Positions 1 through 64,000 of a DNA stretch of 64,000 nt are shown here, in pieces. Both the position numbers and the translations under genes were made by a program. The stretch spans positions 48,213 through 112,212 of the forward strand of contig NZ_CBDAQN010000002.1 in NCBI RefSeq assembly GCF_965199065.1. The letters are read 5' to 3'. The stretch is from Acidisoma sp. (lineage in GTDB: Bacteria > Pseudomonadota > Alphaproteobacteria > Acetobacterales > Acetobacteraceae). How positions within the stretch are numbered: the stretch's first letter is position 1; each line of letters opens with the position of its first letter. The notes below the pieces were generated by a model. It made no database searches. It saw only the letters and a program-made list of their open reading frames with translations, and was not told where the DNA came from.

Positions 1-887
1 CCTGCTGGCGCGACGGAGCATTGAGAAGCCACCTTCTCCCAATCCGTACCGACCGCCATATGCTTTGTTTCAAGATGCGTGATCAGAGCCGGCTCCGGCG
101 CCATAAGGATCCGATGCCTGGAGGGCTTCAGGATGCGCATCAGGCTGTACAGATTGATGCCCATTCGCACGCCGCAGATCGCCGCCCGACGAGCAAATCC
201 GCCGGATGTCTCGCTATTAAGCAGCGTCTGAACCAGCGATTTCATGGGATAGGGCGTGAACCCCTGATACATGAGACACGTCGTGTGGTCGTAGGCGCCA
301 CCCGTGTACATCGCACGCATCATCATCGCGTGGTCTTCGACGAGAGCCTGCACGCGGACGCCGAAAGTCGACGTAGTGCTCAGGGCACGGCGCCAAGGAT
401 GACCGTTGATGAGCGTCACCTCGGAGTCTGACCATCCACGCGGTTTGCGGTGAACATCCTCGAACGCGGTTCCGTTCGGCTCGCGCATTCCAATCAGGGC
501 GTAGAGACCAAAATAAGCGGCTTCTGGAAACGCTTCTGTTGCAGCAAGAAGATCCACGAAAGCGTGCGGCTGGTAAAGATAGTCATCTTCCGCAAACCAG
601 ACCAAATCATCCTTCGGCCAGGATCGCACGATCGGAAGTTCCAGAATTGCCTTCAGCGATCCTCTCATACCCAAGCGCGACCGCATCACCACCTCGCCTG
701 AGGCTTTCATAAGTTCCAGGCGATTGTCAGGGATGGGACCGTCATTCATGAAGATAAGCTCTGCCGTTCCAGGCTTCAGTTGCTGAAAAGCCTGGATCAG
801 AGAGATGAGCGAAAGGCGCTTGCTGTAGTAGTCAGGTCGCCCCTTCTTGTTCTCTCCGGCATAGGATCGACTGATTATATGAAGCAC
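1..887 (-). CDS. putative GT-A fold glycosyltransferase (GTG start at 887; 3' end runs off the window)
   Basis: Absent from the ORF track because there is no stop inside the window. My reverse translation from GTG 887 reads VLHIISRSYAGENKKGRPDYYSKRLSLISLIQAF..LIFMNDGP..VWFAEDDYLYQPHAF (DxD-like EDD motif) and stays open to nt 3. Divergent from the GT4 gene at 1183. Confidence 0.55.
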   Translation of the reverse strand, partial: MLHIISRSYAGENKKGRPDYYSKRLSLISLIQAFQQLKPGTAELIFMNDGPIPDNRLELMKASGEVVMRSRLGMRGSLKAILELPIVRSWPKDDLVWFAEDDYLYQPHAFVDLLAATEAFPEAAYFGLYALIGMREPNGTAFEDVHRKPRGWSDSEVTLINGHPWRRALSTTSTFGVRVQALVEDHAMMMRAMYTGGAYDHTTCLMYQGFTPYPMKSLVQTLLNSETSGGFARRAAICGVRMGINLYSLMRILKPSRHRILMAPEPALITHLETKHMAVGTDWEKVASQCSVAPA

Positions 888-1182
888 GCAGTTTAGCTCC
901 AAAAACGACACCGCCCGAAGCATCATGCAGCAGATGTTGGGCTTCTCGCGCGGTCTTAGCCAGTGAGCACGGCCGGTGGAATACCTTCTTCCGCCCAAGC
1001 GCCGAGATGGCATCATTCCTAAGTGGCGGTCGAAGCTAAGTCTATTGTTCAATGGTCGGTTAAGCCGGCGGATGCGGTAAGAAGCGGTGGTATGAGTTCC
1101 TCAAGCAATCGAGCCGCCTCGGTTATCTAATGCGCACCGGGCCGCTCCTGGCCTTCCAGTGAGAGTTTAGGGACTTCATGAT

Positions 1183-2406
1183 TTGCACCATTCAAACGGC
1201 AGGCGCATGCGCATCGCTTTGATTGATCCCTCGCTTTTTTCATTGCCGTATGATCGTGCTTTGGCATCGGGCCTGGGCCGGATCGGCCACACGGTGGCGC
1301 TGCACGGGCGCGCGCTCCGGTCGGGGGATGGGTCTCCGGGAACGATCGCCATCCACAAGTCATTTTATCCCATCTCGGAAGGTCCGGTTTGCCAGAGCCT
1401 CCCAGGGCCTCTGCGTCTTGGCATCAAAGGGGTCGATCACGCCTGGTCGATGTGGCGGCTCCTCAAGCAGCTCAGGCGTGAGGCTCCGGACGTCATCCAT
1501 TTTCAATGGCTTCCGCTTCCTCTCCTTGACCGGGCATTTCTGAAGGCACTCCGCCAAGTGGCGCCGATTGTGCTCACGGTTCACGACACAAACCCATTCA
1601 ATGGCGAGGCCTCTGCTGCGATCCAGCGCCAAGGTGTAGGCGCGTGCCTGTTCCAGTTCGACCGCCTCATCGTGCACACGAAGCAGGGCGAGGAACGGCT
1701 ACAGAAACTTGGAATGCCGAAGGAGCGTATAACCGTACTTCCGCATGGAATGCTGGTCGACCCCGTTCCTACCGCCCCTGATGCCATGGAGGGACGCCTG
1801 ACGTTCCTGCTCTTCGGAAAAATCAAGCCCTATAAGGGCGCCGATCTCTTGATCAAGGCATTGGCGGGGCTGCCGCCTTCGCTGCGCGCGCAAGCCCGCG
1901 TGCGAATCGTGGGAAAACCCTACATGGATGTCTCTGCCCTGCAGGCGCAAGCCGCGGCAGCTGGTGTGATTGTCGAGATTGAAACCGGCTTTGTGGAGGA
2001 TGAGGAGATTGCGAGCCTCTTCTCTCACAGCACGGTCGCAACTTTTCCGTATCGGGAGATCGAGGCAAGCGGCGTGCTGTTCCTCGCTCTGGCGCACGGT
2101 CGCCCCATCATCGCCTCCCGCCTTGGCGCCTTTGGCGAGTTGCTGACGGACGGCCAGCACGGCGCACTCGTGCCTGTCGAAGATGTCCCCGCTTTGACCA
2201 AGGCGTTGCAGCACATGCTCAGCGATCGTGCGTTTGCCGCAGCCTGTGCGGCCTCGGTGCAGGAACTGGCTGGCAGCATCCCGGATTGGGATACGATCGC
2301 CGACCGCACCGTCGGCGTCTACCGCGATGCGGATCGCGCGCGCGCAGCGTCCGTTGTCGAAAAGCCCGCTCTGACAGTACATCCACTGACCAGCACTTCT
2401 CGATAA
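1183..2406 (+). CDS. GT4/GT1-family (GT-B) glycosyltransferase
   Basis: 407-aa ORF. MRIALIDPS is a Rossmann-type N-terminus, so the likely true start is ATG 1207. C-terminal FPYREIEASGVLFLALAHGRPIIASRLGAFGELL is a typical GT4 EX7E-region motif. Confidence 0.85.
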   Translation: MHHSNGRRMRIALIDPSLFSLPYDRALASGLGRIGHTVALHGRALRSGDGSPGTIAIHKSFYPISEGPVCQSLPGPLRLGIKGVDHAWSMWRLLKQLRREAPDVIHFQWLPLPLLDRAFLKALRQVAPIVLTVHDTNPFNGEASAAIQRQGVGACLFQFDRLIVHTKQGEERLQKLGMPKERITVLPHGMLVDPVPTAPDAMEGRLTFLLFGKIKPYKGADLLIKALAGLPPSLRAQARVRIVGKPYMDVSALQAQAAAAGVIVEIETGFVEDEEIASLFSHSTVATFPYREIEASGVLFLALAHGRPIIASRLGAFGELLTDGQHGALVPVEDVPALTKALQHMLSDRAFAAACAASVQELAGSIPDWDTIADRTVGVYRDADRARAASVVEKPALTVHPLTSTSR

Positions 2407-2412
2407 GAGCCG

Positions 2413-3591
2413 ATGTCAAACACACCTGAGGCGCGCGTAATAGACCCGGCGGTAACCTGCCGCGGGTCGACACGACCGGTATCCAACGAGGGTAAGATAG
2501 CACAGACGCCGACTGGCTCCCGCTCGGCATTCAACCCTTACGTCCAGGGAGCGCGGGGAGCGTTCTGTCTGCTGCTCTTCGTTTTTCACGTTGCCAATTC
2601 GGGCCTCCCGAGTTTCGGCTTCCTCTCTGCTGGCGTCGCCAATCACTTTCTACTGTCGTTGCAGTACGGAGTTGAGCTTTTCTTCCTGATCAGCGGCTAC
2701 GTGATCGTCGGCGTGATCCGCAAATCCAGCAGCCCCTGGAAGTTTCTGCGCGATAGGGCGATCAGGATTCTGCCTGTTCTTTGGGCAACGATGCCGTTCG
2801 TGCTGACGCTGGAGTATCTCGGGCATCGATTTGGCGTCAATGACATACCTCTTTTCGACCTGTTCCCGATACTACTGGCAAATCTCCTTTGCCTTCCCCC
2901 TGTGGTCCCGCTTCCGCTGCTTCATCAAGCAGCTTGGTCTTTGAGTTTCGAATTCAGCTTCTACTTGTTCGCAGCCGTTTCGATCTGGTGGCGGCGCTAT
3001 CACAGCTGGATGGCCTATCTTCTGGCGTTTCCCATCGCGATGTTTCTCTACCTCCATCCCAGAGCGTGGTTCTTCGTTCCAGGGGTGCTGGTGGCGTCAG
3101 GCCTGCTCTCGCACCCGTTTCTACGGCGGTTCACGCGGCATCCCGCACCGTTCCTGGCGCTGTTTCTGGGAGCGTGGTGGGAGGTGATCGGTCTCGATAC
3201 GAACCAGACCATGTCGGGATGGGGCGCGTCGAGCTTCGTTTTCCTTTTCATTGCTCTGGCTGCCGCGACGATCGCCTTCAAAGGCATAGTCGACGGCGAC
3301 GGCTGGATCGGGGCGTTGCTGACATCGCGCGTGATGCAGTTTCTGGGGCTGATTAGCTACAGCCTCTACATGTGGGAGTTCATCACGATGGCTGTCGTCA
3401 AGCGCGTGATCGAGACATCAGGTCTTCCACTGGTCCTGGGTGTGTGGTCTCAGGTGACGTTCTTCATCCTCGCTTTCCCTATCACCGTCTTCGTGGCATG
3501 GATCAGCCAGCGATTGATCGAACAAGGCGTCTGCGGATGGCTCAGAAATCTTGCGAGACGCCCTTCTCATGCGGTCAATCAACCGACCTGA
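2413..3591 (+). CDS. acyltransferase family 3 (OafA/ExoZ-like membrane O-acyltransferase)
   Basis: 392 aa and polytopic hydrophobic. Its N-terminal motif (NPYVQGARGAFCLLLFVFHV) resembles the RxxxLDGLRG..H signature. Starts 6 nt after the GT4 gene stop. Confidence 0.8.
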   Translation: MSNTPEARVIDPAVTCRGSTRPVSNEGKIAQTPTGSRSAFNPYVQGARGAFCLLLFVFHVANSGLPSFGFLSAGVANHFLLSLQYGVELFFLISGYVIVGVIRKSSSPWKFLRDRAIRILPVLWATMPFVLTLEYLGHRFGVNDIPLFDLFPILLANLLCLPPVVPLPLLHQAAWSLSFEFSFYLFAAVSIWWRRYHSWMAYLLAFPIAMFLYLHPRAWFFVPGVLVASGLLSHPFLRRFTRHPAPFLALFLGAWWEVIGLDTNQTMSGWGASSFVFLFIALAAATIAFKGIVDGDGWIGALLTSRVMQFLGLISYSLYMWEFITMAVVKRVIETSGLPLVLGVWSQVTFFILAFPITVFVAWISQRLIEQGVCGWLRNLARRPSHAVNQPT

Positions 3592-4014
3592 TCAACTGGT
3601 TGGCTCGTTGGCCACGTTAATCACAGGCTTGCCCCTACCGCCATGACACAATGCTTCCAGCGCCATGGTTGACAATGGAAGCGCTATCCCGCGAGCAGTA
3701 ATTCTCAAGCAGAACAAGCCCTTAGCTACAACAGCCAAGGATCGACCTAGTCCTTAAGCCTTAGGATGTACTGTCTATTTGGTGGTATAGGCTCGGTAGC
3801 GAGCGGATGCCACTGTCGGTCAACGAAACCAGTCCGGCCATATCAGGCCAGACCAGCCGCCTGACTATCTGCCGTGAGCTCAACTCCACCGTTCACATTG
3901 AGAACATAATCCATTGTATATGAGGCACCCGGTGGTCTTGGCCTGTTCGAGACAAGCCGCTTTTTCATTGGACCAGCACCCGGCCTTCTCAGGCTTTTTG
4001 GGGCAAGACGCATC

Positions 4015-5325
4015 ATGATGAAGAATTTTTGGCGCCGCATGCTGTACGGCCGTCCTCCACGCCGGCCGGCCAGACGGCCGGACGCGGTAATCCCCGCTGC
4101 ACGGCCACCAGCGCCGGTGCTTGCGAACGAGGCATTCACGCCGACACAGCCCCGGACGGGCCGCGCCGGGCTGATCGGACGCCAGCAGGAGATCGAGACG
4201 ATCCTGCAAGGTCTCCTCGAAGACAAGGCGCACGTCGTGCTTTATTCAGAGCGCGGGCGCGGCAAGACTTCCCTTTCGAACGTTGTCGTCGACAGGCTGA
4301 AGCGTAAGGGACTTATCGTCGTTCGCTACCAGTGCGAGGCAAGCACCACGTTCGACAGCTTCATGCGCGGTTTGGTGCGTAGGTTGCCAGAGTCGCTCCT
4401 GGCGTCGCCCGTGCGCATGGAAGCGCTAGAGGGTTGCGAGGCCGCTTTGCCTGCGGGCCCGCTCCGCCCCGACGATGTCGTCACCCTGCTGTCGAGGCTC
4501 AGGCTCACGTCACTCATCTGCGTCATAGATGAGCTGGATCGCATCGTCGATCCCGAAACGCGGACGATGCTTGCCGACACAATCAAGCAGCTCTCGGACC
4601 GGGGCATCCCGCTGCTCTTCATGTTGATCGGCGTCTCCGACAACCTCGAGCAGTTGCTGGGCCAGCATCCTTCAATCCAGCGTGCCCTGGTCGCACTTCC
4701 GCTGCCGCTCCTCTCCGACGAGGAGATCAGCAACATCGTCGAGAAGGGTGCGAAGGATGCCGGGCTGAACTTCCCTGGCGATCTTGTGTCCGCGATCGTC
4801 ACCGTCTCGCGCGGGATGCCTTATCTTGCTCATGTCCTGGGTCTGCGTGTCGCGCAGGCGGCGGCGCGCCGGAACACGACCCTGGTCAAGCCGGTCGACT
4901 ACGGTTCGGCTCTCGATCGTCTGGTCCGGCAGGCGCCGTCCGAAGTCCTTCGGAATTATGACGAAATCACGGCGCATGGCCGCGACGAAGGCGCAGCCTG
5001 GGCTTTGCGCGTCATTGCGACCTGCCCTCAGGACCCTTGGGGGATGATCCGCGTCGTTGAAACTCCGGGCGAGAAGGCTCTCCTGGGCGGCCAGCGTGTG
5101 TCCTGGTCGGGCTGGGTGAAACTGCTCGAGCATGGTGTCGTAAGACGCGTCTTCGGTGATGCGGGGAGCGTCGTGGTGATCCACCGTTCCCTGGTGCAGC
5201 ATGTTCAGCTGCAGGAAGCTTTGCGGAGGCACGCCGCAATTACCCGCGAAACGGGCATGGACATCCCCGTCCGGCCCATTGCATTCGGCGGCACGACCGT
5301 GGCCAGCCTCACGCGATCCTCATAG
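4015..5325 (+). CDS. P-loop NTPase (AAA/ORC-like ATPase domain protein)
   Basis: LIGRQQEIETILQGLLEDKAHVVLYSERGRGKTSL carries a Walker A, and LICVIDELDRI is a Walker B (hhhhDE). Ends 8 nt before the co-polymerase gene. Confidence 0.7.
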   Translation: MMKNFWRRMLYGRPPRRPARRPDAVIPAARPPAPVLANEAFTPTQPRTGRAGLIGRQQEIETILQGLLEDKAHVVLYSERGRGKTSLSNVVVDRLKRKGLIVVRYQCEASTTFDSFMRGLVRRLPESLLASPVRMEALEGCEAALPAGPLRPDDVVTLLSRLRLTSLICVIDELDRIVDPETRTMLADTIKQLSDRGIPLLFMLIGVSDNLEQLLGQHPSIQRALVALPLPLLSDEEISNIVEKGAKDAGLNFPGDLVSAIVTVSRGMPYLAHVLGLRVAQAAARRNTTLVKPVDYGSALDRLVRQAPSEVLRNYDEITAHGRDEGAAWALRVIATCPQDPWGMIRVVETPGEKALLGGQRVSWSGWVKLLEHGVVRRVFGDAGSVVVIHRSLVQHVQLQEALRRHAAITRETGMDIPVRPIAFGGTTVASLTRSS

Positions 5326-5333
5326 GTGCAGTA

Positions 5334-7445
5334 ATGGACATGTCAGTGATACCGCTCAGCGGCTCCGCGGAACCTTCCGGCGGCAAGATGCAGCTGTCTC
5401 AGATAATGATGACCATGCGCCGAAACTTCTGGATCATCCTGCTCTGTGCACTCATCGCGGCGGGTGCGGCCTTCGGCTTCTCGAAATTGCAGCCAAAGCT
5501 GTACACCGCGAACGCCGCGATCGCCATCGAGTCTCAGTCGATCGGCGTATCTGAACTCGCGGGCGCTATTCACAACGACAGTCTCCCGGACCCGATGCCT
5601 CTCGTGATGACCGAGATGCAGGCGCTCTCTTCGCGCCCGGTAGTGGAACGAGTGGTTTCCGAACTCGGCCTTGCTCGCCTTCCCGAGTTCAACCCCGCAC
5701 TGCAACCGCCGAGCCTGGTGCAGAACCTGATGACGCAACTTCGCACGTACATCCCGATGATGCCGGCGCCGGCACCTGCGAAGGACACCGGCAATCAGGG
5801 CGTGCTTGCCAACGTCTACAAATCTCTCGTCGTATCGCAGGACAACCGCAGCTTGGTCATTGGCCTGGCGTTCACGTCTCAGGACCCGAAACTATCCGCG
5901 TCGTTTCTGAATGACCTGATAGACAGCTACCTGAGCACGCGGGCGAACAGCCGGGCCGGCGCCAATAGCAAGGCCAACGCCGAGATGCTTGCGCGTGTCG
6001 ATGTGGTTCGGGCAAACCTGAACAACCTCGAGCAGCAGATGCGCGATCTTCGCACCAAGGATGGCCTTGTCGGACTGCGTGCGGGAAGCATCCCCCAGCA
6101 GCAGGTGGAGATGCTCGCGACGGAAGCCTCCAACGACAGTCTCCAGCGTGCGCAGCTCGAGGCGCAGTGGGAGCAGGCCAACGCGCTCATAAAGGCTGGC
6201 GCCTGGGACGATCTCGGCAGCGTGCTTTCGTCCCCCACCATCTCGAAGCTCCGCGAGCAGGCGAGTGCCGAAAGCCAGCAGGTCGCGGCGTTGCGGACGC
6301 AGGACGGGCCGAATTCACCTGAGCTGCGAAGCGCGGAGGCTGACGCCGCGAGTGCGGAAGGTCAGGTTGCGGCGGAAGGCCGGCGCATCGTGAGCTCTCT
6401 CGCGACGCAGCTCAGCGTGGCGCGCGCCCAGGAAGCCGACGCCGAGCGCCAGCTTCAGAAGGCTCAGGAGGCCAGTGTCACCTCCGAGAATGCCCAATCG
6501 CAGCTTGACGACCTGCAGCAGGAGGTGACCGCGCAACGGGCTCTCTACCAGAACCTTCTGCAGGCAGTTCAATCGACAGCGGGGCAGACCACATCCTCGC
6601 TCGTCGACCTCAACGTGCGGGTGCTGAACACGGCGGTGCCGCCCGCGGTGCCTTCCAGCCCGAACACCAAGCTCGCGACCATGATGGGCGGGATCGGGGG
6701 CCTCGTCCTCGGCCTGCTGCTCTGCCTGATCCGCAGCCATACGGCCGACACACTCGGCACGACGGACGATGTCATCGCGACGACGGGCCTGCCGGTGAGC
6801 GCCGTGATCCGCGGCGGCAACCGCACGCTTCTCGCCCGCGTCCTCGGAAACCCAAGCGGCCAGGAGGCGGAGGCCCTGCGCCTTCTGCGGATGCGGCTTC
6901 GCTTCAACGGGCTACCGATCGCGCCGCGCAGCGTTCTGTTTGTCTCGCTCGATGACGGCCGTGAAGCGGCGGACCTCGCCTCTGCCTTCGCTCATGTCGC
7001 GTCAGCCGACGGTGAGAAGGTTATCCTCACCGAGGGAAGTTTGCGCGAGCCCCGTCTCGCAAGGCTCCTCGGCATCCAGCAGACGGGTCTGCTGACAGTG
7101 CTCGACGGTGAGGAAGATTGGCGGGACGTTCTGCAGACGGGTGAGGCGGCAACTCACCTGGACGTTCTGATCACGCGGCGTCCTGCGGGCGCTCCGCTGG
7201 CTCTGCTCACCGGTCCCCATTTCCAGAACCTTCTGCTGGATCTCCATGACGCCTACAACCTGACGGTGTTCAACGGCGCGGCCGCAGCCGGATCCGATAC
7301 TTTGGCGCTTGCCTCGGAAGTCGATGCGACGGTGCTCATTATCGATGCGGAGAAAGCCAACCGGGCGGAAGTACGGGAGGCGGCTTCGCGTCTCGCTCTT
7401 GCATCGCGCCGCCGACTGACGGTCGTGTTTGTCAGCACGAAATAA
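5334..7445 (+). CDS. polysaccharide co-polymerase / exopolysaccharide transport protein (Wzz-GumC-Wzc family) with degenerate C-terminal kinase-like domain
   Basis: N-terminal TM plus Wzz-like region (RRNFWIILLCALIAAGAAFGFSKLQPKLYTA). Long Q/A/E-rich coiled coil, second TM (MMGGIGGLVLGLLLCLI), then a 230-aa C-terminal domain with no GK[ST] P-loop. Confidence 0.8.
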   Translation: MDMSVIPLSGSAEPSGGKMQLSQIMMTMRRNFWIILLCALIAAGAAFGFSKLQPKLYTANAAIAIESQSIGVSELAGAIHNDSLPDPMPLVMTEMQALSSRPVVERVVSELGLARLPEFNPALQPPSLVQNLMTQLRTYIPMMPAPAPAKDTGNQGVLANVYKSLVVSQDNRSLVIGLAFTSQDPKLSASFLNDLIDSYLSTRANSRAGANSKANAEMLARVDVVRANLNNLEQQMRDLRTKDGLVGLRAGSIPQQQVEMLATEASNDSLQRAQLEAQWEQANALIKAGAWDDLGSVLSSPTISKLREQASAESQQVAALRTQDGPNSPELRSAEADAASAEGQVAAEGRRIVSSLATQLSVARAQEADAERQLQKAQEASVTSENAQSQLDDLQQEVTAQRALYQNLLQAVQSTAGQTTSSLVDLNVRVLNTAVPPAVPSSPNTKLATMMGGIGGLVLGLLLCLIRSHTADTLGTTDDVIATTGLPVSAVIRGGNRTLLARVLGNPSGQEAEALRLLRMRLRFNGLPIAPRSVLFVSLDDGREAADLASAFAHVASADGEKVILTEGSLREPRLARLLGIQQTGLLTVLDGEEDWRDVLQTGEAATHLDVLITRRPAGAPLALLTGPHFQNLLLDLHDAYNLTVFNGAAAAGSDTLALASEVDATVLIIDAEKANRAEVREAASRLALASRRRLTVVFVSTK

Positions 7446-7450
7446 GTGAC

Positions 7451-7485
7451 GCGGGGCTCTCCCACCGCCAGTGGGGGAGCCCCGC
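7451..7485. terminator. bidirectional stem-loop between convergent genes
   Basis: GCGGGGCTCTCCCAC-cgcca-GTGGGGGAGCCCCGC, a 15-bp stem with one G-U pair. Sits between the stops at 7445 (+) and 7497 (-). Confidence 0.6.
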
Positions 7486-7496
7486 CAGTATTGTGG

Positions 7497-10400
7497 CTAG
7501 TGCGTCGTCGTGAAGCTGAACGATGACGTGCCGTTGCTATCCAGGGCTTTGACACCGCTGAAGATGCTCGATCCGTTCACCGTCACCCCGTTGACGTAGA
7601 GGTTGCGATCTTCGGAAGACGAGCCGCCGTAGGCGTCGTTGACGAAGGCAACGCCGAGCGTGTGTGAACCAGCACCGAGGTTCCCCGTGAAGGAGAACGC
7701 TTGGGTCGCGTTCGCACTGTGCAGAGCGCTGATCGGCTGCGGAGTGGTGACAGCCTTCCCATCGATGTAGAGAACGAAGTCGGCATTCCCCTGCCAGGCG
7801 TCCTCCGACAGGCTCAACGTTACCGTGTCGGCAGGGGCCGCCGCAGTGTGTGTCGCGCCACCGACCGCAAACGTATCCGTTCCGCTAGAGAGCATGGTCG
7901 CGCTCGTCCCGGCGTAGGTGGTGCCGTCATAGGCAATGGAGTTGACGTAGAGATTGCGGTCCGTGTCCGGCGTTCCGCCATACGCATCGTTGATGAAGCT
8001 CACCTGGACATCGTTGACGGCCGTACCCCAATTGCCCGTCAGCAGGAACGTCCCCGCATCGCCTGACGAATGAAGTGTCGACGCGGTATAGTCTCCCCCA
8101 ACCTGCTTGCCGTCGACCGACACAGTGAACTGCGCATCTCCTTTCCAGGCGTCTTCCGATATCTGGAGCGCGAGAGTGTCAGTGGTAGGCGGCGCGGCGG
8201 CGGGCTGCGTCGCCGTGATTGTGGACGCAGCCGAAGCCGTCTCGCCCGCGGTATCCTTGATGCTCGCGCTGACCGTGGTGGTGACAGCCTTGCCCGCTGC
8301 GACCTGGTTCGCGGTGGGCGTGAACACCAGCCCGTTGAGCGTCGTCGCGACGGACGTGGCCGATCCGGAGACGGTCAGCGCGCCGTTTGCGATCTTGCTG
8401 CCGTCGGTCGCCGCATTGGGATCCGAGAGCGTGCCGTTCGCGGCGGCGCTTAGGGTGACCGTGGCGGTTTCAGTCTGGCCAGCATTGGCATCGGCGATCG
8501 TGACGCCTGTGAATGGCTTCGCGCTGGCAGCGTCGGTTGTGGCGACCGCTGCGGTCGCGGGCGTAATCGAAATGGCCTGTGCCACATCCGTCGCCTTGAT
8601 CGTGGACGTGGTCGAGGCTGTCTCTCCGGCGGTGTCGGTGATGGCGGCGGTCACCGTCGTGGTGACCACAGCACCGGGCGCCACCTGATTGGCGGTAGGC
8701 TTGAATACCAGCCCATCGAGGGCGGTCGCTACCGCCGTTGCCGACCCGGATATGGTCAGGACGCCGTTGACGACCTGGCTGCCGTCTGTGGCGGCGTTGG
8801 GATCGGACAGCGTGCCGTTTGCGGTGGCGCTGAGTGTCACCTTGGCCGTCTCCGTCTGCCCGGCATTGGCATCGGTAACCACGACGCCGGTGAACGGTTT
8901 GGCGCTTGCCGTATCGGTGGTCGCGACCGATGCGCTTGCCGGCGACACGGTGATCGGTGTTTTTGAGCCGGCGTAACCCGCGGGCGCACCCGCCAGCTCA
9001 GTGCCGGCGGTTCCGTTGAGCGGCTGGGTCCACCAGTCGCCGCTCGTGTTCAGCTGGTCCAGTGCCGACCCGGTCCAGAACAGCGTCACGACTTCAGCCG
9101 AGGATGGAACGACGGTGCCGTTCTCCTCTATTTGCTGGCCGCTGTTGATCGTCCAGGCATTGCCGGACGTGTCATAGATCGTGCCGGTGGTGCCGTTGAA
9201 CTGAGTGTTGGCGGCGCTTGTGGCATGCGCCGGTCCGGCCGGGGAGTCCGTTATCGTGGAGGTGATTGATGCGGTCTCGCCGGCAGTATCGGTGACGGCG
9301 GCGGTTACCGTCGTCGTGGCGGCGACGGTCGCCGACGTGGGCGAGAACTCCAGCGCGTCGAGGGCGGCCGCGACGGTCGTCGCCGAGCCGGAGATCGACC
9401 ACACGCCGGATGCGGCGGTGCTTCCATCCGTCGCCGCATTCGGGTCCACCAACGTTCCATGCGCGGTGGAACTCAAGGTGACGATGGCGGTCTCGGTCTG
9501 GCTGGTGTTCTTGTCCGTAATGACAACTCCGGTGAACGGCTTGGCGCTGGCCGTACCATTGGTCGTCGCGTTTTCGGACCCCGGTGTCACCGTGATTGGC
9601 GTTGCCGTGGGCGTCGTCGTTGACTGGGCGCCAAAATACTTTGCCCAGGCCGCGGCTTCCAGTGGCTTGTCATCCGCCGTATCCGAGAACGCGTAGGTGC
9701 CGCCGCCGTTGTCGTCCCAGATGCTCACGAAGTCGACGGTTACGCCGGAGTTCGTCAGCGTCGAAGAAAGCCATTGAACAAAAGTGGGGTTGTCGCTGGT
9801 AGGCGAACTTCCGGCACCGGTCTCGCAAATTGCAATGGGCTTACCTTGGGCTTTCGCGAAATCTATCAGATTCTGCAGGCTCAGGGAGGTTCCGCCGCTG
9901 GCATCGAGGCTGTATTGGTTAGAAGCGGGATCTGTATAGTAGTGCTCAAGGTTGATGGGGTCTGACGCCCATTGCGCCAAACTCGTGTCATACACCGGGT
10001 TGGGGGAGTTTAGTTCCTGCCCGCTCTTATCCCAGTCGTAGAGGGAATACGGGTAGAGATTGTCGTAGACATCCGCTCCGATGACGTCGACGTATTGGTT
10101 GCCTGGATACATAGTCTCCGTCGCGTTACCTGCCGCGCTGCCATTGGCGATGCCGGGGTTCCAGATAACCTTCAAACTAACCCCGTCGGCCGCAGCGGCC
10201 GAGTGCAGGACGGTGTAGATGTGCTGAAAGGCAGAGACCCAGAGTGCCTGCATTGACGTGCTGCTGCCGACGAAGCCGGGCGTGCTGTTCAGGTTCATCT
10301 CGACGCCTGGACGCCAGTACTGCGTTTTAAAGCCGTCGCTGGCCCAGGTCTGCACCATTGACTGCAGCATGCTGTCATACGTGCCGTTCGCATAATTCTG

Positions 10401-10706
10401 GAGAATCTGCTCAGATGAAGGCGCGTTGGAGCTCGTTGAGCCCATCGGAAGCGCGATGACCGGGATAGTATTCTTGAAGGTCGGCGAGGCTGCGGAGACG
10501 CTTGCCGACCAGCTCGTGTTGCTGAGCCAAGCGCTCGGAGCCTGCGTGAAATCAATGTAGCTGTTCTGGAAGACGGGCGTCGCTCCCATGAGGCTGTCGA
10601 AGCCGTCGTTGGTCGCGTCGAAAGTCGCCTCTGCCGAGGACCCAGGCGTGTTCGCATTGCCTGTGAAAACACCTAGCGGGAATGGGGTGGATGATGTGGT
10701 CGACAT
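7497..10706 (-). CDS. multidomain secreted glycanase candidate: GH26-like (beta/alpha)8 hydrolase, 3 Ig-like repeats, lectin-like insert, 2 carbohydrate-binding modules
   Basis: N-terminal 360 aa carry YWRPGVEMN (acid/base-like) and PIAICETGAG (nucleophile-like), spaced as in clan GH-A / GH26 enzymes. The C-terminus has two modules ending NDAYGG..DRNLYVN. Confidence 0.65.
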   Translation of the reverse strand: MSTTSSTPFPLGVFTGNANTPGSSAEATFDATNDGFDSLMGATPVFQNSYIDFTQAPSAWLSNTSWSASVSAASPTFKNTIPVIALPMGSTSSNAPSSEQILQNYANGTYDSMLQSMVQTWASDGFKTQYWRPGVEMNLNSTPGFVGSSTSMQALWVSAFQHIYTVLHSAAAADGVSLKVIWNPGIANGSAAGNATETMYPGNQYVDVIGADVYDNLYPYSLYDWDKSGQELNSPNPVYDTSLAQWASDPINLEHYYTDPASNQYSLDASGGTSLSLQNLIDFAKAQGKPIAICETGAGSSPTSDNPTFVQWLSSTLTNSGVTVDFVSIWDDNGGGTYAFSDTADDKPLEAAAWAKYFGAQSTTTPTATPITVTPGSENATTNGTASAKPFTGVVITDKNTSQTETAIVTLSSTAHGTLVDPNAATDGSTAASGVWSISGSATTVAAALDALEFSPTSATVAATTTVTAAVTDTAGETASITSTITDSPAGPAHATSAANTQFNGTTGTIYDTSGNAWTINSGQQIEENGTVVPSSAEVVTLFWTGSALDQLNTSGDWWTQPLNGTAGTELAGAPAGYAGSKTPITVSPASASVATTDTASAKPFTGVVVTDANAGQTETAKVTLSATANGTLSDPNAATDGSQVVNGVLTISGSATAVATALDGLVFKPTANQVAPGAVVTTTVTAAITDTAGETASTTSTIKATDVAQAISITPATAAVATTDAASAKPFTGVTIADANAGQTETATVTLSAAANGTLSDPNAATDGSKIANGALTVSGSATSVATTLNGLVFTPTANQVAAGKAVTTTVSASIKDTAGETASAASTITATQPAAAPPTTDTLALQISEDAWKGDAQFTVSVDGKQVGGDYTASTLHSSGDAGTFLLTGNWGTAVNDVQVSFINDAYGGTPDTDRNLYVNSIAYDGTTYAGTSATMLSSGTDTFAVGGATHTAAAPADTVTLSLSEDAWQGNADFVLYIDGKAVTTPQPISALHSANATQAFSFTGNLGAGSHTLGVAFVNDAYGGSSSEDRNLYVNGVTVNGSSIFSGVKALDSNGTSSFSFTTTH
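7500..8180 (-). repeat. two C-terminal carbohydrate-binding-like modules (aa 843-935 and 961-1069)
   Basis: Both modules read L.(I/L)SEDAW.G.A.F.....DGK.V......S.LHS....Q/G.F...GN.G.....V.V.F.NDAYGG....DRNLYVN. Confidence 0.7.
8217..8954 (-). repeat. two tandem ~119-aa repeats inside the glycanase (aa 585-703 and 712-830)
   Basis: Both copies read ..TTD.ASAKPFTGV...DANAGQTETA.VTLSA.ANGTLSDPNAATDGS....G.LT.SGSAT.VAT.L.GLVF.PTANQVA.G..VTTTV...I.DTAGETAS..STI. Period is 381 nt and the DNA copies are clearly diverged. Confidence 0.85.
9252..9596 (-). repeat. third, more divergent copy of the same ~115-aa repeat (aa 371-485)
   Basis: ITVTPGSENATTNGTASAKPFTGVVITDKNTSQTETAIVTLSSTAHGTLVDPNAATDGS..SGSATTVAAALDALEFSPT..TVTAAVTDTAGETASITSTI. 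Confidence 0.8.
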
Positions 10707-10744
10707 GGGAGATCCTCAAGGAAATTCGATGAAGGCCAAAGGGG

Positions 10745-10772
10745 ATTTTAATCAGATTAGTCAACTTGACAA
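10745..10772 (-). promoter_or_regulatory. sigma70-like promoter candidate for the glycanase gene
   Basis: Minus strand reads TTGTCA-16 nt-TAAAAT about 35-60 nt upstream of ATG 10706. A GAGGA Shine-Dalgarno lies 6 nt before the ATG. Confidence 0.3.
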
Positions 10773-11852
10773 GATTAAAAGTGTTAGAGATTGAGTCAAA
10801 TCAACGAGTCGGGCTCTACCCAAAAGAGGTATATGATCCGGTTTGGGATGTTATAACTTGTTCTTTAAGGGGAAACGGCCCTATGTGTCGTCAAGCATGG
10901 CCTTTGCGCGGGCTCTCTATGACGTTAACGACCCATGACGAACCAACGCTAGAACGTGTTTCTGGTCCTCATGTTTGGCGTGCGGTGGCACCGCGAGGCT
11001 GGCGATCGGAGCCATGCCGGTTGACAGTCTAACATCGCCGCCTTGGCCGACACTCTCGGTCGTTGCGGCTACACGATCGCCATAGAGTTCCGTTACGACT
11101 TCGTATTAGCCTTGCTGTGCGCCTGTTCAGCTTGAACGCGGGTTTGCGAAACGCACTCGTATTCCAGTCAAAACACGAATGCAATCGTTATCACACGGAA
11201 ATGTTATTTTGCCGTCGCGAGCAGTGCCTGCCCGCCAGGACAATCTCCTGCAAACTTCGGAAAATTCAATCAGAGCTTGTGGTTGATCGGTCCGATTGAT
11301 TTCATCTTTAACGACACAACACCTTTGGCTTCAAAGAGAGTCACCGCCAACCAACTGAAATTGAAACTTATTATCGGCTAGATAATTATAGTTTCATCTT
11401 CGGAATTTGTTGCTGAGAGAGATTTGCTCGCGGAGGTTGAGTGAACGCTTCCGAGGCTGATTGGCTTGCATGGCAAGGTGTACAGCTCGTTCCCACACGC
11501 GGCACCTCACCATGTGGGTCCCCGCGCCCACGGCAGAATGAAAGTGGGTGTCGCCCGAAGACCATCCGTAGAGCCGAAAGCTCCGTATGGAGCCCCATGT
11601 CCGCCCCGCCAGATAAGCGACACTCAGAGCCGCCTCTCGCGGAAGACCGATCCTCGACCGGCTGATGGCCGACGCCGTCGAAGATCGCGCGAGCCGGGTC
11701 CTACTTCTTGGTCCTACGGGGGAAAGCTCGTCACCAAAGCCATGGGCGTGATCAATCCCGCCGGCGGCGCCGTTACCAGACGTTTGTGGTGAGCAGCCGG
11801 TCGGGAACCAGCCGTCTCAGCGACGCTACGGGCCGTCCGGCCTAGCTGCTAC

Positions 11853-12722
11853 TTAAGCGACGATGCGGCGATAGACGTGCCAGGTCGCATGGCCGAGAAC
11901 CGGCAACGTCACGGCGAGCCCTAGAAGCCCGGGAAGGGCCCCGATCACCAGACCGGCGACGATGACTGCACCCCAGCCCAGCATGAAGACCGGGTTCCGT
12001 GCCACGGCGCTGATCGAGACGCGAATAGCCTCGGAGGCCTTTACCGGCTTGTCGAGCGCAAGCGGGAAGGAGACGCAGCCGATTGCCACTGCGATCAGCG
12101 CGAAGATGACGCCGACGCCGCAGCCAATGACGATCATCTCCCATCCAGCTTGCGTGGTCAGCACGCGAGTAAGAAAGAATGCGTTGGGCTTCGCAGACGA
12201 TGTCCCCAATGTAAGATGATAGATGATACCGGCGGCCGCGTTCCAGAGCAGGAAGAGGACAATCGCGACCCCGCCAAGGATGCGCAGCGACCGCCCGCGT
12301 GGCCCGAAAAAGAGGTGCAGGGGGTGCGACGCCGCATCCTCACCCCACAATTCGCGTCCGCGGCTGAGCGCCGCATACCAGAGCGTCGCGAGCGGTCCGA
12401 TGAGTGCGAAACCGGATGCGGCCGGGAACAGGAAAGGCAGCAGCGCTCGGTCAGCGACGACCCCGGCGACCACGAGGCCAGCAAGCGGAAACAGCACCGC
12501 CATCGTGACCTGATCGGTCCGCAACTCGCGAAGGTCCTCGAACCCGGCCTTGAGAGCGGGCATGAGCTCGTTCAGGCCCACCTTCCGGATGTCGATCGGC
12601 CCGGGAGAGGCCGCATCATCCCGCTCCTCCTCTATTCTGGCCGCAACCTCCTCATGGGTCTCCGGCGGCGCGCGCAGAAAGACGACGGTAAAGGCATCCG
12701 AGAGCGTGGTGGCGAAGCTCAT
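11853..12722 (-). CDS. DUF2189-like integral membrane protein associated with terminal-oxidase operons
   Basis: 289 aa with a soluble acidic N-terminus followed by several TM helices. Lies 30 nt downstream of cyoD on the same strand. Family assignment is from memory of DUF2189 architecture and context. Confidence 0.55.
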   Translation of the reverse strand: MSFATTLSDAFTVVFLRAPPETHEEVAARIEEERDDAASPGPIDIRKVGLNELMPALKAGFEDLRELRTDQVTMAVLFPLAGLVVAGVVADRALLPFLFPAASGFALIGPLATLWYAALSRGRELWGEDAASHPLHLFFGPRGRSLRILGGVAIVLFLLWNAAAGIIYHLTLGTSSAKPNAFFLTRVLTTQAGWEMIVIGCGVGVIFALIAVAIGCVSFPLALDKPVKASEAIRVSISAVARNPVFMLGWGAVIVAGLVIGALPGLLGLAVTLPVLGHATWHVYRRIVA

Positions 12723-12752
12723 GCGGGTCGTCTCCCTCCTGAACGCGTGCGG

Positions 12753-13166
12753 CTACTCGAGCAGCGTCGGCTGCTGCGTCATGTCCATGCCCGGCATCTT
12801 GTCGGGCATGGTCCGCGGATAGAGCGTATGGAACATCCAGACGGAGAGGCCGATCGTGAAGACGAACAGCGGGACCGTCAGGATGAGCGAGACGCTTTTC
12901 CAGGCCTGCGCCGGCGACAGACCAAGCCCAAAGAACAGAGCCGCCTGGGCGACGAGCGCGATGACGACCAGGGAAGAGACTACCCAGAGAAAGATGGGAT
13001 AGGTCAGCACATGCTGCTGGGTCACGAGCAGCGCCGCCAGCATGAGAACTATGGAGGCGGCGTAGCCTGCGAAGTAGCCCCCGGTGCTGGCCTGCCGCAC
13101 CTCCGCATGGAGCAGCGGGTCTGTCTCATGAGAGGCGTAGGCTTGGCCAGGGGCATGGACAGCCAT
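12753..13166 (-). CDS. cyoD: cytochrome o ubiquinol oxidase subunit IV
   Basis: Internal start MAVHAPGQAY.. of the 187-aa ORF. ATG 13166 overlaps the cyoC stop (ATGA). About 137 aa with 3 TM helices, in the expected operon position. Confidence 0.8.
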   Translation of the reverse strand: MAVHAPGQAYASHETDPLLHAEVRQASTGGYFAGYAASIVLMLAALLVTQQHVLTYPIFLWVVSSLVVIALVAQAALFFGLGLSPAQAWKSVSLILTVPLFVFTIGLSVWMFHTLYPRTMPDKMPGMDMTQQPTLLE

Positions 13167-13792
13167 CAGAAGGCTCCTCTGAGGTAGACAAAGACATAAA
13201 CGCAGACCCAGACCGAGGCCTGGAACTGCCAGAACATCCTCAGATTGAGCAGGCGCGCCACGATATTGGACGTGAAGCCCGACCGGGCGACCTGAACGAT
13301 CATCACCAGCATCCAAAGGATGCCGAAGGCCATGTGCAGCCCGTGCGTCGCGATAAGTACAAAATAGACGGATAGAAAGCCGCTGCGGTCCGGCCCGTTG
13401 CCCTCGTTGATGAGGGTGGCAAAATCACCCAGTTCCAGCCCCAGGAAGACGAGGCCGAGCACGAGTGCGATTGTCGTGTAGAGAATGACGCCGGGGCGGC
13501 TCCGCATCTTCATGGCGACAGTCGCGAGGCTGTAGGCGAAGACGCTCGTCATGACGGCGAGCGTCTGCCAGAAGCCGTTGATCGGGCGGACGATTTGGTG
13601 GGCGTCCGGCCCTCCGGCCGTGTTGAACGAGTGGTCCAGGACCCCGTAAGCCGCGAACAGCCCCGCAAAGATGAGGGCGTCGCTCATCATGTAGAGCCAG
13701 AACCCGAGGGTGCGGGTGGCGATATCGTCGTGCGTGTGGTCCTCGTGCTGCCAGAGCACGGAGTCTGGCGTGGCCGGGCGCTGGATTGCCAT
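13166..13792 (-). CDS. cyoC: cytochrome o ubiquinol oxidase subunit III
   Basis: 208 aa, 5-TM subunit III pattern (..HDDIATRTLGFWLYMMSDALIFAGLFAAY..). ATGA overlap with the cyoB stop. Confidence 0.9.
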   Translation of the reverse strand: MAIQRPATPDSVLWQHEDHTHDDIATRTLGFWLYMMSDALIFAGLFAAYGVLDHSFNTAGGPDAHQIVRPINGFWQTLAVMTSVFAYSLATVAMKMRSRPGVILYTTIALVLGLVFLGLELGDFATLINEGNGPDRSGFLSVYFVLIATHGLHMAFGILWMLVMIVQVARSGFTSNIVARLLNLRMFWQFQASVWVCVYVFVYLRGAF

Positions 13793-15858
13793 CAGTGGAC
13801 CTCGGCTTCAACGAGCGGCGGCCTGGACGGCTGCTCGGCAATGATGCCGGAGGCCGTCGTGCGCCGTTCCATGGCCGCTATATCGGCAGGCTTCAGGATG
13901 TACCCGGGTGTCCGCTGGAAGGAGCGGGCAATGACAACGGCGATGATGGCGAGCATCGAGCCGCCGGCCATCCACCAGATGCGCCAGATCATGCCGAACC
14001 CGAAGCCGAAGGCGAAGATACCGATGACGAACGGAACCATCGTGTTGCTCGGCATGTGGATCGGCCCGAACCGGTCCGGTTGGGACAGATCGAGCCCGCT
14101 GCGGCGCCGCCAGTCCAGCTCGTCGAGCGCGTTGACCTGCGGCGTGACGGCGAAGTTGTAGAATGGCACCGGCGTATGGGTGAGCCACTCCAGGGTGCGG
14201 GCGGTGCCCCAGGGGTCAGCCTCGAGGCGCGTCTTGCGGTCGCGGATGCTCACGAACAGCATCCAGGCGAAGATGAGGACGGACAGGCTGTAGAAGCCGA
14301 TTCCGACCTCCTGAATGATGAGGAGCGGCAGCATGTGCGTGTCGAATTCATAATCCAGCCGCCGCGTCTCGCCCATGAACCCGAGCGCGAACATGGCGAC
14401 GAAGACGAGAATGGTGCCGATCGAGAAGGTCCAGAAGAAAAGTTTGCCGCTGCGCTCGTCGAGCATCATGCCGAATACCTTGGGGAACCAGTAGGTTACG
14501 GCGCCGAAGATTGCGTAGGCGATGAGCAGGACCATGCAGTGGAAGTGGGCGACGACGAAGACGCTATTGTGGACGGTGTAGTCGATCGCGGGCATCGCCA
14601 GCATCATGCCGGTCAGACCGCCGGCCAACAGGAGAAACAGGCCACCGATGCACCACAGCATGGGGGTGTCGAAGCTCAGCCGGCCACGATACATCGTGAA
14701 GACCCAGTTGAAGACCTTCACGCCGGTGGGGACGCCGACGAACATGGTGGCGACGCTGAAGAAGGTGTTGACGGCGGGGCCGGCGCCCATGGTGAAGAAA
14801 TGGTGCAGCCAGACCAGCCAGGCGATGCCGGCGATCGCGAAGGTCGCGGCCACCATCGTGGTGTAACCGAATAGTGGGCGCTCCGAGAAGGTCGGGATGA
14901 TCTCCGAGAAGATGCCGAAGGCCGGGAGCACGAGGAAGTAGACCTCCGGGTGGCCCCAGATCCAGAACAGGTTCGTATAGAGCATCAGGTTGCCGCCCTG
15001 GCCGGCGGTGAAGAAATGCGTGCCGATGTAGCGGTCGGCGCTGAGGAGCGCGAGCGCCACGCCGAGAACCGGGAAGGCTGTCAGGCCGATGATGTTGGTG
15101 GAGAGCGTCGTCCAGGTGAACACGGGCAGGCGGAACCAGGTCATGCCCGGCGCCCGCATCATGACGATGGTGGCGATCATGTTGACCGCGTTCAGGGTGG
15201 TGCCGATGCTCGAGATCTGGATGGCCCAGATCCAGTAGTCGACGCCGACGCCCGGGCTGAACGGCAGCTCGGTCAGCGGGATGAGGCCGGACCAGCCGGC
15301 ATCCGAGAAGTCGCCGACGAAGAGCGAAACCATGACGAGGGCCGCGCCCATCGCGGTCAGCCAGAGGCTGACGGCGTTCAGGTATGGGAAGGCCATGTCA
15401 CGCGCGCCGACCTGCAGCGGCACGATCACGTTGGTGAGGCCGGTGAGGATCGGCGTCACCGCGAACAGGATCATGATGGTGCCGTGCGAGCTGTAGATCT
15501 GGTCGAAGTGGTAGGGCGGGATGTAGCCGTGCAAGGCGTCCAGATAGTGCGGCGAATGCGGTCCATCGGCGAGGACCTGCTGGGTCCGGATCATGAGGCC
15601 GTCGAAAAATCCGCGGAACATCATGACGAGGCCGACGATGATGTACATCACGCCGATCTTCTTATGATCGACCGTCGTGATCCATTCTCGCCAAAGGTAC
15701 GGGATTTTTTTGAAGTAGAGGACGGGCACGATGACGGCAACTGCCGCGACAGCAGCCAGGACGAAGGCGAAGAGGATAATGACGTTGTCGATCGGGATGG
15801 CGCTCAGCGTGAGACGCCCGAACAGGAAGGACCAGGGGCCCTGGAGATGGACGAGCAC
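13792..15858 (-). CDS. cyoB: cytochrome o ubiquinol oxidase subunit I (heme-copper oxidase)
   Basis: 688 aa with heme-copper signatures WFFGHPEVY-like (LFWIWGHPEVYFLVLPAFG) and VAHFH. The long C-terminus is typical of CyoB. Confidence 0.95.
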   Translation of the reverse strand: MLVHLQGPWSFLFGRLTLSAIPIDNVIILFAFVLAAVAAVAVIVPVLYFKKIPYLWREWITTVDHKKIGVMYIIVGLVMMFRGFFDGLMIRTQQVLADGPHSPHYLDALHGYIPPYHFDQIYSSHGTIMILFAVTPILTGLTNVIVPLQVGARDMAFPYLNAVSLWLTAMGAALVMVSLFVGDFSDAGWSGLIPLTELPFSPGVGVDYWIWAIQISSIGTTLNAVNMIATIVMMRAPGMTWFRLPVFTWTTLSTNIIGLTAFPVLGVALALLSADRYIGTHFFTAGQGGNLMLYTNLFWIWGHPEVYFLVLPAFGIFSEIIPTFSERPLFGYTTMVAATFAIAGIAWLVWLHHFFTMGAGPAVNTFFSVATMFVGVPTGVKVFNWVFTMYRGRLSFDTPMLWCIGGLFLLLAGGLTGMMLAMPAIDYTVHNSVFVVAHFHCMVLLIAYAIFGAVTYWFPKVFGMMLDERSGKLFFWTFSIGTILVFVAMFALGFMGETRRLDYEFDTHMLPLLIIQEVGIGFYSLSVLIFAWMLFVSIRDRKTRLEADPWGTARTLEWLTHTPVPFYNFAVTPQVNALDELDWRRRSGLDLSQPDRFGPIHMPSNTMVPFVIGIFAFGFGFGMIWRIWWMAGGSMLAIIAVVIARSFQRTPGYILKPADIAAMERRTTASGIIAEQPSRPPLVEAEVH

Positions 15859-15859
15859 T

Positions 15860-16840
15860 TTATAACCCCTTCGGATTTGAGGCGGCGCGGCGATCGTTAG
15901 ACGGCCCGGAAGCAGGCGCCATCTTCTCGGTGAGGTCGGCGGGCACAGGGTAGGTCACCCCGTCCATCGCATCCGCCACCGTGTGGTTGAACAGGTCGGG
16001 GTCAACCGAGGCGAAGTAGCCCGGCTTGGCCCCGATATTGAGCGTCGGGTGGGCGAGCTTTTGGAACGTAGCGTAGGACAGCGCGCCGTGGTTCGGAGCC
16101 GCCTGGCCGGCCTGCACGCTGGAAACCCAGCCATTGAACTGATCGTCGCTCACGACGCGCGTCGAGAACTGCATCCAGGCAAACCCCGCCCCACTGAAAT
16201 CCGCTGAAAAGCCTTCATAGGTTCCGAAATGATCGGAGCTGAAGACGTCCCGCGTCTGCATCCCCGGCATCACGTCGATCATGGGCGCCAACTGGGGGAT
16301 AAAGAAGTCGTTGGTGACCGAGGTCGAAGTCATACGCAGGTGCACCACCCTCCCCCGTGGAATGACGAGGTCGTCGATCGTAGCGATGTGCTGCTGAGGA
16401 TAGATGAAGAACCACTGCCAATCCGTGGTGATGACATCGACCTCAAGCGGAGGTTGCGCCGGTCCGGCAGCGCCCCCTGAGGTTTGCAGCACCGTCGGGG
16501 CATACGGGTTTGTCTCGATCACAGACTCGTAGGTGAAGACGGCGAGCATGCCCACGATGGCGATGGGGCCGCCCCAGATCAGCAGTTCGATCACCAGCGA
16601 GTGTGACCAGTCGGGGTCGTAGGCAGCGTTCCGCACCTTGGCGTAGCGCCAGATAAAAAGGCACAGCATCAAAGTGGTCGGCAGGATGATGAGCAACATG
16701 ATGCCCACGTCCAGCATGGTGAACTTGAGCTGAGCGGCTGCCACCGGCCCCTTCGGGTAGAACAGCCGGAAGGTCTCCCCGCAGCCGCCGAGGGGCAGCA
16801 GAGCCGTGGCCATTGCTGGCCAGGTAAACCATTTCTTCAA
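15860..16840 (-). CDS. cyoA: cytochrome o ubiquinol oxidase subunit II (lipoprotein)
   Basis: The ORF is open to 17014. In-frame TTG at 16840 gives MKKWFTWPAMATALLPLGGC, a lipoprotein signal like E. coli CyoA. The DPDWSHS motif follows TM1. Confidence 0.85.
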   Translation of the reverse strand: MKKWFTWPAMATALLPLGGCGETFRLFYPKGPVAAAQLKFTMLDVGIMLLIILPTTLMLCLFIWRYAKVRNAAYDPDWSHSLVIELLIWGGPIAIVGMLAVFTYESVIETNPYAPTVLQTSGGAAGPAQPPLEVDVITTDWQWFFIYPQQHIATIDDLVIPRGRVVHLRMTSTSVTNDFFIPQLAPMIDVMPGMQTRDVFSSDHFGTYEGFSADFSGAGFAWMQFSTRVVSDDQFNGWVSSVQAGQAAPNHGALSYATFQKLAHPTLNIGAKPGYFASVDPDLFNHTVADAMDGVTYPVPADLTEKMAPASGPSNDRRAASNPKGL

Positions 16841-17525
16841 ATTAAACCCGGTGGGGACGCATTTTTCCAAAGCCAAGGCGAAAATCCTCCACGCGGACGT
16901 CGGGTTTGACTGTGGTTCCTTCGTACAGCGGGCTACGCCGAGCCGGATCGCGCGTAGTTCTACGGCAGATCGCGACGCTGTCGAGGGGCTCCGTCCACGG
17001 TTTGACAAGCCCAAAGATCACAAAACAGCCAGCCGGGCAACGCCTGCCAGGATGTGAATTCTCTCTGCTGCTGTGAGAAAATGGCGCGGCGGCACAATGG
17101 CTTCGGCTTCGTTAATGACTGATCGTTAATGAACTCATATACCGAGACTACCATCAGGTTAGGTCGTGAGGCCGGAACCGAACGATGCGACTTGCTCCCG
17201 AAGGTCGAAAGACAGTGCAGAGCGCCATTCGGGGTCGATACGCCGTGCACATTACAATTGTTCTACAAGACGCGTAGACAATGCGGGCATATGCGCCGAG
17301 TGTTTTCTCTAGTTAAATCGAGCCTCTTTTCGGCCGTGCTGTTATAACAACCGACTCGCTTCCGTAGTCTTTTCGAGTACGAAGCGCTCTCGCGCAGCTT
17401 TATCCGAGTGGCCAAACCTTGCGAACGGCATGAAGCAATTTGCAGAGCCGACATGACTTGCAAGATATGCTTATATGCCCTTAATTGGCGAAAGGAATGG
17501 TTCGCGATCATGATTTCCATCGCGG

Positions 17526-18812
17526 ATGCCGACGATCATGGACAACACAATGAACACTCGAGAGACTCATTCGGGCTCGCCCCTCGGTGAGGTTGCCGGC
17601 CCGCTTCACGAAGAGCGGCCGCAGAAGCGCCGGCGCCTCTTGACCGGGCCACGTCTGGCGCTCGCCGTCGTCGTGGCGCTGGCAGCTGGTGGCGCCTGGC
17701 AGATGACCCGCCATGGGAGCGCGAGCCCGATGCCGCCGCCGCCGCTTCCACTGGTGACGGTGAGCGCTCCACTTCAGCACCCGGTGGGGCAGTGGGAAGG
17801 ATTCCTCGGCCAATTTTCGGCGGTGAGCCGCGTTGAACTGAGGCCTCAGGTCGGCGGCACCCTGAGCGACATCGACTTCACCGACGGCGCGATCGTCCAC
17901 AAGGGCGACCTGCTCTTCCAGATCGACCCGCGGCCGTATGCCATCAAAGTCGCCGAGCAAGAGGCCGATATCCGAAGTGCCGAGGCGAAGCTGACGTTTC
18001 TGGGCAGCGAGTTGTGGCGCGCTCAACAGCTCAAGCGGACCGATTTCGGAACCGCCGAGAACGTCGACCAGCGCAACTCCGATCAGAGGTCCGCTGCGGC
18101 GGCCTTGGCAGAGGCACAGGCAGAGCTCGCCAACTCTGAGCTCGACATGGAATACGCGCGTGTCGCCGCGCCTTTCACCGGACGGATCGGCGAGCATCAG
18201 GTCTCCATTGGTAGCCTTGTCACCGGCAGCCGCGCCGGGACGAGCGGCACGACGCTGCTCGCCACGCTCGTATCCGTCGATCCCATGTACCTGAACTTTC
18301 GCATGAGCGAGGCCGACTACCTCGCTTTCGCGGAAGCACGGGCAAATTCGTCCAATCCCAAAGCCGATCAGGTGGATTTCAGCCTCGGCGACGAGAACAG
18401 CTACGACCACCACGGAACGCTCGATTTCGTCGACAACGTCATAGACTCGTCCAGCGGGACGATCCTGGCACGTGCGACCGTTTCCAACCCCAACATGCTG
18501 ATCGTTCCGGGTGAGTTCGCACGCATTCGTCTGGCGATTGCGCCGCCGACGGCTGCCTTGCTTGTGCCCGATGACGCCATCATCCCCGATCAGTCGCAAG
18601 ACATGGTCATGACAGTGGCCCCGAATGGAACCGTAGTGCCCAAGATCGTCAAGATTGGCGATCTCCGCGGCGGCCTGCGCGTCATCCGCTCAGGCTTGGC
18701 ACCTACCGATCGTGTCATCATCGACGGGCTGATGCACGCGATGCCGGGAACGAAGGTTGCCGTCCAGACGAGCCCGATCCGCTTCGACGCCGCAGCCGAC
18801 GCGCAAGACTGA
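17526..18812 (+). CDS. RND efflux periplasmic adaptor (MFP/HlyD family)
   Basis: TM anchor, then ..VELRPQVGGTLSDIDFTDGAIVHKGDLLFQIDPRPY.. (lipoyl/hairpin motifs), immediately upstream of an RND pump gene. Confidence 0.9.
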   Translation: MPTIMDNTMNTRETHSGSPLGEVAGPLHEERPQKRRRLLTGPRLALAVVVALAAGGAWQMTRHGSASPMPPPPLPLVTVSAPLQHPVGQWEGFLGQFSAVSRVELRPQVGGTLSDIDFTDGAIVHKGDLLFQIDPRPYAIKVAEQEADIRSAEAKLTFLGSELWRAQQLKRTDFGTAENVDQRNSDQRSAAAALAEAQAELANSELDMEYARVAAPFTGRIGEHQVSIGSLVTGSRAGTSGTTLLATLVSVDPMYLNFRMSEADYLAFAEARANSSNPKADQVDFSLGDENSYDHHGTLDFVDNVIDSSSGTILARATVSNPNMLIVPGEFARIRLAIAPPTAALLVPDDAIIPDQSQDMVMTVAPNGTVVPKIVKIGDLRGGLRVIRSGLAPTDRVIIDGLMHAMPGTKVAVQTSPIRFDAAADAQD

Positions 18813-18852
18813 CCGCCGGCCTTCGCACCTCATCGGCTTCAGGACCAACATC

Positions 18853-21800
18853 ATGCGCCTCACGCACGTCTTCATCGACCGGCCAATTCTGGCGACCGTC
18901 CTCAGCGTGTTCCTGACCCTGATCGGGCTGGGCGCGCTCGCGGTCCTGCCGATCGCGCAGTATCCGGAAATTGTGCCGCCAACGGTTCAGATCACCACCA
19001 CCTATCCCGGCGCCTCCGCCGAAACCGTCGCGAACACTGTCGCGACGCCGATCGAGCAGGAGGTCAACGGCGTCGAAAACATGCTCTACATGAGCAGCCA
19101 GTCCACGGGTGACGGCAAGCTTACGATCACTGTGACCTTCCGGATCGGCACCGACCTCAACGTCGCGCAGATGCTGACGCAAAACCGTGTCGAGGACGCG
19201 CTGCCGCGCCTTCCCGACGACGTGCAGCGTTTGGGCGTGCAGGTCCGGAAGTCGACACCCGATATTCTGCTCGCTGTTCACCTCATGTCGCCCAACCAGT
19301 CGCGCAGCGAACTCTACCTGTCGAACTACGCGACGCTGCATGTGAAGGATACGCTCGCCCGCCTTCCCGGGGTGGGCGATGTGCAGTTGTTCGGCGGCCG
19401 CGACTACGCCATGCGGATCTGGCTCGACCCGGACAAGATCGCCGCGCGCAACCTCGACGCGAGCGAGGTTCTGGCGGCGATCCAGGCGCAGAACGTGCAG
19501 GTTTCCGCCGGCATTCTCAACCAGCCGCCGATCGCCACACATGAAGCCTTCCAGCTCAACGTGCAGACGCTCGGCCGGCTTTCGACGCCCGAACAGTTTG
19601 CCAACATCCTCATCAAATCCGATGCCCAGGGACGCGTGACCCACCTGCGCGACATTGGCCGTGTCGAGATCGGCGCCGCAGATTATGGTTCGGCCGCCTA
19701 TATGGATCGCCTCGACGGTCTGCCGCTGCTCATCTTCTCGCAGCCGGGCGCCAACTCGCTGCAGGTGGCGCACGAGGTTCTGACAACGATGCAGACCTTG
19801 GCGCGGAGCTTCCCGGCCGGTGTCGGCTATCGCGTGATCTACAATCCCACCATCTTCGTCGCGAAGTCGGTGGATGAAGTCATCAAGACGATCTTCATCG
19901 CCATCGTGCTGGTCGTGTGCGTCGTCATCATGTTTCTGCAGACCTGGCGCGCCTCTCTCATCCCCGTCATCGCCATTCCAGTGTCCCTCATCGGGACCTT
20001 CGTGATCCTGGAGGCCGTTGGGATATCCCTCAACAACCTGTCGCTCTTCGGGCTCGTGCTGGCCGTCGGCATCGTGGTCGATGACGCCATCGTCGTGGTG
20101 GAGAACGTCGAGCGCAACCTGCGGCTTGGAATGACGCCGAAGGAGGCCGCGCACCGGACGATGGACGAGGTCGGCGGCGCGCTCATCGCCATCGCCATCG
20201 CGCTCTGCGCGGTGTTCGTGCCGACAGCCTTCCTCTCCGGTATCTCGGGGCAGTTCTTCCGCCAATTCGCCGTCACGATCTCGGCGTCGACGGTCATCTC
20301 CTGTCTCGTGTCCCTGACCCTGAGCCCGGCGCTCTGTGCGGTTCTGTTCAAGCCGCATCAGGTTCATGACAAGCGGCGGCAGGCGCTCGCGGTCAGGCTC
20401 GTCCGCGGCGGCTTCGCCCTGTTCAACCGTAGCTTCGAGCGGCTTTCGGACGGCTATGGAATTCTCACGAGCCGGCTTGTCCGCATGCTGGGCCTCGTGC
20501 TGGCTGTCTATCTCGGGCTGATCGCCCTGGCAGGCTTCCAGTTCGCACGCGCCCCGACCGGCTTCATTCCCGAGCAGGATCAGGGCTATCTCATCACGGT
20601 CTTGCAGCTGCCGGCAGGCGCCACGCTCAATCGCACTGAGGCGGTCGTGAAGCAGGCGACGGACATCATCCTCAAGACCCGCGGCATCGAGCACGCGGCC
20701 CCGTTCGCCGGGCTTGATGCGACGACGTTCACGGTCGCCTCCAACGCCGGCACCATCTTCAGCGGCCTCCCGTCGCTCTACAACCATTCGCTGCCCGGGG
20801 TGACGGCGACGACCGTCCTCGCCGACCTGCGCCGCCGACTGTCGGTGATCCAGGGCGCGTTCGTGCTCACCATTCCGCCGCCGCCGGTGCCCGGGCTCGG
20901 GAGCGCGGGCGGCTTCAAGATGATGCTGCAGGACCGCGGGGGAGTAGGACCCGATGCTCTGGCAAAGGCCGCGCAGACGCTCGTGGCGGCCGCCAACGCG
21001 GACCACGACTTCGCAGGTGTCTTCACCCTGTTCAGCACGCGCACGCCATCGGTCTACCTCGACATCGACCGCGAGAAGGCCGAGATGGTGGGGCTGACGC
21101 CGACCGACGTGTTCAACACGCTGCAGATTTACCTAGGCTCGCAATACGTCAACGACTTCAACTACCTTGGCCGCACCTACGAAGTCATCGCCCAGGCGGA
21201 TGGCCGCTTCCGCAGCAATGTCGGTGACATCAGCCGGCTGGAGGTGCGCAACGCAGCAGGTCAGATGGTCCCGATCAGCACCGTCGCGCGCTTCGCCGAA
21301 ACAACCGGACCGTACCGGGTGCCGCGCTACGACCTGTTCCCGGCCGCCGAGATCATGGGGACCGCCGCGCCCGGCATAGCCACGGGCACTGCCCTGGCGA
21401 GGATGGAGACGCTGGCGCACCAGGTGCTGCCGCCGGGTATCGGCTTCGAGTGGACCGACCTCGCCTTCCAGCAGGAGCAGAAGGGAACGCCGACGTTGCT
21501 GATCTTCGCCGCCTCCGCGCTCTTCGTGTTCCTGGTGCTCGCCGCGCAATACGAGAGCTGGAAGCTGCCGCTCGCCGTCATCCTGATCGTGCCGATGTGC
21601 CTGCTCGCCTCCGTCAGCGGCCTGTTGCTGCGGGGCATGCCGATCGACATCCTGGCGCAGATCGGCTTCGTCGTGCTGGTGGGCCTGGCGGCCAAGAACG
21701 CCATACTGATCGTGGAGTTCGCCCGTCAGGCCGAGGCGGAAGGAGCGACGCCGGCCAACGCCGCCGTGCATGCCGCCCGCACCCGTCTGCGTCCGATCCT

Positions 21801-22014
21801 GATGACCTCCTTCGCCTTCATCCTGGGCGTGGCGCCGCTTGTCGTCGCAACCGGCGCGGGCGCCGAACTGCGGCAATCCCTCGGCACGGCGGTCTTCTTC
21901 GGGATGCTGGGCGTGACAGGCTTCGGGCTGCTGTTCACCCCGGCCTTCTACACGATCGTCCGCACCATCGGGCGCAAGCAGACGGCGCCGGTGCGGCTGA
22001 AGGCGCCGGTCTGA
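18853..22014 (+). CDS. RND efflux permease (AcrB/HAE1-like)
   Basis: Canonical N-terminus MRLTHVFIDRPILATVLSVFLTLIGL at ATG 18853; the ORF-track start 18757 is an upstream extension. 12-TM architecture, about 1053 aa. Confidence 0.9.
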   Translation: MRLTHVFIDRPILATVLSVFLTLIGLGALAVLPIAQYPEIVPPTVQITTTYPGASAETVANTVATPIEQEVNGVENMLYMSSQSTGDGKLTITVTFRIGTDLNVAQMLTQNRVEDALPRLPDDVQRLGVQVRKSTPDILLAVHLMSPNQSRSELYLSNYATLHVKDTLARLPGVGDVQLFGGRDYAMRIWLDPDKIAARNLDASEVLAAIQAQNVQVSAGILNQPPIATHEAFQLNVQTLGRLSTPEQFANILIKSDAQGRVTHLRDIGRVEIGAADYGSAAYMDRLDGLPLLIFSQPGANSLQVAHEVLTTMQTLARSFPAGVGYRVIYNPTIFVAKSVDEVIKTIFIAIVLVVCVVIMFLQTWRASLIPVIAIPVSLIGTFVILEAVGISLNNLSLFGLVLAVGIVVDDAIVVVENVERNLRLGMTPKEAAHRTMDEVGGALIAIAIALCAVFVPTAFLSGISGQFFRQFAVTISASTVISCLVSLTLSPALCAVLFKPHQVHDKRRQALAVRLVRGGFALFNRSFERLSDGYGILTSRLVRMLGLVLAVYLGLIALAGFQFARAPTGFIPEQDQGYLITVLQLPAGATLNRTEAVVKQATDIILKTRGIEHAAPFAGLDATTFTVASNAGTIFSGLPSLYNHSLPGVTATTVLADLRRRLSVIQGAFVLTIPPPPVPGLGSAGGFKMMLQDRGGVGPDALAKAAQTLVAAANADHDFAGVFTLFSTRTPSVYLDIDREKAEMVGLTPTDVFNTLQIYLGSQYVNDFNYLGRTYEVIAQADGRFRSNVGDISRLEVRNAAGQMVPISTVARFAETTGPYRVPRYDLFPAAEIMGTAAPGIATGTALARMETLAHQVLPPGIGFEWTDLAFQQEQKGTPTLLIFAASALFVFLVLAAQYESWKLPLAVILIVPMCLLASVSGLLLRGMPIDILAQIGFVVLVGLAAKNAILIVEFARQAEAEGATPANAAVHAARTRLRPILMTSFAFILGVAPLVVATGAGAELRQSLGTAVFFGMLGVTGFGLLFTPAFYTIVRTIGRKQTAPVRLKAPV

Positions 22015-22031
22015 GAGCATCGGGGGCGGGG

Positions 22032-22496
22032 CTACTCGTCCCCGAAATCGGCCGCGGCCACCCGCAGCAGCGCCGCGCGCAGCCGGGCGGACTCGTCTTG
22101 GCCAATGGCTTCCTCGAAAGCCAACTGCGCGCGACGCCAGAGCTGGGTCCCCTTCGCGAGCATATCCCGTCCGGCTTTGGTGACGGAGACCTCCCGGCTG
22201 CGGCGATCCTGCCCGACCACGATCTTCACGTAGCCGCGCGCCTCGAGAGGGCGGAGGTTGTGGCCGAGCGTCGCCCTGTCCATGACGATGGCCTCGGCCA
22301 GGGGGATGATGGCGATCGGTCCGAGCCGGGCGATCTCGGTAAGCAGCGAGTATTGGGTGGAACGCAGGTTAAGGGGCGCGAGCGTACGGTCGAACAGCTG
22401 CGTGACCCGGCGCGTCGCCTGACGCAGGCAATAGCAGTCGCACTGCATCTCAACGTTTGCCATCTTATCCAACCCGGACGCGTCTACCCTACCCAT
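22032..22496 (-). CDS. MarR family transcriptional regulator
   Basis: 154 aa; ..LNLRSTQYSLLTEIARLGPIAIIPLAEAIVMDRATLGHNLRPLEARGYV..DRRSREVSVT.AG is a winged-helix MarR pattern. Confidence 0.85.
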   Translation of the reverse strand: MGRVDASGLDKMANVEMQCDCYCLRQATRRVTQLFDRTLAPLNLRSTQYSLLTEIARLGPIAIIPLAEAIVMDRATLGHNLRPLEARGYVKIVVGQDRRSREVSVTKAGRDMLAKGTQLWRRAQLAFEEAIGQDESARLRAALLRVAAADFGDE

Positions 22497-22572
22497 CGCC
22501 CTTATATGCGCGAAGGAGGCTTGACAATGATCCCGGTTTAACGCCGCTCAGAAGCGCGTGGAGCGCGCTACC

Positions 22573-25500
22573 CTAGTCCCGTGGGATCGTCGCGAGCGCA
22601 CGCCTCTCCTGGCCGACGGCAGGGACCGTCTTGACGCCCGAGAGGACCATGTAGACCGCCGGCACCACGAACAGCGTGAACAGCGTGCCGATGGCGAGGC
22701 CGCTTGCGATTACAACGCCCATGTTGATGCGGGATGCAGCGCCTGCGCCGGTGGCGAGGATCAGCGGCAACACGCCAAGCACCATTGCCGCTGTCGTCAT
22801 CAGGATCGGGCGAAGCCGGATGTTGGCGGCGTATTGGATAGCGTCCAATTTCGACCGGCCGGCCAGACGCGCCTCGTTCGCCACCTCCACGATCAGGATG
22901 CCATGTTTGGAGACGAGGCCCATCAGCGTGACGAGGCCGACCTCGGTGTAGATGTTGAGCGAGAGGCCGCCGAAGCCGAGATAGATGAAGATCATCGCGC
23001 CCGCGGTCGACATCGGCACCGAGACGAGGATGATCAGCGGGTCGCGGAAGGAGTTGAACAGGGCTGCGAGCGACAGAAAGATGATGATGACGGCGAAGCC
23101 GAAGGTGAGGATGAACCCGTTTCCCTCCTGGGTGAACTGGCGCATCTGGCCGCCGTAATCCACGGCATAGGATGGCGGCAGAATCTGAGACGCCAGCTGC
23201 TGCAGCGTGGCGATCGCCTCCTGCTGCGAGACGCCGGGAGCGGCCACGCCCTGGATGGTTGCGGAATTCTGCTGCTGAAAATGATCGATCGACTCCGGGA
23301 TCACTTCGGTCTTGATGGTCGCGATCGTGGAGAGCGGCACGTTGATGCCGTTGATGCTGGCGATGGGGTAATTCAGCAGATCCGAGACGTTCAGCCTGGC
23401 GTGGCGCTGGACCTGGGGAATGACCTTGTAAGACCGGCCGTCGAGCGAGAAGTAGTTGACGTAGCCGCCGCCGAGCGCCTCGGACAGGGCGGCGCCCACC
23501 TGATCCATGTTGAGGCCGATTTCGGCGGCCTTCGACCGGTCGATGTATACGGTCGCCTGCGGTTGGTCGATCTTGAGGTCGGTTTGCAGAAAGATAAACC
23601 GGCCGGTCTTCAGCGCCGCCGTCAGCAACTGCTTGGCAAGAGGATAGAGCACGCTGAAATCATCCGTGGTCTTCACCACGAACTGCACAGGGAGCCCCTG
23701 CGAGCCGGGCAGCGATGGCGGCTGGAAAGCGACGACCTGCTGACCCGCATCCTCATGGACCGCCTCGTTCTGCAGGATCGTCTGCAGCGTTGTCGCAGAC
23801 TTCGAACGCTGGTCCCACGGCTTGAGCACGGCACCCAGAATGTCCTGTCCCGGCACATCGATCTGGAAAGTGTGCGTGACTTCCGGATGCTTGAGCATCA
23901 GCTTGTTGAGATACTCGTCGTACCGGGTTGACTCGGAGATGGTGGCGTTGGGCGCATTGGTGGAAAAGAGGATCACCACGCCCTCATCCTCCTGCGGCGC
24001 CAACTCGCTCTTGGCGCCCTGCGCCAGGAACACGATGCTGCAGAGGATGATCGCGGCGAATACGAGCGTCACGGAGATCGTGTTCAGGCTGCTCGCCAGC
24101 AGCCGGGTGTAGGCCCGGTGCAGGCTGTCGAAACGGCGGTCGATGAAGACCACGAGCCGGCTCTCCAGGCCGCGGCTTCTCCGGTCGATCGGCTTGAGCA
24201 GGTGACCGCTCAGCATCGGCGTGAGCGTCAGCGCAACGATCGCGGAGATCGTCACCGCCCCCGCCAGCGTGAAGGCAAATTCGGTGAACAGTGCGCCCGT
24301 CAGGCCGGTCTGGAAGCCGATCGGGATATAGACGGAGATCAGAACGACCGTCATCGCGATGATCGGGCTGCCGAGTTCGCGCGCGGCGAGCAAAGCGGCA
24401 TCGAAAGGCCGCAAACCCTCGTCCAGATGCCGGTTGACGTTCTCGACCACGATGATTGCGTCATCGACGACGAGGCCAATGGCCAGAACGAGCGCCAGCA
24501 GGGTCAGCAGGTTGATGGAGAAGCCGAAGATCTGCATCATCGCGAAGGTGCCGACGAGCGACAGCGGGATGGCGATGACCGGTATCAACACGGAGCGCGG
24601 CGAGCCGAGGAAGGCGAAGACGACGAGCGTGACGATGACCAGCGCCTCGATCAACGCCGACAGCACATCATGGATCGAGGCGTTGACGAACTCGGTGGAG
24701 TCGTAGGCGATCGAGCCCTCGAGACCGCTCGGCAAGTTCGCGACGATGCCGGGAAAGACTTGGCGTATCCGGGCGATGACGCTCAGCAGGTTGGCGTTCG
24801 GCGCCACCTGGATGCCGACGAACACGCCCTCCTTGTTGTCGAAGGTGACGTGCTGGTCGTAGTTGTCCGCACCAAGCTCGACCGTGCCGACATCCTTCAG
24901 CCGGATGATGGCGTTGTTGGTCTGTCGCACGATGAGGTTTTGGAATTCGGCGGCACTGCTCAAGCCAGTCGACGCCGTCAGCGTGATCTGGGTTCCCTGC
25001 CCCTTTGTGTTTCCAAGGGCCGCGATAAAGTCGTTGTTCTGCAGCGCGCTGTAGACAGCGGTCGAGGTCAGGCCGTAGGAGGCCAGCTTCTGCGGATCAA
25101 GCCAGATGCGCATAGCGAAGTTCCGGCCGCCGAGAATTTCGGCCGTTTGCACGCCGCTCACGGCCTGAAGCCGCGGCTGCACGACGCGCGTCACGTAATC
25201 GGTGATCTGGTTGCCGCTCAGGACGTTGCTGCGGAAGGCGAGATACATCGCATCCAGCGTCTGCCCGACCTGAAGCACGAGCACCGGCTGCAAAGCGCCT
25301 GCGGGAAGCTGGTTGAGGATGGAACTGACCTTCGCGGAAATCTCGGTCAGCGCCTCATCCGGATCATGGTTGAGGATCAGGTTGATGGTGATGGTGCTGG
25401 TCGACGTCTGGCTGGTCGAGGTCATGTAATCGATGCCGTTGACCTGGGAGACGGCATTTTCGATGGGTGTCGTGATGAAGCCTGCAATCACCGAAGGATC

Positions 25501-25665
25501 GGCGCCGGAATAGGTGGTCGTGATGGTGATGGTGGCGTTTTCGGTCTTCGGATATTGCAGGATCTGCAGGCTACTGAGGGATTTCATCCCCAGCACGAGG
25601 ATGAGCGCGCTGACCACGAGAGAGAGAACAGGCCGGCGGATAAAGAGATCCGTAAAACCGCGCAT
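22573..25665 (-). CDS. RND efflux permease (MdtB/C-like)
   Basis: 1030 aa; N-terminus MRGFTDLFIRRPVLSLVVSALILVLG with typical RND repeats. Last gene of an OMF-MFP-RND operon. Confidence 0.9.
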   Translation of the reverse strand: MRGFTDLFIRRPVLSLVVSALILVLGMKSLSSLQILQYPKTENATITITTTYSGADPSVIAGFITTPIENAVSQVNGIDYMTSTSQTSTSTITINLILNHDPDEALTEISAKVSSILNQLPAGALQPVLVLQVGQTLDAMYLAFRSNVLSGNQITDYVTRVVQPRLQAVSGVQTAEILGGRNFAMRIWLDPQKLASYGLTSTAVYSALQNNDFIAALGNTKGQGTQITLTASTGLSSAAEFQNLIVRQTNNAIIRLKDVGTVELGADNYDQHVTFDNKEGVFVGIQVAPNANLLSVIARIRQVFPGIVANLPSGLEGSIAYDSTEFVNASIHDVLSALIEALVIVTLVVFAFLGSPRSVLIPVIAIPLSLVGTFAMMQIFGFSINLLTLLALVLAIGLVVDDAIIVVENVNRHLDEGLRPFDAALLAARELGSPIIAMTVVLISVYIPIGFQTGLTGALFTEFAFTLAGAVTISAIVALTLTPMLSGHLLKPIDRRSRGLESRLVVFIDRRFDSLHRAYTRLLASSLNTISVTLVFAAIILCSIVFLAQGAKSELAPQEDEGVVILFSTNAPNATISESTRYDEYLNKLMLKHPEVTHTFQIDVPGQDILGAVLKPWDQRSKSATTLQTILQNEAVHEDAGQQVVAFQPPSLPGSQGLPVQFVVKTTDDFSVLYPLAKQLLTAALKTGRFIFLQTDLKIDQPQATVYIDRSKAAEIGLNMDQVGAALSEALGGGYVNYFSLDGRSYKVIPQVQRHARLNVSDLLNYPIASINGINVPLSTIATIKTEVIPESIDHFQQQNSATIQGVAAPGVSQQEAIATLQQLASQILPPSYAVDYGGQMRQFTQEGNGFILTFGFAVIIIFLSLAALFNSFRDPLIILVSVPMSTAGAMIFIYLGFGGLSLNIYTEVGLVTLMGLVSKHGILIVEVANEARLAGRSKLDAIQYAANIRLRPILMTTAAMVLGVLPLILATGAGAASRINMGVVIASGLAIGTLFTLFVVPAVYMVLSGVKTVPAVGQERRALATIPRD

Positions 25666-25674
25666 GTTGGGCGC

Positions 25675-26838
25675 CTATTCGTTCGGCGGGTTTGGATTGG
25701 GCGAGTTTGGTACAGGCACCGCGTTGTTGACTGTCACGGTCGAGCCGTTGTGGATTTTCAGCTGTCCGGCGGTGACCACCAGATCGCCCGGGGAGACGCC
25801 CTTCAGGATCGACACCTGGTCGCCGCGCGTATCGCCGAGCTGCACGAACGTCTGCTGGGCGATCAACGCCGGCTTGCCGGCATGATCTGTCCCCTTATGC
25901 AGCAGATAGACCGTATCGCCATAGGGGTTATAGGTTATCGCCGTCTGCGGCAGCGTCACCAGGGTCGCGGGCGAGCCGACCGCGATGGTGACGGTTGCGA
26001 ACATGCCCGGCCGGAGGAGCAGCGACGGGTTCGCGATCTTCGCGCGGACCTGCACGGTACGGGTTGCCGTGTCGACCTCGGAGTTGATCGCACTGATCGT
26101 GCCGGGGAACTTCCGGTCCGGGAAGGCGTCGATAGACGCCGAGACCGCCTGGCCGGTCCGGATCTGCGCGAGCGCCTGCTGAGGCAGATAAAAGTCCACG
26201 AAGAGCGGATCGAGCTGCTGCAGAGATACGATGTTGGTCCCTGCAGCGAGATACTGGCCGAGGTTGACCTGACGAATACCGAGCGTGCCGGTGAACGGCG
26301 CCTTCACCACCTTCTCCGCCATCTCCGCGAGTTGCCCCTGCACCTGCGCCTGCGCCGCGAGATAGGTGGCGCGGTCCGTATCCACCTGAGCCGCGCTGAC
26401 GGCATCGGCCCGGAACTGCTTGCGGTCGCGGTCGTAGTTGCTCTCGTCGACTGCCGCGGTCGCCTGCAGTTGCGCGAGCACGGCCGGGTCATTGTTGGCG
26501 CGCAGCGTCAACAGGGTCTGCCCGGCGACGACGTCATCGCCGGATTCGAAGTTTATCGTATCGACGATGCCCGAGACCTGGGCGGACAGGTTTGCGCCGT
26601 TGATGGCGACCACGCTGCCGACGGCGCTCATCGACGATTGCCAGGTGCTTTCCGATGCGGTGATGTTCGACACGGTCTGCGGCGCGAACGGCAATTGCGC
26701 CAGGAACTTCCCGATGAAATGCGCCTTCAACGCCCCCCACCCGAAGACGAGCCCGAACAGAAGCGCCAGAACCGCCACGACGACGACGAGACGTCTGACT
26801 ACGCGCATGGGTCGCCTCCTCGGGATCACGGCATCCAT
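25675..26838 (-). CDS. RND efflux periplasmic adaptor
   Basis: 387 aa; ..AQVSGIVDTINFESGDDVVAGQTLLTLR.. plus coiled-coil hairpin and beta-barrel motifs. Confidence 0.9.
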   Translation of the reverse strand: MDAVIPRRRPMRVVRRLVVVVAVLALLFGLVFGWGALKAHFIGKFLAQLPFAPQTVSNITASESTWQSSMSAVGSVVAINGANLSAQVSGIVDTINFESGDDVVAGQTLLTLRANNDPAVLAQLQATAAVDESNYDRDRKQFRADAVSAAQVDTDRATYLAAQAQVQGQLAEMAEKVVKAPFTGTLGIRQVNLGQYLAAGTNIVSLQQLDPLFVDFYLPQQALAQIRTGQAVSASIDAFPDRKFPGTISAINSEVDTATRTVQVRAKIANPSLLLRPGMFATVTIAVGSPATLVTLPQTAITYNPYGDTVYLLHKGTDHAGKPALIAQQTFVQLGDTRGDQVSILKGVSPGDLVVTAGQLKIHNGSTVTVNNAVPVPNSPNPNPPNE

Positions 26839-26841
26839 GGA

Positions 26842-28401
26842 TTACTCCGACTCACTGGCCGTTTTCGGTGCGGTGATTGGGACGAACAGCCCACAGCAAT
26901 CCGTGGCGGCGGGCGCTACGTCCTGACGGTGCCACCAGCCGCCGCCGAGCGCCTGGAACAAAGCAGCGGTATCGCTCAGGCGCGCGGCTTGGGCTCTGAC
27001 GCGCGAGATCACCGCGTTCTGATAGGTCGTCTGCGCCGTCAGAACCGCCGTGAACGGTTGACCGCCCAGCTGATACTGGTCGCGCGTCACCGCGAGACTA
27101 CGCCCGGAGGCGTGCTCCGCAAGCTCAGCCGCTTGCAGCGTCGCCGCATCATACTGGAGGCTTTGGAGAGTGTTCGCCACGTTCTGAAACGCTGTCAGCA
27201 CCGTCGCCTGATAGGTCTGGCCGGCCGCTCGCAAGGCAGCGATCGCGGAGAGCCGTCTCGCCCGGAGCGTCCCGCCCTCGAAAATCGGCTGGGTGACGCC
27301 GGCCACCAGGCTCCACAACAAACTCGCCGGGGTGAACAGCGTGGCCGTCGTCAGCGCCTCGTATCCGACCTCGGGCGTCAGGGAGATTTGCGGCAGCAAG
27401 TTCGCGGTCGCGACGCCGACATTCGCCGATGCTTCATGCAACTGCGCCGCCGCCTCCTGTATGTCGGGCCGCTGATCGACCAGGGACGACGGCAGACTAA
27501 CCGGCAGGTCGGTCGGCAGATCAAGCGAATTCAGCGTGAAGTCTGCTGCGTGAAAATTTGCCGGAAGGGCGCCGACATAATCCGCAAGTTGATTGCGCGC
27601 CTGGGCCAGTTGCTGTTCCAGCGGCGGCAGCGTGGCTTCCTCGTTCAGCACGGTCGCCTGCTGGTTCAGCACGTTCGCGCGCGCTACGCCGCCGAGCGCC
27701 ACCTGCGTATTCAAAATGTTCAGTTGCTGCCGGTCGGCCGTGATGATCTGGTTCGTCGCGTCGATCTGGGCGCGGTAAGATGCCTCCGTGACCGCCGCCG
27801 TCACGATATTGTCGGTCAGCGTGAGATAGGATGCCTCGAGCTCGTAGCGTTCGTAATCCGCCTGCGCCTGCAGACTCTGCACCTGCCGGCGAACGCCGCC
27901 GAACACGTCGGGGCTGTACGACACGCTCACGCTTGCATTGAACAAGTTAAAGGGTGGAACGATCACGGCGCCCGATGAGGCCGCACCGGTCTCACCGACG
28001 TTCGCGAACTCCGCCGACGAGATCTTTGTGCGCTCAGCCTGGAAGTTGCCGGAAATGGTGGGGAACAACGACCCCTGCTCGGCGCGAACATTCTCCTCTG
28101 CTTCGATCAGCGTCTGTTGCGCGGCCGCGAGCGTCGGGTTGCGAGCGAGGCCTGCGTCAATCAGGCTGGTCAGTTCCGGCGAGTGGAACAGGCTCCACCA
28201 ATCGCCGGCAATATCGGCTCCGGAAATAAAATGCTGCGCCAGACCATTCGCGGTCTGTGTCGTCCCCGGCAAGGGCTCCGGCGTATAGCCAGCCACCGCC
28301 GGCGCGCCCGGCTGATGATAATCCGGACCAACCGCGCAAGCATTCACAGCAAGCGGCAAAACGATAGCGAGCGCAGCGTAATGGAAACCCGTTGGTTTCA
28401 T
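26842..28401 (-). CDS. efflux outer-membrane factor lipoprotein (NodT family)
   Basis: Likely start is internal: MKPTGFHYAALAIVLPLAVNAC (lipobox-like). Two OEP repeats; ends ..ALGGGW. Confidence 0.85.
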   Translation of the reverse strand: MKPTGFHYAALAIVLPLAVNACAVGPDYHQPGAPAVAGYTPEPLPGTTQTANGLAQHFISGADIAGDWWSLFHSPELTSLIDAGLARNPTLAAAQQTLIEAEENVRAEQGSLFPTISGNFQAERTKISSAEFANVGETGAASSGAVIVPPFNLFNASVSVSYSPDVFGGVRRQVQSLQAQADYERYELEASYLTLTDNIVTAAVTEASYRAQIDATNQIITADRQQLNILNTQVALGGVARANVLNQQATVLNEEATLPPLEQQLAQARNQLADYVGALPANFHAADFTLNSLDLPTDLPVSLPSSLVDQRPDIQEAAAQLHEASANVGVATANLLPQISLTPEVGYEALTTATLFTPASLLWSLVAGVTQPIFEGGTLRARRLSAIAALRAAGQTYQATVLTAFQNVANTLQSLQYDAATLQAAELAEHASGRSLAVTRDQYQLGGQPFTAVLTAQTTYQNAVISRVRAQAARLSDTAALFQALGGGWWHRQDVAPAATDCCGLFVPITAPKTASESE

Positions 28402-28504
28402 CAAATCCACGTAGCGGGGTTTCGAGAACGCGTCAAGCATGACATGAACTATCTCAGACCATGAATAAACTTGTAAGTTTCCAAAAGGTCTCTATCAGAT
28501 AGTT

Positions 28505-29215
28505 ATGATTAAATCGGTCAGAGGATCGCCGGGAGCAGGGGCGCGGCGGCCGGCGGCGGCCGACGCTGTCAAAGTGATGGTCCTCATCCAGGCGGCGGAA
28601 GAGGTTTTCCTCGCCAAAGGCTATCATTCGGCGACCATGGACGACGTCGCGCAAGCTGCCGGCATGTCCAAAAAGACGGTATATCAACTCATCCACTCCA
28701 AATACGAGCTGTTCATGGCTCTGCTCGACCACTATCAGCAGCGGCTTGTCGTGCCCGAGCCGGAGCCGGATTGGAGCGAGCAGCGCATCCTGGTGGAGCA
28801 GTTGCTTGCTCTGGCGAACTTCCTACTGTCGCCGGCACAGCTTGCCATCATCCGCCTGATCATGGCGGAGTACACGAACAGCCCGGACCTCAGTCGCGCG
28901 TTTCACCAGAGCCGCGTCAAGAAGGCGAAGGCGAGGCTGGAAGCCTGCCTTGTGGCCGTCGCGTCGAAGCAAAACGCCCGTTTCAAAGACCTCAGCGAAA
29001 TGTCGGCAATGCTGTTCGGCATGACGATCGGCGAGTTTCACCTCAGCGTGCTAGTCGGGTTCCGGGCGCCCCCCACAAAGGCGCTGCTCGAACGGCGCAT
29101 CCGGCAAGGGGTCGCGATGTTCCTGGCCGGCACGGCTTGCGCGCTGGAGCCAGCGCTTCCCGAACGCCCGGTCAGTCCCTCTCTGAAGTCGAAGAGGCTA
29201 GCTGCTGCTCGATAG
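28505..29215 (+). CDS. TetR/AcrR family transcriptional regulator
   Basis: ..AAEEVFLAKGYHSATMDDVAQAAGMSKKTVYQLIHSK.. is a TetR HTH. Divergent from the OMF-MFP-RND operon. Confidence 0.9.
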   Translation: MIKSVRGSPGAGARRPAAADAVKVMVLIQAAEEVFLAKGYHSATMDDVAQAAGMSKKTVYQLIHSKYELFMALLDHYQQRLVVPEPEPDWSEQRILVEQLLALANFLLSPAQLAIIRLIMAEYTNSPDLSRAFHQSRVKKAKARLEACLVAVASKQNARFKDLSEMSAMLFGMTIGEFHLSVLVGFRAPPTKALLERRIRQGVAMFLAGTACALEPALPERPVSPSLKSKRLAAAR

Positions 29216-29605
29216 CGGCTCGGCGATACTTTCCAGAGACTTGCCCTCGGCATCGATCCCGAGCTTCGCCTCGACGCCCGCCGCGATCAACATCAATGCC
29301 GCCGCGATGATGTAGCCGATGCTCACCGACCACTCGTGGCCGGTGGCGATCAGCACGCCGAAGAGCAGTGGCGCCACGATCCCGCCCAGAGCAGTGCCGA
29401 TGGCGTAGAAAACCGCCAAAGCAAGTGCCCGGGTCTCGAGCGGAAAGATTTCACTCGTCGTGAGGTAGGCGGAGCTCGCGGCGGTGGATGAGAAGAAGAA
29501 GATCACCATCCAGGCCGCCATCTGGCTTGCCGTCCGGCGACCAATGAGCCGGACGCCCAGCAGCAACACCCAGTAGGCGACAGCAGCCCGCAACACGACA
29601 CTCAT
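29198..29605 (-). pseudogene. C-terminal fragment of an MFS transporter (truncated remnant)
   Basis: 135 aa with only about 4 TM helices, including YLTTSEIFPLETRALALAVFYAIGTALGG (MFS TM10-11 region). No upstream MFS half. Overlaps the TetR gene 3' end by 18 nt. Confidence 0.6.
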
Positions 29606-29627
29606 GGGCAGTCCCCAAAGTACGTTG

Positions 29628-29936
29628 TCATGTCAGAACGAATTGGGTCCAGTGCAGGCTCTCGCCGTCGCCAAGCCGCACTGAGAGATGAACCGGGCCC
29701 ACAGAAGAAGGGCTGACCTTGAAACGTATCTCGGCGTCGCGGGGATCGGCGGGCGTAGTAAACTTCAGCATCAGGCCGCCGCCATGCGGAACTTCGCTCA
29801 GAGGCCTCGGAAGGATCTGCGACAGGCCAAAGGGTTCGACGAACCTGCTGCTCAACCCGACCTGTTGTTCATCGGCGGCCGCGGCATCCTGACAAAGATG
29901 GTTCCGTGTCAGGCGTACCTTTATCATCTGTGGCAA
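29628..29936 (-). CDS. hypothetical 102-aa ORF (TTG start), possibly another gene remnant
   Basis: ORF only; no recognisable motif. An iteron-like copy overlaps its 5' end. Confidence 0.2.
   Translation of the reverse strand: MPQMIKVRLTRNHLCQDAAAADEQQVGLSSRFVEPFGLSQILPRPLSEVPHGGGLMLKFTTPADPRDAEIRFKVSPSSVGPVHLSVRLGDGESLHWTQFVLT
29913..29930. repeat. dispersed iteron-like copy
   Basis: GCGTACCTTTATCATCTG matches the CCGTACCTTTATCATCGC core upstream of repA. Confidence 0.5.
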
Positions 29937-29954
29937 AGCGCCGTTTGGTCGATG

Positions 29955-30953
29955 TCAGTCGAGCCAAGCCCTGACGGCTGCGCGCAGGAAGGCCGCGTCG
30001 GCCGGATTGGCAGAGGGGTTGCCGGCGCGATGGCCCCAGATGCTGGGGATCGGGCGCAACTCCGCATGCTTGAGGTGCGGCAACTCGGCCGCATTGTCGG
30101 CGACGCGGAAATAGAGGTCGGTCTCGCCCGGCATCAGCAGCACGCGGGCCTCGATGGCGGCGAGCGCCGCCGCGAGGTCGCCGCCCCCGCTGATGTCGTT
30201 GGCATCCCAAGTTTTCAGCTGCGCATAGAGGTCGGAAGCATGGCGGCGGGCATAGCGCTCCTCCCAGTCGGTTCGCAGGAACGTATCAAGATCGGGAGCG
30301 CCAAGGGCGCTGAGGTGCAAATCTGCCCGGTAGAAGTCCTGGCTGAGCGCCCAAGCGGCGTAGCTGCGGCCGAAGGCGCGGATCGCCGCGCGTGGCTCGG
30401 AGGAAAACCGGCCCTCGCCGATGTATTCAGGCGCCGCCTCCAGAACCGCCATGAGCGATTTCAGGAAGACGCTGTTATGGATCGCCGTGCGGGCGCTTCC
30501 GCAACAGATGATGGCGCGGGAAACCTGGCCGGGGAAACGCGCGGCCCAGTGGTAAGCCTGCTGCGCGCCCATCGACCAGCCGTACACCGCGTGGAGGTGC
30601 TCGATCCCCCAAACCTCGGCAAGCATGCGGCGCTGCGCCCGGACGTTGTCGAAGGGCGTGACCAGACCTGGCCAGGCGGCGGTGTTGGATGGGCTCGACG
30701 ACAGACCGTTCCCGAACATGTTTGGGATGACGATGAACCACCGGTCAGGGTCCAGCACGCCCTCCGGGCCGATAAGCCATTCAAGGTCAGGATGCTGGGC
30801 GGAATAGCTCGTCGGATACAGCACGACGTTGTCGCGCGCAGGTGACAGCACCCCATGCGTCTTCCAGCTGATCGTCGCCTCCGGCAGCGTTCGGCCAGAT
30901 TCCAGATCCACGTCTCCCAGGTCGAAGGCACCGGCCTCGGTCGGCCACATCAT
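29955..30953 (-). CDS. alpha/beta hydrolase, homoserine O-acetyltransferase (MetX)-like family
   Basis: 332 aa with GWSMGAQQAY (GxSxG), a later ETD and WGH (Asp/His candidates), and an N-terminus like MetX-type acyltransferases. Its ATG overlaps the parB stop (ATGA). Confidence 0.75.
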   Translation of the reverse strand: MMWPTEAGAFDLGDVDLESGRTLPEATISWKTHGVLSPARDNVVLYPTSYSAQHPDLEWLIGPEGVLDPDRWFIVIPNMFGNGLSSSPSNTAAWPGLVTPFDNVRAQRRMLAEVWGIEHLHAVYGWSMGAQQAYHWAARFPGQVSRAIICCGSARTAIHNSVFLKSLMAVLEAAPEYIGEGRFSSEPRAAIRAFGRSYAAWALSQDFYRADLHLSALGAPDLDTFLRTDWEERYARRHASDLYAQLKTWDANDISGGGDLAAALAAIEARVLLMPGETDLYFRVADNAAELPHLKHAELRPIPSIWGHRAGNPSANPADAAFLRAAVRAWLD

Positions 30954-32029
30954 CGCGGACCACCGGCCTTCTGGACCCTCTTGCCCGGGCGCGGCTTGGG
31001 TGTTCGCACGTCCTCCGTACGTTTATCATCGGTTGCACCGAGGCCGCTGAGGTAACGGTCGAGAGCCATGCCGACGATGGCCGCGTCCTTCAAGCGCGTC
31101 TTCGGAATTGCCACGAGCAGGCCACTCCTGCTGTCCCACCGGGCTGTCAGGATCACGCGTCCCTCCTCATCGACGATCTTCTCCGCGGGTGGCGCCTTCG
31201 CCAGCGGGTCAGGCTTGGCCGCGAGCAGCCGGGAGACGACCTGCGCTGGCGCCAGTGGCGTCCCGCCCCGCTCCTTCCGCGCCATCTGCTCCGCGGCAAG
31301 TTCAGCCGCTGCTTCCATAAGCTGCGCCCGGTCGCGCGGATGGCTCAGCCTCGGCGCCAGGCTTGCCGCATGCGTGATGCCGATGACGTGCGGCGAACCG
31401 AAGCACGCCAGCACCTCCGGCGGCAGCTTCGCAAGCTCCAGATAGCGGCTCAGCCAGCTTTTGGTGACCTGCAGGCGCTCGGCCATCCGCTGCTGGCTGC
31501 CGTCGTAATAGCGCTCGACCGCGCGCGCGTAGTCGGTCGCCCGTTCATAATCGGACAAATCCTTGCGCGATCGGTTCTCCAGGTCCGCGAGGCAGAACGC
31601 CTCCTCGTCGGTGAGTTCCCGGGGTTCGACGATGAACTTGAAATCCGGGAAGTGATGCCTGCGCAGCCAGCTGACGCTCCAATGGCGTCGGGCTCCACAG
31701 ATGACCTCGAAGCGGATCTTCGGGTCGCCGGTGACACGACGCACGATCGCCGGTACCTCCTGACGCCCCTGGGCGCGCAAGCTGTCGATCAGGTCGGAAC
31801 AGGCCTGCTCGTTCAGCGCCTCATAATCGCGGTTGTGTCCTTGCCAGATCCGGCATGTGTCAGGATCAACCGCTTCATGAACGCGCGTCATCATCGCGCC
31901 CGACGACAGTTCGGCCAATCGATTTTCACGGGCGCCGAGGAAGCCGGTCCGCGGGGGACGCCGCGTTTCCGGCGCCCCTTCCCCACCACCGATGACGAGT
32001 CCGGCGAAACCCTTGTTTCCAAGTGCCAC
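30950..32029 (-). CDS. parB: ParB/RepB-type partition protein
   Basis: 359 aa; ..NRDYEALNEQACSDLIDSLRAQGRQEVPAIVRRV.. (ParB box) and HTH SQQRMAERLQVTKSWLSRYL. Directly downstream of parA. Confidence 0.85.
   Translation of the reverse strand: MALGNKGFAGLVIGGGEGAPETRRPPRTGFLGARENRLAELSSGAMMTRVHEAVDPDTCRIWQGHNRDYEALNEQACSDLIDSLRAQGRQEVPAIVRRVTGDPKIRFEVICGARRHWSVSWLRRHHFPDFKFIVEPRELTDEEAFCLADLENRSRKDLSDYERATDYARAVERYYDGSQQRMAERLQVTKSWLSRYLELAKLPPEVLACFGSPHVIGITHAASLAPRLSHPRDRAQLMEAAAELAAEQMARKERGGTPLAPAQVVSRLLAAKPDPLAKAPPAEKIVDEEGRVILTARWDSRSGLLVAIPKTRLKDAAIVGMALDRYLSGLGATDDKRTEDVRTPKPRPGKRVQKAGGPR
31015..31032. repeat. dispersed iteron-like copy inside the parB 3' end
   Basis: CCGTACGTTTATCATCGG. 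Confidence 0.5.
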
Positions 32030-32063
32030 GGAAACTCTCCTTTTATCAGCGCTTTAGCCCAAA

Positions 32064-32079
32064 GTTGCAGACCTGCAAC
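32064..32079. promoter_or_regulatory. 16-bp near-perfect palindrome in the parA-parB intergenic region (parS candidate)
   Basis: GTTGCAG-AC-CTGCAAC: 7-bp arms and GTT...AAC ends, as in repABC-type parS palindromes. Confidence 0.35.
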
Positions 32080-32112
32080 TCGACGAATTTTCCAAAGGTG
32101 CCCGTGGGCGCC

Positions 32113-33330
32113 CTAAAGCACGCCTTCAGCCCGCAACCGCGGCAGGTGACTAGGCCAGGTCAGTCTGATCTGCGTCTCGATCTCGGCGTTCACCGCGTTG
32201 AGGTAGTTCAGGCAGCGTTGATAGGTCTCGCGCGAGGTGACCGGCTGGTCGAGTTCGTAGACCGACATCATCCGCGCCGAAGCGTTGTCGATCTCTGCAC
32301 TATCGCGCAGCACCGAGCGCAGCATGTTCTCCCCGAACAGGTTCTTCATGAGCTGAAGCAGCTCGCGCTGCATGGACTTCTGTTCGTCGGCCCGCGTAGC
32401 CAGAAAGCGGATCCAGCGGAGGTCGATCGGCAGGCCGCGCTCGCCCAGCACTCCGATGCTCTCATGGAGCATGGCCAGAAAGCTGGTCGTGGAGGTGAAA
32501 TCGACGACGGTCGGCGGCACCGGGATGAGCAGCGCATTGGCCGCTCGCATGACCGACAGCGACACGGTGCCGAGCGCCGGCGGCGGATCGAGGATCACCA
32601 CGTCGAAATGTTCGGAGATCGAGGCGATGCCCTCCGAAAGCCGGTTCAGAAGCAACCCGTCGCTACGCGCGATCCTGGCCGCCAACTCGTACTCGGCCGA
32701 GTAGAGCCGGAGATTGGCGGGAATGAGATACAGCCCGTCCCAGTGGGTCTCCCGCACCGCATAGGCGAGGCTCGACATCTCGGCGTTCCGGATGAAGGGA
32801 TAGAGCGTATCTTCCTCGGCGATGTCGAGGTCCGGGATGTAGCCCAGCATGGCGGTGGAGGAGCCCTGGCTATCGCAGTCGATCAGGCACACGCGATAGC
32901 CGCGGGTCGCGAGGTATTGCGCCAGGTGGACGGAAACCGTCGATTTGCCCACGCCGCCCTTGAAGTTCTGCACCGCGATGATGGAGACGGGGTCGGACGG
33001 ATCCCGCCACGGACGCGTGGAGAAGACGCGGCGCATCTCGTTGACTTCATCGAGCGTGTAGCCGATGCGACGGCCTGTATTTGTGCGTGCGACGCCCGGC
33101 AGCCGCCCGTCCTTCTCCGCCTCACGGATGGCCGCGCCGGTTCGGCCCACAAGATCGGCGGCACGCGTGATCGAGAACCTGGGCGAGCGCCTGATGCCGG
33201 TTTCGCCCGTCTCATCGGTCACGTCGCCGCGGGCCCGCAGCTTGCTGACAACGTCGATCGACCGGTTGTAGAGAGACTCGACCAGGCTTGCGGGATCGAT
33301 ACCGTCCATAACCTCCCTGCCCGCTTTCAT
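32113..33330 (-). CDS. parA: ParA/RepA-type partition ATPase with N-terminal HTH extension (type Ia)
   Basis: 405 aa; deviant Walker A in IIAVQNFKGGVGKSTVSVHLAQYLATRGYRVCLIDCDSQGS. The ~110-aa N-terminal extension resembles repABC RepA proteins. ATGA overlap with the initiator gene stop. Confidence 0.9.
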   Translation of the reverse strand: MKAGREVMDGIDPASLVESLYNRSIDVVSKLRARGDVTDETGETGIRRSPRFSITRAADLVGRTGAAIREAEKDGRLPGVARTNTGRRIGYTLDEVNEMRRVFSTRPWRDPSDPVSIIAVQNFKGGVGKSTVSVHLAQYLATRGYRVCLIDCDSQGSSTAMLGYIPDLDIAEEDTLYPFIRNAEMSSLAYAVRETHWDGLYLIPANLRLYSAEYELAARIARSDGLLLNRLSEGIASISEHFDVVILDPPPALGTVSLSVMRAANALLIPVPPTVVDFTSTTSFLAMLHESIGVLGERGLPIDLRWIRFLATRADEQKSMQRELLQLMKNLFGENMLRSVLRDSAEIDNASARMMSVYELDQPVTSRETYQRCLNYLNAVNAEIETQIRLTWPSHLPRLRAEGVL

Positions 33331-34613
33331 GCTTGCGGGGTCGTTCGGACGCGCGCGATGACGACCGGTGCGCGCTCAAGACCGCAATCCCGTGCGGCCC
33401 GTTCGAGCTGCGGGCCGAAATTCTGCCGGATGTAGTCGGCCTTGAAGCGCGAACCGACGATGAGGCTGCTGTTCTCGTCACCTGCCTGACGGCTTTCAAA
33501 GGTCGCGTCGGAGAGCCAGGCGCGCGCCAGCGTCTCGCCGATGGCCTCCTTGAATGTCTCGAGAAGGCTTCGCGGGGTCGCGGGTGCCGGAGAGGGCACA
33601 TCGGGCTTGGGGGCAACACTCACCAGCCGCAGCGGCCGGCGCTGGAGCGGGGCAGGGGAGGCGAACAGACGAATCGCGGTGGTGTCGAACTCTGCCCGCG
33701 CCTCGGGATAAACCGCCGAGACATGACGCTCCCAGGCATCCCTGATCGTCTGGCGGAACTTGCGGATATTGTTGCCGTCGTTGCCGAAGTGCACCGCCAA
33801 TTGCGACCAGCTGAGCAGCGATGGGCGAGCCTTGGCGATGCGGGGCAGGCGGTACGCAAGCCAGGTGTAGAGGTCGAGCGCGGTCGCGGAATCCCGCAGC
33901 TGCCGGATCGCGTTCTCGTCGAGAGGGACGGCATGATCCCGCAGATGGTCGAAAAAACCCTCTGTGAGGATGATCTCTCGGGAGAAGGCGCCACGCTTGT
34001 CGTCGCGGCCCGCATAGTCATTGGTGAGCTTGACCTCCTTGACCGCGAACTCGCGGTTGCCTGCGGCCGCCTCGCTGTCCCACCGGATCATCCATTCGCA
34101 GGCGAGCAGCCGGTCTAGCTGCTCGCGAATGAGGGTGGCCGATCCTCGCGGCCCGTAGCTGATCGACCGGAAACCCATGCGCCGCATCCAGTCCGTGAAG
34201 GACGTGCCAAGAACGATATGACGAGATCGGGTGCGGACCGCCTCGGTCATGATGTGGATCAGGACAAGGCGGGGGAGAGACCCGTAGGGGACACCGAGGA
34301 TTGCCATGCGCTGCTGGCCATCGATCCGCTGCAGGACCGGCCTCGGCGTGATCGCGAGCGTGTATTGGCCGTCCTGGCGGATGATCGAGGCCTTATCATC
34401 CGCCGGCTTTCGAACGGGCAGGGACATGGCGCACAGGGCCGAATGCAGGAAACTCGGGGTGGGTTCTTCGAGCGCAACTGCCTGAACACGTTCGAAGAGA
34501 TCGGGCTGGCCAAGTTGATTGGCATGAAGCCTTGCAGCTCCCTGGCCCTCGCCGACAAGAACCGCGTGGACCTGTTGACCCAAAGGGCGTTTGCCACTCG
34601 TCATCGATGCCAC
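33327..34613 (-). CDS. repA: plasmid replication initiator (plasmid-encoded RepA family, winged-helix)
   Basis: GVPYGSLPRLVLIHIMTEAVRTRSRHIVLGTSFTDWMRRMG, AVPLDENAIRQLRDSATALDLYTWLAYRL and LSWSQLAVHFG..IRKFRQ match my recollection of the RepA_C-type initiator family. GTG start at 34613 or ATG at 34604. Confidence 0.7.
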   Translation of the reverse strand: MASMTSGKRPLGQQVHAVLVGEGQGAARLHANQLGQPDLFERVQAVALEEPTPSFLHSALCAMSLPVRKPADDKASIIRQDGQYTLAITPRPVLQRIDGQQRMAILGVPYGSLPRLVLIHIMTEAVRTRSRHIVLGTSFTDWMRRMGFRSISYGPRGSATLIREQLDRLLACEWMIRWDSEAAAGNREFAVKEVKLTNDYAGRDDKRGAFSREIILTEGFFDHLRDHAVPLDENAIRQLRDSATALDLYTWLAYRLPRIAKARPSLLSWSQLAVHFGNDGNNIRKFRQTIRDAWERHVSAVYPEARAEFDTTAIRLFASPAPLQRRPLRLVSVAPKPDVPSPAPATPRSLLETFKEAIGETLARAWLSDATFESRQAGDENSSLIVGSRFKADYIRQNFGPQLERAARDCGLERAPVVIARVRTTPQA

Positions 34614-34793
34614 CGCGCCACATCCGACTCCGCAATGCTTTCCGTGCCTCCGCTAGCACAACCCTCGCGGAAGACCAATCAGTTTTCACAAATGCGGCGC
34701 TTTCGACCTCAGATGTGCAAATGCTTTGGTGTCAGACGACCATGTTTCTACCCAGGACCCTCTGAGGGCTTCTTAGGAAGCTTCTTAGGATTG

Positions 34794-34995
34794 GTACTTC
34801 TTTCATCGGCAACAGCTTACTTGCCGTACCTAGTTCATCGGTCCGACTCGGGCGTGGCGTACGTTCGCCATCGCATCTTCGTACCGGAGGCATCGGTGCT
34901 TCCAGCCCGTACCTTTATCATCGCGATGGAGGACGATCTGGTCGCACGCGCCGCACAAGTCTGAGCGCTTGAGGAGGCCGTACCATTATCATCGG
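34794..34995. repeat. iteron-like direct repeat cluster (candidate oriV / rep operator)
   Basis: Four good copies of (C/T)CGTACC-N4-(T/G)CATCG(G/C) at 34824-34841, 34879-34896, 34907-34924 and 34978-34995. Degenerate copies at about 34794-34809 and 34857-34874. CTTCTTAGGA x2 at 34769-34790. Confidence 0.6.
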
Positions 34996-35119
34996 CCGGT
35001 CCCGTTCGGACCACTCGGCCGGTCACAACCGGGCGAGAGCAACGGCGCGTGTCGATCGACGGCCCATCTGAGATTCCATGCGCGACATCAAATCGCGCTC
35101 CTTCTGAAGGAGAAAAACG

Positions 35120-35995
35120 ATGAGTGATACAGGTGCGTTCCGTCTGTCCGGCAAGGTCGCCGTCGTCACAGGTGCCGCCCGAGGGATTGGCCGTGCGGCC
35201 GCCGTGGCTCTCGCCCGCGCCGGCGCCTCCATCGTAGGCATCGACATCGCCGGGCCGGCAAGCACCCATGTCGACTTCGCCCCTGCGAGCGCGAGCGACC
35301 TCTCGGAGACTGGCCGGCTCGTTCAGCAGGCAGGCGGCCGGTGGATGTCGCTGACGGTCGATCAGCGGAACCTTCCCGAACTGCGCGCGGCCGCGGCCGC
35401 CGCGAAATCTGAACTGGGCGGTGTGGATATCCTGTTCGCCAATGGCGGCATTCAGGCGTTCAAGCCTATTCTTGAGATGGAGGACGCCGATTGGCACGAC
35501 CAGATCGACATCAACCTGACCGGAACGATGAACGCGATCCGCGCCTTCGCGCCGTTGTTGGTCGAGCGGGGCGGCGGGCGGATCATCGTGACTTCCTCGA
35601 CGCAAGGTCAGCACGGGACCAAGAATGGCTCCGCTTATTCGGCCTCCAAGTGGGGGATCATCGGCTTGATGAAGTCGGCGGCGATGGAGCTTGGCGCTCA
35701 CAGGATCACCGTGAACGCTCTCATTCCCGGACTCATCGATACGCCGCTCACGCGACACGAGGATCGCTATGCTCAGGCGCTGGAAACGGCGGGCAAGGAA
35801 CCCACGGGTGACGTGGCGAAGGATGAGGGGGCGGCACGATCCGGGCTTGCCGCCAAATCACCCCTCGGCATGCCTTGGATCGAGCCCGAGGACGTGGCGC
35901 CCATGGTCGTATTCCTAGCGTCCGACGAAGCCCGGATGGTCAGTGGCGGCACCTACGCGGTGACGGCCGGGGACAGCGCGAACGTCACCGCGTAG
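35120..35995 (+). CDS. SDR family oxidoreductase
   Basis: GKVAVVTGAARGIGRAAA (TGxxxGxG), NGG, and YSASK catalytic Tyr-Lys. Strong SD (GAAGGAG) upstream. Confidence 0.9.
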   Translation: MSDTGAFRLSGKVAVVTGAARGIGRAAAVALARAGASIVGIDIAGPASTHVDFAPASASDLSETGRLVQQAGGRWMSLTVDQRNLPELRAAAAAAKSELGGVDILFANGGIQAFKPILEMEDADWHDQIDINLTGTMNAIRAFAPLLVERGGGRIIVTSSTQGQHGTKNGSAYSASKWGIIGLMKSAAMELGAHRITVNALIPGLIDTPLTRHEDRYAQALETAGKEPTGDVAKDEGAARSGLAAKSPLGMPWIEPEDVAPMVVFLASDEARMVSGGTYAVTAGDSANVTA

Positions 35996-36218
35996 ACGTG
36001 CATCCGGCGCATGGAACTTCTCAAAAAACCCATTTTGGGAAGCGTCAATACCGTGAGCTCGTGCTGCCTTAATGACTGCCGCCGAGGATCATCCGGCGCT
36101 CAGGTAGGATCGAGCCAGTAGGACGAAGAGGATCTCGACCTGTATCAAGCCGCGCCCTATAGCCAAGGGCCGGTTAGTTCGCGGAGCCGGAAGTGATGGT
36201 TTCCTGAGGGTTTCTTGA

Positions 36219-37496
36219 TTGATGTCGGCCTTGTCGCTCGGCTGCTGGAAGCTTCCTGACCTCAGCCTCAGGCGGCTTTTGCTCTACGGGGCGCTCGCGG
36301 GCCTGAGTGGCTGCAACGCGCCGTTAATGGGCCCCGGGCGGATGGGCACGGCCACTATGACCTTTGGGAACACGGCGTCACTGCCTCCGCCAGCCGGGCG
36401 TGGAGTTGCACTGCTCGCGCCGCTCACCGGCCCGGATGCCGCAGTGGCCCTGGCTCTAGTGAACGCCGCCAAGCTTGGTCTCGGGACCGGGACGGTGCCG
36501 CCCCTTGAGGTGTTCGACACCGGCAGCACGCCGGCAGGTGCCAATGCTGCTGCGACTGCGGCGGTCGCCCAAGGCGCGGGCCTCATCCTCGGACCATTGA
36601 CCGATGTAGAGACTAGCGCCGTCGCCCTTACCATGACCGCCTCCCATGTCGACGTGCTCGCCTTCACCTCGGATGGCGCGGCGGCGCGGCCCGGCATCTG
36701 GACCTTGGGGATCACGCCCTTGGAGCAGGTCCAGGCATTAGTGCGCGCCGCCAAGGCGAGCGGCCACGGCGAGATCGCCGGCCTGCTGCCGCTGACGCCG
36801 TTAGGCGAGGCCATGGCTCAGGCCCTCCGGACGGAGGAGCCCGACGCGCGGATACAGTTCTACGGCGACTTCGCCTCGATGAACGCGGCGACGCGCAGTC
36901 TGTCGAACTACGAAACGCGCCGCGGCCCGGTCGACGCGCAGATCAAGGAGTTGCGGGGGGAGCACACAGCGGCAGCCTCGGCCGAGGCCTCCCGCCTCGC
37001 GCGGCAGCCGGTGCCGCCGCCACCCTTCAACGCGCTGGTGATTGCCGAAACCGGACGGGGGCTGGAGGAACTCGCGAGCCTCCTCGCCTATTATGATGTA
37101 AACCCGGGTCCGGTTCTCGTCCTTGGCCCAGGTTTGTGGGCCGCTTATCCTGCGGCGGTCGCAGCGGCCGGTCTCGGCGGTGCCCTTTATGCCGCCCCCG
37201 ATCCGGCCGCGGCCGCGGATTTCGTCTCGCGCTATACGCTGCAGTTCGGAAGCACGCCGCCAGCCTTGGCCGCCGTTGCCTTCGACGCCGGCGCCATTGC
37301 CCGGACAGCGACGGAGGCCGGCGGCCTCGATCTCACGGCGCTGACAAATCCAGCGGGCTTCAGCGGGGCGGATGGCGTGCTGGCGCTGCAGCCGGACGGT
37401 TCTGTCCGTCGTGGGCTCGCCGTGTTTCGGGTCCAGGCGGATGGCTCGCAGATCGTCCGGCCGGCACCCGCAGCTCTCCCGGCGCCGCTCCTTTAG
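36219..37496 (+). CDS. periplasmic-binding-fold lipoprotein, penicillin-binding-protein activator (LpoA/LppC)-like
   Basis: Lipobox LAGLSGC, then an Ala-rich type-I PBP-like fold (..VALLAPLTGPDAAVALALVNAAKLGL..LILGPLT..). Probable ATG at 36222. Confidence 0.5.
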   Translation: MMSALSLGCWKLPDLSLRRLLLYGALAGLSGCNAPLMGPGRMGTATMTFGNTASLPPPAGRGVALLAPLTGPDAAVALALVNAAKLGLGTGTVPPLEVFDTGSTPAGANAAATAAVAQGAGLILGPLTDVETSAVALTMTASHVDVLAFTSDGAAARPGIWTLGITPLEQVQALVRAAKASGHGEIAGLLPLTPLGEAMAQALRTEEPDARIQFYGDFASMNAATRSLSNYETRRGPVDAQIKELRGEHTAAASAEASRLARQPVPPPPFNALVIAETGRGLEELASLLAYYDVNPGPVLVLGPGLWAAYPAAVAAAGLGGALYAAPDPAAAADFVSRYTLQFGSTPPALAAVAFDAGAIARTATEAGGLDLTALTNPAGFSGADGVLALQPDGSVRRGLAVFRVQADGSQIVRPAPAALPAPLL

Positions 37497-38308
37497 CGAA
37501 ACGCCAGCAGCCAGACGATCCACAATGCGGCGCAAAGGCCTGGGCCGAATGGCAGGCGCGTGGTCGCGCGCACCCCTTCGCCACGCCGCACGGCGTCCAC
37601 CAGAGCCACGGCCAGGGTCAGCAGCGCGCCGCCGAGCAACACGCCGGAGAGTGCGGTGACGCCGACCCAGGCGCCCGCTGCCGCCATCAGCTTGGCATCG
37701 CCTTCGCCAAGCCCATCCCGGCCGCGGAGCCGCCGATAGGACCAGGAGACGCCACGGAAGAGCAGGTAGCCCAGCGCCGCCGCCGCCGCATGGGCCGTGA
37801 GCGTCTCAGGTTCCAGCCAGAAGGTTGCCGCCAACCCCGCCAGCACGAGCGGCAAGGTGAGGGCGTCCGGCAGGATGAACGCCTCGCAGTCGATCCACGC
37901 CAGCGCCAGCAGCGTCCAGCCAAGCGCGCAGCCGCAGCAGAGCGTGGTGGGGTCGGGCAGCACAGCGGCGGCGATCGCGGCCACCGCGAGCGCCGCAAGT
38001 TCGATGGCGATGTGGAACGGAGCGATTTGCGCGCCGCACTTGCGGCATCGGCCCCGCAGCATGAGGTAGCTTGCGATAGGCACTAATTCTGCGGCACCGA
38101 GAGGCCGGCGGCACGTCTCGCAGCGGGACCGGTCGAGCATGACGGGCGCGCCCGCAGGCAAGCGCCGGATGAGGACCCCGAGAAAGCTGCCGATGACAGG
38201 CGACACGATGAGCGCAAAAAGCCAGACGGGCAGGGTGGTGGTCAGGCCGCTGCCTCCAAATTCTTCTCTGATCCGTTTAAGACGACGCGCTTGCGATTGG
38301 TCTGCCAC
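37493..38308 (-). CDS. gspO: prepilin peptidase / N-methyltransferase (A24 family)
   Basis: CETC..(20 aa)..CRKC zinc motif after the first TM. Polytopic, with conserved Asp regions (..GEGDAKLMAAAGAWVG..). Confidence 0.9.
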   Translation of the reverse strand: MADQSQARRLKRIREEFGGSGLTTTLPVWLFALIVSPVIGSFLGVLIRRLPAGAPVMLDRSRCETCRRPLGAAELVPIASYLMLRGRCRKCGAQIAPFHIAIELAALAVAAIAAAVLPDPTTLCCGCALGWTLLALAWIDCEAFILPDALTLPLVLAGLAATFWLEPETLTAHAAAAALGYLLFRGVSWSYRRLRGRDGLGEGDAKLMAAAGAWVGVTALSGVLLGGALLTLAVALVDAVRRGEGVRATTRLPFGPGLCAALWIVWLLAFR

Positions 38309-38356
38309 TCGTGAGACGCCGAAGATGGCCTACGGGACGATGTTTAGGACACCAAG

Positions 38357-40117
38357 ATGGTCGCGATAAGACTGCCATGGAGATCCGCGGCGGCTGGCGC
38401 CAACGAGGCGCCACCGCCGTCCCTGCCGCGCGACCGGGACGACAGGCTCGACCGGTTGGCTGGCATCATGATCGCGCGCGGGCTCTGCGACGACCGGGGC
38501 CTCGACCGCGCGCGACGGATCGCCGACGAGTCCGGCCAGCGTGTCGACGGCGTTCTCATCCAGCTTGGCCTGCTGACGGAGCGCGGCCTCGCTTCAGCCT
38601 ATGCCGAGCTGCTGGACCTGCCGGTGGCCGCCCCCTCCCGTTTTCCGGCCGAGCCCATCCTTCCCGAGCGGTTGACCGCGCGCTTCCTGCGCCACGCACG
38701 GGCCTTGCCGGTTGCGATAGAAGCAGGACGGCTGGTCATCGCGGTCGCCGACCCTCTCGACCGCTTCACTCCGGCGGCCATTGCCTCCGCCACCGGACAC
38801 ACGGTCGCGATGGAGGTCGCCGTCCCGATCGATCTGGAGGCCGCGTTCGAGCGGCTTTACCCCGATGCCGCTGATGAGACCGCGGCAGCCGATGCTGAGG
38901 CCGAAGGCTCCGAGGAGGATGCCGAGCGGCTGAAGGATCTGGCAAGTGAGGCGCCGGTCATTCGCCTCGTCGCCCAGATCATCTCCCGGGCCGTCGAAGC
39001 CCAGGCCTCCGATATCCACCTCGAACCCTTCGAGGATCGCCTCCGCATCCGCTACCGGCATGACGGCGTCCTGCATGAGGTGGATTCGCAGCCCGCACGC
39101 CTCATCCCGGCCATCATTTCCCGGGTCAAGATCATGGCAAGGCTCGATATTGCTGAGCGACGGCTCCCTCAGGACGGCCGCATCAAGCTCCCCGTGCGCG
39201 GGCAGGATATCGACTTCCGCGTCTCCACCATTCCGTCGCTGCACGGCGAGACGGTGGTGCTGCGTATTCTCGACCGCGGGACGGTCTCGCTCGACTACGA
39301 CAAACTGGGGCTTGCCCCGGCGGTCGTCGGGCGGCTGAACAGCGCGCTGCATCTGCCGAACGGCATCGTGCTCGTCACCGGGCCGACCGGCAGCGGCAAG
39401 ACGACGACGCTCTACACCGGCATCATCCAGATCAACTCGACCATGCGGAAGATCATGACCGTCGAGGACCCGATCGAGTATCAGATCCCCGGCATCACCC
39501 AGACCCAGATCAAGCCGCAGATCGGCCTGACCTTCGCTCATGTGCTCCGGTCGATCCTCCGCCAGGACCCGAACGTCGTCATGATCGGCGAAATCCGCGA
39601 CCTCGAGACGGCGCAGATCGCGGTCAACGGCGCTCTCACCGGGCGTCTCGTGCTGTCGACGCTGCACACCAACTCCGCCGCCTCCAGCATCACCCGGCTG
39701 CGCGACATGGGGCTGGAGGATTACCTCATCACCGCCGTCCTGCGCGGCGTGCTCGCCCAGAGGCTGGTGCGCCGGCTCTGCCCCGATTGCCGCCTGCCCG
39801 TCGCCGCCGCCCCCGAACTCGTCCGGCGCTTCGACCTCGAGCGGCGCTGCGAGGGCGGCCCGATCACCCTCTATCGTCCGGTCGGCTGCCCGCACTGCCG
39901 CGAGACCGGCTACCGAGGCCGTCAGGCCGTCGCCGAGTTCCTACTGCCCGACGAGCGCATCGAGCGCCTCATCTTCAGCCGCGCTGAGCAGTCGGACATC
40001 GAGCGGGCGGCCGTCGAGGGCGGCATGGTGACCATGTTCGAGGCTGGGATCGCGGCGGCGCTCGCCGGCACCACGACGCTGGAAGAGGTGGTGCGGACCT
40101 TGCGCGGCGAGGCCTGA
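38357..40117 (+). CDS. gspE: type II secretion ATPase
   Basis: T2SSE_N-like N-terminus. Walker A GPTGSGKTTTLY, Asp box, Walker B VVMIGEIRD, His box LVLSTLHTN, and tetracysteine CPDC..CPHC. Confidence 0.95.
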   Translation: MVAIRLPWRSAAAGANEAPPPSLPRDRDDRLDRLAGIMIARGLCDDRGLDRARRIADESGQRVDGVLIQLGLLTERGLASAYAELLDLPVAAPSRFPAEPILPERLTARFLRHARALPVAIEAGRLVIAVADPLDRFTPAAIASATGHTVAMEVAVPIDLEAAFERLYPDAADETAAADAEAEGSEEDAERLKDLASEAPVIRLVAQIISRAVEAQASDIHLEPFEDRLRIRYRHDGVLHEVDSQPARLIPAIISRVKIMARLDIAERRLPQDGRIKLPVRGQDIDFRVSTIPSLHGETVVLRILDRGTVSLDYDKLGLAPAVVGRLNSALHLPNGIVLVTGPTGSGKTTTLYTGIIQINSTMRKIMTVEDPIEYQIPGITQTQIKPQIGLTFAHVLRSILRQDPNVVMIGEIRDLETAQIAVNGALTGRLVLSTLHTNSAASSITRLRDMGLEDYLITAVLRGVLAQRLVRRLCPDCRLPVAAAPELVRRFDLERRCEGGPITLYRPVGCPHCRETGYRGRQAVAEFLLPDERIERLIFSRAEQSDIERAAVEGGMVTMFEAGIAAALAGTTTLEEVVRTLRGEA

Positions 40118-40121
40118 CCTC

Positions 40122-41339
40122 ATGCCCGCCTTCCGCTATGTCGCGATCGACCCGGCGGGCAAGATGGCGCGCGGCGTCATGGAGGCCGCGAACGAGGCGG
40201 CGGTCGTGCAGCGCCTGCGACGGGACGGCCATCTGCCGGTCCGCACCGAACCCGACACTGGCGGCTCCTTCCTTGGGCGCATCAATATCGAGATCACGCG
40301 CAGCGGGCTCGGCGCCAAGGACCTCGCCAACTTCACCCGGGAACTTTCCATCATGCTGGCGGCGGGGCAGGATCTCGACCGCGCGCTGCGCTTCCTCGTC
40401 GAGACGTCCGCAAGCCGCCGACTGGCCGCGGTGGTGGAGCAGTTGCGCGGCGCGGTCCGGGACGGCGATTCGTTGGCCGTCGCGATGGGCAAGCAAGGTG
40501 GCAGCTTTCCCCGCCTCTATGTCGGCATGGTGCGCGCCGGCGAGGCGGGCGGCACTCTGGCGACCACGCTCGACCGGCTCGCTCTGGTGCTCGAGCGGCA
40601 GCGCAGCCTGTCGTCCTCCGTGCGGTCGGCCATGGTCTATCCGACGCTGCTGTTCATCGCGATGATCGGCTCGGTGTCGTTCCTGCTGACCTCGGTGCTG
40701 CCGGAGTTCGTGCCCCTGTTCGCCCAGAACGGCGCCAAGCTCCCGGCCTCGACGCAACTCCTCGTCGATCTCGGCCACGTCGTGGCGACCGATGGGCTCT
40801 ATATCCTCATCGGGCTCGCCGTCTGCGCGTTGCTGATCGTCCAGGCGCTGCGCCAGCCGCGCATCCGCTTGGTGTTCGACCGTCTGATGCTCCGGCTGCC
40901 CATCCTCGGGCGGCTGGCGCGCGAGGTGCTGGCGGCGCGGTTCAGCCGCACCTTCGGGACGCTCATGCTCAACGGCGTGCCGCTGATCGCCGCCTTGGGC
41001 ATCGTGCGGGAGGCGATCGGCAATCGCGCTGCGGTCGCCGCCGTCGATGCCGCGACGGTCAGCGCCAAGAGCGGCAGCGGCCTGTCGCGCCCTCTATCCG
41101 AGGCCGGCATCTTCCCGGTCCGCATGATCTATCTGCTGCGCCTCGGCGAGGAAACGGCGCAGCTGGGCCAGATGGCGCTGCGCGCCGCCGAGATCCACGA
41201 GGAGGAGACACGGCTCGGCATTCAGCGGCTGGTGTCGCTGCTGGTGCCCGCCATCACCATTCTGATGGGCGCGGCGGTCGCCGGGATCGTGTCCTCGCTG
41301 ATCCTCGCCATGCTCAGCCTGAACAACCTTGCCGGCTGA
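40122..41339 (+). CDS. gspF: type II secretion inner-membrane platform protein
   Basis: 405 aa with two T2SSF repeats (..FTRELSIMLAAGQDLDRALRFL.. and ..FSRTFGTLMLNGVPLIAAL..) and 3 TM segments. Confidence 0.9.
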   Translation: MPAFRYVAIDPAGKMARGVMEAANEAAVVQRLRRDGHLPVRTEPDTGGSFLGRINIEITRSGLGAKDLANFTRELSIMLAAGQDLDRALRFLVETSASRRLAAVVEQLRGAVRDGDSLAVAMGKQGGSFPRLYVGMVRAGEAGGTLATTLDRLALVLERQRSLSSSVRSAMVYPTLLFIAMIGSVSFLLTSVLPEFVPLFAQNGAKLPASTQLLVDLGHVVATDGLYILIGLAVCALLIVQALRQPRIRLVFDRLMLRLPILGRLAREVLAARFSRTFGTLMLNGVPLIAALGIVREAIGNRAAVAAVDAATVSAKSGSGLSRPLSEAGIFPVRMIYLLRLGEETAQLGQMALRAAEIHEEETRLGIQRLVSLLVPAITILMGAAVAGIVSSLILAMLSLNNLAG

Positions 41340-41787
41340 GACGCCCCGCGCCCGGACGGCGGGTTTCACGCTCATCGAGGTGCTGGTGGTCCTGGTCATT
41401 CTGGGGCTGACCATCGCGCTGATCGTGTCGCGTGGGCCTGCCCGCAGCACGGGCTTCGATCTCCGCGCGACCGCCGGGGACATCGCCCAGCAGCTGCGCC
41501 TCGCCCGGTCGGAGGCCATCGCGACAGACCGGCTGACGCGCTTCACCCTGAACCCCGCCGGCCGGCGGTACGAGACGAACGGAGTCGCCGGGCCTCTCCT
41601 CCCGCCGGAAGTCGCCGTTGCCATGACGACGGAGACGGGCGGCAAGCCGCGGCCGCTGAGCGCCATCACCTTCGCGCCCGACGGCAGTTCCTCCGGCGGG
41701 CGCGTGGTTCTGGTGGCGGGCGTCAACGCCGTGGCGGTCGTCGTGGACTGGCTGACCGGCCGGGTGAGCGTCACGAATGCGGCGTGA
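41329..41787 (+). CDS. gspH: minor pseudopilin GspH-like
   Basis: Prepilin motif G|FTLIEVLVVLVILGL. C-terminus ..ITFAPDGSSSGGRVVL....DWLTGRVSV is typical of GspH. Confidence 0.75.
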   Translation: MPAETPRARTAGFTLIEVLVVLVILGLTIALIVSRGPARSTGFDLRATAGDIAQQLRLARSEAIATDRLTRFTLNPAGRRYETNGVAGPLLPPEVAVAMTTETGGKPRPLSAITFAPDGSSSGGRVVLVAGVNAVAVVVDWLTGRVSVTNAA

Positions 41788-42202
41788 GGCTCGGGGCTTC
41801 ACCCTGCTCGAGGTGCTCGTCGCGCTGGTGATCGCGGGGCTCGCTCTGGGCGCGCTGTTCTCAGGCGCTGTCACCGGGATGCGCTCGGCGCGGCTGTCGC
41901 TGGATTATGCCGAGGCGGTGTCGCGCGCGCGGTCGCACCTCGCCGTCGCCGGCATCGGCGCGCCGCTGGTCGCGGGGACGCAGCAGGGGGACGACGGGCA
42001 GGGCTTCACCTGGCGTGTCACCGTGCAACCCCTCTCCACGACCGCCCTGCGGAACGCCAGCCCCCTGGCCGGTTCCACGACCGCCACGCGGGTGTCGCTA
42101 TTCGCCGTCACCGTCGTCATCGGCTGGACGAAGGACGGCGGCCACCGGCAGGTGGAGCTGACGACCGAGCGCATCGGTCCGGCACCCGCGGCGCGTCCAT
42201 GA
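41777..42202 (+). CDS. gspI: minor pseudopilin GspI-like
   Basis: G|FTLLEVLVALVIAGLALGALF; size (141 aa) and position fit GspI. Confidence 0.7.
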   Translation: MRREARGFTLLEVLVALVIAGLALGALFSGAVTGMRSARLSLDYAEAVSRARSHLAVAGIGAPLVAGTQQGDDGQGFTWRVTVQPLSTTALRNASPLAGSTTATRVSLFAVTVVIGWTKDGGHRQVELTTERIGPAPAARP

Positions 42203-42798
42203 GGTCCGGCAAGTCCGCGGCGGGCTTCACCCTTCTGGAAGTGCTGGTCTCGCTGGTCGTCCTCGCCCTGATCATTCTCGGGCTGTCCCAGGGATTGCGC
42301 TTCGGTGTCCTCGCCTTCCAGCACCAGGCGGCCACCATCGATCGTGCCGCCAATCTGGATGCGGTGGACCGGACGCTGCGCGGCCTCATCGAACAGATCG
42401 ACCCCGGCAATCGCCACGACGCGCCCGAGATCGCCGGCAATGCGCGGAGCGTGGAGTTCACCTCGGAGCTGCCGGAGGGGGCCGCTGCGGCGCTCGGATC
42501 GCGGGAAGCCGAGATCCGCATCCTCGTCGATCACGACCATCGGCTAATTCTGCGATGGGCGCCATATCGGCACGCGAAGCCCGCCGGGCCACCCACGCCC
42601 CCAGTCGACACCGTGCTTCTCCCGCAGGTCGATCACATCACCATAAGCTACTGGGCGCACGCGGGGCCGCCGCACTGGCTGGCCACGTGGAACAGCCCCG
42701 AGGTTCCGGCGCTTATCCGCATCAGCCTCACCTTTCAGCACGGCACAGGGATCGACTGGCCCGATATCGTTGCCGCTCCGCAACGCAGCCGGCCCTGA
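42199..42798 (+). CDS. gspJ: minor pseudopilin GspJ-like
   Basis: G|FTLLEVLVSLVVLALIILGL; 199 aa; overlaps the gspI stop. Confidence 0.7.
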   Translation: MRSGKSAAGFTLLEVLVSLVVLALIILGLSQGLRFGVLAFQHQAATIDRAANLDAVDRTLRGLIEQIDPGNRHDAPEIAGNARSVEFTSELPEGAAAALGSREAEIRILVDHDHRLILRWAPYRHAKPAGPPTPPVDTVLLPQVDHITISYWAHAGPPHWLATWNSPEVPALIRISLTFQHGTGIDWPDIVAAPQRSRP

Positions 42799-42922
42799 CG
42801 GCATCCGGCCGCCTTTGCATCTGTCGGGGCAGCCAAGCCGTAGTCAGCTAAACTCCTTGCCAGCATTGGCCAGAGAAGAGAGATACACGTTCAGGGATTA
42901 AGAAGGTTCACAGCGGACGCTG

Positions 42923-43975
42923 ATGCTGAAGGAATTCGTGACCTGGTGGGCGAGGCAATGGCTGGATCTGCTTCCGCCGCAACTGACTGCGACCAACCGA
43001 TGGAGCAACGCCCTGGTCATCGATCTGCCGACGGAGCGGGACGAGACGGGGTCGATTCCCTTCGCCCTGATCCGCCGCCTCCGTGGGAAGGAGACGCCGC
43101 TCGGACGCTTCCGGACCGATGACAGTGGGATCGCCGCCATCCGCCGCGCACGCCGGGTGAAGGGCCGAAGCCTCGATATTCTGCTGCGCCTGTGGCCCGG
43201 CGCGCTGCTGGAGCATCGCTTCGCCATACCGCTCGCGGCCGAACACGACGCCGCCGAGGTGCTGCGCTACGAGATCGACCGCGTGACGCCCTTTACCGCC
43301 GAGGACATCTTCTGGACCTGGGAGGCCGAGCGCCGCGACCGAGAGCGCGGTCGCCTCTTCGTGCGGCTCTCTCTGGTTCCGCGTGCGTCCGTTCTAAGCG
43401 GCCTCAGGGTTCTGGCTGCTGCTGGGCTCTCTCCGCGCCGGCTTGAGGTGGCCGCCGAGGACGGGTCGCTCCGCCACCTGCCATTGCAGACGGACGCTCG
43501 CGCGGGGGAAACGCTGCAGCGCGGCGTCGTCCGTGTCCTCGCCGCCGTCTGCGCTGTGCTGGCGATCGTTGCCGGCGTCTTGCCCTTCGTGTTCCAGCAG
43601 GCACGCATCCAGCACACGGAACGTGAGATCGCGCAGCTTCAGCCCCGTGTCTCGGAAGCCGTCATGCTTCGACGTCGCATCTTGGGGCAGGCTGCGGGAG
43701 CCGATGTGATCGCGGCCGCCGAGGTCCGGATCGGCGATGCCGTTCAGGCCTTGGCCGCCGTTACCGAGGTAATGCCCGACAACACCTTCCTTACCGCGTT
43801 CAGCCTGTCGCAGCGCAATCTCAGCCTGACCGGCCAGTCCACCGATCCGGCCGGGTTGATTGCCGCCATGTCCGCCGACCCGATGATCGCCAGCCCCAGC
43901 TTCTCCGCGCCGGTCACCGCAGCCCCGACAGGCAAGGGCAGCTTGTTCTCGATCAACGCCGAGTTGGCACCTTAA
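42923..43975 (+). CDS. gspL: GspL-like assembly platform protein (cytoplasmic domain, TM, PilN-like periplasmic domain)
   Basis: 350 aa with a single central TM (VVRVLAAVCAVLAIVAGVLPFV). Sits before gspM. Weak motif evidence; called mainly from architecture and order. Confidence 0.55.
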   Translation: MLKEFVTWWARQWLDLLPPQLTATNRWSNALVIDLPTERDETGSIPFALIRRLRGKETPLGRFRTDDSGIAAIRRARRVKGRSLDILLRLWPGALLEHRFAIPLAAEHDAAEVLRYEIDRVTPFTAEDIFWTWEAERRDRERGRLFVRLSLVPRASVLSGLRVLAAAGLSPRRLEVAAEDGSLRHLPLQTDARAGETLQRGVVRVLAAVCAVLAIVAGVLPFVFQQARIQHTEREIAQLQPRVSEAVMLRRRILGQAAGADVIAAAEVRIGDAVQALAAVTEVMPDNTFLTAFSLSQRNLSLTGQSTDPAGLIAAMSADPMIASPSFSAPVTAAPTGKGSLFSINAELAP

Positions 43976-43993
43976 GCTGCTAATCCGTCGGCC

Positions 43994-44569
43994 ATGAGCG
44001 AAACCCTCCCTAGCGGCCGACGCGGCCAATTGCTCGCGGTCGGACTGACGATCGCCGGGCTTGCTGTGCTCTGGGTCGCGATCGTGGGCCCCCTGATGTC
44101 CTGGTACGAGGCGCGGTCGCAGGGTCTCGAAGATCGCCGGATGGTCGCGGCGCGGATGGCCCGGATCGCCCAGACCATCCCCGACCTCATGCGGCAGGCC
44201 GAGGCGCTGCGCGCGGCTGCACCCGCCGGCCGCGACATCGCTCTCGAGGCGCCGAGCGATGCCGTCGCGGGCGCACGCCTGCAGCAGCGGATGCAGGACC
44301 TGGCGACGGCCGCGGGCATCCGGTTCAGCAGCATCGAGACCTTGCCCGCGCAGCAGCAAGGCGGCTATCGGCGCATCAGCCTACGGGTGACGTGCTCCGC
44401 CGCTTTGCCGGTCCTGGTCGGTTTGCTGCAGAAGCTGGAGGTTTCAAACCCGAGAATGCTGATCGACGATCTCGATCTAGACGCCTCGCCGGACCTCAAC
44501 CGTCCCGACGGCATCGCGATCGGGGCCAATTTCACAGTGATCGCCTTCCGTCCGGGAAGCGCGCCTTGA
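43994..44569 (+). CDS. gspM: GspM-like protein
   Basis: 191 aa; N-terminal TM (LLAVGLTIAGLAVLWVAIVGPL) followed by a ferredoxin-like-sized periplasmic domain; operon position. Confidence 0.55.
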   Translation: MSETLPSGRRGQLLAVGLTIAGLAVLWVAIVGPLMSWYEARSQGLEDRRMVAARMARIAQTIPDLMRQAEALRAAAPAGRDIALEAPSDAVAGARLQQRMQDLATAAGIRFSSIETLPAQQQGGYRRISLRVTCSAALPVLVGLLQKLEVSNPRMLIDDLDLDASPDLNRPDGIAIGANFTVIAFRPGSAP

Positions 44570-45246
44570 CCAGGCTGGCCATTCTGATGCTCGCCTGTCT
44601 GGCGGTCGTGCTGGGCGGAGTCATTGCAATCGAAGCGAAGCCTCAGAACGTGAGGCGATCCGTTCCGCCGGCAGAGGATCTGGTGCGGGCCGGCCCGGTC
44701 GTTCCCCATGGCGGCGACGCGCGGCAGGTTCAGTCCTGGGTCGAGGCAATCCTCGCCCGGCCGCTCTTCGTGCCCTCGCGTCGGCCACCCGCGGCTGCTG
44801 CCGGCCCGGGCGACAGCGGCCCGGGCTTCCCGCGGCTCACCGGCATCATCATCATGCCGCAGCAGCGCGAGGCCATTTTTGCGGCGCCCGGGAAGTCGCA
44901 GCCGATCGTGGTGAGCGCGGGCAGCCGCCTCAACGGCGTGCTGATCAAGTCGATCGATGCCGGCGCGATCGTCGTCGTCGATGCCGCGGGGGCTCGCATT
45001 ATCCGCCCGTCCTTCGCCGCCGGAACAGCCTCGGGCTCACTTGTCCCTACCGCTCCGCGCCCACTTTCCGTCACGGTCGACCAGCCGCCCGTGCCAACGC
45101 CGCACGGCACCTCGCCTTTTGCCTCCATCCCAGGACTTAGCGGCCGTCCGTTGGGTCTGGCGGCCCAGCCCGATGCCTCGCCGCCTCCGGGTGGGGGCGC
45201 GACCAACACTTTGCCATCTATTGCTTCTCCCGGAGTTTCGCCATGA
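44566..45246 (+). CDS. GspC/GspN-like (TM plus HR/PilP-like domain, Pro-rich tail)
   Basis: In-frame TTG 44566 overlaps the gspM stop and gives MTRLAILMLACLAVVLGGV. The segment LTGIIIMPQQREAIFAAPGKSQPIVVSAGSRLNGVLIKSIDAGAIVVVD resembles the secretin-binding HR domain. Confidence 0.5.
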   Translation: MTRLAILMLACLAVVLGGVIAIEAKPQNVRRSVPPAEDLVRAGPVVPHGGDARQVQSWVEAILARPLFVPSRRPPAAAAGPGDSGPGFPRLTGIIIMPQQREAIFAAPGKSQPIVVSAGSRLNGVLIKSIDAGAIVVVDAAGARIIRPSFAAGTASGSLVPTAPRPLSVTVDQPPVPTPHGTSPFASIPGLSGRPLGLAAQPDASPPPGGGATNTLPSIASPGVSP

Positions 45247-47585
45247 AGCGTCTGTTTCCCTTGGCCCTCGCACTGGCCGTAGCGGGAACGGGTGCGGGTT
45301 GCGCGCCGACCGAAGGTCCGCCGCGGGCGCTCGCGCCGCAACTTGTGCCCGATACCAATCATCCGGATTATCGCGTCAGCGGGCCGATCGGCAGTCCGAA
45401 AGCGCTGCAGCAGCCGTTGTTATCGTACGGTTCCTCGGGCACGGTCTCGCTTCCCGCACAGCAAGGCGCGGGCGCCGGGGATGTCTCGCTCGATTTCGCG
45501 GACACCGACATCCGCGAGGTCGTCGCGCAGATCCTCGGCTCGATCCTGAAGGTCAACTACACCATCGACCCGGCCGTCCACGGCACGGCGACGCTGCATA
45601 CGGTGACGCCGCTGGCGCGCTCGCAGCTGCTGCCGACCCTGGAGGCCCTGCTGTCCGAAACCGGCGCTACCCTCGTCGATACCGACGGTCTCTACCGGGT
45701 GCTTCCCGCCGCGGCCCCGGGAAGCGGGAGCGCGAGCAGTGCCGGCCTTGCGAGCGGAGGCGGAACGTCAGGCGCCCAGCTTGTGCCTCTCCGCTACGTC
45801 TCGGCGACCGACCTCGCCAAGGTGTTGCAGCCTTTCGCAGGACAGTCGGCACGGATCGCCGTCGACCCCGGTAGCAACAGTCTCGTCATCGCCGGCGATC
45901 CGGATGCGCGGGACGCGCTCGTGGCCCTCGCGCAGGCCTTCGACACGAACCTCCTGGCCGGACAATCCTACGCGCTGCTCCCATCGCCACAGGGCGGCGC
46001 GGCCGACTTCGCGACCGAGTTGCAGACGGCTTTCCGTGCTCAGGGTGGGGGGCTGACGAACCTGGTGCGCGTGGTGCCGATGGAACGTGCCGGGGCGGTG
46101 CTCGTCATCGCCTCCCAGCCTGAATACATCGACGCGGCCCGGCGCGTGTACGATCTGCTCGAGCGGAAGCAACGCGCGACCGTGCGTAGCTGGAACGTGT
46201 ACTACCTCAAGGATGCGAAGGCGGAGGATGCGGCCTACCTGCTCCAGGAGGCCTTCACCCCGGACAACGTGACCGCGACCCCGAGCAGCACCACGACGAG
46301 CCAGCAGAGCGGCACGTCCGCCACCGGGGGCGCCGGCACCCCCGGCATCGGCACCGGAACGAGTGCCGGCGCGGGCGCAGGGGGCAGCAGCCAGACCGCC
46401 GTCGGTGGGGGCATCGGCACCGGCACCGCCATCAACGGCACGTCCGGCGGCATATTGGGCGGCGGCAACTCGGAGCCGGCGGCAACCGGCGGTTCGTCCT
46501 CGGGGCAGAGCGCCGCGCCGAGCCAGACCGCGGCCAATCCTCTTCTGGGCGGTCTAAGCGCCAGCGGCGGCGGCGCGGGTGGCGCCAGCGACGCCGACGC
46601 CCTCCGCATCATCCCGGACGACCACAACAACTCGGTGATGATCTACGCGACGCAGGACGAGGAAGAGCGCATCGACGCCATGCTGCGCAAGATCGATATC
46701 CTGCCGCTGCAGGTGCGTATCGACGCGACCATCGCCGAGGTCACGCTCAACAGTGCGCTGCAATACGGCACGCAATTCTTCTTCAGGTCCGGGGGCATTA
46801 ACGGCATTCTGAACAACACGGCCGCCGCGACCCCCTTGGGCACGCCAAGCTCCACTGTCTTGTCAACGGCTTTCCCCGGGTTCGTCCTCAGCGGCAACGG
46901 GGCCGGCGGCGCGCCGATCGCGCTGCAGGCATTGCAGGCGGTGACGACGGTGAAGGTGCTGTCCTCACCGGAGCTGATGGTGCTGGACGGAGAGACTGCC
47001 CGGCTGCAGGTGGGCCAGCTGGTGCCATACCTCGCGTCGAGTTCGCAAAGCACCGTGGCCAACTCGGCGGTCATCAACAACATCAACTATCAGCCGACGG
47101 GCGTCATCATGAGCGTGACGCCCCGGATCAGCGAGGGCGGCCGTGTCACGCTCGACATCTCACAGCAGGTGAGCGCAGTCGACACCTCGGTCAGCACGTC
47201 GACCACCGGCATCTCGTCGCCAACCTTCTCGGAGCAGGACGTCTCCTCGCGCGTGACGGTGCAGGATGGGCAGACGGTCGGCTTGGCGGGGCTGATTACC
47301 GATAATCTCACCAAGACGAACTCCGGCATTCCGTTTCTGAAGGACATCCCGCTGATCGGCCTGCTCGCAGGCACGCAGAACAACACTCGCACGCGGGACG
47401 AGCTGCTCATCCTCATCACGCCGCACGTGCAGTACGATGAGAACGACGCGCGCGCGCTGACGGCGGATCTGCAGTCGCAGCTGCAGGACGCGGCCACTGT
47501 TCCGGGTGAACTGAACAGCCTGCAATCACCCGGGTCGGATGATCCGAATTCGGTCGTGCGCCGGCAACTCCGGCTGGATCAGTAA
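45243..47585 (+). CDS. gspD: type II secretion secretin, with lipobox-like signal and a long G/S/T/A-rich insert
   Basis: N0-like VSLDFADTDIREVVAQILGSILKVNYTIDP. Secretin core ..VLSSPELMVLDGETARLQVGQLVPY..GIPFLKDIPLIGLL..ELLILITPHV. Signal MKRLFPLALALAVAGTGAGC. Confidence 0.95.
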   Translation: MKRLFPLALALAVAGTGAGCAPTEGPPRALAPQLVPDTNHPDYRVSGPIGSPKALQQPLLSYGSSGTVSLPAQQGAGAGDVSLDFADTDIREVVAQILGSILKVNYTIDPAVHGTATLHTVTPLARSQLLPTLEALLSETGATLVDTDGLYRVLPAAAPGSGSASSAGLASGGGTSGAQLVPLRYVSATDLAKVLQPFAGQSARIAVDPGSNSLVIAGDPDARDALVALAQAFDTNLLAGQSYALLPSPQGGAADFATELQTAFRAQGGGLTNLVRVVPMERAGAVLVIASQPEYIDAARRVYDLLERKQRATVRSWNVYYLKDAKAEDAAYLLQEAFTPDNVTATPSSTTTSQQSGTSATGGAGTPGIGTGTSAGAGAGGSSQTAVGGGIGTGTAINGTSGGILGGGNSEPAATGGSSSGQSAAPSQTAANPLLGGLSASGGGAGGASDADALRIIPDDHNNSVMIYATQDEEERIDAMLRKIDILPLQVRIDATIAEVTLNSALQYGTQFFFRSGGINGILNNTAAATPLGTPSSTVLSTAFPGFVLSGNGAGGAPIALQALQAVTTVKVLSSPELMVLDGETARLQVGQLVPYLASSSQSTVANSAVINNINYQPTGVIMSVTPRISEGGRVTLDISQQVSAVDTSVSTSTTGISSPTFSEQDVSSRVTVQDGQTVGLAGLITDNLTKTNSGIPFLKDIPLIGLLAGTQNNTRTRDELLILITPHVQYDENDARALTADLQSQLQDAATVPGELNSLQSPGSDDPNSVVRRQLRLDQ

Positions 47586-47590
47586 TACTG

Positions 47591-48394
47591 ATGCGGCTGC
47601 CTCGCCGCCTGGAGCATCCGCGCGGTTTTGCGCTCCTGATCGTCTTGTGGTCGATGGTGCTGCTGTCGCTGTTGTTCGCGCGGCTCGTCTCCGCCGGACG
47701 AAGCGAAGCGGAGATCGCGTTCAACCTGCGCGCGGCGGCGCAAAGGCAAGCTCAGGCCGACGGGCTTCTCTATAGTGTCATCTTCAGCCTGCTCGGCCCC
47801 GGCCGACATTGGCCGGCGGATGGAGCCGCACATCGCATTCGGCTTCCCGCGGCGGTCGCAAGCGTCTCCATCGAGAACCTGGACGGCCTCATCAATCCGA
47901 ACACCGCGTCGCCGGCCCTGCTTTATGCGCTGCTCTCGCGAGTGGGGGCTGACGCGACAACGGCTCGCAGCGTGTCGCAGGCGATGGCGGACTGGCGGTC
48001 GCCGGATGCGCAGGGTGTCTTTGAAGCGCCACAGTATCTGAGCGCGGGCCTGTCCTACACGCCTGCGGGATCGCCGTTCCAGAGCATCGGCGAACTCGGG
48101 CTCGTTCTTGGGATGACGCCGGAACTTCTCGCCAAGCTGGCGCCGCATCTATCGCTGTATAATGGTGACAACCCAAACCCGGATGATGCGGATCCGGTCG
48201 TCCGCCACGCACTGCGTGACACTGGGACGGTCGGAACATCCGGAGCCTCGCACCCACTACGGGTCGTCGCTGTCGACATCGTCATTTCCGGGGCGGGCGG
48301 CACCGAGGCGTCGCGACAAGCCGACGTGCAACTGCAAAGCTCCTCATCACCCACAGGTTTTCAAATTTTAACCTGGGAGAGCGGAGGGGCCTAG
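47591..48394 (+). CDS. gspK: minor pseudopilin GspK-like (short)
   Basis: RGFALLIVLWSMVLLSLLF (GspK-type, no Phe+1 methylation motif) and ..LINPNTASPALLYALL.. (helix-hairpin-helix-like). Confidence 0.7.
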   Translation: MRLPRRLEHPRGFALLIVLWSMVLLSLLFARLVSAGRSEAEIAFNLRAAAQRQAQADGLLYSVIFSLLGPGRHWPADGAAHRIRLPAAVASVSIENLDGLINPNTASPALLYALLSRVGADATTARSVSQAMADWRSPDAQGVFEAPQYLSAGLSYTPAGSPFQSIGELGLVLGMTPELLAKLAPHLSLYNGDNPNPDDADPVVRHALRDTGTVGTSGASHPLRVVAVDIVISGAGGTEASRQADVQLQSSSSPTGFQILTWESGGA

Positions 48395-48573
48395 GCCGCG
48401 ACACTTGGCCGATGATGCTGCATTGCACAATCAAGCAGGCCCGCAGCCGCTGCTGTCTCATGGAAGTTTCCGGAACTTTTCGAAAAAAGTACTGCATCCA
48501 ACAGAGAGTTAATGCGGTAGTGAGATCGTGGCCGCTCAAAGCAGGTCACGGCAGCTTTTAGGGGGTCTTCCTA

Positions 48574-49464
48574 ATGTCCGAGTTAATTTCCGGGGTCGAT
48601 GACGCGCTTCGATCCAACCGGCGTAACCTGTTGAAGACCGTAGGTCTAGGTGTCGCGGGAACTGCTGCTCTTGCCGCGACCGGCGTCGCGAGCTTGGGTT
48701 TCGGATCGACGCCGGCCATGGCACAAACCGATACTGATATCGAAGTGTTTAACTTCGCTCTCAATCTCGAATATCTCGAAGCCGAATTCTATCTTCGCGC
48801 CGTCACGGGAACAGGCCTGCCCGCAAGCCTGACCGGAGGCGCCGCAACGGTCACGGGTGGCTCTCTTGTTCCGTTTCAGAACACCGCCATCGCTTATCTC
48901 GCGCAGAAGATTGCGGTCGATGAACTGGCCCACGTTACCTTCATCCGCACCGTCCTCGGCGCGATGGCGGTTCCTGAGCCAAACCTCGACCTGTCGACCA
49001 GCTTCACGACGTTGGCCATCGCGGCAGGTCTCATTGCACCTGGCCAGACCTTCAACCCGTTTGCAAGCGAGACGAACTTCCTTCTTGGCGCATACATCTT
49101 CGAGGATGTGGGCGTGACGGCGTATGGTGGCGCTGCCGCATCCCTGTCGGCGGCGGTGCTTCCCTACGCCGCCAGCATTTTGGCCGTCGAAGGCTATCAT
49201 GCTGGTGGTATCCGGACACGTCTGTCGGAGATCGGTGGTTCGGCGGCGACAGATTTGATTTCTGCGCTGCGCCAGAAGCTATCGGGCGTGGGTGACAACG
49301 GCTGCAACTACGAAAGCAACCCGGCGAACTTCACGAACGTCGACAGCAATGGGCAAAGCTATCGCCGCACGCCGGCTCAGGTTCTGAGCATCGTTTACGG
49401 TGGCGGCACATCGAGTGGCCTGTTCTTTCCGAATGGCATGAACGGCGCCATCACGGTCGCCTGA
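48574..49464 (+). CDS. Tat-signal ferritin-like (Ferritin_2 / desiccation-related PCC13-62-like) protein, paralogue 1
   Basis: NRRNLLKTVGLGVAGTAALAA...AMAQ (twin-arginine signal). Di-iron-type motifs NLEYLEAEFY, VDELAHV, FEDVGV, VEGYHAG. Confidence 0.8.
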   Translation: MSELISGVDDALRSNRRNLLKTVGLGVAGTAALAATGVASLGFGSTPAMAQTDTDIEVFNFALNLEYLEAEFYLRAVTGTGLPASLTGGAATVTGGSLVPFQNTAIAYLAQKIAVDELAHVTFIRTVLGAMAVPEPNLDLSTSFTTLAIAAGLIAPGQTFNPFASETNFLLGAYIFEDVGVTAYGGAAASLSAAVLPYAASILAVEGYHAGGIRTRLSEIGGSAATDLISALRQKLSGVGDNGCNYESNPANFTNVDSNGQSYRRTPAQVLSIVYGGGTSSGLFFPNGMNGAITVA

Positions 49465-49477
49465 CATCTATGGGAAT

Positions 49478-49507
49478 GCGAGTGGCGCCAGGCTGGGCGC
49501 CGCTCGC
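49478..49507. terminator. bidirectional stem-loop between convergent ferritin-like gene and gspG
   Basis: GCGAGTGGCGCC-aggctg-GGCGCCGCTCGC, a 12-bp stem with one G-U pair. Confidence 0.55.
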
Positions 49508-49516
49508 AACCATCGT

Positions 49517-49942
49517 TCAGTTGCAGATCATGTTGTCGCCGGTTGCGGTGCCATTGGGTCCGGTCGAGCAGAGGTCGTAGTCGTGTCCGGCGCGGTCTGA
49601 CGGATCACGATAGACATATGGATGGTTCCAGGGATCGACGGGCACCTGACCCGATTGAACGTAGGGACCGTTCCAGTTGCTGACGCCGGCGGGGGTCTGA
49701 ACCAGGGCTTCCAGCCCCTGATCCGTGGACGGATAGCTCCCGACATCCAGCTTGTACATGTCGAGAACCGAACCCAATCGTGCGATCGACTGATGCGCGA
49801 TCGAGACGCGTGCGCCTCCCAGTTGACGCAGCACGGCAGGTGCCACCAAGCCGATCAGCAGGCCCAGGATCACGATGACGACCAGAATTTCGAGAAGCGT
49901 GAAACCGGCCTGAGTGTCTTCGCCGGCGACACTAACCCTCAT
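49517..49942 (-). CDS. gspG: major pseudopilin
   Basis: G|FTLLEILVVIVILGLLIGLVAPAV..., then ..LDMYKLDVGSYPSTDQGLEALV..GPY...VPVDPWNHPYVY (classic GspG). Start is ambiguous: ATG 49942 or 49960, with the ORF open to 50074. Confidence 0.9.
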   Translation of the reverse strand: MRVSVAGEDTQAGFTLLEILVVIVILGLLIGLVAPAVLRQLGGARVSIAHQSIARLGSVLDMYKLDVGSYPSTDQGLEALVQTPAGVSNWNGPYVQSGQVPVDPWNHPYVYRDPSDRAGHDYDLCSTGPNGTATGDNMICN

Positions 49943-50075
49943 AATTGCAGCTTGCCTCATTCGCAGGGAGGCGCGAAGAGTTTTCGGTCGCGTCATCCAA
50001 GGTGCTGGCATCGTGACTTCGTTCCTTAACTGAGGCGCATTTCTGTACGGGACCATCGTCACGGGCGACGCCAAG

Positions 50076-51083
50076 TTAGCGAGGTTGCGCCGCGATATCG
50101 ATATGGTCGCTCATCCGCGATCGGTAGATGCGCATGACGGCGTCAATATCCGTGCCGGTTTCGCTCAGGCTCCCGTCGGGCTCCACCACGCCCAAAACAT
50201 AGCCGAGCGAGATGAGCCAGCTCAGATAGTCTTCGCCGGAAATATGCGAGATGCCCGGGATCATGCCTGGGCTGAACTCGCTGATGATGAAGGGCCGGCA
50301 TCGCCGTATCGTCGCCTCCGCGCCAAGCAGCGCGTTGTACTCAGCACCTTCGACGTCGACCTTGATGAGGTCCACTGTCGTCCAGGCATCAAGAAGCGAG
50401 TCGAGCCTGAGGCAGGACACCGATTCCGCTGCCAGCAACTGGCCAAGCTCGTCGGGCGGCGCCGACGTCGTCCCGTTTGAAAAGGAGGTGTTCAGGATCA
50501 GAATCCCGGTCTCACGCCCGGCCGCGCTCTGCGCGACTGTTACGTTGTCAAAGCCGTTGGCTCTGCGACTTGCTTCGAGTAGCCGCACGTTGCGCGGATT
50601 GGGTTCGACCGCGAGAACATGCCCCTGCGCCCCGACAAGGGTGGCGGCAAGCATGGTGAAATAGCCTATGTTCGCACCGATATCGACGACGCTCATGCCG
50701 GGTTGCAGTCTCGACCGGAACAAGCGCGTCACGTCGGGTTCATAATTGTCGTCGCGAACAGGCTTGCCGACGGCGGCGTCATTCTGGTTGGAGTAGATGC
50801 GGAAACCTTGAACCTCGGTTGAGACGATGTCCTCGCCCGGATCGCGGTTCAGAAATCCGCGGCGTTGGAATTCGAGGCTGGTGACATAGCTCGAGACAAC
50901 CTGACCAAGGGGCTCCCCCACGCGCGAGCTGTGGCCGCGCCACTCCTCCGGATTAGGCATCCGTCCCAGGATCAACCGGAAGCAGCCCAGGATGTCAGCC
51001 TCGCTTGCCGTATCCTCGAATGTTGTGGTCCAAGGCTCGCGTATCTCAGGAATAGGGCGCGTCCTGGCCCATGGCAGTCGCAT
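50076..51083 (-). CDS. FkbM-family methyltransferase with DUF4214-like N-terminal domain
   Basis: VVDIGANIGYFTMLAA..VLAVEPNP..LIKVDVEGAEYNAL (FkbM/Methyltransf_21 pattern). N-terminus ILGCFRLILGRMPNPEEW...SLEF. Confidence 0.8.
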   Translation of the reverse strand: MRLPWARTRPIPEIREPWTTTFEDTASEADILGCFRLILGRMPNPEEWRGHSSRVGEPLGQVVSSYVTSLEFQRRGFLNRDPGEDIVSTEVQGFRIYSNQNDAAVGKPVRDDNYEPDVTRLFRSRLQPGMSVVDIGANIGYFTMLAATLVGAQGHVLAVEPNPRNVRLLEASRRANGFDNVTVAQSAAGRETGILILNTSFSNGTTSAPPDELGQLLAAESVSCLRLDSLLDAWTTVDLIKVDVEGAEYNALLGAEATIRRCRPFIISEFSPGMIPGISHISGEDYLSWLISLGYVLGVVEPDGSLSETGTDIDAVMRIYRSRMSDHIDIAAQPR

Positions 51084-51272
51084 CGGTCACCACCGCTAAA
51101 AGGGCTCGCTACCCGTCTTTGGGGCGGAGTGGTAATGCGGGCGCTGCACGATGTCCAGCCTGCTGGGCGCGCAAACAACCAGCACTATCCGCCCGTGAGG
51201 CCAAATAGTCTGCCAATCATGGCAGTGCTGCCGGGGCTTGCTCCAGGATCTTGAAGGAGGCAAACTTACACT

Positions 51273-54200
51273 TTGGGTTCGCTCGACTGCGATGCCCGCG
51301 GGAGCCCGACTGTGACGTTCGTGTCTTACGCCCAGAATTTCGAAGATGTGCTGCTGTGGCGCGCGCTCCGGGGGGTCGAGAACGGCTTCTACATCGATGT
51401 GGGCGCCGGGCATCCAGATATCGATTCGGTTTCTCGCGCCTTCTACGACCGCGGCTGGCACGGGATCAATATCGAGCCGACCGTTGAATTCAGCCGACGT
51501 CTCGCGGCCGCCCGTCCACGCGACATCAATCTGCAGCTGGTTCTGGGGGAGCATCCCGGCCGGGCCACGTTGTTCGTTGTTGATGGCACGGGCCTTTCGA
51601 CGATGGTGCCCGCAGGGGTCGATGCAATCCGAGAGGCCGGCAAGGAAAGCCACCGGGTCGAAGTCGCCATGGATACGTTGGCGAATCTGTGCCGCGAGCA
51701 CGCTCCTGAGTCGATCCATTTTCTCAAGGTGGATGTGGAAGGCGCCGAACGCGCTGTGCTGGCCGGCGCCGACTTCATGTCATTCCGGCCATGGATCGTC
51801 GTGGTTGAGGCGACAGCGCCGATGTCCAGCGTGATGACGCATGATACGTGGGAGTTCATGCTGCTCGAGGCAGGGTATCGCTTTGTCTGGTTCGATGGTC
51901 TCAACCGGTTCTACCTCTCTTCGGAGAGGCATGACGCGCTCGCTCACGCGTTCCAGGCGCCGGTGAATGTCTTCGACGACTTTATTCGTGCAAGCGACAC
52001 CGAGTGGGCGCGGCGCATTCAGGCGGCCGAAAACCACGCCTCGGACCGGGTCGTGAAACTGCTTGAGCGTGCGATCACGGCCGAGGTGCGGGCGGATCAT
52101 GAGTCGCTGTCGGCCGCGCATGCCCGGGTTCGGATCGACGAGACGTGGCGCGAAGCCCAGCAGCTACGCGCCGCTTTGCAGGATGAAAGGGCGCAGCGGC
52201 TGGCCGCCGAGGCGGAGGCAGAGGCCCTCACACGGCGCGCCGAGGCAGCCGAAAGCAATGCCGTTGGGCAGGCAACGCACGCAAAAGCCGAAACCATGCG
52301 CGCCCGTTACGAGCAGCAACGTTCCGCGATCAACGAGCAGCTTCGACGGGAGGCGATGGCCGCCTTCGAAGCCATCCATCGCAGCACCTCCTGGCGCATA
52401 ACGGCGCCGCTCCGTCGCCTGCGGTCGCGGCGAAACGCGGCGGGACCGGTGATCACACAACCGCCGCTGCCGGAGCCTCCGGCTGAGCTGGCCATTGCGC
52501 GTGAAGAACGCTCGATCTTTGCGAGTTCGGGTTTGATGGCTTCCGGGCGCGAGCGCCGGCCGGCGCCGCCGCGGACCAAGGTCCATCAGTATCATTCGGG
52601 TGCCGCTACCGGCGATGCGATCACCAACAGCATGCTGCTGACCCGCCAGCGGCTACGTGATCTTGGATACGAGAGCGAGATCTTCGTGAGCTTCCGCGAT
52701 CCGTCCCTCGCGCATGAGCTTCGTCTGGCGGACGATCTGCCGCGTCATGATCGTTATGTATTGATTGTCCGGCACTCGATGGGCTTCGATGCATTCGACG
52801 CGGTGGCGTCGGTTCCGGCGCCCAAGATTCTGCTGTATCACAATATCACGCCGCCTGATCTGCTGCAGGGCGACGCCTTCATGCAGCGATACGCAATCCT
52901 GGGCCGGGAGCAGCTCAAGAAATGGCGCTCCGTGGTCGGCGGGTCCCTTGCCGATAGCGAATACAACGCCATCGAGCTTCGTGCTCACGGGTTTTACCCG
53001 GTGCAGGTCTGCAATACGTTGTTCGATGCCGATGCGCTTCTCGCCCGCGCCGCCTCCACCCTAAAGGTGAAAGAGGCCGACTGTTTCACCATCCTTTTCG
53101 TCGGCCGCGTCGTGCGCTCAAAAGGGCAGGCGGAACTGGTGGACGTGTTCGCCGCATTCCGCAATCGGTATCGGAAGCCATGCCGACTAGTGCTCGTCGG
53201 CCGCCACGGCGATGCCAAGGACGACTACCTCATTTCGATCAAATCGCGCCTGAAAGAGTACGGGATAGCCAGCGACGTTGTGCTAACCGGGCCGGTGTCG
53301 GATGATGATCTGCATGCCTGGTACGCAAGTGCGGATGTCTACTTGTCGTTGAGCCGTCATGAAGGTTTTGGTGTGCCTCTGATCGAGGCCATGGCGCATG
53401 ATCTGCCGGTCCTCGCGCTTCCGGTCGCCGCTGTTCCCTACACCCTCGGCGGCACCGGCGGTCTGCTGGAGGACGATTCGATCAGTGGCGTTGTCGGCAG
53501 GCTTCTTGATCTTGCGGAGGGAGAGGAGCGCCAAGCGGGTTTGATCGCGCGGCAGCGTGCGGCGCTGGAGCGTGTACGTTGGGAGCGTCACAAAGACGCG
53601 TTCATGCAGACCTTGACGGCTGCCGGTGCGGCGCCATCGGTTCCCCGCGAGACGGAAGCCCTGTTGTTGTCGTCGATAACATTCACGGTGACCGGGCATG
53701 TCAGCGGCAGTTACAGCCTGGCGACGATCAACCGCACGCTGGCGCTCGCGCTGGACATCGCCCGGCCGGGCGATGTCCGCCTCGCACCGGTCGAGGGCAC
53801 GCCGACGACGACGATCAGCGGTTTACCCGGCCAGGACTTGACCAAGATCGAGGCGCTGGTTGCGCGGCCAAGGCCCATGACTGCCCCGCACGTCGTGATC
53901 AGCCAGCATTATCCGGTGTATGTTCCGTCTGATCCCGGGGACCTCTCGCTCGCCTACTTCTTCTGGGAAGAGTCGCTTATCCCTCTCAAGACGATTGAAG
54001 GTCTGAACAAGAATTTCCGGGCAATACTTGCGCCGACGGTTTTTGTGGCGAAGACGCTGATCGATTCCGGACTCTCGCTTCCGGTTCGCGTTGTCGGCTA
54101 TGCGCCTCGGCTGGAGGGGTTCGAGGCCCTGGCGGCTACGCGCAAGGCAGCGGCCGGCCACCCTTTTACCTTTCTGCATGTCTCATCCGGCTTCCCCCGC

Positions 54201-55979
54201 AAAGGCATCGATGTCCTTCTCGAGGCCTACGCAAAGGCTTTTCGCAGCTCGGACGACGTTCGCCTCGTCATCAAGGTGTTCCCCAATCCGCATAACACGG
54301 TGGCGCAGCAGCTGGCCGGCTTGCAGACGGCGGACAGTAATGCGCCTGCAATCACCCTGATCGATGACGACATCTCCGAAACGGAATTGGTGGACCTCTA
54401 CCGAAACGCCGACGCAGTTGTGCTTCCAACCCGCGGCGAAGGGTTCAATATCCCGGCGGCCGAGGCGATGGCGGCCGGAATCCCTCTCATCGTCACCGGG
54501 CACGGCGGACACATGGACTTCTGCGACCGATCCGTCCGGTTGGTAGATTACAGCTTCGCGCCTTCCGGGAGCCACCTCGCGGCGAGTGGCTCGCTCTGGG
54601 CAGACCCGGATGCGGACGACCTGACGAACGCCTTGCGCGAGGCTGTTTTGGACCGGTTGCCGAGGCCGAGTCCGGCCCAACTACCAGATGCGAGAACCTT
54701 CGCGGAAAGCATCATCGCGACCTCGGCAGAGCTCCTGTTGCTTCCGCCACCGCCGCCGCTGCGTATCGGCTGGGTGTCGAGCTGGGGCGTGCGCTGCGGG
54801 ATCGCGGAATACTCCCGTCATCTGCTGGATGCGATGCTCGCCTCGGACGAACCGGGCGCGGAGGGCGGCTCACCTCCAGAGGTCACGGTTCTTTGCGACA
54901 CGCGGACGTCCACCGAGGCACCCGAGGCGCTGGATGCCACCATCCGGCCCTCCTGGGACCTTTTTCTTCTCGACGGGGCCAAGCCACTCATTCGCGCGGT
55001 AGCCGAGACCGATCCTGATGTGCTGGTGATCCAGCATCAACCTGGACTGATCGTCTGGAACTCGCTGGCGGAATTACTCGCCTCGGAAACCGTCCGGCAG
55101 CGGCCGGTCGTACTGGTTCTCCACACCACGCAACGCATCCTCGACATCACCGAGGAAGATCGCACGGCGATCATAGCCGCGCTGAGGGGTGTTGCCCGCG
55201 TCGTCGTTCACACGGTCAATGACGTGAACCGGCTGAGGAAGCTCGGACTGGTCGCGAACGTGGTGATGATACCGCAAGGGGCCGTGCCTCTGGGCGAACC
55301 GGTGGTGCTTTCCATCGCGCCAGCCGAAGAGCGTCGTTTCATCATCGGATGCTACGGCTTCTTCTTCAGCGAGAAGGGGATTTTGCAACTTATCGAGGCG
55401 TTCGGGCAACTGCGCGCGCGTGATGGTCGCCTCCGGCTACGCCTCGTCAATGCCCAGTACGGCACGGTGGAGTCCGCAGCGGAGATTGCCCGTTGCCGCG
55501 CCGCGGCCGAGGCTGCCGGTCTTGCCGACGCGGTAGAATGGCACACGAATTTTCTGCCCGATCAGGAGTCGCGCCGGCTTCTCGGCGAGTGCGATCTCAT
55601 CGCACTTCCCTATCAGACGTCGAAAGAGGGATCGAGCGCGGCGTTGCGGATGGCGATGTCCGCCGGTGTGCCTGTGGCGGTCACGCCGTTGCCGCTGTTC
55701 GATGAGGCTGAAGCCGCTGTGTTTCGCTTCAGCGGCACTGGGAGCGCCGATATAGCAGATGGGATTGCCCACCTCCTCAATCGGCCTGAGGAGCGGCAGG
55801 CAATCCGGGCGGAGATGAAATCCTGGATGACGAGCCGCGAATGGCCCCGCGTCGCCACGCGCTTTGGAGGCATGCTCCAGGGGCTGCGTTCCAATTGGAA
55901 AAGCGGCAATGTCATTCAGCCGTGCGCCAGTGATAACTCCACAGTGCCTGGGCCCGCGGCTGCCGCGACGGTAGACTGA
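51273..55979 (+). CDS. 1568-aa fusion protein: FkbM methyltransferase, coiled coil, three GT4 glycosyltransferase domains
   Basis: aa 15-215 SYAQNFEDVLLWRAL..YIDVGAG..LKVDVEGAE. aa 245-375 Ala/Glu/Arg heptad-rich. SWRITAPLRRL. GT4 motifs SRHEGFGVPLIEAMAHDLPVL, PTRGEGFNIPAAEAMAAGIPLI, and a weaker third (PYQTSKEGSSAALRMAMSAGVPV). Confidence 0.8.
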   Translation: MGSLDCDARGSPTVTFVSYAQNFEDVLLWRALRGVENGFYIDVGAGHPDIDSVSRAFYDRGWHGINIEPTVEFSRRLAAARPRDINLQLVLGEHPGRATLFVVDGTGLSTMVPAGVDAIREAGKESHRVEVAMDTLANLCREHAPESIHFLKVDVEGAERAVLAGADFMSFRPWIVVVEATAPMSSVMTHDTWEFMLLEAGYRFVWFDGLNRFYLSSERHDALAHAFQAPVNVFDDFIRASDTEWARRIQAAENHASDRVVKLLERAITAEVRADHESLSAAHARVRIDETWREAQQLRAALQDERAQRLAAEAEAEALTRRAEAAESNAVGQATHAKAETMRARYEQQRSAINEQLRREAMAAFEAIHRSTSWRITAPLRRLRSRRNAAGPVITQPPLPEPPAELAIAREERSIFASSGLMASGRERRPAPPRTKVHQYHSGAATGDAITNSMLLTRQRLRDLGYESEIFVSFRDPSLAHELRLADDLPRHDRYVLIVRHSMGFDAFDAVASVPAPKILLYHNITPPDLLQGDAFMQRYAILGREQLKKWRSVVGGSLADSEYNAIELRAHGFYPVQVCNTLFDADALLARAASTLKVKEADCFTILFVGRVVRSKGQAELVDVFAAFRNRYRKPCRLVLVGRHGDAKDDYLISIKSRLKEYGIASDVVLTGPVSDDDLHAWYASADVYLSLSRHEGFGVPLIEAMAHDLPVLALPVAAVPYTLGGTGGLLEDDSISGVVGRLLDLAEGEERQAGLIARQRAALERVRWERHKDAFMQTLTAAGAAPSVPRETEALLLSSITFTVTGHVSGSYSLATINRTLALALDIARPGDVRLAPVEGTPTTTISGLPGQDLTKIEALVARPRPMTAPHVVISQHYPVYVPSDPGDLSLAYFFWEESLIPLKTIEGLNKNFRAILAPTVFVAKTLIDSGLSLPVRVVGYAPRLEGFEALAATRKAAAGHPFTFLHVSSGFPRKGIDVLLEAYAKAFRSSDDVRLVIKVFPNPHNTVAQQLAGLQTADSNAPAITLIDDDISETELVDLYRNADAVVLPTRGEGFNIPAAEAMAAGIPLIVTGHGGHMDFCDRSVRLVDYSFAPSGSHLAASGSLWADPDADDLTNALREAVLDRLPRPSPAQLPDARTFAESIIATSAELLLLPPPPPLRIGWVSSWGVRCGIAEYSRHLLDAMLASDEPGAEGGSPPEVTVLCDTRTSTEAPEALDATIRPSWDLFLLDGAKPLIRAVAETDPDVLVIQHQPGLIVWNSLAELLASETVRQRPVVLVLHTTQRILDITEEDRTAIIAALRGVARVVVHTVNDVNRLRKLGLVANVVMIPQGAVPLGEPVVLSIAPAEERRFIIGCYGFFFSEKGILQLIEAFGQLRARDGRLRLRLVNAQYGTVESAAEIARCRAAAEAAGLADAVEWHTNFLPDQESRRLLGECDLIALPYQTSKEGSSAALRMAMSAGVPVAVTPLPLFDEAEAAVFRFSGTGSADIADGIAHLLNRPEERQAIRAEMKSWMTSREWPRVATRFGGMLQGLRSNWKSGNVIQPCASDNSTVPGPAAAATVD

Positions 55980-56201
55980 TCGCTTCTGCACCGCTGATCG
56001 GCCAGCATTCCCCAGACGAGCTGCCTCCAAGAGTTACATTATCAAGACAACTCGGTCGCCTGCGGCCCCCTGTAACTTTGCCGCGATGGCGGTGCCAGCA
56101 CATCAACGTGATGCTGAAGATGAAATCTGGTCAACTAATTTGTAATTGTCGCTGCGTTCAGAAAGTTCGGTAGACGCTGCGAAAACCAAGAGCGTGTCCA
56201 G

Positions 56202-57107
56202 ATGAGTCAACTTTTTGGAAACAGCCACATGAACAATATCGCTAGTAGCGAAACCGCAAGCCGAAGGTTTATTGGAAAGATTGGCGCAGGTGCCGTCGCT
56301 CTCTGCGCGTTGGCTGGTCTTGCGAGCAAGCCGGCAAAAGCTCAGGCAGACGCTGACGTAAATGTTCTCAACTTTGCTCTCAACCTCGAATACCTCGAAG
56401 CCGAGTACTATTTGCGCGCCGTGACTGGAGCGGGCCTTTCTGCGGCTTACGGAGGAGCAGGCACAGCGGTCGTTCCGACTTCGACCCTGGTCCCCTTCAA
56501 GACGTCAGCAGTAGCTTATTGGGCGCAGCGGATTGCCAATGACGAACTCGCCCATGTGAACTTTCTCCGGATCGCGCTTGGTGCCGCGGCCATTCCCGAG
56601 CCAGTGATCGATCTTGAGACGAGCTTCACCACGCTTGCCGTAGCCGCGGGCCTCATCACGGCGGGCCAAACCTTCAACCCGTTCGCGAGCGAACTCGACT
56701 TCCTCATTGGAGCCTACATCTTCGAAGATGTCGGCGTCACGGCCTATGCCGGAGCCGCCGCCCTTCTGACCGAGCCCAACAATATTGCATACAGCGCCAG
56801 CATCCTCGCGATCGAAGCCGAACATGCCGGCTGCATCCGGGGCTACCTTGCCTCGATTGGCGGCGGAGCGGCTACAGACGCTATTTCCGCGCTGCGTCAG
56901 AAGCTTTCCGGCGTGCAGGACAACGGGACCGATCTCAGCGGGAGCGGTGGCAACCCGTTTTCGTTCGCAAACGACGACTACAACGGCCAGGTGTTCCGCA
57001 GAACGCCGCAGCAGGTGCTTAACATCGTCTACGGTGCACCTGGAACGGGCGTCACGTCCGGTCTGTTCTTCCCCAATGGCGTCAACGGTGCCGTTGCCTC
57101 GACTTAA
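56202..57107 (+). CDS. Tat-signal ferritin-like protein, paralogue 2
   Basis: SRRFIGKIGAGAVALCALAGL..AKAQ signal. NLEYLEAEYY, NDELAHV, FEDVGV, IEAEHAG. Confidence 0.8.
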   Translation: MSQLFGNSHMNNIASSETASRRFIGKIGAGAVALCALAGLASKPAKAQADADVNVLNFALNLEYLEAEYYLRAVTGAGLSAAYGGAGTAVVPTSTLVPFKTSAVAYWAQRIANDELAHVNFLRIALGAAAIPEPVIDLETSFTTLAVAAGLITAGQTFNPFASELDFLIGAYIFEDVGVTAYAGAAALLTEPNNIAYSASILAIEAEHAGCIRGYLASIGGGAATDAISALRQKLSGVQDNGTDLSGSGGNPFSFANDDYNGQVFRRTPQQVLNIVYGAPGTGVTSGLFFPNGVNGAVAST

Positions 57108-57151
57108 GCAAGCCGCCAGCCGATAGCACTAACATCATCGAGGACGCTTCA

Positions 57152-58075
57152 ATGCCTGACAACACAATCAAGACCGTACTCCAGAAGAGTATTGACCGCC
57201 GCCGCTTCATGAGGCGCTCCGGGCTTGGCCTGACCGGATTGGCAACTGCAGTCTCAGGTGCGTTTCTATCCGCCAAGCCCGCGCGCGCTCAGGCCCTGAC
57301 CGACGCGGACATCTTCAACTTTGCTTTGAATTTCGAGTATCTCGGGTCGCAGTATTATCTTGCGGCGCTTGGCACTTCCTTGCCTGCGAGCCTGACAGGT
57401 ACCGGCGCAGGTGCGGTGATCCTGCCGACCCCGACTGCCGTTCCGTTCCAGAACAAGGCCGTTGCTTACTTCGCTCAGCAGCTCGCTGTTGACGAACTCG
57501 CGCACGTCACCGTTATCCGGGAGGCTCTGGCGGCTGAGGGCGCCACTCCGATCCCGCAACCGGTTATCAACCTCAACACGAGCTGGACTTCGCTCGCGGC
57601 GGCGGCAGGATTGATCACTCCGGGCCAGACCTTCAATCCCTTCGCTAGCGAAACCGACTTCCTGCTGGGTGCCTACGTTCTGGAGGATGTTTGCGTCACC
57701 GCACTTTGTGGCGCGGCGCCGCTAATCTCAAGCAAGGTGAACTTGGCCTATGCCGCGTCCATTCTCGGCGTGGAGGGCTACCAGGTCGGCCTCATCAGAT
57801 CGCGTCTATCGGCGATCGGCGCGGATGTCGCTACGGATGCCATCTCCGCTCTTCGGTCGAGCCTCTCGAACACGGTCGTCAACATGGGCGTCAATGATGT
57901 AGGCACAAATGCCTATGGCAACCCCTTCAACTTCACCAATGCTGACAGCAACGCCCAGGCGTTTCGTCGCACCCCCCAGGAAGTTCTGGCGATTGCATAC
58001 GGTGGGGCACCGGCGGGTGGCGGATTCTTTCCGAATGGCGTAAACGGCGCCATCACAACCACGGCTTCCGCCTGA
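57152..58075 (+). CDS. Tat-signal ferritin-like protein, paralogue 3 (altered metal-site motifs)
   Basis: DRRRFMRRSGLGLTGLAT..ARAQ signal. NFEYLGSQYY, VDELAHV, LEDVCV, VEGYQVG (Q where paralogues 1 and 2 have H). Confidence 0.8.
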   Translation: MPDNTIKTVLQKSIDRRRFMRRSGLGLTGLATAVSGAFLSAKPARAQALTDADIFNFALNFEYLGSQYYLAALGTSLPASLTGTGAGAVILPTPTAVPFQNKAVAYFAQQLAVDELAHVTVIREALAAEGATPIPQPVINLNTSWTSLAAAAGLITPGQTFNPFASETDFLLGAYVLEDVCVTALCGAAPLISSKVNLAYAASILGVEGYQVGLIRSRLSAIGADVATDAISALRSSLSNTVVNMGVNDVGTNAYGNPFNFTNADSNAQAFRRTPQEVLAIAYGGAPAGGGFFPNGVNGAITTTASA

Positions 58076-58079
58076 TCGT

Positions 58080-58097
58080 CTGGCTCGGTTGAGCCAG
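58080..58097. terminator. short stem-loop after ferritin-like paralogue 3
   Basis: CTGGCTC-ggtt-GAGCCAG, 5 nt after the stop; no clear U-tract. Confidence 0.3.
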
Positions 58098-58170
58098 CCG
58101 CCTTCTCAGCTGCAAGCGTGCGCCTGACCTGGTCCGTTGCGGACGGTAGTCAGGGGCACGCTTTTCCTTG

Positions 58171-58584
58171 TCAATCGTGATGATGGACCCGTACGAACAG
58201 CGCCTCGGCCGCCTGGATGACCTGCGACTGGTAGGAGAGGTTGAGCTGGCGGGTGTGAGAGTGGTAGTCGCCGATTGCCCGCATGAGATCGCCTCGATCC
58301 TCGGCGAGGTAGGTTTTGAGGATCGCCCCGGCTGCGGCGATATTATAGCAGGGCGCGTTGATGAGACGGGCCCGGACCTGACTGGCCGGTTCTCGCGTGT
58401 ATGCCACGAGCGGCCCAATCCAACGCGTGTTGATCTGCATAACCCCTAGGTCCTGCGATCCGTCGGCGTCGTTGCTAATGGTCCCTGGCCGGCCGCCTTC
58501 TATCGCCTGGATAGACGGCAGCACCCGAGGCGGGAGGTGGTAGATCGACGCGACGAGCGCCATGCAAGCGAGGAACGGTATCAC
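58171..58584 (-). CDS. small lytic transglycosylase (SLT domain) protein
   Basis: 137 aa; LPSIQAIEGG (catalytic Glu region) and DLGVMQINTRWI, as in VirB1/IagB-type specialised transglycosylases. Confidence 0.7.
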   Translation of the reverse strand: MIPFLACMALVASIYHLPPRVLPSIQAIEGGRPGTISNDADGSQDLGVMQINTRWIGPLVAYTREPASQVRARLINAPCYNIAAAGAILKTYLAEDRGDLMRAIGDYHSHTRQLNLSYQSQVIQAAEALFVRVHHHD

Positions 58585-59026
58585 GACGGCAGCATCCTGG
58601 ATGATACGGCTGACAGCTTCTACTGGCTAAACGCCGCGCCGGGAAGCCGTGAACAAAAACAAACCGCCGAAGCAGGCGAGAGGCAGCCTCGACGGCGTTG
58701 GGTCTGCACAAACGTAAGCCGCAGCCGATTACGCGAAACGGCAGCCGCTTACAACACAGGGCCGCCGCCCGGACGATAGATGACAAAGCACCCTGCGACG
58801 GCTCTATGTCAACACTCCCATATATCCGAACCGAAATCGAAATGGATTGACGTTGCGACGGAACGTTACAAATCGTCGCGTGAAAAGCGCTAGCCGTCAG
58901 CTTCTGCAGAATTGTCAGCGATTGCAGAAACTGCTTTCACCGGTATTCGGTCGATGCTCCAAACAAATTGCGTTGAGCATTCATGAAACCGTCATCGCAT
59001 TGCTACAGACGCGCGGCGTGCGATGA

Positions 59027-61084
59027 ATGAAAACACCTCCAACCCTGGCCGTGCTCGAAAGGTCGAGATGGCTCTGGCAACAATTGTATTTGTGGAGGGT
59101 TCCTCTCTTGCAGAAATCAACGTGGGCGCGAACGCGCCTGCAATTCCGGTCGGCGATGCTCGCCGCGACCGCCGCTAGCCTGATCGCAGGCCCGGTGGTT
59201 CCGGCCTTCGCCCAATCCGCCGCCGCGACCGGTGGCGTCGACAATATGGTTGGATCGCCGCCTGCGAGCACTCCGATCCAGCACATCGTCGTCATCATCG
59301 GCGAGAACCGCACGTTCGACCATGTGTTCGCAACGTATCAGCCGCCGCACGGGGAAAAGGTGTTCAACCTCCTCTCCGAGGGCATTATCAACGCGAACGG
59401 CACGCCCGGACCGAACTACCGCAACGCCGGACAGTTCTCGGCCCAGCAGCCGGCCAATTACAGCACGCACCCCGGCGGCAAGGTTCTCTACACGAACCTT
59501 CCGGCGCCCGGCACGGACGGCGCGCCGACCGCGTCGTCAGACAGCAACCCGCCTCCCTTCGCGAGCGTTGCGGCGGTCGCGGCTGTTGAGTCACAGATCA
59601 ACGACGGCCTGCCCAGCGCCGATTACAATCTGCTGACGACGGGCGCGACCGGCCTCGCCTCGGATGTCGCGGACACGCGCATCACGAACGCGAACTCGCT
59701 CCCGGATGGCCCTTATCAGATCACCGGCCCGACCCTGCCGTACGACTCCTATACAGCGAGCCCGGTTCATCGCTTCTACGAGATGTGGCAACAAACTGAT
59801 TGCGCCAAAGGCCATATCACAGCCGCCAATCCTTCCGGCTGCTTGAACGACCTCTTTCCCTGGACCGAAGTCACCGAGGGCGCCGGCACCAACGGCAAGC
59901 CGCAACCCGCCGGGTTCAATAATCTGACAACGGGCGAAGGCTCGGCGTCGATGGGCTTCTTCAACATGGCGCAGGGGGACGCGGCAACGTTCAAGTCGCT
60001 CGCCGACCAGTACACGATCAGCGACAACTACCATCAGGCCATCATGGGCGGCACCGGCGCCAACCACATCGCGCTCGGGACCGGCCTCGCCATCTATTAC
60101 ACCGATGGTCAGGGCAACGTCGCGACGCCGCCCGCGGATGAAATCGAGAACCCCAACAGCCAATCCGGCACCAACAACTGGTGGGTGCAGGACGGCTACT
60201 CGGGCGGTTCATATAGCAATTGCTCGGACGACACGCAGCCGGGCGTGACGGCAGTCCGCACCTACCTCAAGTCTCTGCCGTCGAAGCCCGCCCTGAAGTG
60301 CAAGAAGGACGCCTACTACCTTCTCAACAACTACAACCCGGGCTACTTCGGGGACGGCACCGTCAACACCTCGACCTTCACCGTGCCGCCTTCGCCGGTG
60401 CACACGATCGCGGATGTCCTGAACGCGCACAACATCTCCTGGAAATACTACGGCGCCGGATGGGACAACTACGTGGCCAACCCGTCGAGCGACCTCGGCG
60501 GCCTCTATTGCAACATCTGCAATCCCTTCCTGTATGAAACCAACATCATGACGAGCGCGACGCAGCGCTCGACGCATCTGAAGGACGTGCCGGATCTGGT
60601 CTCCGACATCAGCACCGGCAATCTGCCGGCGGTCTCGATCATCAAGCCCGATGGCCTGCTCGACGGACATCCGGCTTCGTCTAAGCTCGATCTCTTCGAA
60701 GCCTTCGCCAGCAACATCGTCTCCGAGATCCAGGCCAACCCCAAGCTGTGGGCGCATACCGCGATCCTCATCACCTTCGACGAGGGCGGTGGATACTGGG
60801 ACTCGGGCTACATCCAGCCGCTCGACTTCTTCGGCGACGGCACGCGTATCCCGGCGATTATGGTCTCGCCCTACTCCACCGGCGGCCATGTCACCCACGT
60901 CTACGCAGATCATGTCTCGTTCCTGAAGTTCATCGAGCGGAACTGGGGTCTCGAGGCGGTCTCCAAGAGCGGCCGTGACAACCTGCCTGACCCGATCGCC
61001 TACGCCAACAACCCGTATGCTCCGGTCAACAGCCCGGCCATCGGCGACCTGATGGATATGTTCAACTTTTACCAGAAGAACTGA
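59027..61084 (+). CDS. phosphoesterase-family protein (phospholipase C / AcpA acid phosphatase family), secreted
   Basis: IQHIVVIIGENRTFDHVFATY is the phosphoesterase-family N-terminal motif. Signal-like MLAATAASLIAGPVVPAFAQS; the true start is probably downstream of 59027 (e.g. ATG 59156). Confidence 0.75.
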   Translation: MKTPPTLAVLERSRWLWQQLYLWRVPLLQKSTWARTRLQFRSAMLAATAASLIAGPVVPAFAQSAAATGGVDNMVGSPPASTPIQHIVVIIGENRTFDHVFATYQPPHGEKVFNLLSEGIINANGTPGPNYRNAGQFSAQQPANYSTHPGGKVLYTNLPAPGTDGAPTASSDSNPPPFASVAAVAAVESQINDGLPSADYNLLTTGATGLASDVADTRITNANSLPDGPYQITGPTLPYDSYTASPVHRFYEMWQQTDCAKGHITAANPSGCLNDLFPWTEVTEGAGTNGKPQPAGFNNLTTGEGSASMGFFNMAQGDAATFKSLADQYTISDNYHQAIMGGTGANHIALGTGLAIYYTDGQGNVATPPADEIENPNSQSGTNNWWVQDGYSGGSYSNCSDDTQPGVTAVRTYLKSLPSKPALKCKKDAYYLLNNYNPGYFGDGTVNTSTFTVPPSPVHTIADVLNAHNISWKYYGAGWDNYVANPSSDLGGLYCNICNPFLYETNIMTSATQRSTHLKDVPDLVSDISTGNLPAVSIIKPDGLLDGHPASSKLDLFEAFASNIVSEIQANPKLWAHTAILITFDEGGGYWDSGYIQPLDFFGDGTRIPAIMVSPYSTGGHVTHVYADHVSFLKFIERNWGLEAVSKSGRDNLPDPIAYANNPYAPVNSPAIGDLMDMFNFYQKN

Positions 61085-61111
61085 TGTTGCGCTGACATCA
61101 GGACAAGGCCG

Positions 61112-61150
61112 GTCGGGGCAGCGCGTAGGCGCCGCCCCGACTTTCTGCTT
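61112..61150 (+). terminator. rho-independent terminator candidate
   Basis: GTCGGGGCAGCGC-gtag-GCGCCGCCCCGAC followed by TTTCTGCTT, 28 nt after the phosphoesterase stop. Confidence 0.65.
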
Positions 61151-61165
61151 CGAGGTGTATCAGTA

Positions 61166-63118
61166 ATGGGGCGACCCGGAATTTCGACCGCTGACGATAT
61201 TGATCTTCATGCGCTGCCTGCTTTCGCCGATGCCGGAGGCGTCATGCGGCTTCTACGGCGGGTCGCGGGCTGCCAGTTTCTTTTCCTCGCTCTTCTCCTC
61301 GCACCCACCCTCTGGGCACGCCTCCATGCGAAGTGGTCGCCTCCCTGGGCGCCGGTATGGGAGGGGTTCGTCCGAACCGGCGCCGTCGGCGCCCTTTGCG
61401 CCACCCTTTTTCTCGCGCTGACCGGCACGCTTGCCTGCCTCCTCCTGGCCTCCGCGCGACACCGTACCTTCCGCCACGAGGGGCTCGACACCAGCCTCGA
61501 GCGCGCTCCCGTGACCATCGCCGCCGGCTGGCCGCAGGCTATCGTCGTGCTCGCCGGAGCCGCGCTCGCGGCCTCCAGCCTGCATGTCTGGCCGCCGCTG
61601 CCGGCCCTGGCGCGCGACACCATGCCGAACTGGCCGGTCTCCGCGGCGCTCATGGTCATCCCGGCCTTCTTTTTGATGGTCCTCGAAAGCGTTGTATCGT
61701 CCACGTCGCCGGGCCGTCTGCCTGAAGTGCCGAGCCTCGCCGCGCTGCTGCGACTGCCGGTCGTCGCGCTCGCCGCCCATGCCGCGATCATCGTCGCCGG
61801 CGGGTTCGGTCTCCCTGGCGGGACATTGGCCGCCACCGTGGTCGACGTCTTCTTCTATATCGTTGCGGCCGAACTCGCGGTACGGACGGTCGCGGTCTGG
61901 TTCCTGCCGCCTCCCGTGCCGGAGCTGGCGCGCGCCTCCATCGGCAGCGCCGCAGCCTCCCTCCTGCAGCCGGGCGCGCTGCGGCCCGGCGAGATGACGC
62001 GGCGCATGCGCCGGAACTTCGGCATCGACATCAGCCGCAGCTGGGCAGTGGCCTACGCCCGCACGGCGGCGGCTCCGGTTCTGCTCGTCCTGCTGATGTT
62101 CACCTGGGGTTTGAGCGGCGTCACCCGGATCAATCTGGACCAGCGCGGCTCCTACGAGCGCTTCGGCGCACCGGTTGCCATGCTGCGGCCCGGCCTGCAC
62201 GTGCTGCTCCCCTGGCCCTTCGGCCGCGTCCGCCTCGTCGAATACGGCGTCGTCCATGCGCTTCCGATCGGCGCCACGGTCAACGGCCCCACGAACTCAG
62301 GGCAGCTGCCGCAGGATGCCTCGACAGCCGACGGTCCGGCGCCGCGCAGCGCCAACAGGCTGTGGGACGAGCAACTCCGCAACGACACGTCCTACATCAT
62401 CGCGAGCCAGACCGGGGACCGCCAGAGCTTCGAGACCGTCAGCGTGGTCATGACCGTGCTCTACCGGATCGGGCTTGACGACGAATCGGCGCGGCGGGCG
62501 CTCTACGGCGCCATCGATCAGGCGGCGCTCGTGCGCGCCCTGGCAGGCCGCGAACTGTCGCATTTCTTCGCCTCCCGGACCCTTCTTGCCGTTCTCGGCG
62601 AGCGCAACGAAGAGATCGCCACACAGCTGCGTGGCGCCCTCCAGGCCGATCTCGACCGCGACAGGAGCGGGCTCGAGGTCGTGGCGCTGGTCGTCGAATC
62701 CATGCATCCGCCGAGCGGCGCCGCCACCGCCTATCGCGGCGTGCAGACGGAACAGATCATCGCCTCGATGCGCTATTCCGAGGAAATGGGGCGGGCGCAG
62801 GGAACGTTGAGCGTCGCCGCCGCGGACGCGCACAACATGCGGGATTCGGCGGCAGCGGCGGCTGCTGAGCTGGTCAGCTCCGCCACCGTCGAACGCTGGC
62901 AATCGAGCGCCGATACCCTGGCCTTCCGCCACTCCGGGAACGCTTTCCTGATCGAACGCTACTTCGCCAATCTCGGTTCGGCCCTGAGCAAGGCGGCGGT
63001 GGAGATCATGGACAGCCGCCTGGGCGCCGCCACAACGCCGATCCTCGACCTGAGGCCCACCACCACCAACGGCACCGCACCGGTGGCGCCGGCCGCCAGC
63101 CAGGACAACTCGCAATGA
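61166..63118 (+). CDS. SPFH/Band-7 protein (HflK-like) with ~300-aa polytopic N-terminal extension
   Basis: The first ~310 aa contain several hydrophobic helices. Then ..VTRINLDQRGSYERFGAPVAMLRPGLHVLLPWPFGRV.. (SPFH start) and an Ala-rich coiled C-terminus. Confidence 0.7.
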   Translation: MGRPGISTADDIDLHALPAFADAGGVMRLLRRVAGCQFLFLALLLAPTLWARLHAKWSPPWAPVWEGFVRTGAVGALCATLFLALTGTLACLLLASARHRTFRHEGLDTSLERAPVTIAAGWPQAIVVLAGAALAASSLHVWPPLPALARDTMPNWPVSAALMVIPAFFLMVLESVVSSTSPGRLPEVPSLAALLRLPVVALAAHAAIIVAGGFGLPGGTLAATVVDVFFYIVAAELAVRTVAVWFLPPPVPELARASIGSAAASLLQPGALRPGEMTRRMRRNFGIDISRSWAVAYARTAAAPVLLVLLMFTWGLSGVTRINLDQRGSYERFGAPVAMLRPGLHVLLPWPFGRVRLVEYGVVHALPIGATVNGPTNSGQLPQDASTADGPAPRSANRLWDEQLRNDTSYIIASQTGDRQSFETVSVVMTVLYRIGLDDESARRALYGAIDQAALVRALAGRELSHFFASRTLLAVLGERNEEIATQLRGALQADLDRDRSGLEVVALVVESMHPPSGAATAYRGVQTEQIIASMRYSEEMGRAQGTLSVAAADAHNMRDSAAAAAAELVSSATVERWQSSADTLAFRHSGNAFLIERYFANLGSALSKAAVEIMDSRLGAATTPILDLRPTTTNGTAPVAPAASQDNSQ

Positions 63119-64000
63119 CCGCACATGACATCGCCATCGAGGATGCGACGCCGGCGACAGCGCCGCGCGGTCGGCAAGCGATCCGCATGGGTCTCGCCGC
63201 GCTCATCCTGGCGGGGGCCGTCATCGTCTCGTCCCAGATCATGGTCGCGGATGGCCAGGCCGTGGTCGTCACCCGGTTCGGCAACCCGCTGCGTGTGCTG
63301 ACCCATCCGGGCCTTGCCTGGAAGGTGCCGGCGCCGGTCGACAGCACCATCGCGGTCGATCTGCGGCTGCATACGACGTCGAGCGGCCTCGAGGATGTCG
63401 GCACGCGGGACGGCCTGCGAATCCTCGTACAGACGTTCCTGGCCTGGCGCGTCGCCCCCGACGCCGCCCATATCCGCCAGTTCCTGCGGTCCACCGGCAA
63501 CAACCCGGATGAGGCGGCGCGCCAGCTGCGCAGCTTCGTGGGCTCGGCGCTGCAGATCACCGCGAGCAACTTCGACCTCGCCGACCTCGTCAACACCGAC
63601 CCTGGCAAGGTGAGGCTCGCTGACTTCGAGCAGCAGTTGCAGGACAATGTGGCGAAGCAGGTGCTCGAGATCTACGGCGTCCGCATCGAGCAGGTCGGCG
63701 TCCAGCGCCTCAGCCTGCCGTCCGAAACGCTGGCGGCGACGGTCGCGCGCATGCGGGCCGAGCGCGAAACGGTGGCCGCTCAACGGGCCGCCGAGGGCCT
63801 GCGGATCGCGGCTCAGATCCGGTCGGATGCGGCGCGGGATGCGCGCATCACCATCGCCAACGCGCAGTCGGACGCCGCCCAGATCGAGGCCCAGTCGCGC
63901 GAGAAGGCGGCCCAGATCTACGCCGCGAGCTACGCCCGCGATCCGCAGCTCTACATGCTCCTGCGGTCGCTCGACACCATCAACACGATCGTCGGGCCGC
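63115..64000 (+). CDS. SPFH/Band-7 protein (HflC-like), 3' end beyond the window
   Basis: Not in the ORF track (no stop in window). ATG 63115 overlaps the upstream stop (ATGA). My translation reads MTAHDIAIED..LILAGAVIVSSQIMVADGQAVVVTRFGNPLRVLTHPGLAWKVP...RMRAERETVAAQRAAEG.. Confidence 0.75.
   Translation, partial: MTAHDIAIEDATPATAPRGRQAIRMGLAALILAGAVIVSSQIMVADGQAVVVTRFGNPLRVLTHPGLAWKVPAPVDSTIAVDLRLHTTSSGLEDVGTRDGLRILVQTFLAWRVAPDAAHIRQFLRSTGNNPDEAARQLRSFVGSALQITASNFDLADLVNTDPGKVRLADFEQQLQDNVAKQVLEIYGVRIEQVGVQRLSLPSETLAATVARMRAERETVAAQRAAEGLRIAAQIRSDAARDARITIANAQSDAAQIEAQSREKAAQIYAASYARDPQLYMLLRSLDTINTIVGP

What the first reader, a model, noticed from the sequence alone, without database searches (positions are those of the whole stretch)
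36219..61084. Candidate undescribed system: plasmid-borne T2SS island interleaved with Tat-ferritin-like cargo genes, a methyltransferase/glycosyltransferase machine and cell-wall remodelling genes
A full gsp gene set lies within 25 kb (O, E, F, H, I, J, L, M, C/N-like, D, K, G). Interleaved with it are:
- three paralogous twin-arginine-signal ferritin-like proteins;
- two divergently transcribed FkbM methyltransferases, one fused to a coiled coil and three GT4 domains;
- a VirB1-like small lytic transglycosylase;
- an LpoA-like lipoprotein whose stop codon overlaps the gspO stop (TTAG at 37493-37496);
- a PLC/AcpA-type phosphoesterase.

T2SSs export proteins already folded in the periplasm, including Tat substrates such as Pseudomonas PlcH/PlcN. 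Substrate genes are also often linked to dedicated T2SSs, as with Hxc and LapA. A T2SS coupled to secreted di-iron ferritin-like proteins and a cytoplasmic methyl-glycan synthase is not an arrangement I know to be described. The function could lie in iron or oxidative-stress handling, desiccation tolerance or surface-matrix biology.
Basis: inference. Interest (0 to 1): 0.75.

Follow-up and report, generated by a model that had tools for sequence, protein, structure and literature searches.

The report
Secretion system dedicated to ferritin-like proteins
A complete type II secretion system on an Acidisoma plasmid is consistently linked, across many alphaproteobacteria, to Tat-exported ferritin-like metalloproteins related to desiccation proteins. 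In the Acetobacteraceae it is also linked to a giant cytoplasmic sugar-polymer synthase, a combination I found described nowhere.

Summary
Window 37.5-58.6 kb encodes a full T2SS (gspO, E, F, H, I, J, L, M, N/XpsN-like, D, K, G). It also encodes three Tat-signal Ferritin_2 proteins, a small FkbM methyltransferase, a 1,555-aa FkbM-coiled-coil-3xGT4 protein and a small SLT lytic transglycosylase. A RepA/ParAB replicon module lies next to it.

The linkage is not a one-off. Of 45 species-level loci with adequate flanks around the giant gene, 33 carry Ferritin_2 genes, 22 also carry gsp genes and 17 carry the SLT. Gene order falls into at least five arrangements. In one genome gspK overlaps the giant gene's start by 1 nt.

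Ferritin_2 is the hub. It occurs with the glycan genes but without gsp in 11 loci. It sits within or beside T2SS clusters that lack the GT in Rhizobium (2 species) and Methylobrevis. On a Methylobacterium plasmid it lies beside TatABC, a GT61 and a Tad machine.

The LpoA-like gene and the phosphoesterase are not conserved members.

Best model: a T2SS dedicated to Tat-exported dinuclear-metal Ferritin_2 proteins (an H-type/Q-type pair). Acetobacteraceae add a methyl-capped glycan that partners with, or decorates, this cargo. Secretion, the glycan acceptor and the catalytic activity are all inferred. I rate it a new variant of a known kind, of moderately high interest.

The parts
37493..38308 (-). 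gspO prepilin peptidase
   Evidence: PF06750 + PF01478. Six hydrophobic segments. Conserved in related loci.
38357..40117 (+). gspE secretion ATPase
   Evidence: T2SSE 456 bits plus an MshEN N-domain.
40122..41339 (+). gspF inner-membrane platform protein
   Evidence: T2SSF, two stretches. TM segments present.
41329..42798 (+). Minor pseudopilins gspH (41329-41787), gspI (41777-42202) and gspJ (42199-42798)
   Evidence: GspH and N_methyl domains. GspI is XpsI-like at 59.8 bits, below the cut-off. T2SSJ is weak at 20 bits.
42923..44569 (+). gspL-like (42923-43975) and gspM (43994-44569)
   Evidence: A PilN domain at the C-terminus of the L-like protein, with one TM at residues 197-229. T2SSM_b at 87.6 bits.
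44566..45246 (+). gspN/XpsN-like protein (GspC-equivalent candidate); start uncertain (44566 or ATG 44587)
   Evidence: No Pfam or NCBIfam hit. N-terminal TM segment. The homologue in L008 has a weak PF28060 XpsN hit. Conserved next to gspM and gspD in related loci.
45243..47585 (+). gspD secretin
   Evidence: N0, Secretin_N x3 and Secretin domains.
47591..48394 (+). gspK minor pseudopilin
   Evidence: T2SSK_1st at 58 bits. In L037 gspK overlaps the start of the giant GT gene by 1 nt.
48574..49464 (+). Ferritin_2 protein 1 (H-type), Tat signal SNRRNLLK...AMA|Q
   Evidence: PF13668 at 126.7 bits. Sequence. Ligand columns E, ExxH, ED, ExxH.
49517..49942 (-). gspG major pseudopilin (the ORF runs to 50074; likely start is M45, leader MRVSVAGEDTQAG|FTLLE)
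   Evidence: T2SSG at 113.6 bits plus N_methyl. Sequence. Paired with the SLT gene in 16 of the 17 loci that carry gspG.
50076..51083 (-). Small FkbM-family methyltransferase; no TM segment or signal peptide; immediately upstream of gspG on the same strand
   Evidence: PF05050 at 80.5 bits and TIGR01444 at 102 bits. No TM segment. Present in 32 of 45 loci.
51312..55979 (+). Giant cytoplasmic FkbM methyltransferase - coiled coil - Pro-rich linker - three GT4 modules (1,555 aa)
   Evidence: Pfam hits. Six-species alignment with the EX7E motifs of modules 1 and 2 invariant. No TM segment. 334 relatives found in the GTDB species genomes.
56202..57107 (+). Ferritin_2 protein 2 (H-type), Tat signal SRRFIGK (the public record starts 9 codons later)
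   Evidence: PF13668 at 129.9 bits. 100% identical to an Acidisoma sp. protein. The AF2 model is a four-helix bundle whose best PDB fold match is RvFeMP-1.
57152..58075 (+). Ferritin_2 protein 3 (Q-type: ExxQ in helix 4, plus G66/C178/L182 signature), Tat signal RRRFMRR
   Evidence: PF13668 at 114.9 bits. This class makes up 26 of 77 linked proteins. The same H/Q tandem occurs in Methylobacterium.
58171..58584 (-). Small specialised lytic transglycosylase (SLT; TrbN/IagB-like)
   Evidence: PF01464 at 23.9 bits against a 21.3-bit cut-off. TrbN and IagB models match below their cut-offs. Present in 17 of 45 loci.
59027..61084 (+). AcpA/PLC-type phosphoesterase: a strain-specific neighbour and possible extra cargo, not a conserved member
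   Evidence: PF04185 at 183 bits. NCBIfam acid-phosphatase and PC-PLC models match below their cut-offs. No RR motif. Found in 1 of 45 loci, at 24% identity.

Best explanation
This is a type II secretion system dedicated to a specific cargo family. The cargo is Tat-exported dinuclear-metal proteins of the Ferritin_2 family, which also contains Deinococcus DRB0118, tardigrade FeMP and plant PCC13-62.

Proposed sequence of events:
1. The ferritin-like proteins fold and acquire their two metal ions in the cytoplasm. An H-type and a Q-type paralogue probably form a heterodimer, alongside a solitary H-type protein.
2. Their twin-arginine signals take them through Tat into the periplasm.
3. The linked T2SS pushes them across the outer membrane. 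Its secretin and pseudopilus are inserted through the cell wall with the help of the linked small lytic transglycosylase.
4. In Acetobacteraceae the module also includes a cytoplasmic glycan factory: a giant FkbM-coiled-coil-3xGT4 enzyme plus a second FkbM methyltransferase. Other species add a further GT4, GDP-mannose-dehydratase-type enzymes and a membrane acyltransferase. This factory builds a methyl-terminated, GDP-hexose-derived polymer in the manner of WbdA/WbdD.
5. I take this glycan to be an envelope or matrix polymer on or in which the secreted ferritin-like proteins work. The likely role is extracellular stress protection (desiccation, oxidative or metal stress), possibly through phosphatase chemistry.

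What the sequence shows directly: the gene inventory, the Tat motifs, the invariant metal ligands, the absence of TM segments or signal peptides in the GT and MT enzymes (which I read as a cytoplasmic location), and the conserved linkage.

What is inferred: secretion by this T2SS, heterodimer formation, the identity of the metal and the chemistry, the glycan's structure, acceptor and export route, and the physiological role.
For: Completeness and cargo signals:
- The T2SS is complete by domain content.
- 70 of 72 linked Ferritin_2 proteins have an RR motif followed by an h-region.
- E63, E115, H118, E175, D176 and E205 are invariant in 77 of 77 proteins. There are two conserved classes, H208 (51) and Q208 (26).

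Linkage in Acetobacteraceae:
- Of 45 species loci, 33 have Ferritin_2, 22 have Ferritin_2 plus gsp, 20 have at least 3 gsp genes and 17 have the SLT.
- There are at least five different gene orders.
- In L037 gspK overlaps the giant gene's start by 1 nt.
- The same island lies on the Acidisoma PAMC 29798 plasmid.

Hub topology:
- Ferritin_2 occurs with the GT but without gsp in 11 loci. Gsp occurs with the GT but without Ferritin_2 in only 1.
- Ferritin_2 sits within or directly beside T2SS clusters that have no GT in Rhizobium sp. TH2, Rhizobium sp. DKSPLA3 and Methylobrevis albus.
- The Methylobacterium plasmid carries tatCBA, a GT61, Ferritin_2 and a Tad machine, plus an H/Q tandem pair.

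Family biochemistry:
- 41% identity to the D. radiodurans MP1 ferritin-like protein, which I take to be DRB0118.
- The best fold matches are RvFeMP-1 structures.
- PMC11616004 shows that RvFeMP-1 and DRB0118 are dinuclear-metal phosphatases.

Glycan module:
- It has a polymerase-plus-terminator architecture.
- A 36%-identical Lysobacter homologue lies between an ABC-2 (Wzm-type) permease and GDP-mannose 4,6-dehydratase.
- Acyl_transf_3, an extra GT4 and epimerases recur in the loci.

Precedents:
- The Tat-to-T2SS route is documented in PMC4899797.
- A cargo-linked T2SS in Acetobacteraceae (LsdA) is documented in PMC2765452.
Against: - There is no experimental secretion data for any member.
- Many Ferritin_2 genes are solitary: S. 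meliloti, Paraburkholderia and two Hyphomicrobiales contigs. The link is therefore clade-specific.
- 11 of 45 giant-GT loci have neither Ferritin_2 nor gsp genes nearby.
- No initiating transferase, flippase or ABC exporter, and no ligase or O-oligosaccharyltransferase, was found in any Acetobacteraceae locus. The proposed surface glycan therefore has no visible export route.
- The Acetobacteraceae loci share ancestry, so the counts are not independent events.
- The helix-4 ligand is ExxH/Q, not the Asp of RvFeMP-1, so phosphatase chemistry may not transfer.
- No Pho-box, EcfG-promoter or shared upstream motif was found to indicate a regulon.
Confidence: 0.5

Rival explanations
1. Glycoprotein route. 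The soluble cytoplasmic GT and MT enzymes glycosylate and methylate the folded ferritin-like proteins themselves. The glycoprotein then crosses the inner membrane through Tat and the outer membrane through the T2SS.
For: - Ferritin_2 is the hub that links the GT and the secretion machine.
- The module has no lipid-carrier pathway genes.
- The giant, the small FkbM and the Methylobacterium GT61 all lack TM segments and signal peptides.
- In an independent lineage, a different GT family (GT61) lies between a plasmid-borne tatCBA and a Ferritin_2 gene.
- Tat transports folded proteins (established knowledge).
Against: - I know of no precedent for Tat export of a cytoplasmically glycosylated protein.
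- The MT-coiled-coil-multi-GT4 architecture is typical of polyprenol-linked polymer synthesis. The Lysobacter homologue sits in a Wzm/Gmd cluster.
- Membrane Acyl_transf_3 enzymes recur in 11 loci.
- The Rhizobium and Methylobrevis clusters have no GT at all.
- The giant also occurs without Ferritin_2 (11 of 45 loci).
Confidence: 0.27
2. Co-located but functionally independent modules. A surface-polysaccharide gene set, a T2SS and stress-protein genes travel together as an envelope island, or are merely co-regulated. There is no direct mechanistic coupling, and the T2SS has other or general cargo.
For: - GC3 differs between the gsp operon (0.76-0.91) and the Ferritin_2/gspG/FkbM/giant block (0.66-0.74).
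- Each pairwise link can be broken in some genomes.
- Methylobrevis has S8 peptidases and a reprolysin next to its T2SS, which could be its cargo.
Against: - Linkage survives at least five rearrangements across genera.
- Gene junctions are operon-level tight: gspK and the giant overlap, and the small FkbM is immediately followed by gspG.
- The association recurs in three orders or families, with non-orthologous machines and non-homologous GTs.
Confidence: 0.13
3. Filament glycosylation. The GT and MT enzymes modify the major pseudopilin GspG (or the Flp pilin in Methylobacterium). The ferritin-like proteins are merely co-regulated periplasmic proteins.
For: - gspG has been moved out of the pseudopilin operon and sits next to the small FkbM, the SLT and the giant in most loci.
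- Pilin glycosylation is well known for type IV pili (own knowledge).
- The GT61 lies near an Flp pilin gene.
Against: - Known pilin glycosylation uses periplasmic oligosaccharyltransferases and lipid-linked donors, and none is present.
- GT plus Ferritin_2 without any gsp gene occurs in 11 loci.
- A three-module polymerase with a terminator is excessive for pilin decoration.
Confidence: 0.06

Closest known systems
Cargo-linked dedicated T2SSs: Pseudomonas aeruginosa Hxc-LapA (own knowledge) and Gluconacetobacter diazotrophicus LsdA levansucrase T2SS (PMC2765452, citing Arrieta 2004)
   Same: A complete gsp cluster is genetically linked to the gene(s) of the protein it secretes. The LsdA example is in the same bacterial family.
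   Different: - The cargo is a Ferritin_2 metalloprotein family never reported as a T2SS substrate.
- The cargo uses Tat rather than Sec.
- The cluster also carries a glycan synthase and a lytic transglycosylase.
- gspG is displaced from the operon.
Tat-dependent T2SS substrates PlcH/PlcN of P. aeruginosa (PMC4899797)
   Same: The predicted two-step route: Tat export of a folded protein, then T2SS secretion.
   Different: - The cargo is unrelated.
- The phosphoesterase next to this island belongs to the PlcH/AcpA superfamily but lacks an RR motif and is not conserved with the island.
Ferritin_2 / FeMP family: tardigrade RvFeMP-1, Deinococcus DRB0118, plant PCC13-62 (PMC11616004)
   Same: - PF13668 membership.
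- Four-helix bundle whose best fold match is RvFeMP-1.
- 41% identity to the D. radiodurans MP1 ferritin-like protein, which I take to be DRB0118.
- N-terminal export signal.
- Dinuclear-site ligands conserved.
   Different: - Twin-arginine signals.
- ExxH or ExxQ in helix 4 instead of the Asp ligand of RvFeMP-1.
- Conserved H-type/Q-type paralogue pairs.
- Conserved GLFFPNGxNG C-terminal motif.
- Genomic coupling to secretion machines and GTs.
ABC-transporter-dependent O-polysaccharide polymerase/terminator systems: E. coli O9a WbdA-WbdD (PMC3482155), Klebsiella multi-module enzymes (PMC11231755), Geobacillus WsaE (own knowledge)
   Same: Several GT4 modules combined with a terminating methyltransferase and a coiled coil. 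A distant homologue lies in a Lysobacter Wzm/Gmd cluster.
   Different: - All modules are fused in one polypeptide with an FkbM-type methyltransferase.
- No Wzm/Wzt, initiating transferase or ligase is linked in 45 Acetobacteraceae loci.
- It is linked instead to a T2SS and its putative cargo.
Vibrio cholerae biofilm matrix: T2SS-secreted RbmA/RbmC/Bap1 encoded between the vps polysaccharide clusters (own knowledge)
   Same: Genes for secreted proteins and for a partner polysaccharide are clustered, and the proteins leave the cell by a T2SS.
   Different: - In Vibrio the T2SS is the general Eps system, encoded elsewhere.
- The proteins are lectin-like, not metalloproteins.

Membership tests
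Type II secretion system (Gsp) | Outer-membrane secretin with N0, Secretin_N and Secretin domains | tested here: met
   45243-47585: PF21305, PF03958 x3 and PF00263, all above their cut-offs.
Type II secretion system (Gsp) | GspE ATPase, GspF platform protein and GspO prepilin peptidase | tested here: met
   T2SSE 456 bits, T2SSF 141.6 bits, A24_N_bact plus Peptidase_A24.
Type II secretion system (Gsp) | Major pseudopilin GspG and minor pseudopilins H, I, J, K | tested here: met
   T2SSG 113.6 bits, GspH 33.6 bits and T2SSK_1st 58.3 bits are above their cut-offs. I and J are identified by N_methyl plus sub-threshold XpsI and T2SSJ hits and by position.
Type II secretion system (Gsp) | Assembly platform GspL/GspM and the secretin-coupling protein GspC | tested here: inconclusive
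   GspM (T2SSM_b) is met. The L-like protein matches only a PilN domain. The N/XpsN-like ORF has no hit in the window, and no GspC or PDZ protein was found.
Type II secretion system (Gsp) | Demonstrated secretion of periplasmic folded proteins | not testable with these tools
   Needs secretome comparison of wild type with gspD and gspE mutants.
Ferritin_2 (PF13668) / ferritin-like metabolite phosphatase (FeMP) family | Sequence membership in PF13668 and relatedness to a characterised member | tested here: met
   114.9-129.9 bits against a 24.7-bit cut-off. tblastn gives 41% identity over residues 95-300 to the D. radiodurans MP1 ferritin-like protein, which I take to be DRB0118.
Ferritin_2 (PF13668) / ferritin-like metabolite phosphatase (FeMP) family | Four-helix-bundle fold with a dinuclear metal site | tested here: met
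   AF2 model with pLDDT 77 and core above 90. Top PDB fold hits are 8w9k and 8kce (RvFeMP-1), but weak at E about 1e-2 and TM about 0.4. E63, E115, H118, E175, D176 and E205 are invariant in 77 sequences. Helix 4 carries ExxH/Q rather than the Asp162 of RvFeMP-1.
Ferritin_2 (PF13668) / ferritin-like metabolite phosphatase (FeMP) family | Metal-dependent phosphatase activity | not testable with these tools
   Needs enzyme assays. The metal could be Fe, Mn or Zn/Mg.
Tat (twin-arginine) substrates | (S/T)RRxFLK-like motif, then an h-region, then an AxA cleavage site | tested here: met
   The three window proteins carry it. So do 70 of 72 linked homologues and the Rhizobium, Methylobrevis and Methylobacterium homologues.
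Tat (twin-arginine) substrates | Export dependent on TatABC | not testable with these tools
   Needs a tatC mutant or an RR-to-KK variant. The only supporting observation is a plasmid-borne tatCBA next to a homologue in Methylobacterium.
ABC-transporter-dependent polysaccharide polymerase/terminator (WbdA/WbdD-like) | Multiple GT4 polymerising modules plus a terminating methyltransferase and a coiled coil | tested here: met
   FkbM (93.9 bits) plus three Glycos_transf_1 stretches. There is a heptad-rich 250-370 region. EX7E is invariant in modules 1 and 2. The resemblance is one of architecture only. There was no direct sequence comparison with WbdA or WbdD, and none appeared in the PDB sequence searches with the giant.
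ABC-transporter-dependent polysaccharide polymerase/terminator (WbdA/WbdD-like) | Linked Wzm/Wzt exporter and initiating or adaptor transferases | tested here: not met
   Absent from the window island, and no such family recurs among the ORFs of the Acetobacteraceae loci. Present only beside the 36%-identical Lysobacter homologue.
Specialised lytic transglycosylases of secretion systems (VirB1/TrbN/IagB) | Small SLT-domain protein encoded within a secretion-system cluster | tested here: met
   PF01464 at 23.9 bits against a 21.3-bit cut-off. It co-occurs with gspG in 16 loci. The TrbN (73 bits against 246) and IagB (35 bits against 208) equivalog cut-offs are not reached, so it is not an orthologue of either.
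   16.7 bits against a 28.8-bit cut-off. The protein is Peripla_BP_6 at 46.6 bits. There is no NCBIfam hit. It is present in 3 of 45 loci.
   PF04185 is met at 183 bits. However, the PC_PLC (136 bits against 580) and acid_phos_Burk (161 bits against 363) models match below their cut-offs. The N-terminus has no RR motif.

The most novel reading that the evidence does not exclude
The cytoplasmic FkbM/GT4 machinery (and the GT61 in Methylobacterium) glycosylates and methylates the folded, metal-loaded ferritin-like proteins before export. Tat would then carry a glycoprotein across the inner membrane, and a dedicated type-IV-filament-family machine (a T2SS, or Tad in Methylobacterium) would carry it across the outer membrane. 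This would be a previously unknown bacterial protein-glycosylation and secretion route producing extracellular DRP-like stress-protection glycoproteins.
Probability: 0.25. Interest if true: 0.85.

Novelty: new variant of a known kind. Interest (0 to 1): 0.62.

Why it matters
Ferritin_2 proteins (plant PCC13-62, Deinococcus DRB0118, tardigrade FeMPs) are repeatedly tied to desiccation and radiation tolerance. Where and how they act is still unclear.

A conserved genomic coupling to Tat signals and to a dedicated outer-membrane secretion machine predicts that the bacterial members work outside the cell. It also offers tractable systems for testing this. The Rhizobium clusters contain essentially only the T2SS plus one ferritin-like gene.

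The finding adds a new cargo family and a new accessory set (a glycan synthase and a lytic transglycosylase) to T2SS biology. The displaced gspG, the tight GT-gsp operon junctions and the Methylobacterium tatCBA-GT61-ferritin-Tad parallel raise a testable question: can glycosylated folded proteins travel through Tat?

The host organisms are lichen- and peat-associated acidophiles, for which drying, metals and oxidative stress are ecologically central.

Tried and rejected
- Phosphate-starvation regulon. A Pho-box scan gave 4 hits against 3.2 expected. Only a 3-mismatch site lies upstream of the phosphoesterase. Not supported.
- General-stress (EcfG) promoter GGAAC-N16/17-CGTT. There is one hit, outside the island. 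Rejected.
- Shared upstream k-mers before 50 ferritin-like genes. Nothing appeared beyond coding-sequence carry-over.
- Sigma-70 promoter and terminator scan of 46-61.5 kb. Counts were close to those of shuffled sequence. Uninformative.
- Rfam scan of the whole window. No hits.
- Megablast of the island against PLSDB. Only short hits, so the island is not a known plasmid. The related Acidisoma plasmid was seen only as a 72%-identical 457-bp hit, and its island became clear from the annotated context.
- PDB sequence searches. The ferritin-like protein gave nothing significant. The giant's N-terminal 383 aa gave nothing significant. The GT modules gave only generic GT4 hits.
- LpoA identity for 36219-37496. 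Rejected.
- The phosphoesterase and the Peripla_BP_6 protein as conserved members. Rejected.
- Literature searches for any prior description of a ferritin-like/T2SS association. Nothing relevant found.
- One context look-up (Methylopila protein P0188) returned no record.

Full report
**Origin and setting**

The window matches an Acidisoma sp. (Acetobacteraceae) contig of about 129 kb. The protein encoded at 56202-57107 is 100% identical to an NCBI Acidisoma protein. Immediately upstream of the finding lie RepA_C (33327-34613, -), ParA (32113-33330, -) and ParB (30950-32029, -). 'Plasmid-borne' is therefore reasonable. A related strain, Acidisoma sp. PAMC 29798 from an Antarctic lichen, carries the same island on a 204-kb circular plasmid. 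In other genera the module lies on contigs of 1-5 Mb, presumably chromosomes.

**Checking the observation**

Pfam scans confirm every component.

- The T2SS genes are gspO, E, F, H, I, J, an L-like protein with a PilN domain and one TM segment, gspM (T2SSM_b), an N/XpsN-like ORF, gspD, gspK and gspG.
- gspG lies apart from the other pseudopilin genes, on the minus strand at 49517-49942.
- There are three Ferritin_2 proteins.
- A small FkbM methyltransferase lies divergent from a giant protein with FkbM, a coiled coil and three GT4 modules.
- There is a 137-aa SLT protein and a PF04185 phosphoesterase.

The three ferritin-like proteins carry SNRRNLLK, SRRFIGK and RRRFMRR motifs. Each is followed by a hydrophobic stretch and an AxA-Q site. 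The TTAG convergent stop overlap at 37493-37496 is exact.

- The 'LpoA-like' protein is a Peripla_BP_6 protein whose LppC score is below threshold.
- The phosphoesterase lacks a twin-arginine motif and matches the NCBIfam acid-phosphatase and PC-PLC models below their cut-offs.
- The giant gene most likely starts at GTG 51312.
- gspG most likely starts at M45 of its ORF.

**Is the linkage conserved?**

I first looked at the contigs encoding five homologues of the ferritin-like protein (61-86% identity). All five had the giant FkbM-3xGT4 gene next to one or two Ferritin_2 genes.

- One contig had the full window layout (L001).
- Three had only scattered gsp parts: an XpsN-like ORF, or L, M and N.
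- One, Lichenicoccus roseus, had none.

I then scanned one genome per GTDB species using an alignment of six giant proteins. This gave 334 relatives, of which 80 were kept. Nearly all are Acetobacteraceae: Acidisoma, Acidocella, Acidisphaera, Lichenicoccus, Lichenicola, Roseomonas, Rubritepida and Rhodovastum. Outliers were found in Aliidongia, Lysobacter and Polaromonas.

I ran tblastn of all window proteins against these loci. Among the 45 loci with at least 5 kb on both sides of the giant gene:

| Feature within the locus | Loci (of 45) |
|---|---|
| Ferritin_2 | 33 |
| Small FkbM | 32 |
| Ferritin_2 plus at least one gsp gene | 22 |
| At least three gsp genes | 20 |
| SLT | 17 (16 of them together with gspG) |
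| Ferritin_2 without gsp | 11 |
| Neither Ferritin_2 nor gsp | 11 |
| gsp without Ferritin_2 | 1 |
| Phosphoesterase | 1 (24% identity) |
| Peripla_BP_6 protein | 3 |

Gene order differs among genera in at least five arrangements. In some genomes the giant gene directly follows gspK. In L037 the gspK stop overlaps the giant's start by 1 nt, and in L068 the gap is 30 bp. Retention of the same gene set through repeated rearrangement, together with operon-level junctions, argues for functional coupling rather than inherited synteny.

**The ferritin-like protein is the hub**

Within Acetobacteraceae the Ferritin_2-GT link (33 of 45) is tighter than the Ferritin_2-gsp link (22 of 45). GT-gsp without Ferritin_2 is almost absent (1 of 45).

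Outside the family, the Ferritin_2-T2SS link appears without any GT:

- In Rhizobium sp. TH2 plasmid pTH2c, the ferritin-like gene sits between divergent gspN-M-L-E and gspD-O-F-G-H-I-J-K operons.
- Rhizobium sp. DKSPLA3 has the mirror arrangement, with the ferritin-like gene heading gspE-L-M-N.
- In Methylobrevis albus it abuts gspK...D and gspE.
- These T2SSs are only distantly related to the window's. For TH2, GspE is 45% and GspF 29% identical.

A 55.8-kb Methylobacterium plasmid offers a third variation. It carries tatC-tatB-tatA, a GT61 glycosyltransferase without TM segments or a signal peptide, a ferritin-like gene, and then a complete Flp/Tad machine with a secretin. It also carries a tandem ferritin-like pair elsewhere and an acyltransferase.

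Other homologues are solitary or have different neighbours: S. meliloti pSymA, Paraburkholderia (next to an Nramp transporter and an ECF sigma factor), a Sphingomonas tandem pair, and two Hyphomicrobiales contigs. The coupling is therefore recurrent but clade-specific.

**The cargo family**

An alignment of 77 module-linked proteins shows invariant E63, E115, H118, E175, D176 and E205 in Fer2 numbering.

- It shows two conserved classes: H-type (51 proteins, ExxH in helix 4) and Q-type (26 proteins, ExxQ, with co-varying G66, C178 and L182).
- The window has one solitary H-type gene (Fer1) and an H/Q tandem (Fer2, Fer3).
- The Methylobacterium plasmid has the same 1+2 layout, with the same H/Q signature.
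- Twin-arginine motifs occur in 70 of 72 proteins. The two exceptions have KR.

[quoted passage not shown] Its best PDB matches are the tardigrade RvY_06210/RvFeMP-1 structures, although the scores are weak. tblastn against plasmids finds the D. radiodurans MP1 ferritin-like protein, which I take to be DRB0118, at 41% identity.

PMC11616004 reports the following:

- RvFeMP-1 and DRB0118 are dimeric dinuclear-metal phosphatases.
- The family (PF13668) includes the plant desiccation protein PCC13-62.
- RvFeMP-1 and PCC13-62 carry N-terminal secretory signals.

The proteins here differ in having a full E/ExxH/E(D)/ExxH set, which resembles di-iron or di-manganese carboxylate sites. The metal and the chemistry therefore remain open. 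From established Tat biology, the Tat signal fits cytoplasmic folding and metal loading (inference).

**The glycan module**

The giant protein contains, in order:

- an FkbM methyltransferase;
- a heptad-rich region of about 120 residues ending in a conserved S-T-S-W-R-I/L-T-x-P-L-R motif;
- a proline-rich linker;
- three GT4 modules. EX7E is invariant in modules 1 and 2, and module 3 has an invariant K-E-x-S-S-A-x-x-R.

Neither the giant nor the small FkbM has a TM segment or a signal peptide.

The architecture resembles the polymerase-plus-terminator logic of ABC-transporter-dependent O-polysaccharide synthesis (WbdA/WbdD, PMC3482155; multi-module Klebsiella enzymes, PMC11231755). This is a resemblance of architecture, not tested homology. 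A 36%-identical Lysobacter arvi homologue lies between an ABC-2 (Wzm-type) permease and GDP-mannose 4,6-dehydratase.

De novo clustering of about 1,000 ORFs from the loci, with Pfam annotation of representatives, found these recurrent extras:

- a 552-aa GT4 (17 loci);
- GDP-mannose-dehydratase-type epimerases (11 loci);
- a roughly 406-aa family that I take to be the Acyl_transf_3 membrane acyltransferase (11 loci);
- in some loci a Methyltransf_24, found by Pfam.

It found no exporter, initiating transferase, flippase, ligase or oligosaccharyltransferase. The glycan is therefore probably a methyl-capped polymer derived from a GDP-hexose (mannose or 6-deoxyhexose). Its acceptor and export route are unknown.

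**Mechanism**

My best-supported model (confidence about 0.5) is a T2SS dedicated to Tat-exported Ferritin_2 metalloproteins. The SLT would serve as a cell-wall-clearing accessory. In Acetobacteraceae a co-evolving glycan would partner the cargo at the cell surface or in the matrix.

The main rival (about 0.27) is also the most novel reading. In it, the cytoplasmic GTs glycosylate the cargo itself before Tat export.

- For it: the hub topology, the missing lipid-carrier genes and the Methylobacterium tatCBA-GT61-ferritin arrangement.
- Against it: the polymerase architecture, the membrane acyltransferases, the GT-free Rhizobium clusters and the lack of any precedent.

Independent co-location (about 0.13) and pseudopilin glycosylation (about 0.06) are less likely.

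Regulatory clues were sought and not found. There was no Pho-box or EcfG-promoter enrichment, no shared upstream motif and no Rfam element.

The block holding the ferritin-like genes, gspG, the small FkbM and the giant has lower GC3 (0.66-0.74) than the gsp operon (0.76-0.91). This may reflect a separate origin or expression-linked codon usage.

**Novelty**

Full-text searches found no description of a ferritin-like/T2SS association, and none of this glycan-T2SS cluster. The individual parts are known kinds: a T2SS with linked cargo, the Tat-to-T2SS route, Ferritin_2/DRP proteins and WbdA/D-like synthases. The combination and the cargo family are new, so I file it as a new variant of a known kind.

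It matters because it predicts an extracellular site of action for an enigmatic family of stress proteins. It also offers simple genetic systems for testing that prediction, and it raises the possibility of glycoprotein export through Tat.

Noticed in passing
window 30950-34613 (-): A replicon module of RepA_C (428 aa), ParA (405 aa) and ParB/SopB-HTH (359 aa) lies directly upstream of the island. This is consistent with a plasmid or chromid. Roseomonas sp. KE2513 has a weak RepA_C hit about 3 kb upstream of its solitary giant-GT gene.
   Followed up: partly
window 48574-58075 versus 37493-48394: There is a compositional step. The ferritin-like genes, gspG, the small FkbM and the giant GT have GC3 of 0.66-0.74, against 0.76-0.91 for the gspO-gspD genes (gspK 0.72). 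The ferritin-like genes are the lowest (GC profile).
   Followed up: partly
window 17508-29215: There are two RND efflux systems. One is a membrane-fusion protein 17526-18812 with an AcrB-like pump 18757-22014 (+). The other, on the minus strand, is AcrB-like 22573-25665, HlyD-like 25675-26838 and OEP 26842-28440, with a divergent TetR/AefR-type regulator at 28505-29215.
   Followed up: no
window 11853-17014 (-): A haem-copper quinol-oxidase-like operon (COX2 with a COX_ARM motif, COX1, COX3) and a DUF2189 membrane protein are carried on the same putative plasmid.
   Followed up: no
window 1183-10706: A separate exopolysaccharide-type gene set is present: GT4, an Acyl_transf_3, a STAND/AAA_16 NTPase (4015-5325), a Wzz/GNVR chain-length protein (5334-7445) and a 1,069-aa protein with two CBM60 modules and a marginal GH26 hit (7497-10706, -). 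A low-GC stretch follows at 10-12 kb. No ABC exporter was seen here either.
   Followed up: no
window 58978-58995 (+): A weak Pho-box-like direct repeat (CATTCATGAAACCGTCAT, 3 mismatches) lies 32 nt upstream of the phosphoesterase start. It is not significant on its own: 4 hits in the window against 3.2 expected.
   Followed up: partly
window 61166-63118 (+): A 650-aa protein has about eight N-terminal hydrophobic segments fused to an SPFH/Band-7 (HflK-like) domain. It lies directly downstream of the phosphoesterase and is not conserved with the island.
   Followed up: no
L092 (Paraburkholderia largidicola plasmid), locus 6588-10044: A ferritin-like homologue is flanked by an ECF sigma/anti-sigma pair and an Nramp divalent-metal transporter. 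This hints that Mn or Fe is the physiological metal.
   Followed up: no
L099 (Methylobrevis albus), locus 2895-7537 and 20627-20915: Two about 720-aa S8 subtilases with PPC domains and a reprolysin-type metalloprotease flank the T2SS and ferritin-like cluster. They are possible additional cargo of that T2SS.
   Followed up: no
window 52300-52420 (giant protein residues ~371-381) and homologues: A conserved S-T-S-W-R-(I/L)-T-x-P-(L/V)-R motif closes the coiled-coil region of the giant protein in all six aligned species. Its role is unknown. It may be a docking or membrane-association element.
   Followed up: no

Follow-up and report, generated by a model that had tools for sequence, protein, structure and literature searches.

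Three genes in the 64,000-nucleotide stretch of Acidisoma sp. DNA analysed here (the window) encode exported proteins of the DRB0118/PCC13-62 'desiccation-related protein' (DRP) branch of the Ferritin_2 family, which is clade-2 Tar-fer-related. The third of them, paralogue 3, is no decayed copy: it represents a sister type that is old and conserved and has a distinct set of residues around the second metal site. Genes of this Cys/Gln type recur in tandem with standard-type genes, and many Acetobacteraceae genomes have a type II secretion cluster and a giant glycosyltransferase/methyltransferase in linkage with the tandem pair and with paralogue 1. We think it fairly probable that the proteins are enzymes exported through the Tat pathway, with paralogue 3 remodelled and paired with paralogue 2, and that type II secretion then releases them.

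Family, fold and leaders

The genes lie on the + strand at 48574–49464 (paralogue 1, 296 aa, between gspK and gspG), 56202–57107 (paralogue 2, 301 aa, the upstream member of a conserved tandem pair) and 57152–58075 (paralogue 3, 307 aa, the downstream member). Paralogues 1 and 2 are of the H type ('standard', DRB0118-like) and paralogue 3 is of the Cys/Gln type. An earlier sequence-only reading had placed the open reading frames exactly here and assigned them to Ferritin_2, as a Pfam search bears out: PF13668 matched paralogues 1–3 with E-values of 8.9e-37, 9.6e-38 and 3.9e-33 (126.7, 129.9 and 114.9 bits; curated gathering threshold, 24.7). When every ORF of the window was scanned with the HMM, exactly three had this domain. 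For paralogue 2, a gene caller chose a start at 56229 instead, which gives 292 aa and retains the RR motif.

Four of the motifs that the earlier reading described as shared (DELAHV, TFNPFASE, EDVxVTA and FFPNGxNGA) are invariant, but paralogue 1 has YRRTPAQVL in place of FRRTPQ.VL. The tree groups paralogues 1 and 2 apart from paralogue 3, as had been supposed; the claim that they are clearly closer is nevertheless overstated in terms of identity (62% for 1–2 versus 59% for 1–3 over the full length; 66% for 1–2, 63% for 1–3 and 61% for 2–3 over the mature region). Identity to DRB0118-type proteins is 42–44% for paralogues 1 and 2 and 37–39% for paralogue 3.

A PDB sequence search returned no match to the paralogues. 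Single-chain AF2 models of paralogue 2 (mean pLDDT 74.6) and paralogue 3 (mean pLDDT 81.5, and above 90 over most of residues 50–250) show the ferritin-like four-helix-bundle fold, with four long helices and a crossover linker; the helices span residues 51–72, 102–128, 167–191 and 195–221 in paralogue 3, with equivalents in paralogue 2. The six best PDB fold matches of paralogue 2 are all chains of RvFeMP-1, and the best matches of paralogue 3 are the RvFeMP-1 entries 8wai, 8w9k and 8kce, with modest scores for both models (E 1e-3 to 2e-2, TM 0.37–0.42). RvFeMP-1 is the only solved member of this branch and, like DRB0118, is a dinuclear-metal phosphatase in vitro (PMC11616004). In the alignment, a C-terminal RTPxxVL...GGF[FY]PxGxxG domain is common to the paralogues, DRB0118, the D. 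phoenicis homologue and plant DRPs. The architecture of the three proteins (signal peptide, ferritin-like domain and conserved C-terminal domain, without an IgG-like domain) is that of the DRP branch.

All three proteins begin with predicted Tat leaders ending in AxA-Q, as the earlier reading had it: residues 1–50 of paralogue 1 (nt 48574–48723, +; NRRNLLK, AMA-Q), 1–47 of paralogue 2 (nt 56202–56342, +; SRRFIGK, AKA-Q) and 1–46 of paralogue 3 (nt 57152–57289, +; RRRFMRR, ARA-Q). Rule-based scripts, not a trained predictor, scored an RR motif followed by an uncharged stretch in each of them, in 107/114 full-length homologues and in 111/120 cluster representatives. Among homologues the A-x-A hardly varies, with a median of 51 residues leading up to it, the h-region is weakly hydrophobic (hydropathy about 1.0) and the c-region contains K/R in 69%. 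None of the curated Tat-signal profiles in Pfam and NCBIfam scored above threshold for the paralogues; the sub-threshold matches were to TIGR02811 (E 4e-4) and NF038009, and short models of this kind frequently fail the filters.

Metal sites and the Cys/Gln type

Ligand positions were mapped by alignment with reference sequences from the literature together with published structural statements. In paralogue 1 numbering, the standard site consists of E66, E69, E117xxH120, E177xxG180, Y184 and E206xxH209; it occurs in paralogues 1 and 2, which are identical to DRB0118 at 15/15 diagnostic site positions. Relative to this site, paralogue 3 has E69→G in helix 1, G180→C and Y184→L in helix 3 and H209→Q in helix 4. 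The corresponding codons, on the + strand and in its own numbering, are G65 (57344–57346, GGG), C181 (57692–57694, TGC), L185 (57704–57706, CTT) and Q211 (57782–57784, CAG). The sequence-only reading had correctly located Q211 within VEGYQVG but overlooked Y184L and the invariant gained Cys. It had also pointed to FEYLGSQ, which is present as read, although the E71-to-Q change in it does not define the type, as Glu is kept there in most Cys/Gln-type proteins.

E69 aligns with E76 of DRB0118, E53 of Cp and E92 of Rds1, the proposed second-site ligand, and the helix-1 Glu of the DRB0118 clade has been proposed as the substitute for Asp135 of RvFeMP-1, whose D135A and D135N mutants are inactive. 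G180, on helix 3 opposite that Glu, aligns with D135 itself, so that the Cys of paralogue 3 sits at the D135 position. H209 aligns with Cp Q195 and Rds1 Q200; its equivalent in RvFeMP-1, His165, is absent from the ligand list of the family's only crystal structure. The DRB0118-type second site (helix-1 E76, helix-3 E191xxG194 and helix-4 ExxH) is present in paralogues 1 and 2, and paralogue 3 has Gly65, Cys181 and Gln211 instead, which places it inside the family and outside the DRB0118-type site class. The first-site residues E66 (helix 1), E117 and H120 (the helix-2 ExxH) and E206 (helix 4, where the family has Asp or Glu) occur in all three paralogues and in 100% of 118 Cys/Gln-type and 90 H-type sequences; E177 is likewise 100% conserved in the Cys/Gln type.

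The Cys/Gln type comprises 118 non-redundant sequences with a median pairwise identity of 63% and, among 50%-cluster representatives, extends to 38% identity with paralogue 3. Ten type-specific positions part it from the 90 H-type sequences, and G65, C181, L185 and Q211 are conserved in every member. Of eight independent type-specific positions, five are no more than 4 residues away from a ligand (1.3 expected, P = 0.004), and all nine intermediates already have Cys180 (paralogue 1 numbering). The metal-site positions do differ, as the earlier reading said; given this conserved, coordinated switch, what it called lost ligands is better described as a remodelled site.

We read all three proteins as four-helix bundles with a dinuclear metal site, followed by the family-specific C-terminal domain. 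In paralogue 3, the first metal site is intact and the residues around the second are swapped as a set, which would give a remodelled second site with an altered metal and/or substrate preference and not a dead one; the new residues may themselves bind metal.

Tandem pairing, gene neighbourhood and proposed export route

Paralogues 2 and 3 are separated by 44 bp (57108–57151, +) that contain a GAGGA ribosome-binding site and in which no terminator was found; the two genes are likely a bicistronic unit. Across 80 related loci there are 30 adjacent same-strand pairs in the order H>Q and 9 in the order Q>H, H-to-Q gaps are mostly 9–116 bp, and a standard-type gene adjoins about three quarters of the Cys/Gln-type genes. 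In the distance comparison, which used 41 pairs because mixed loci and the window were also counted, partner divergence is correlated (r = 0.90). The partner trees mirror each other. The within-pair H–Q distance of 0.27–0.52 agrees with the earlier view that these are old duplicates. Paralogue 2 clusters in the tree with the upstream partners of loci L001–L012 and L041, and a distant member, P0140, is likewise in tandem; the distant members P0230 and P0178 are solitary. For 13 of about 55 Cys/Gln-type genes there is no Ferritin_2 partner within 4–10 kb, and their contexts are unrelated, so the type as a whole cannot depend on a heterodimer. Because DRB0118 and RvFeMP-1 dimerise through helix 4 (PMC11616004), paralogues 2 and 3 would most likely assemble into a hetero-oligomer that joins a standard subunit to a Cys/Gln subunit. 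A complex is not needed for co-export, as both proteins have a Tat leader of their own.

Paralogue 1 lies inside a type II secretion cluster (37493–50074) identified by Pfam matches to GspO (37493–38308, −), GspE (38357–40117), GspF (40122–41339), GspH (41329–41787), GspJ-like (42199–42798), GspL-like (42923–43975), GspM (43994–44569), GspD (45243–47585), GspK (47591–48394) and GspG (49517–50074, −). Pfam matches also identify an FkbM-family methyltransferase (50076–51083, −), a 1568-aa protein that combines an FkbM methyltransferase with three GT4 glycosyltransferase domains (51273–55979, +) and, beyond paralogue 3, a lytic transglycosylase with an SLT domain (58171–58584, −). The orthologues of paralogue 1 in loci L029 and L059 have the same placement between gspK and gspG. 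Type II secretion genes occur within 10 kb of the Ferritin_2 genes at 11/30 H>Q and 10/16 lone-H loci, and GT/FkbM genes occur in the vicinity of 21/30 H>Q and 8/9 Q>H loci; one or both kinds lie within 10 kb at 23/30 H>Q and 13/16 lone-H loci, in diverged genomes. The giant glycosyltransferase is adjacent in 38 of the 80 related loci, the methyltransferase in 26 and the transglycosylase in 19, mostly beside gspG. Plasmid replication and partition genes adjoin the cluster.

Together, the leaders and the gene linkage suggest a route in which the proteins would fold and load metal in the cytoplasm and cross to the periplasm through Tat. The neighbouring, co-conserved type II secretion system, whose part is suggested only by conserved linkage, would then release them to the cell surface or the matrix. 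Ball et al. (2016; PMC4899797) give precedent for such a two-step route, with folded export via Tat followed by secretion. The chemistry may be phosphate-ester hydrolysis, for which DRB0118 and RvFeMP-1 are precedents, or peroxide removal, as in plant NmNec2, and the role may be protection of the envelope or matrix under desiccation or oxidative stress.

The earlier reading had raised both a specificity variant and a non-catalytic partner. Two second-site residues are altered (E69G and H209Q), one being the Glu proposed to stand in for the essential Asp135, and a tight tandem with a standard-type gene is common, as would suit a catalytically dead paralogue 3 that only supports paralogue 2, structurally, as a chaperone or as a regulator, much as Rnr4 serves Rnr2. 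We judge this unlikely, and the specificity variant the better fit, because the replacement Gly, Cys, Leu and Gln are invariant across 118 sequences of such diversity, the other ligand residues are all 100% conserved, Q partners evolve at 1.08–1.10 times the rate of H partners, and the Cys falls exactly at the essential Asp position; in addition, the Gln is normal in plant DRPs, one of which (its own sequence not compared) has been reported to work as a catalase, and the 13 partnerless members do without a standard subunit nearby. A somewhat better prospect, if still a doubtful one, is that paralogues 2 and 3 act independently, as enzymes that differ in substrate or metal, kept together by tandem duplication and shared regulation and forming no complex. 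Adjacency kept through deep divergence, in both gene orders and with mirrored trees, speaks against this, as does the dimeric state of the family, although mere co-regulation is compatible with all of it; the separate Tat leaders, the many lone genes of both types and paralogue 1 itself, an H-type gene that stands alone within the secretion cluster, fit independence.

Where the proteins end up is a separate matter. Residence in the periplasm after Sec or Tat export, with the linkage to type II secretion reflecting a shared plasmid or island, is possible at about the same level of doubt: type II cargo has no defining sequence signal, the curated Tat models are silent, plasmid maintenance genes stand beside the cluster, and type II secretion genes were not found near lone Cys/Gln-type genes. 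It accounts less readily for the position of paralogue 1 and its orthologues between gspK and gspG, for the frequency of secretion and GT/FkbM genes around H>Q and lone-H loci, and for the full Tat feature set in the leaders of more than 90% of homologues. Iron storage or ferroxidase activity in the sense of classical ferritin, bacterioferritin or Dps is very improbable: the bundle is ferritin-like and ferritins appear among lower-ranked fold matches, but PF13668 alone matched in Pfam at E ≤ 0.01, with none of the classical ferritin, bacterioferritin, Dps or Mn-catalase families, the closest structure is that of a dimeric phosphatase, and the proteins are exported and carry an extra C-terminal domain.

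The Ferritin_2/desiccation-related family spans bacteria, plants, fungi and tardigrades and has repeatedly been connected with the ability to survive drying. The chemistry of the family is unsettled, and a second conserved version of the site beside the standard one offers a built-in comparison for the role of the second metal site. The pairing suggests that bacterial members may act as mixed pairs. Linkage to type II secretion and a large glycosyltransferase points to extracellular action, which could redirect work on bacterial members, so far discussed as intracellular metabolite cleaners. A Cys-containing second metal site, if true, would be a previously undescribed type of active site in the ferritin-like superfamily. 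The boldest version, to which we give little credence, is a heterodimeric secreted metalloenzyme with such a site in its Cys/Gln subunit; a plasmid-borne type II system would be dedicated to its secretion, and it would act with the co-conserved giant glycosyltransferase/methyltransferase on an extracellular matrix that shields Acetobacteraceae from drying.

Comparison with known systems

DRB0118 of Deinococcus, the inactivation of which lowers desiccation survival, has the same RR leader, Ferritin_2 domain and conserved C-terminal domain as the paralogues, and paralogue 1 matches it at 42% identity over the mature protein (E 3e-48). It is encoded on a megaplasmid (DR_B locus prefix), resembling this cluster, which appears plasmid-borne. 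Paralogue 3 departs from it around the second metal site, at the ten type-specific positions, and neither a paired Cys/Gln-type partner nor linkage to type II secretion is described for it in the literature.

RvFeMP-1 (RvY_06210, from the tardigrade Ramazzottius varieornatus; PDB 8KCE/8WAI/8W9K), the best fold match of both models, shares about 15–19% identity with the paralogues. The ligands of its first site (E51, E90xxH93 and D162) correspond in the alignment to E66, E117xxH120 and E206. At its second site, helix-3 Asp135 is replaced by Gly in the H type and Cys in paralogue 3, it has Ala where the H type has Glu69, and an IgG-like C-terminal domain takes the place of the DRP domain. Phosphatase activity has been shown only for RvFeMP-1, RvFeMP-2 and DRB0118 (PMC11616004), and the reported activities are weak, 1–2 orders below those of known metabolite phosphatases. 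Other family members have been reported with quite different activities, so that phosphatase, catalase and enzyme-inhibitor activities are all on record for the family; the plant member NmNec2, from nectar, is reported as a catalase (PMC8812537).

Plant DRPs (Craterostigma PCC13-62 and NmNec2) and yeast Rds1, which are secreted or extracellular, resemble the paralogues in their signal peptide, Ferritin_2 domain and conserved C-terminal domain. Their helix-4 ExxQ is the His-to-Gln state of paralogue 3 (NmNec2 being placed by family and not by its own sequence), and the Gln, normal at this position in PCC13-62 and Rds1, has been proposed to remain within reach of the second metal. The plant proteins keep helix-1 ExxE and the helix-3 Gly/Tyr but have Pro for the helix-3 Glu (core signature, compared with that of paralogue 3, EEEHPGYEQ versus EGEHECLEQ); they lack its Cys and have eukaryotic Sec signals.

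Pseudomonas aeruginosa phospholipases are examples of Tat-exported, type II-secreted substrates; they follow the two-step route proposed here and are unrelated to the paralogues. Yeast ribonucleotide reductase Rnr2–Rnr4 is a heterodimer of ferritin-like paralogues in which Rnr4 has simply lost ligands and binds no iron. As proposed for paralogues 2 and 3, it combines one standard dimetal subunit with one that has substituted ligand positions; unlike Rnr4, paralogue 3 retains a complete site, and its replacements, a new Cys among them, are strictly conserved as a set.

Three Ferritin_2 genes and two site types

The window encodes three proteins of the Ferritin_2 family (PF13668), all on the forward strand and all matched far above the Pfam threshold: paralogue 1 (48574–49464, 296 aa, E = 8.9e-37), paralogue 2 (56202–57107, 301 aa, E = 9.6e-38) and paralogue 3 (57152–58075, 307 aa, E = 3.9e-33). 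A scan with the family HMM found no fourth copy in the window. An earlier, sequence-only reading had placed the three open reading frames exactly, and the leaders, A-x-A-Q endings and common core motifs that it quoted were all found in the three proteins, as were the motifs FEYLGSQ and VEGYQVG of paralogue 3, in which Gln211 is encoded by CAG at 57782–57784. Its core intuition, of old paralogues with Tat-type leaders and a variant third member, was right. The ‘clearly’ greater similarity that it gave to paralogues 1 and 2 is overstated for identity (66% between 1 and 2, 63% between 1 and 3, and 61% between 2 and 3 over the mature region) but holds in the tree, in which 1 and 2 fall among standard-type sequences and 3 in another lineage. 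The G+C content is 0.59–0.60 at 48001–50000 and 56001–58000, the Ferritin_2 stretches, compared with 0.67–0.71 in the flanking secretion genes; protein composition or a separate origin could account for this.

Among 217 non-redundant relatives, 118 have the state of paralogue 3 (referred to here as the Cys/Gln type) and 90 have the standard state of paralogues 1 and 2. Ten positions split the types almost perfectly (L65F, E69G, I113L, F144W, F176L, G180C, Y184L, A204G, H209Q and V274A, in paralogue 1 numbering). Within the Cys/Gln type, G69, C180, L184 and Q209 (G65, C181, L185 and Q211 in paralogue 3 itself) are 100% conserved, as are the first-site residues and the helix-3 Glu. With the two class-defining positions left out, five of the remaining eight type-specific positions lie at most 4 residues from a ligand, compared with 1.3 expected (P = 0.004). 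Paralogue 3 had been described as having lost predicted metal ligands; it is indeed a site variant, but a strictly conserved alternative configuration of the second site describes it better than loss does. The change of E71 to Q, also taken as a feature of the variant, does not define the type.

Mapping and origin of the variant site

PF13668 proteins have a dinuclear site (PMC11616004). In the structure of the tardigrade protein RvFeMP-1 (RvY_06210 of Ramazzottius varieornatus), solved by Kato et al. 2024 (PMC11616004), the ligands of metal 1 are Glu51, Glu90, His93 and Asp162, and those of metal 2 are Glu90, Glu132, Asp135, Asp162 and water. Fold search and the literature are the only sources of the link between the paralogues and RvFeMP-1: searches of PDB sequences with paralogue 1 as the query, and with a 38-sequence profile, returned nothing relevant. 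For the AlphaFold models of paralogues 2 and 3 (mean pLDDT of 74.6 and 81.5, respectively), the top predicted fold matches were RvFeMP-1 (8KCE, 8WAI and 8W9K), ranked above ferritins, with scores that are modest, as expected because the C-terminal domains differ.

Reference sequences from the supplement of that paper, which carry small numbering offsets from PDF extraction, were aligned using MAFFT with bridging sequences and combined with the published structural superposition. In hhalign, only helix 1 of the family profile matched RvFeMP-1, at low probability, so the ligand mapping beyond helix 1 rests on the MAFFT alignment and the superposition. E66, E117, H120, E177 and E206 of paralogue 1 correspond to E51, E90, H93, E132 and D162 of RvFeMP-1, and G180 corresponds to D135. 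The counterpart of E69 is A54 in RvFeMP-1 and a Glu in the Deinococcus desiccation-related protein DRB0118 (E76), the Craterostigma protein PCC13-62 (E53) and yeast Rds1 (E92); this Glu has been proposed to bind metal 2 in this clade in place of the missing Asp135 (PMC11616004). H209 corresponds to H165 of RvFeMP-1 and to Gln in PCC13-62 (Q195) and Rds1 (Q200). The alignment that had been suggested as a check on this His maps the position and neither confirms nor refutes the ligand role: His165 is never among the listed ligands of RvFeMP-1, and the Gln of the plant and yeast proteins has been suggested to remain within reach of metal 2 (PMC11616004). For this reason, we infer from sequence, and treat as putative, metal binding by H209 in the standard bacterial type and by Cys181 and Gln211 in paralogue 3. 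The helix-1 Glu-to-Gly and helix-3 Gly-to-Cys substitutions resemble an exchange of side chains between the two sides of the second site, and the variant Cys would occupy the exact position of the essential Asp135 of RvFeMP-1, in which D135A and D135N abolish activity (PMC11616004).

All nine intermediates between the types have Cys180, and six of them hold the whole signature except that His209 is kept, so the His-to-Gln change looks like a late step. Genes with Gly69 and Cys180 but His209 occur in three related loci (L013, 9914–11940; L022, 10010–10852; L043, 9848–10795), the first with two intermediate genes in tandem, one carrying nearly the full signature and the other mosaic; the order of substitution may be preserved in such genes. 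Searched exhaustively, 1.84 billion cluster representatives yielded 1,522 members of the wider family at E ≤ 1e-3; the Cys is found in approximately 16 of the best 150 of these, with identity to paralogue 3 down to 38%. We do not claim a single origin of the Cys/Gln type because it is not strictly monophyletic in a midpoint-rooted neighbour-joining tree, in which the distant L073 and L077 members fall elsewhere and four G69/H209 intermediates are nested inside. A distant Cys/Gln-type gene (L082, 6001–6924; 38% identity to paralogue 3), on a 3.8-Mb contig from the same sample, is solitary, with genes of hopanoid biosynthesis (two SQS_PSY genes, an amine oxidase and a squalene-hopene cyclase) immediately downstream.

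Pairing and gene neighbourhood

We compared 80 related genome loci, mostly from Acetobacteraceae MAGs, with some from Acidobacteria, Janthinobacterium and Methylobacterium. A standard gene lies directly upstream of a Cys/Gln gene in 30 loci (H>Q order), the reverse order with a distinct ‘EEN’ standard subtype occurs in 9 (Q>H), and in 13 the Cys/Gln gene has no partner within about 4–10 kb. The culturable species Lichenicoccus roseus has an H>Q pair (L020), beside which lies the gene for the giant glycosyltransferase. Gaps between paired genes are mostly below 120 bp; paralogues 2 and 3 are separated by 44 bp, which contain a GAGGA ribosome-binding site and lack a terminator. The trees of the partners mirror each other. 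Across 41 paired loci, among them the mixed ones and that of the window, the inter-genome distances of one partner correlate with those of the other (r = 0.90), the Cys/Gln partner changes at 1.08–1.10 times the rate of the standard partner, and within-pair distances of 0.27–0.52 show that no pair is recent. The data favour paralogues 2 and 3 being a functional pair and, because the family dimerizes through helix 4 (PMC11616004), the two could plausibly form a heterodimer. Pairing is not obligatory for the whole Cys/Gln type. One distant member stands in tandem and two others are solitary, and no diverged second Ferritin_2 gene was found near lone Cys/Gln genes, except for a truncated one in L023. 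The neighbours of the lone gene in L034 (an M29 peptidase and a sigma-54 activator) are uninformative.

Type II secretion is represented in the window by a complete cluster (GspO, E, F, H, J, L-like, M, D, K and G), with the order gspK–paralogue 1–gspG, which is the same in the orthologues of L029 and L059. The 50076–55979 interval encodes a 1568-aa protein with an FkbM and three GT4 domains and a separate FkbM methyltransferase, which may produce a methylated polysaccharide or act on the exported proteins. Near the Ferritin_2 genes of the 80 loci, the 1568-aa FkbM–GT4 protein is found in 38, the separate FkbM methyltransferase in 26, GspG in 20 and an SLT transglycosylase in 19. Type II secretion and/or glycosyltransferase/FkbM genes lie within 10 kb of 23 of the 30 H>Q pairs, 8 of the 9 Q>H pairs and 13 of the 16 lone standard genes, and of 1 of the 13 lone Cys/Gln genes. 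Eight loci in which the Cys/Gln gene precedes a standard subtype with Asn71 (‘EEN...’; L036, L045, L046, L048, L049, L051, L055 and L061) have adjoining glycosyltransferase/FkbM genes, without secretion genes within 10 kb.

Downstream of the pair is the gene for a small SLT-domain lytic transglycosylase (58171–58584, reverse strand). In 19 related loci this gene accompanies gspG, and the enzyme may assist the passage of the secretion system across the cell wall. A PF04185 phosphoesterase of the acid phosphatase/phospholipase C family (59027–61084, forward strand; gene-caller start 59108) is a plausible further secretion substrate; we rejected it as part of the module, given weak 24% matches in only 4 of the 80 loci. 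It is followed by a 650-aa multi-pass membrane protein with an SPFH/Band 7 domain (61166–63118, forward strand). Genes on the reverse strand for a RepA_C replication protein (33327–34613), a ParA-type ATPase (32113–33330) and a SopB-HTH ParB-like protein (30950–32029), together with a source contig name ending in ‘_c’, suggest that the whole cluster is on a large plasmid.

Export and relation to known proteins

All three paralogues, 107 of 114 full-length homologues and 111 of 120 cluster representatives match a TATFIND-like rule, and no curated Tat HMM (Pfam, NCBIfam) reached its threshold in the paralogues. Up to the nearly invariant A-x-A, which is preceded by a basic residue in 69%, the leaders have a median length of 51 residues, and their h-regions are weakly hydrophobic. 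From gene linkage only, we infer that these proteins would be type II cargo; PMC4899797 offers a precedent for Tat export followed by secretion. Neither Ferritin_2 proteins as type II cargo nor a Cys/Gln variant turned up in the literature searched, the coverage of which is incomplete, and this amounts only to absence of evidence.

RvFeMP-1, RvFeMP-2 and DRB0118 are weak promiscuous phosphatases (PMC11616004), the nectar-secreted plant member NmNec2 was reported to be a multimeric catalase (PMC8812537), and inhibition of enzyme reactions has been reported for other plant members; the family is therefore known and its chemistry is unsettled. Inactivation of DRB0118 makes Deinococcus more sensitive to desiccation. 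DRB0118 equals paralogues 1 and 2 at 15 of 15 diagnostic positions and, like them, carries an RR leader. Across the full mature length, paralogues 1 and 2 have 42–44% identity with DRB0118 and the homologue from D. phoenicis, and paralogue 3 has 37–39%; the C-terminal domain by which the ‘DRP / pcC13-62-related’ group is defined is common to all of them. The family itself was already known, and its bacterial members generally have Tat leaders; what appears to be new, as no description of it turned up in the searchable literature, is a strictly conserved Cys-containing configuration of the second site, usually in tandem with the standard form, in a recurrent secretion-plus-glycosyltransferase neighbourhood.

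Follow-up and report, generated by a model that had tools for sequence, protein, structure and literature searches.

A predicted single-chain glycan polymerase–terminator encoded within a type II secretion locus of Acidisoma and other Acetobacteraceae

We analysed a 64-kb stretch of DNA from Acidisoma sp. (64,000 nucleotides, here called the window), in which a gene fusing a methyltransferase to three glycosyltransferase (GT) modules lies among genes for type II secretion and for ferritin-like proteins with twin-arginine (Tat) signals. RepA_C, ParA and ParB are also encoded in the window. The features outside the fusion gene, numbered from the first letter of the window, are these:

1183–7445: EPS-type set of GT4, Acyl_transf_3, AAA ATPase and Wzz/GNVR co-polymerase genes, 44 kb from the fusion gene (Pfam)
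37493–48394: type II secretion core, comprising gspO (minus strand), E, F, H, I/J-like, L (PilN)-like, M (subtype b), an unassigned ORF, D and K
48574–49464, plus strand: third Tat-signal Ferritin_2 gene, between gspK and gspG (Pfam, signal)
49517–50074, minus strand: gspG, major pseudopilin, adjoining the small FkbM gene (Pfam, orthologous loci)
50076–51083, minus strand: second, stand-alone FkbM methyltransferase, 335 aa, divergent (TIGR01444, E 3.4e-29)
51084–51311: divergent intergenic region, 228 nt with the revised start (sequence scan)
56202–58075, plus strand: two tandem Tat-signal Ferritin_2 (PF13668) genes, 56202–57107 and 57152–58075 (Pfam, signals)
58171–58584, minus strand: small SLT-type lytic transglycosylase (Pfam, orthologous loci)
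59027–61084, plus strand: Phosphoesterase-family (PLC/acid phosphatase) protein with an N-terminal signal-like segment (Pfam), probable cargo of the secretion system

The tandem Ferritin_2 genes directly follow the fusion gene on the same strand after a 222-nt gap. At most orthologous loci the fusion gene is accompanied by the stand-alone FkbM copy, and the lytic transglycosylase gene keeps company with gspG at orthologous loci. The listed start of the gspG reading frame is probably too far upstream. GspD carries a lipobox and a Gly/Ser/Thr-rich linker. The Hxc type II system of Pseudomonas aeruginosa secretes the LapA phosphatase through a liposecretin, and the Acidisoma locus resembles Hxc in its dedicated type II apparatus, lipobox secretin and phosphatase-like neighbouring cargo genes; no glycan polymerase is known at the Hxc locus, in contrast to the locus described here.

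The fusion is one intact gene, as had been proposed: its frame (51273–55979, plus strand) is open for 1568 codons with zero internal stops, and over 100 database proteins, about 1450–1650 aa long, have the full architecture, which excludes an assembly error. The mechanical ORF begins at TTG 51273, giving 1568 aa. Because the alignment of orthologues (n = 25) begins at M/V-TFVSYAQNFEDV and database protein P0001, which is 99% identical, has 1555 aa, the true start is probably GTG 51312, with GGGAG 7 nt upstream. The control region shared with the divergent gene then measures 228 nt rather than the 189 nt given in the preliminary description. It contains a palindrome (CTGCCA-ATCA-TGGCAG, near 51208–51223), and a promoter search of 51084–51311 gave no match above chance. 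The TIGR01444 match bears out the divergent gene as an FkbM methyltransferase, but the DUF4214 N-terminus also ascribed to it had no Pfam match at E ≤ 0.05. The fusion gene divides as follows, its domain boundaries having been placed correctly from the outset to within a few codons (Pfam, AlphaFold2 model):

51312–55979, plus strand: whole gene (FkbM methyltransferase, long helix, three GT4 modules), 1555 aa from GTG 51312
51312–51917, plus strand: FkbM (Methyltransf_21) SAM-dependent methyltransferase domain (Pfam, orthologues, AlphaFold2 model)
52002–52382, plus strand: single Ala/Arg/Glu/Gln-rich helix of about 127 residues, aa 244–370 (AlphaFold2 model, composition)
52383–52418, plus strand: junction motif STSWRITAPLRR at the helix end (orthologue alignment)
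52419–52574, plus strand: Pro-rich linker, predicted disordered (AlphaFold2 model, comparison with split homologues)
52575–53642, plus strand: GT4 module 1, intact EX7E (E697/E705)
53670–54722, plus strand: GT4 module 2, intact EX7E (E1056/E1064)
54750–55892, plus strand: GT4 module 3, only the first Glu kept (E1452)
(all three modules from Pfam, orthologues and WbdA alignment)

No signal peptide or transmembrane segment was found in the fusion protein, and the enzyme is accordingly predicted to be cytoplasmic. Its Methyltransf_21/FkbM match spans aa 42–204 (E 1.7e-26), within which IDVGAGHPD and HFLKVDVEGAE are invariant among orthologues; we predict that this domain is a chain-capping O-methyltransferase. 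An AlphaFold2 model of aa 14–445 has a class-I methyltransferase fold followed by the continuous helix (pLDDT 73–91) and then disorder. The helix, about 190 Å long if straight, is a candidate molecular ruler. Of the 130 residues of the helical segment, 32 are Ala, 19 Arg, 18 Glu and 9 Gln. The equivalent span measures 71–147 aa in 25 orthologues, with both ends invariant; heptad periodicity in the helix is weak, a point against the explanation favoured below. In the junction motif, S371, S373, W374, P379 and R381 are invariant in 25/25 orthologues, and the clade of fused Acetobacteraceae proteins has an invariant STSWRxTAPLR. The motif also occurs in homologues split into two proteins, at the end of the FkbM-coil protein, and in an E. 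coli O8-family WbdD-like methyltransferase (NSRSWRITQPLRWL), so that SWRITxPLR is common to the fusion protein and the WbdD-like protein adjoining O8-family WbdA. The Pro-rich linker stands where the split FkbM-coil proteins have a basic amphipathic C-terminal tail of about 100 aa, and the lack of such a tail after the motif counts against the proposed membrane attachment.

Pfam detected Glycos_transf_1 in three stretches (E 1e-52), and neither intact EX7E pair varies among 25 orthologues. Module for module, the region is collinear with an E. coli O8-family WbdA that also has three modules (30% identity over 1104 aa, E 3e-124), aa 507–1525 aligning to this 1213-aa protein, which is encoded in a manC-manB-wzm-wzt-methyltransferase-GT-GT-wbdC cluster. 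The weakened third EX7E motif that had been noticed is real but is not local decay: the third module of WbdA(O8) likewise lacks the second Glu, and the loss is inherited from that lineage.

Glycan length is known to be set by coiled-coil terminators, some of them in single-chain form (PMC11231755). In E. coli O8 and K. pneumoniae O5, termination is by methylation and WbdA has three modules (PMC11231755). The fusion protein shares with O8/O5 WbdD and WbdA the collinear GT4 modules with their third motif reduced, a methyltransferase terminator, an extended helix and SWRITxPLR at its end. It differs in being one chain rather than two proteins, in lacking the amphipathic tail, and in that wzm, wzt, manB/C and wbdB/C are unlinked to its gene. 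Its methyltransferase, of FkbM type, shares the general fold with that of WbdD(O8) but no sequence relationship or other homology, and we found no characterised FkbM-type terminator in the literature searched; both points weigh against the assignment. Compared by description, K. pneumoniae O7 ORF6 and the WbbB proteins of K. pneumoniae O12 and R. terrigena have the same order of N-terminal terminator, coiled-coil ruler and C-terminal GTs, O12 WbbB and O7 ORF6 being single-chain terminator-coil-polymerases (PMC11231755). They differ from the fusion protein in that ORF6 combines a methyltransferase-kinase with a CBM and two GT2 modules, the WbbB terminator is a β-Kdo transferase, and both are encoded together with wzm-wzt. 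In the TET operons for CPA of P. syringae, wzm and wzt accompany a wbdD-like O-methyltransferase and a wbdA-like GT, and some isolates have fused methyltransferase-GT genes (PMC7820976). These operons resemble our case in their GDP-D-rhamnose/mannose-type ABC pathway, methyl terminator, WbdA-like GT and recorded fusion, but the genes remain in an operon with the transporter, and no secretion-system or Ferritin_2 association is reported. With these precedents the design is not new.

The more distant relatives (29–37% identity) are encoded just after wzm-wzt, in most cases as separate FkbM-coiled-coil and 3×GT4 genes; these uncharacterised pairs, from Limnohabitans, Mesorhizobium, Pseudoxanthomonas, Dyella, Massilia and cyanobacteria, are homologous to both fusion halves and agree with the fusion protein in FkbM type and motif. 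Some of their loci contain an additional small FkbM gene, as does that of the fusion gene. Unlike it, they are mostly two genes, the first with the basic amphipathic tail, and sit beside the transporter, often with manB/manC/gmd/rmd too. Some relatives are fused and also next to wzm-wzt (L041, L044), and Pseudomonas plasmid GTs close to wzm match aa 421–1528 at about 33% identity. We compared 39 loci of the Acetobacteraceae fused clade with 46 outgroup loci, 12 of them full-length. In the outgroup, wzt ends immediately upstream of the FkbM gene in 34/46 loci and in 12/12 full-length ones, with gaps of 0 to about 1200 nt, mostly <135 nt. Wzt bears a Wzt_C domain in 3/3 loci scanned with Pfam, and manB/manC/gmd/rmd flank both clusters scanned (n = 2). 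On the strength of the WbdA collinearity, the shared helix-end motif and the wzm-wzt-linked split and fused relatives, we read the fusion protein as a single-chain terminator, ruler and polymerase of the ABC-transporter-dependent type, as first suggested.

The transporter itself is missing from the neighbourhood. Searches with Wzm, Wzt, KpsM, KpsT, KpsE, KpsD, KpsC and KpsS (tblastn) gave no match in the window, and wzm/wzt or Kps genes lie within 10 kb at 0/39 clade loci; the reported lack of a linked exporter thus holds for the window and for these 39 loci. Pfam scans of sizeable ORFs in the window revealed no initiating phosphoglycosyltransferase or sugar-nucleotide genes, again as described, although the EPS-type set had been overlooked. 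An adaptor GT or ligase is likewise absent from the window, and with none of these linked the pathway assignment is incomplete.

The product might never be exported by an ABC transporter, being instead an intracellular polymethylated polysaccharide or a glycolipid on a diacylglycerol-like membrane lipid, possibly for phosphate-sparing membrane remodelling co-expressed with secreted phosphatases. Such a product would suit the exporter-free clade loci, the two methyltransferases, the weak resemblance of the FkbM domain to structures that include M. hassiacum MeT1, a methylmannose-polysaccharide methyltransferase, the generic GT4 matches of module 1 to glycolipid synthases, and the likeness of the locus cargo to phosphatases (PMC11616004). 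We consider it very unlikely: the fold and family matches are generic and weak (E about 1e-3), a Pho box search gave none above chance, and the WbdA collinearity and coiled-coil terminator design favour a long lipid-linked polymer for export. Recurrent clade neighbours, namely the second FkbM, Gmd/Rmd, Acyl_transf_3 (12 loci) and Methyltransf_24 (9 loci), include membrane acyltransferases that suggest extracytoplasmic modification; as a group these neighbours speak for a polysaccharide product, and the first three point to an exported one.

Tat-signal Ferritin_2 genes occur at 28/39 clade loci and immediately adjoin the fusion gene in 15/39. Type II secretion genes are interleaved with it in at least 5 different gene orders; in several loci gspK and a Ferritin_2 gene flank it closely and in the same orientation (L016, L018, L032, L166), and Ferritin_2 adjacency is kept where no secretion gene lies within 10 kb (L033, L053, L023). 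That the linkage survives at least 5 gene orders and orientations at 43–57% protein identity argues against a functionally meaningless neighbourhood, in which an ordinary O-antigen or capsule polymerase-terminator, served by an unlinked Wzm/Wzt or KpsMT exporter, landed in the locus once in an ancestor or was plasmid-borne together with it. We regard this as possible, though rather unlikely. In its favour, the block occupies plasmid-type replicons, judging from RepA_C/ParA/ParB in the window and from Acidisoma sp. PAMC 29798, where it sits on a 204.5-kb repABC/Trb plasmid about 20 kb from a Kps-type capsule export cluster with Gmd/Rmd. Acetobacteraceae commonly encode KpsM homologues, and at least 4 genomes with the fusion gene do so, though on other contigs or about 600 kb off. 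Eleven of the 39 clade loci have no Ferritin_2 nearby (two of these, L003 and L012, have <2.5 kb of 3′ flank), one is an orphan, one is an ordinary GT cluster, and Ferritin_2 and secretion loci without the fusion gene exist (L172, L173, L182). A polysaccharide product in the clade is itself supported by Plastoroseomonas, where the gene sits within an ordinary multi-GT glycan cluster, and by P0012, in which the fusion extends to a GT2+GT4 protein.

The preliminary description left three acceptors in play. The secretin linker is periplasmic, whereas the enzyme lacks both a signal peptide and a transmembrane segment, and this acceptor is therefore topologically implausible. The ferritin-like proteins are genuinely and conservedly linked to the gene but unlikely to be direct acceptors. 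Were they glycosylated in the cytoplasm, exported folded by Tat and released through type II secretion as methyl-capped glycoproteins, one could account for the cytoplasmic enzyme, the twin-arginine signals kept in 31/31 neighbouring Ferritin_2 proteins (Tat exports folded proteins), the tight gene adjacency and the lack of nearby lipid-carrier and exporter genes. Yet the identifiable relatives of the GT region are lipid-linked glycan polymerases beside wzm-wzt, the recurrent acyltransferases suit a membrane-translocated glycan, no Ser/Thr-rich acceptor tract is evident in the Ferritin_2 proteins, and we know of no Tat substrate bearing a polysaccharide. Ferritin_2 relatives are widespread without the fusion enzyme in Actinomycetota, Acidobacteriota and others, as at some Acetobacteraceae secretion loci, so that the enzyme is not a required maturation factor. 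We hold this route to be highly improbable; a lipid-linked glycan is the most likely acceptor.

The explanation that we favour, with reasonable though far from full confidence, is an ABC-type single-chain glycan polymerase and terminator uncoupled from wzm-wzt and embedded in a type II secretion locus. The enzyme would be cytoplasmic, membrane-peripheral and of WbdD/WbdA type, its three GT4 modules, counterparts one by one of those in the trifunctional WbdA of E. coli O8, building a linear glycan on a lipid-linked acceptor; the sugar would probably be mannose or a GDP-mannose-derived 6-deoxyhexose. The helix would hold the FkbM domain about 190 Å away, and the domain would O-methylate the non-reducing end once the chain was long enough to reach it, stopping growth and setting length; the divergent FkbM enzyme may add a further methyl group. 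With the gene uncoupled from wzm-wzt in the clade, export would have to depend on a transporter encoded elsewhere. The likely cargo of the secretion system comprises the Tat-exported Ferritin_2 dinuclear-metal proteins and the PLC/acid-phosphatase homologue. By inference, this arrangement suggests joint expression of the glycan and the secreted proteins, or joint action of the two, at the cell surface. The single-chain format has already been described; what is unusual is the genomic context, in that in this Acetobacteraceae clade the gene is parted from its usual exporter genes and lies within a locus for protein secretion, beside genes for secreted ferritin-like proteins.

The fusion gene runs through 1568 codons without interruption (ORF 51273-55979, + strand), which confirms the preliminary description of it as an FkbM methyltransferase joined to a long helix and three GT4 modules, with accurate domain coordinates. 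Because 25 full-length orthologues, when aligned, start at M/V-TFVSYAQNFEDV and a database entry 99% identical to the fusion protein is 1555 amino acids long, the most likely start, as judged from sequence, is the GTG at 51312, which has GGGAG 7 nt upstream. With this start, the divergent intergenic region measures 228 nt. A frameshift or assembly error is rejected because more than 100 proteins of ~1450-1650 amino acids have the same architecture. The divergent gene (50076-51083, - strand) encodes a second FkbM methyltransferase, for which we could not recover the DUF4214 N-terminus ascribed to it earlier (no Pfam match at E ≤ 0.05). Between the two FkbM-containing genes lies a perfect palindrome, CTGCCA-ATCA-TGGCAG (~51208-51223), a possible regulator binding site; a promoter and terminator scan of 48.3-59.1 kb gave nothing exceeding shuffled controls.

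Pfam places the FkbM methyltransferase domain at residues 42-204, together with three Glycos_transf_1 (GT4) stretches, and NCBIfam agrees. The domain belongs to the FkbM family by its scores against PF05050 (93.9 bits, cut-off 22.7) and TIGR01444 (60.9, cut-off 37.7), and its SAM-binding motifs, DVGA..P.D and HFLKxDVEGxE, are invariant in the 25-orthologue alignment. The EX7E motif is intact and invariant in GT4 modules 1 and 2; in module 3 it is weakened, as previously noted, with the first Glu alone kept. In an AlphaFold2 model of residues 14-445, a class-I methyltransferase fold leads into one continuous helix of 127 residues (244-370, pLDDT 73-91), the rest, including STSWRITAPLRR, being disordered. 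The helix is rich in Ala, Arg, Glu and Gln, and the equivalent span varies from 71 to 147 residues across Acetobacteraceae orthologues; its heptad periodicity is weak and the model is a monomer. We found neither a signal peptide nor a transmembrane helix in the fusion protein, and Pfam detected no kinase domain in it. A PDB sequence search with the whole-protein profile returned generic GT4 structures only, with no close template, and a fold search with the N-terminal model returned only generic class-I methyltransferases at E ~1e-3 or weaker, except KijD1 (1.4e-4).

A search of proteins from plasmid records linked the polymerase part to a known system, an O8-family cluster on an E. coli IncC plasmid (in order manC, manB, wzm, wzt, a 425-aa methyltransferase, a 1213-aa glycosyltransferase, GT1 and wbdC). 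Residues 507-1525, which span the three modules, align collinearly with the 1213-aa protein (30% identity over 1104 amino acids, BLASTP E 3e-124). The fusion protein thus has the three collinear GT4 (GT-B) modules of a WbdA-type polymerase, and its EX7E state matches that of WbdA(O8), whose third module likewise lacks the second Glu. WbdA of Klebsiella pneumoniae O5 also has three GT modules (PMC11231755). The only hints of GDP-mannose-dependent polymerisation on an undecaprenyl-PP-linked primer, all of them indirect, come from Gmd/Rmd in some orthologous loci and from manB, manC and gmd in outgroup clusters.

WbdD adds a methyl cap to the chain, and its coiled coil is a molecular ruler (PMC11231755). 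The predicted 127-residue helix, variable in length among orthologues, corresponds to the extended coiled coil that keeps a WbdD-type terminator apart from the membrane-proximal end. The FkbM domain, however, gave no significant catalytic-domain alignment with the O8 425-aa WbdD-like methyltransferase, which belongs to a different class-I methyltransferase group; the two proteins have in common the end-of-coil motif NSRSWRITQPLRWL. After this motif the fusion protein continues through a Pro-rich disordered linker directly into GT4 module 1, whereas split homologues carry a basic amphipathic tail of ~100 residues, and we found no WbdD-type C-terminal amphipathic membrane-binding helix or recruitment site in the fusion protein. 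Recruitment of the polymerase is replaced by covalent fusion. The earlier enzymological interpretation, that terminator, ruler and polymerase are combined in one chain, is supported by homology. The design itself is already known, since K. pneumoniae O12 WbbB and O7 ORF6 unite terminator, coil and polymerase in one chain (PMC11231755) and methyltransferase and GT genes are fused in some Pseudomonas syringae TET operons (PMC7820976). The FkbM-type enzyme as terminator in such a chain is, however, uncharacterised; we found no literature linking FkbM, coiled coil and O-antigen, and a paper on the Asaia secretome offered nothing of relevance.

We then placed the gene among its relatives using a profile-based scan of species-representative genomes, which yielded 80 loci. 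In every full-length relative, at 29-37% identity, wzm and wzt directly precede the gene (12/12: Pseudoxanthomonas, Massilia, a Rhizobiaceae MAG, Tolypothrix, Dyella, a beta-proteobacterial MAG, Rivihabitans, Limnohabitans, Thiothrix, Extensimonas, Synechococcus and Mesorhizobium). Across the outgroup, the end of wzt lies directly upstream of the FkbM gene in 34 of 46 loci, at 0 to ~1200 nt and mostly <135 nt; Pfam confirmed ABC2_membrane, and ABC_tran with Wzt_C, in three of them, and manB, manC, gmd and an rmd-like gene near the Mesorhizobium and Limnohabitans loci. Most outgroup relatives consist of two genes, one for an FkbM-coil protein of 430-500 amino acids, in which the motif SW[RKQ]x[TS]xP[LYV]R precedes the amphipathic tail, and one for a 3xGT4 protein of ~1210-1230 amino acids. 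Two loci (L041 and L044) have the fused form within a wzm-wzt context. In the proteins of L042 (Limnohabitans, 10016-11398) and L046 (Synechococcus, 10010-11305), near-perfect AEAKAQQ heptad repeats form the coil, a pattern that suggests changes of coil length by repeat gain or loss and fits a spacer of freely variable length.

The fused clade differs from these relatives in its surroundings. It comprises 39 loci whose proteins are ≥43% identical to that of the window, mostly from Acetobacteraceae (Acidisoma, Roseomonas, Plastoroseomonas, Acidiphilium, Acidocella, Lichenicoccus, Lichenicola, Rhodovastum and Acidisphaera); many of the hosts are lichen-, peat- or soil-associated. The absence of a linked exporter, first noted for the window, extends to the clade: no Wzm/Wzt or Kps homologue is present in the window or within 10 kb of the gene at any of the 39 loci, and tblastn with wzm and wzt found no match in the 64-kb window, nor any of ≥40% identity in the clade loci. 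The difference in exporter linkage (0/39 versus 12/12 full-length outgroup loci) has a Fisher p of 6e-12, a value that overstates the evidence as the loci are phylogenetically non-independent. Nor did we see genes for an initiating transferase, adaptor GTs or lipid A-core ligation among the annotated ORFs of the window. A rival explanation is that the product is a non-exported polymer or glycolipid, which this lack of linked export genes would fit. The recurrent neighbours in the clade point the other way: a second FkbM gene (most loci), Acyl_transf_3 (12), Methyltransf_24 (9) and Gmd/Rmd (4-6) are genes that typically accompany a decorated polysaccharide moved across the membrane. In Acidisoma the fusion gene is followed by one for a 1177-aa GT2+GT4 protein, and two relatives at 69-71% identity, P0012 (2181 aa; L164, 10001-16546) and P0013 (2223 aa), carry a homologous GT2+GT4 unit fused at the C-terminus, so that five GT modules, methyltransferase and coil form one chain.

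Many of the clade loci have Ferritin_2 and type II secretion genes. One to three Ferritin_2 genes lie within 10 kb in 28/39 loci; in 15 of the 39 the next gene beyond the 3' end is a Ferritin_2 gene, at a distance of 75-350 nt. Interspersed with these genes, in no fewer than five arrangements, are gspG with an SLT gene, gspD/K or gspE/F/O. In four loci (L016, L018, L032 and L166) the fusion gene is flanked by gspK on one side and Ferritin_2 on the other, all in the same orientation, and in three others (L033, L053 and L023) Ferritin_2 is adjacent although no secretion gene lies within 10 kb. All neighbouring Ferritin_2 proteins (31/31) carry twin-arginine signals. The cargo candidates in the window are:

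48574-49464, Ferritin_2 (PF13668) paralogue with a Tat signal and the conserved C-terminal GLFFPNGxNG motif
56202-57107, Ferritin_2 (PF13668) paralogue with the same signal and motif
57152-58075, Ferritin_2 (PF13668) paralogue with the same signal and motif
59027-61084, + strand, phosphoesterase-family (PLC/acid phosphatase) protein with an N-terminal signal-like segment

Pfam and NCBIfam recover a type II core set in the window (GspO, E, F, H, I/J-like, L(PilN)-like, M_b, D, K and G), with GspD matching TIGR02517 at 381 bits (cut-off 351). GspD (45243-47585, + strand) has a lipoprotein-type signal, LAVAGTGAGC, and would be a liposecretin; a Gly/Ser/Thr-rich low-complexity linker of ~100 residues (340-450) precedes its secretin domain. 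The di-metal ligands (E, ExxH, E, ExxH) are kept in two of the three Ferritin_2 paralogues, and in the third the His of the second ExxH is Gln. PF13668 members from a tardigrade and Deinococcus radiodurans are dinuclear-metal metabolite phosphatases linked to desiccation tolerance (PMC11616004). The family assignment rests on Pfam and that study, because a fold search with a Ferritin_2 model (three paralogues in the alignment, mean pLDDT 61) gave only ferritin-like bundles below significance and missed the structure of the tardigrade phosphatase. Given the phosphatase members known in PF13668, the PLC/acid-phosphatase homologue and the lipobox-bearing secretin, the secretion system of this locus appears specialised for phosphatase-type cargo. 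Matches to the Pho box CTGTCATN4CTGTCAT with up to three mismatches were not above chance (4 versus 3.2 expected); one such site (58978-58995, three mismatches, not significant) lies 32 nt upstream of the start of the phosphoesterase gene.

The preliminary description had left the acceptor open, and the choice is now narrowed towards a lipid-linked glycan, direct glycosylation of the Ferritin_2 proteins by the fusion enzyme being retained only as a rival that draws on their adjacency. Relatives of the window Ferritin_2 proteins are widespread (Actinomycetota, Acidobacteriota, Verrucomicrobiota and others) without the fusion enzyme or a type II system, and six loci from Acetobacteraceae and other alphaproteobacteria (L172, L173, L182, L210, L234 and L237) have the secretion system and Ferritin_2 but no fusion gene. 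These loci exclude the fusion enzyme as an obligatory Ferritin_2 maturation factor. Ferritin_2 and secretion were therefore paired first, and the glycan enzyme is an accessory that was added in a subset of genomes. The strongest of the rivals is that the secretion and Ferritin_2 neighbourhood was merely inherited; against it stand the many rearrangements through which the position was kept.

The window probably forms part of a plasmid or chromid, as it contains the following:

29955-34613, - strand, RepA_C replication protein, ParA-like ATPase and ParB/SopB-HTH protein, a plasmid-type replication/partition module

PLSDB contains no near-identical plasmid, with only ParA matched (~71%). Acidisoma sp. 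PAMC 29798 has the same secretion-Ferritin_2-gspG-SLT-FkbM-fusion-GT1177 block on a 204.5-kb repABC/Trb plasmid. On that plasmid (L096, NZ_CP126995.1 2984-20108), ~20 kb from the fusion gene, lies a Kps-type capsule cluster encoding an OPX protein, a KpsT-like ATPase, a KpsM-like permease, a KpsE-like protein and two KpsC/S-like proteins, together with an LTA-synthase-family protein, two GDP-mannose dehydratase-family genes and several GTs. KpsM homologues occur widely in Acetobacteraceae, and at least four genomes that also have the fusion gene carry them on other contigs or, in Lichenicola, ~600 kb away. We therefore rejected a Kps exporter as universal partner, it being near the fusion gene only on the one Acidisoma plasmid. 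Export may run through a KpsMT-type system, an unlinked Wzm/Wzt or some other route. Other genes of the window are:

1183-2406, GT4; 2413-3591, Acyl_transf_3; 4015-5325, AAA_16 ATPase; 5334-7445, Wzz+GNVR co-polymerase (a separate EPS-type set)
7497-10706, strand opposite to that set, 1069-aa protein with two CBM60 modules and a weak GH26 match
13166-17014, - strand, cytochrome oxidase operon (COX3, COX1, COX2)
17526-22014, first RND efflux system (MFP and AcrB-like pump)
22573-28440, second RND efflux system (AcrB-like pump, MFP, OEP)
28505-29215, TetR regulator accompanying the second RND system

Beside the architecture, homology, residue conservation and gene context that we observe, we infer sugar, acceptor, ruler function and export; the most likely mechanism is as follows. 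At the inner membrane, on its cytoplasmic side, the three GT4 modules would extend a lipid-linked acceptor with a linear polymer of mannose or of a 6-deoxyhexose derived from GDP-mannose. The helix, ~190 Å long and presumably oligomerising into a coiled coil, would hold the FkbM domain at its far end, where it would methylate chains at their non-reducing end once these are long enough to reach the domain, and so end growth; the second FkbM enzyme would add another methyl group. It is a rather improbable further step that the methyl-capped glycan is a dedicated partner of the specialised type II system, reaching the surface via a route other than the ancestral Wzm/Wzt, the whole being one selected module of glycan plus secreted enzyme. 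As an example of such a partnership, a phosphate-free surface polymer may retain or protect the secreted Ferritin_2 dinuclear-metal (phosphatase-family) proteins under desiccation or phosphate stress.

The fusion enzyme adds an uncharacterised type of terminator, FkbM, to the coiled-coil ruler paradigm, and as a natural WbdD-WbdA-like fusion it offers a means to test how the length of the helix determines that of the glycan. What is truly novel is that linkage to the transporter has been lost across the clade and that a position beside Tat-exported Ferritin_2 and a type II system is conserved: a normally transporter-coupled polymerase-terminator is separated from wzm-wzt in a whole clade, and its gene has been kept in that position through many rearrangements. 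If the linkage is functional, it would tie the assembly of a surface glycan to the secretion of a poorly understood, stress-related metalloprotein family.
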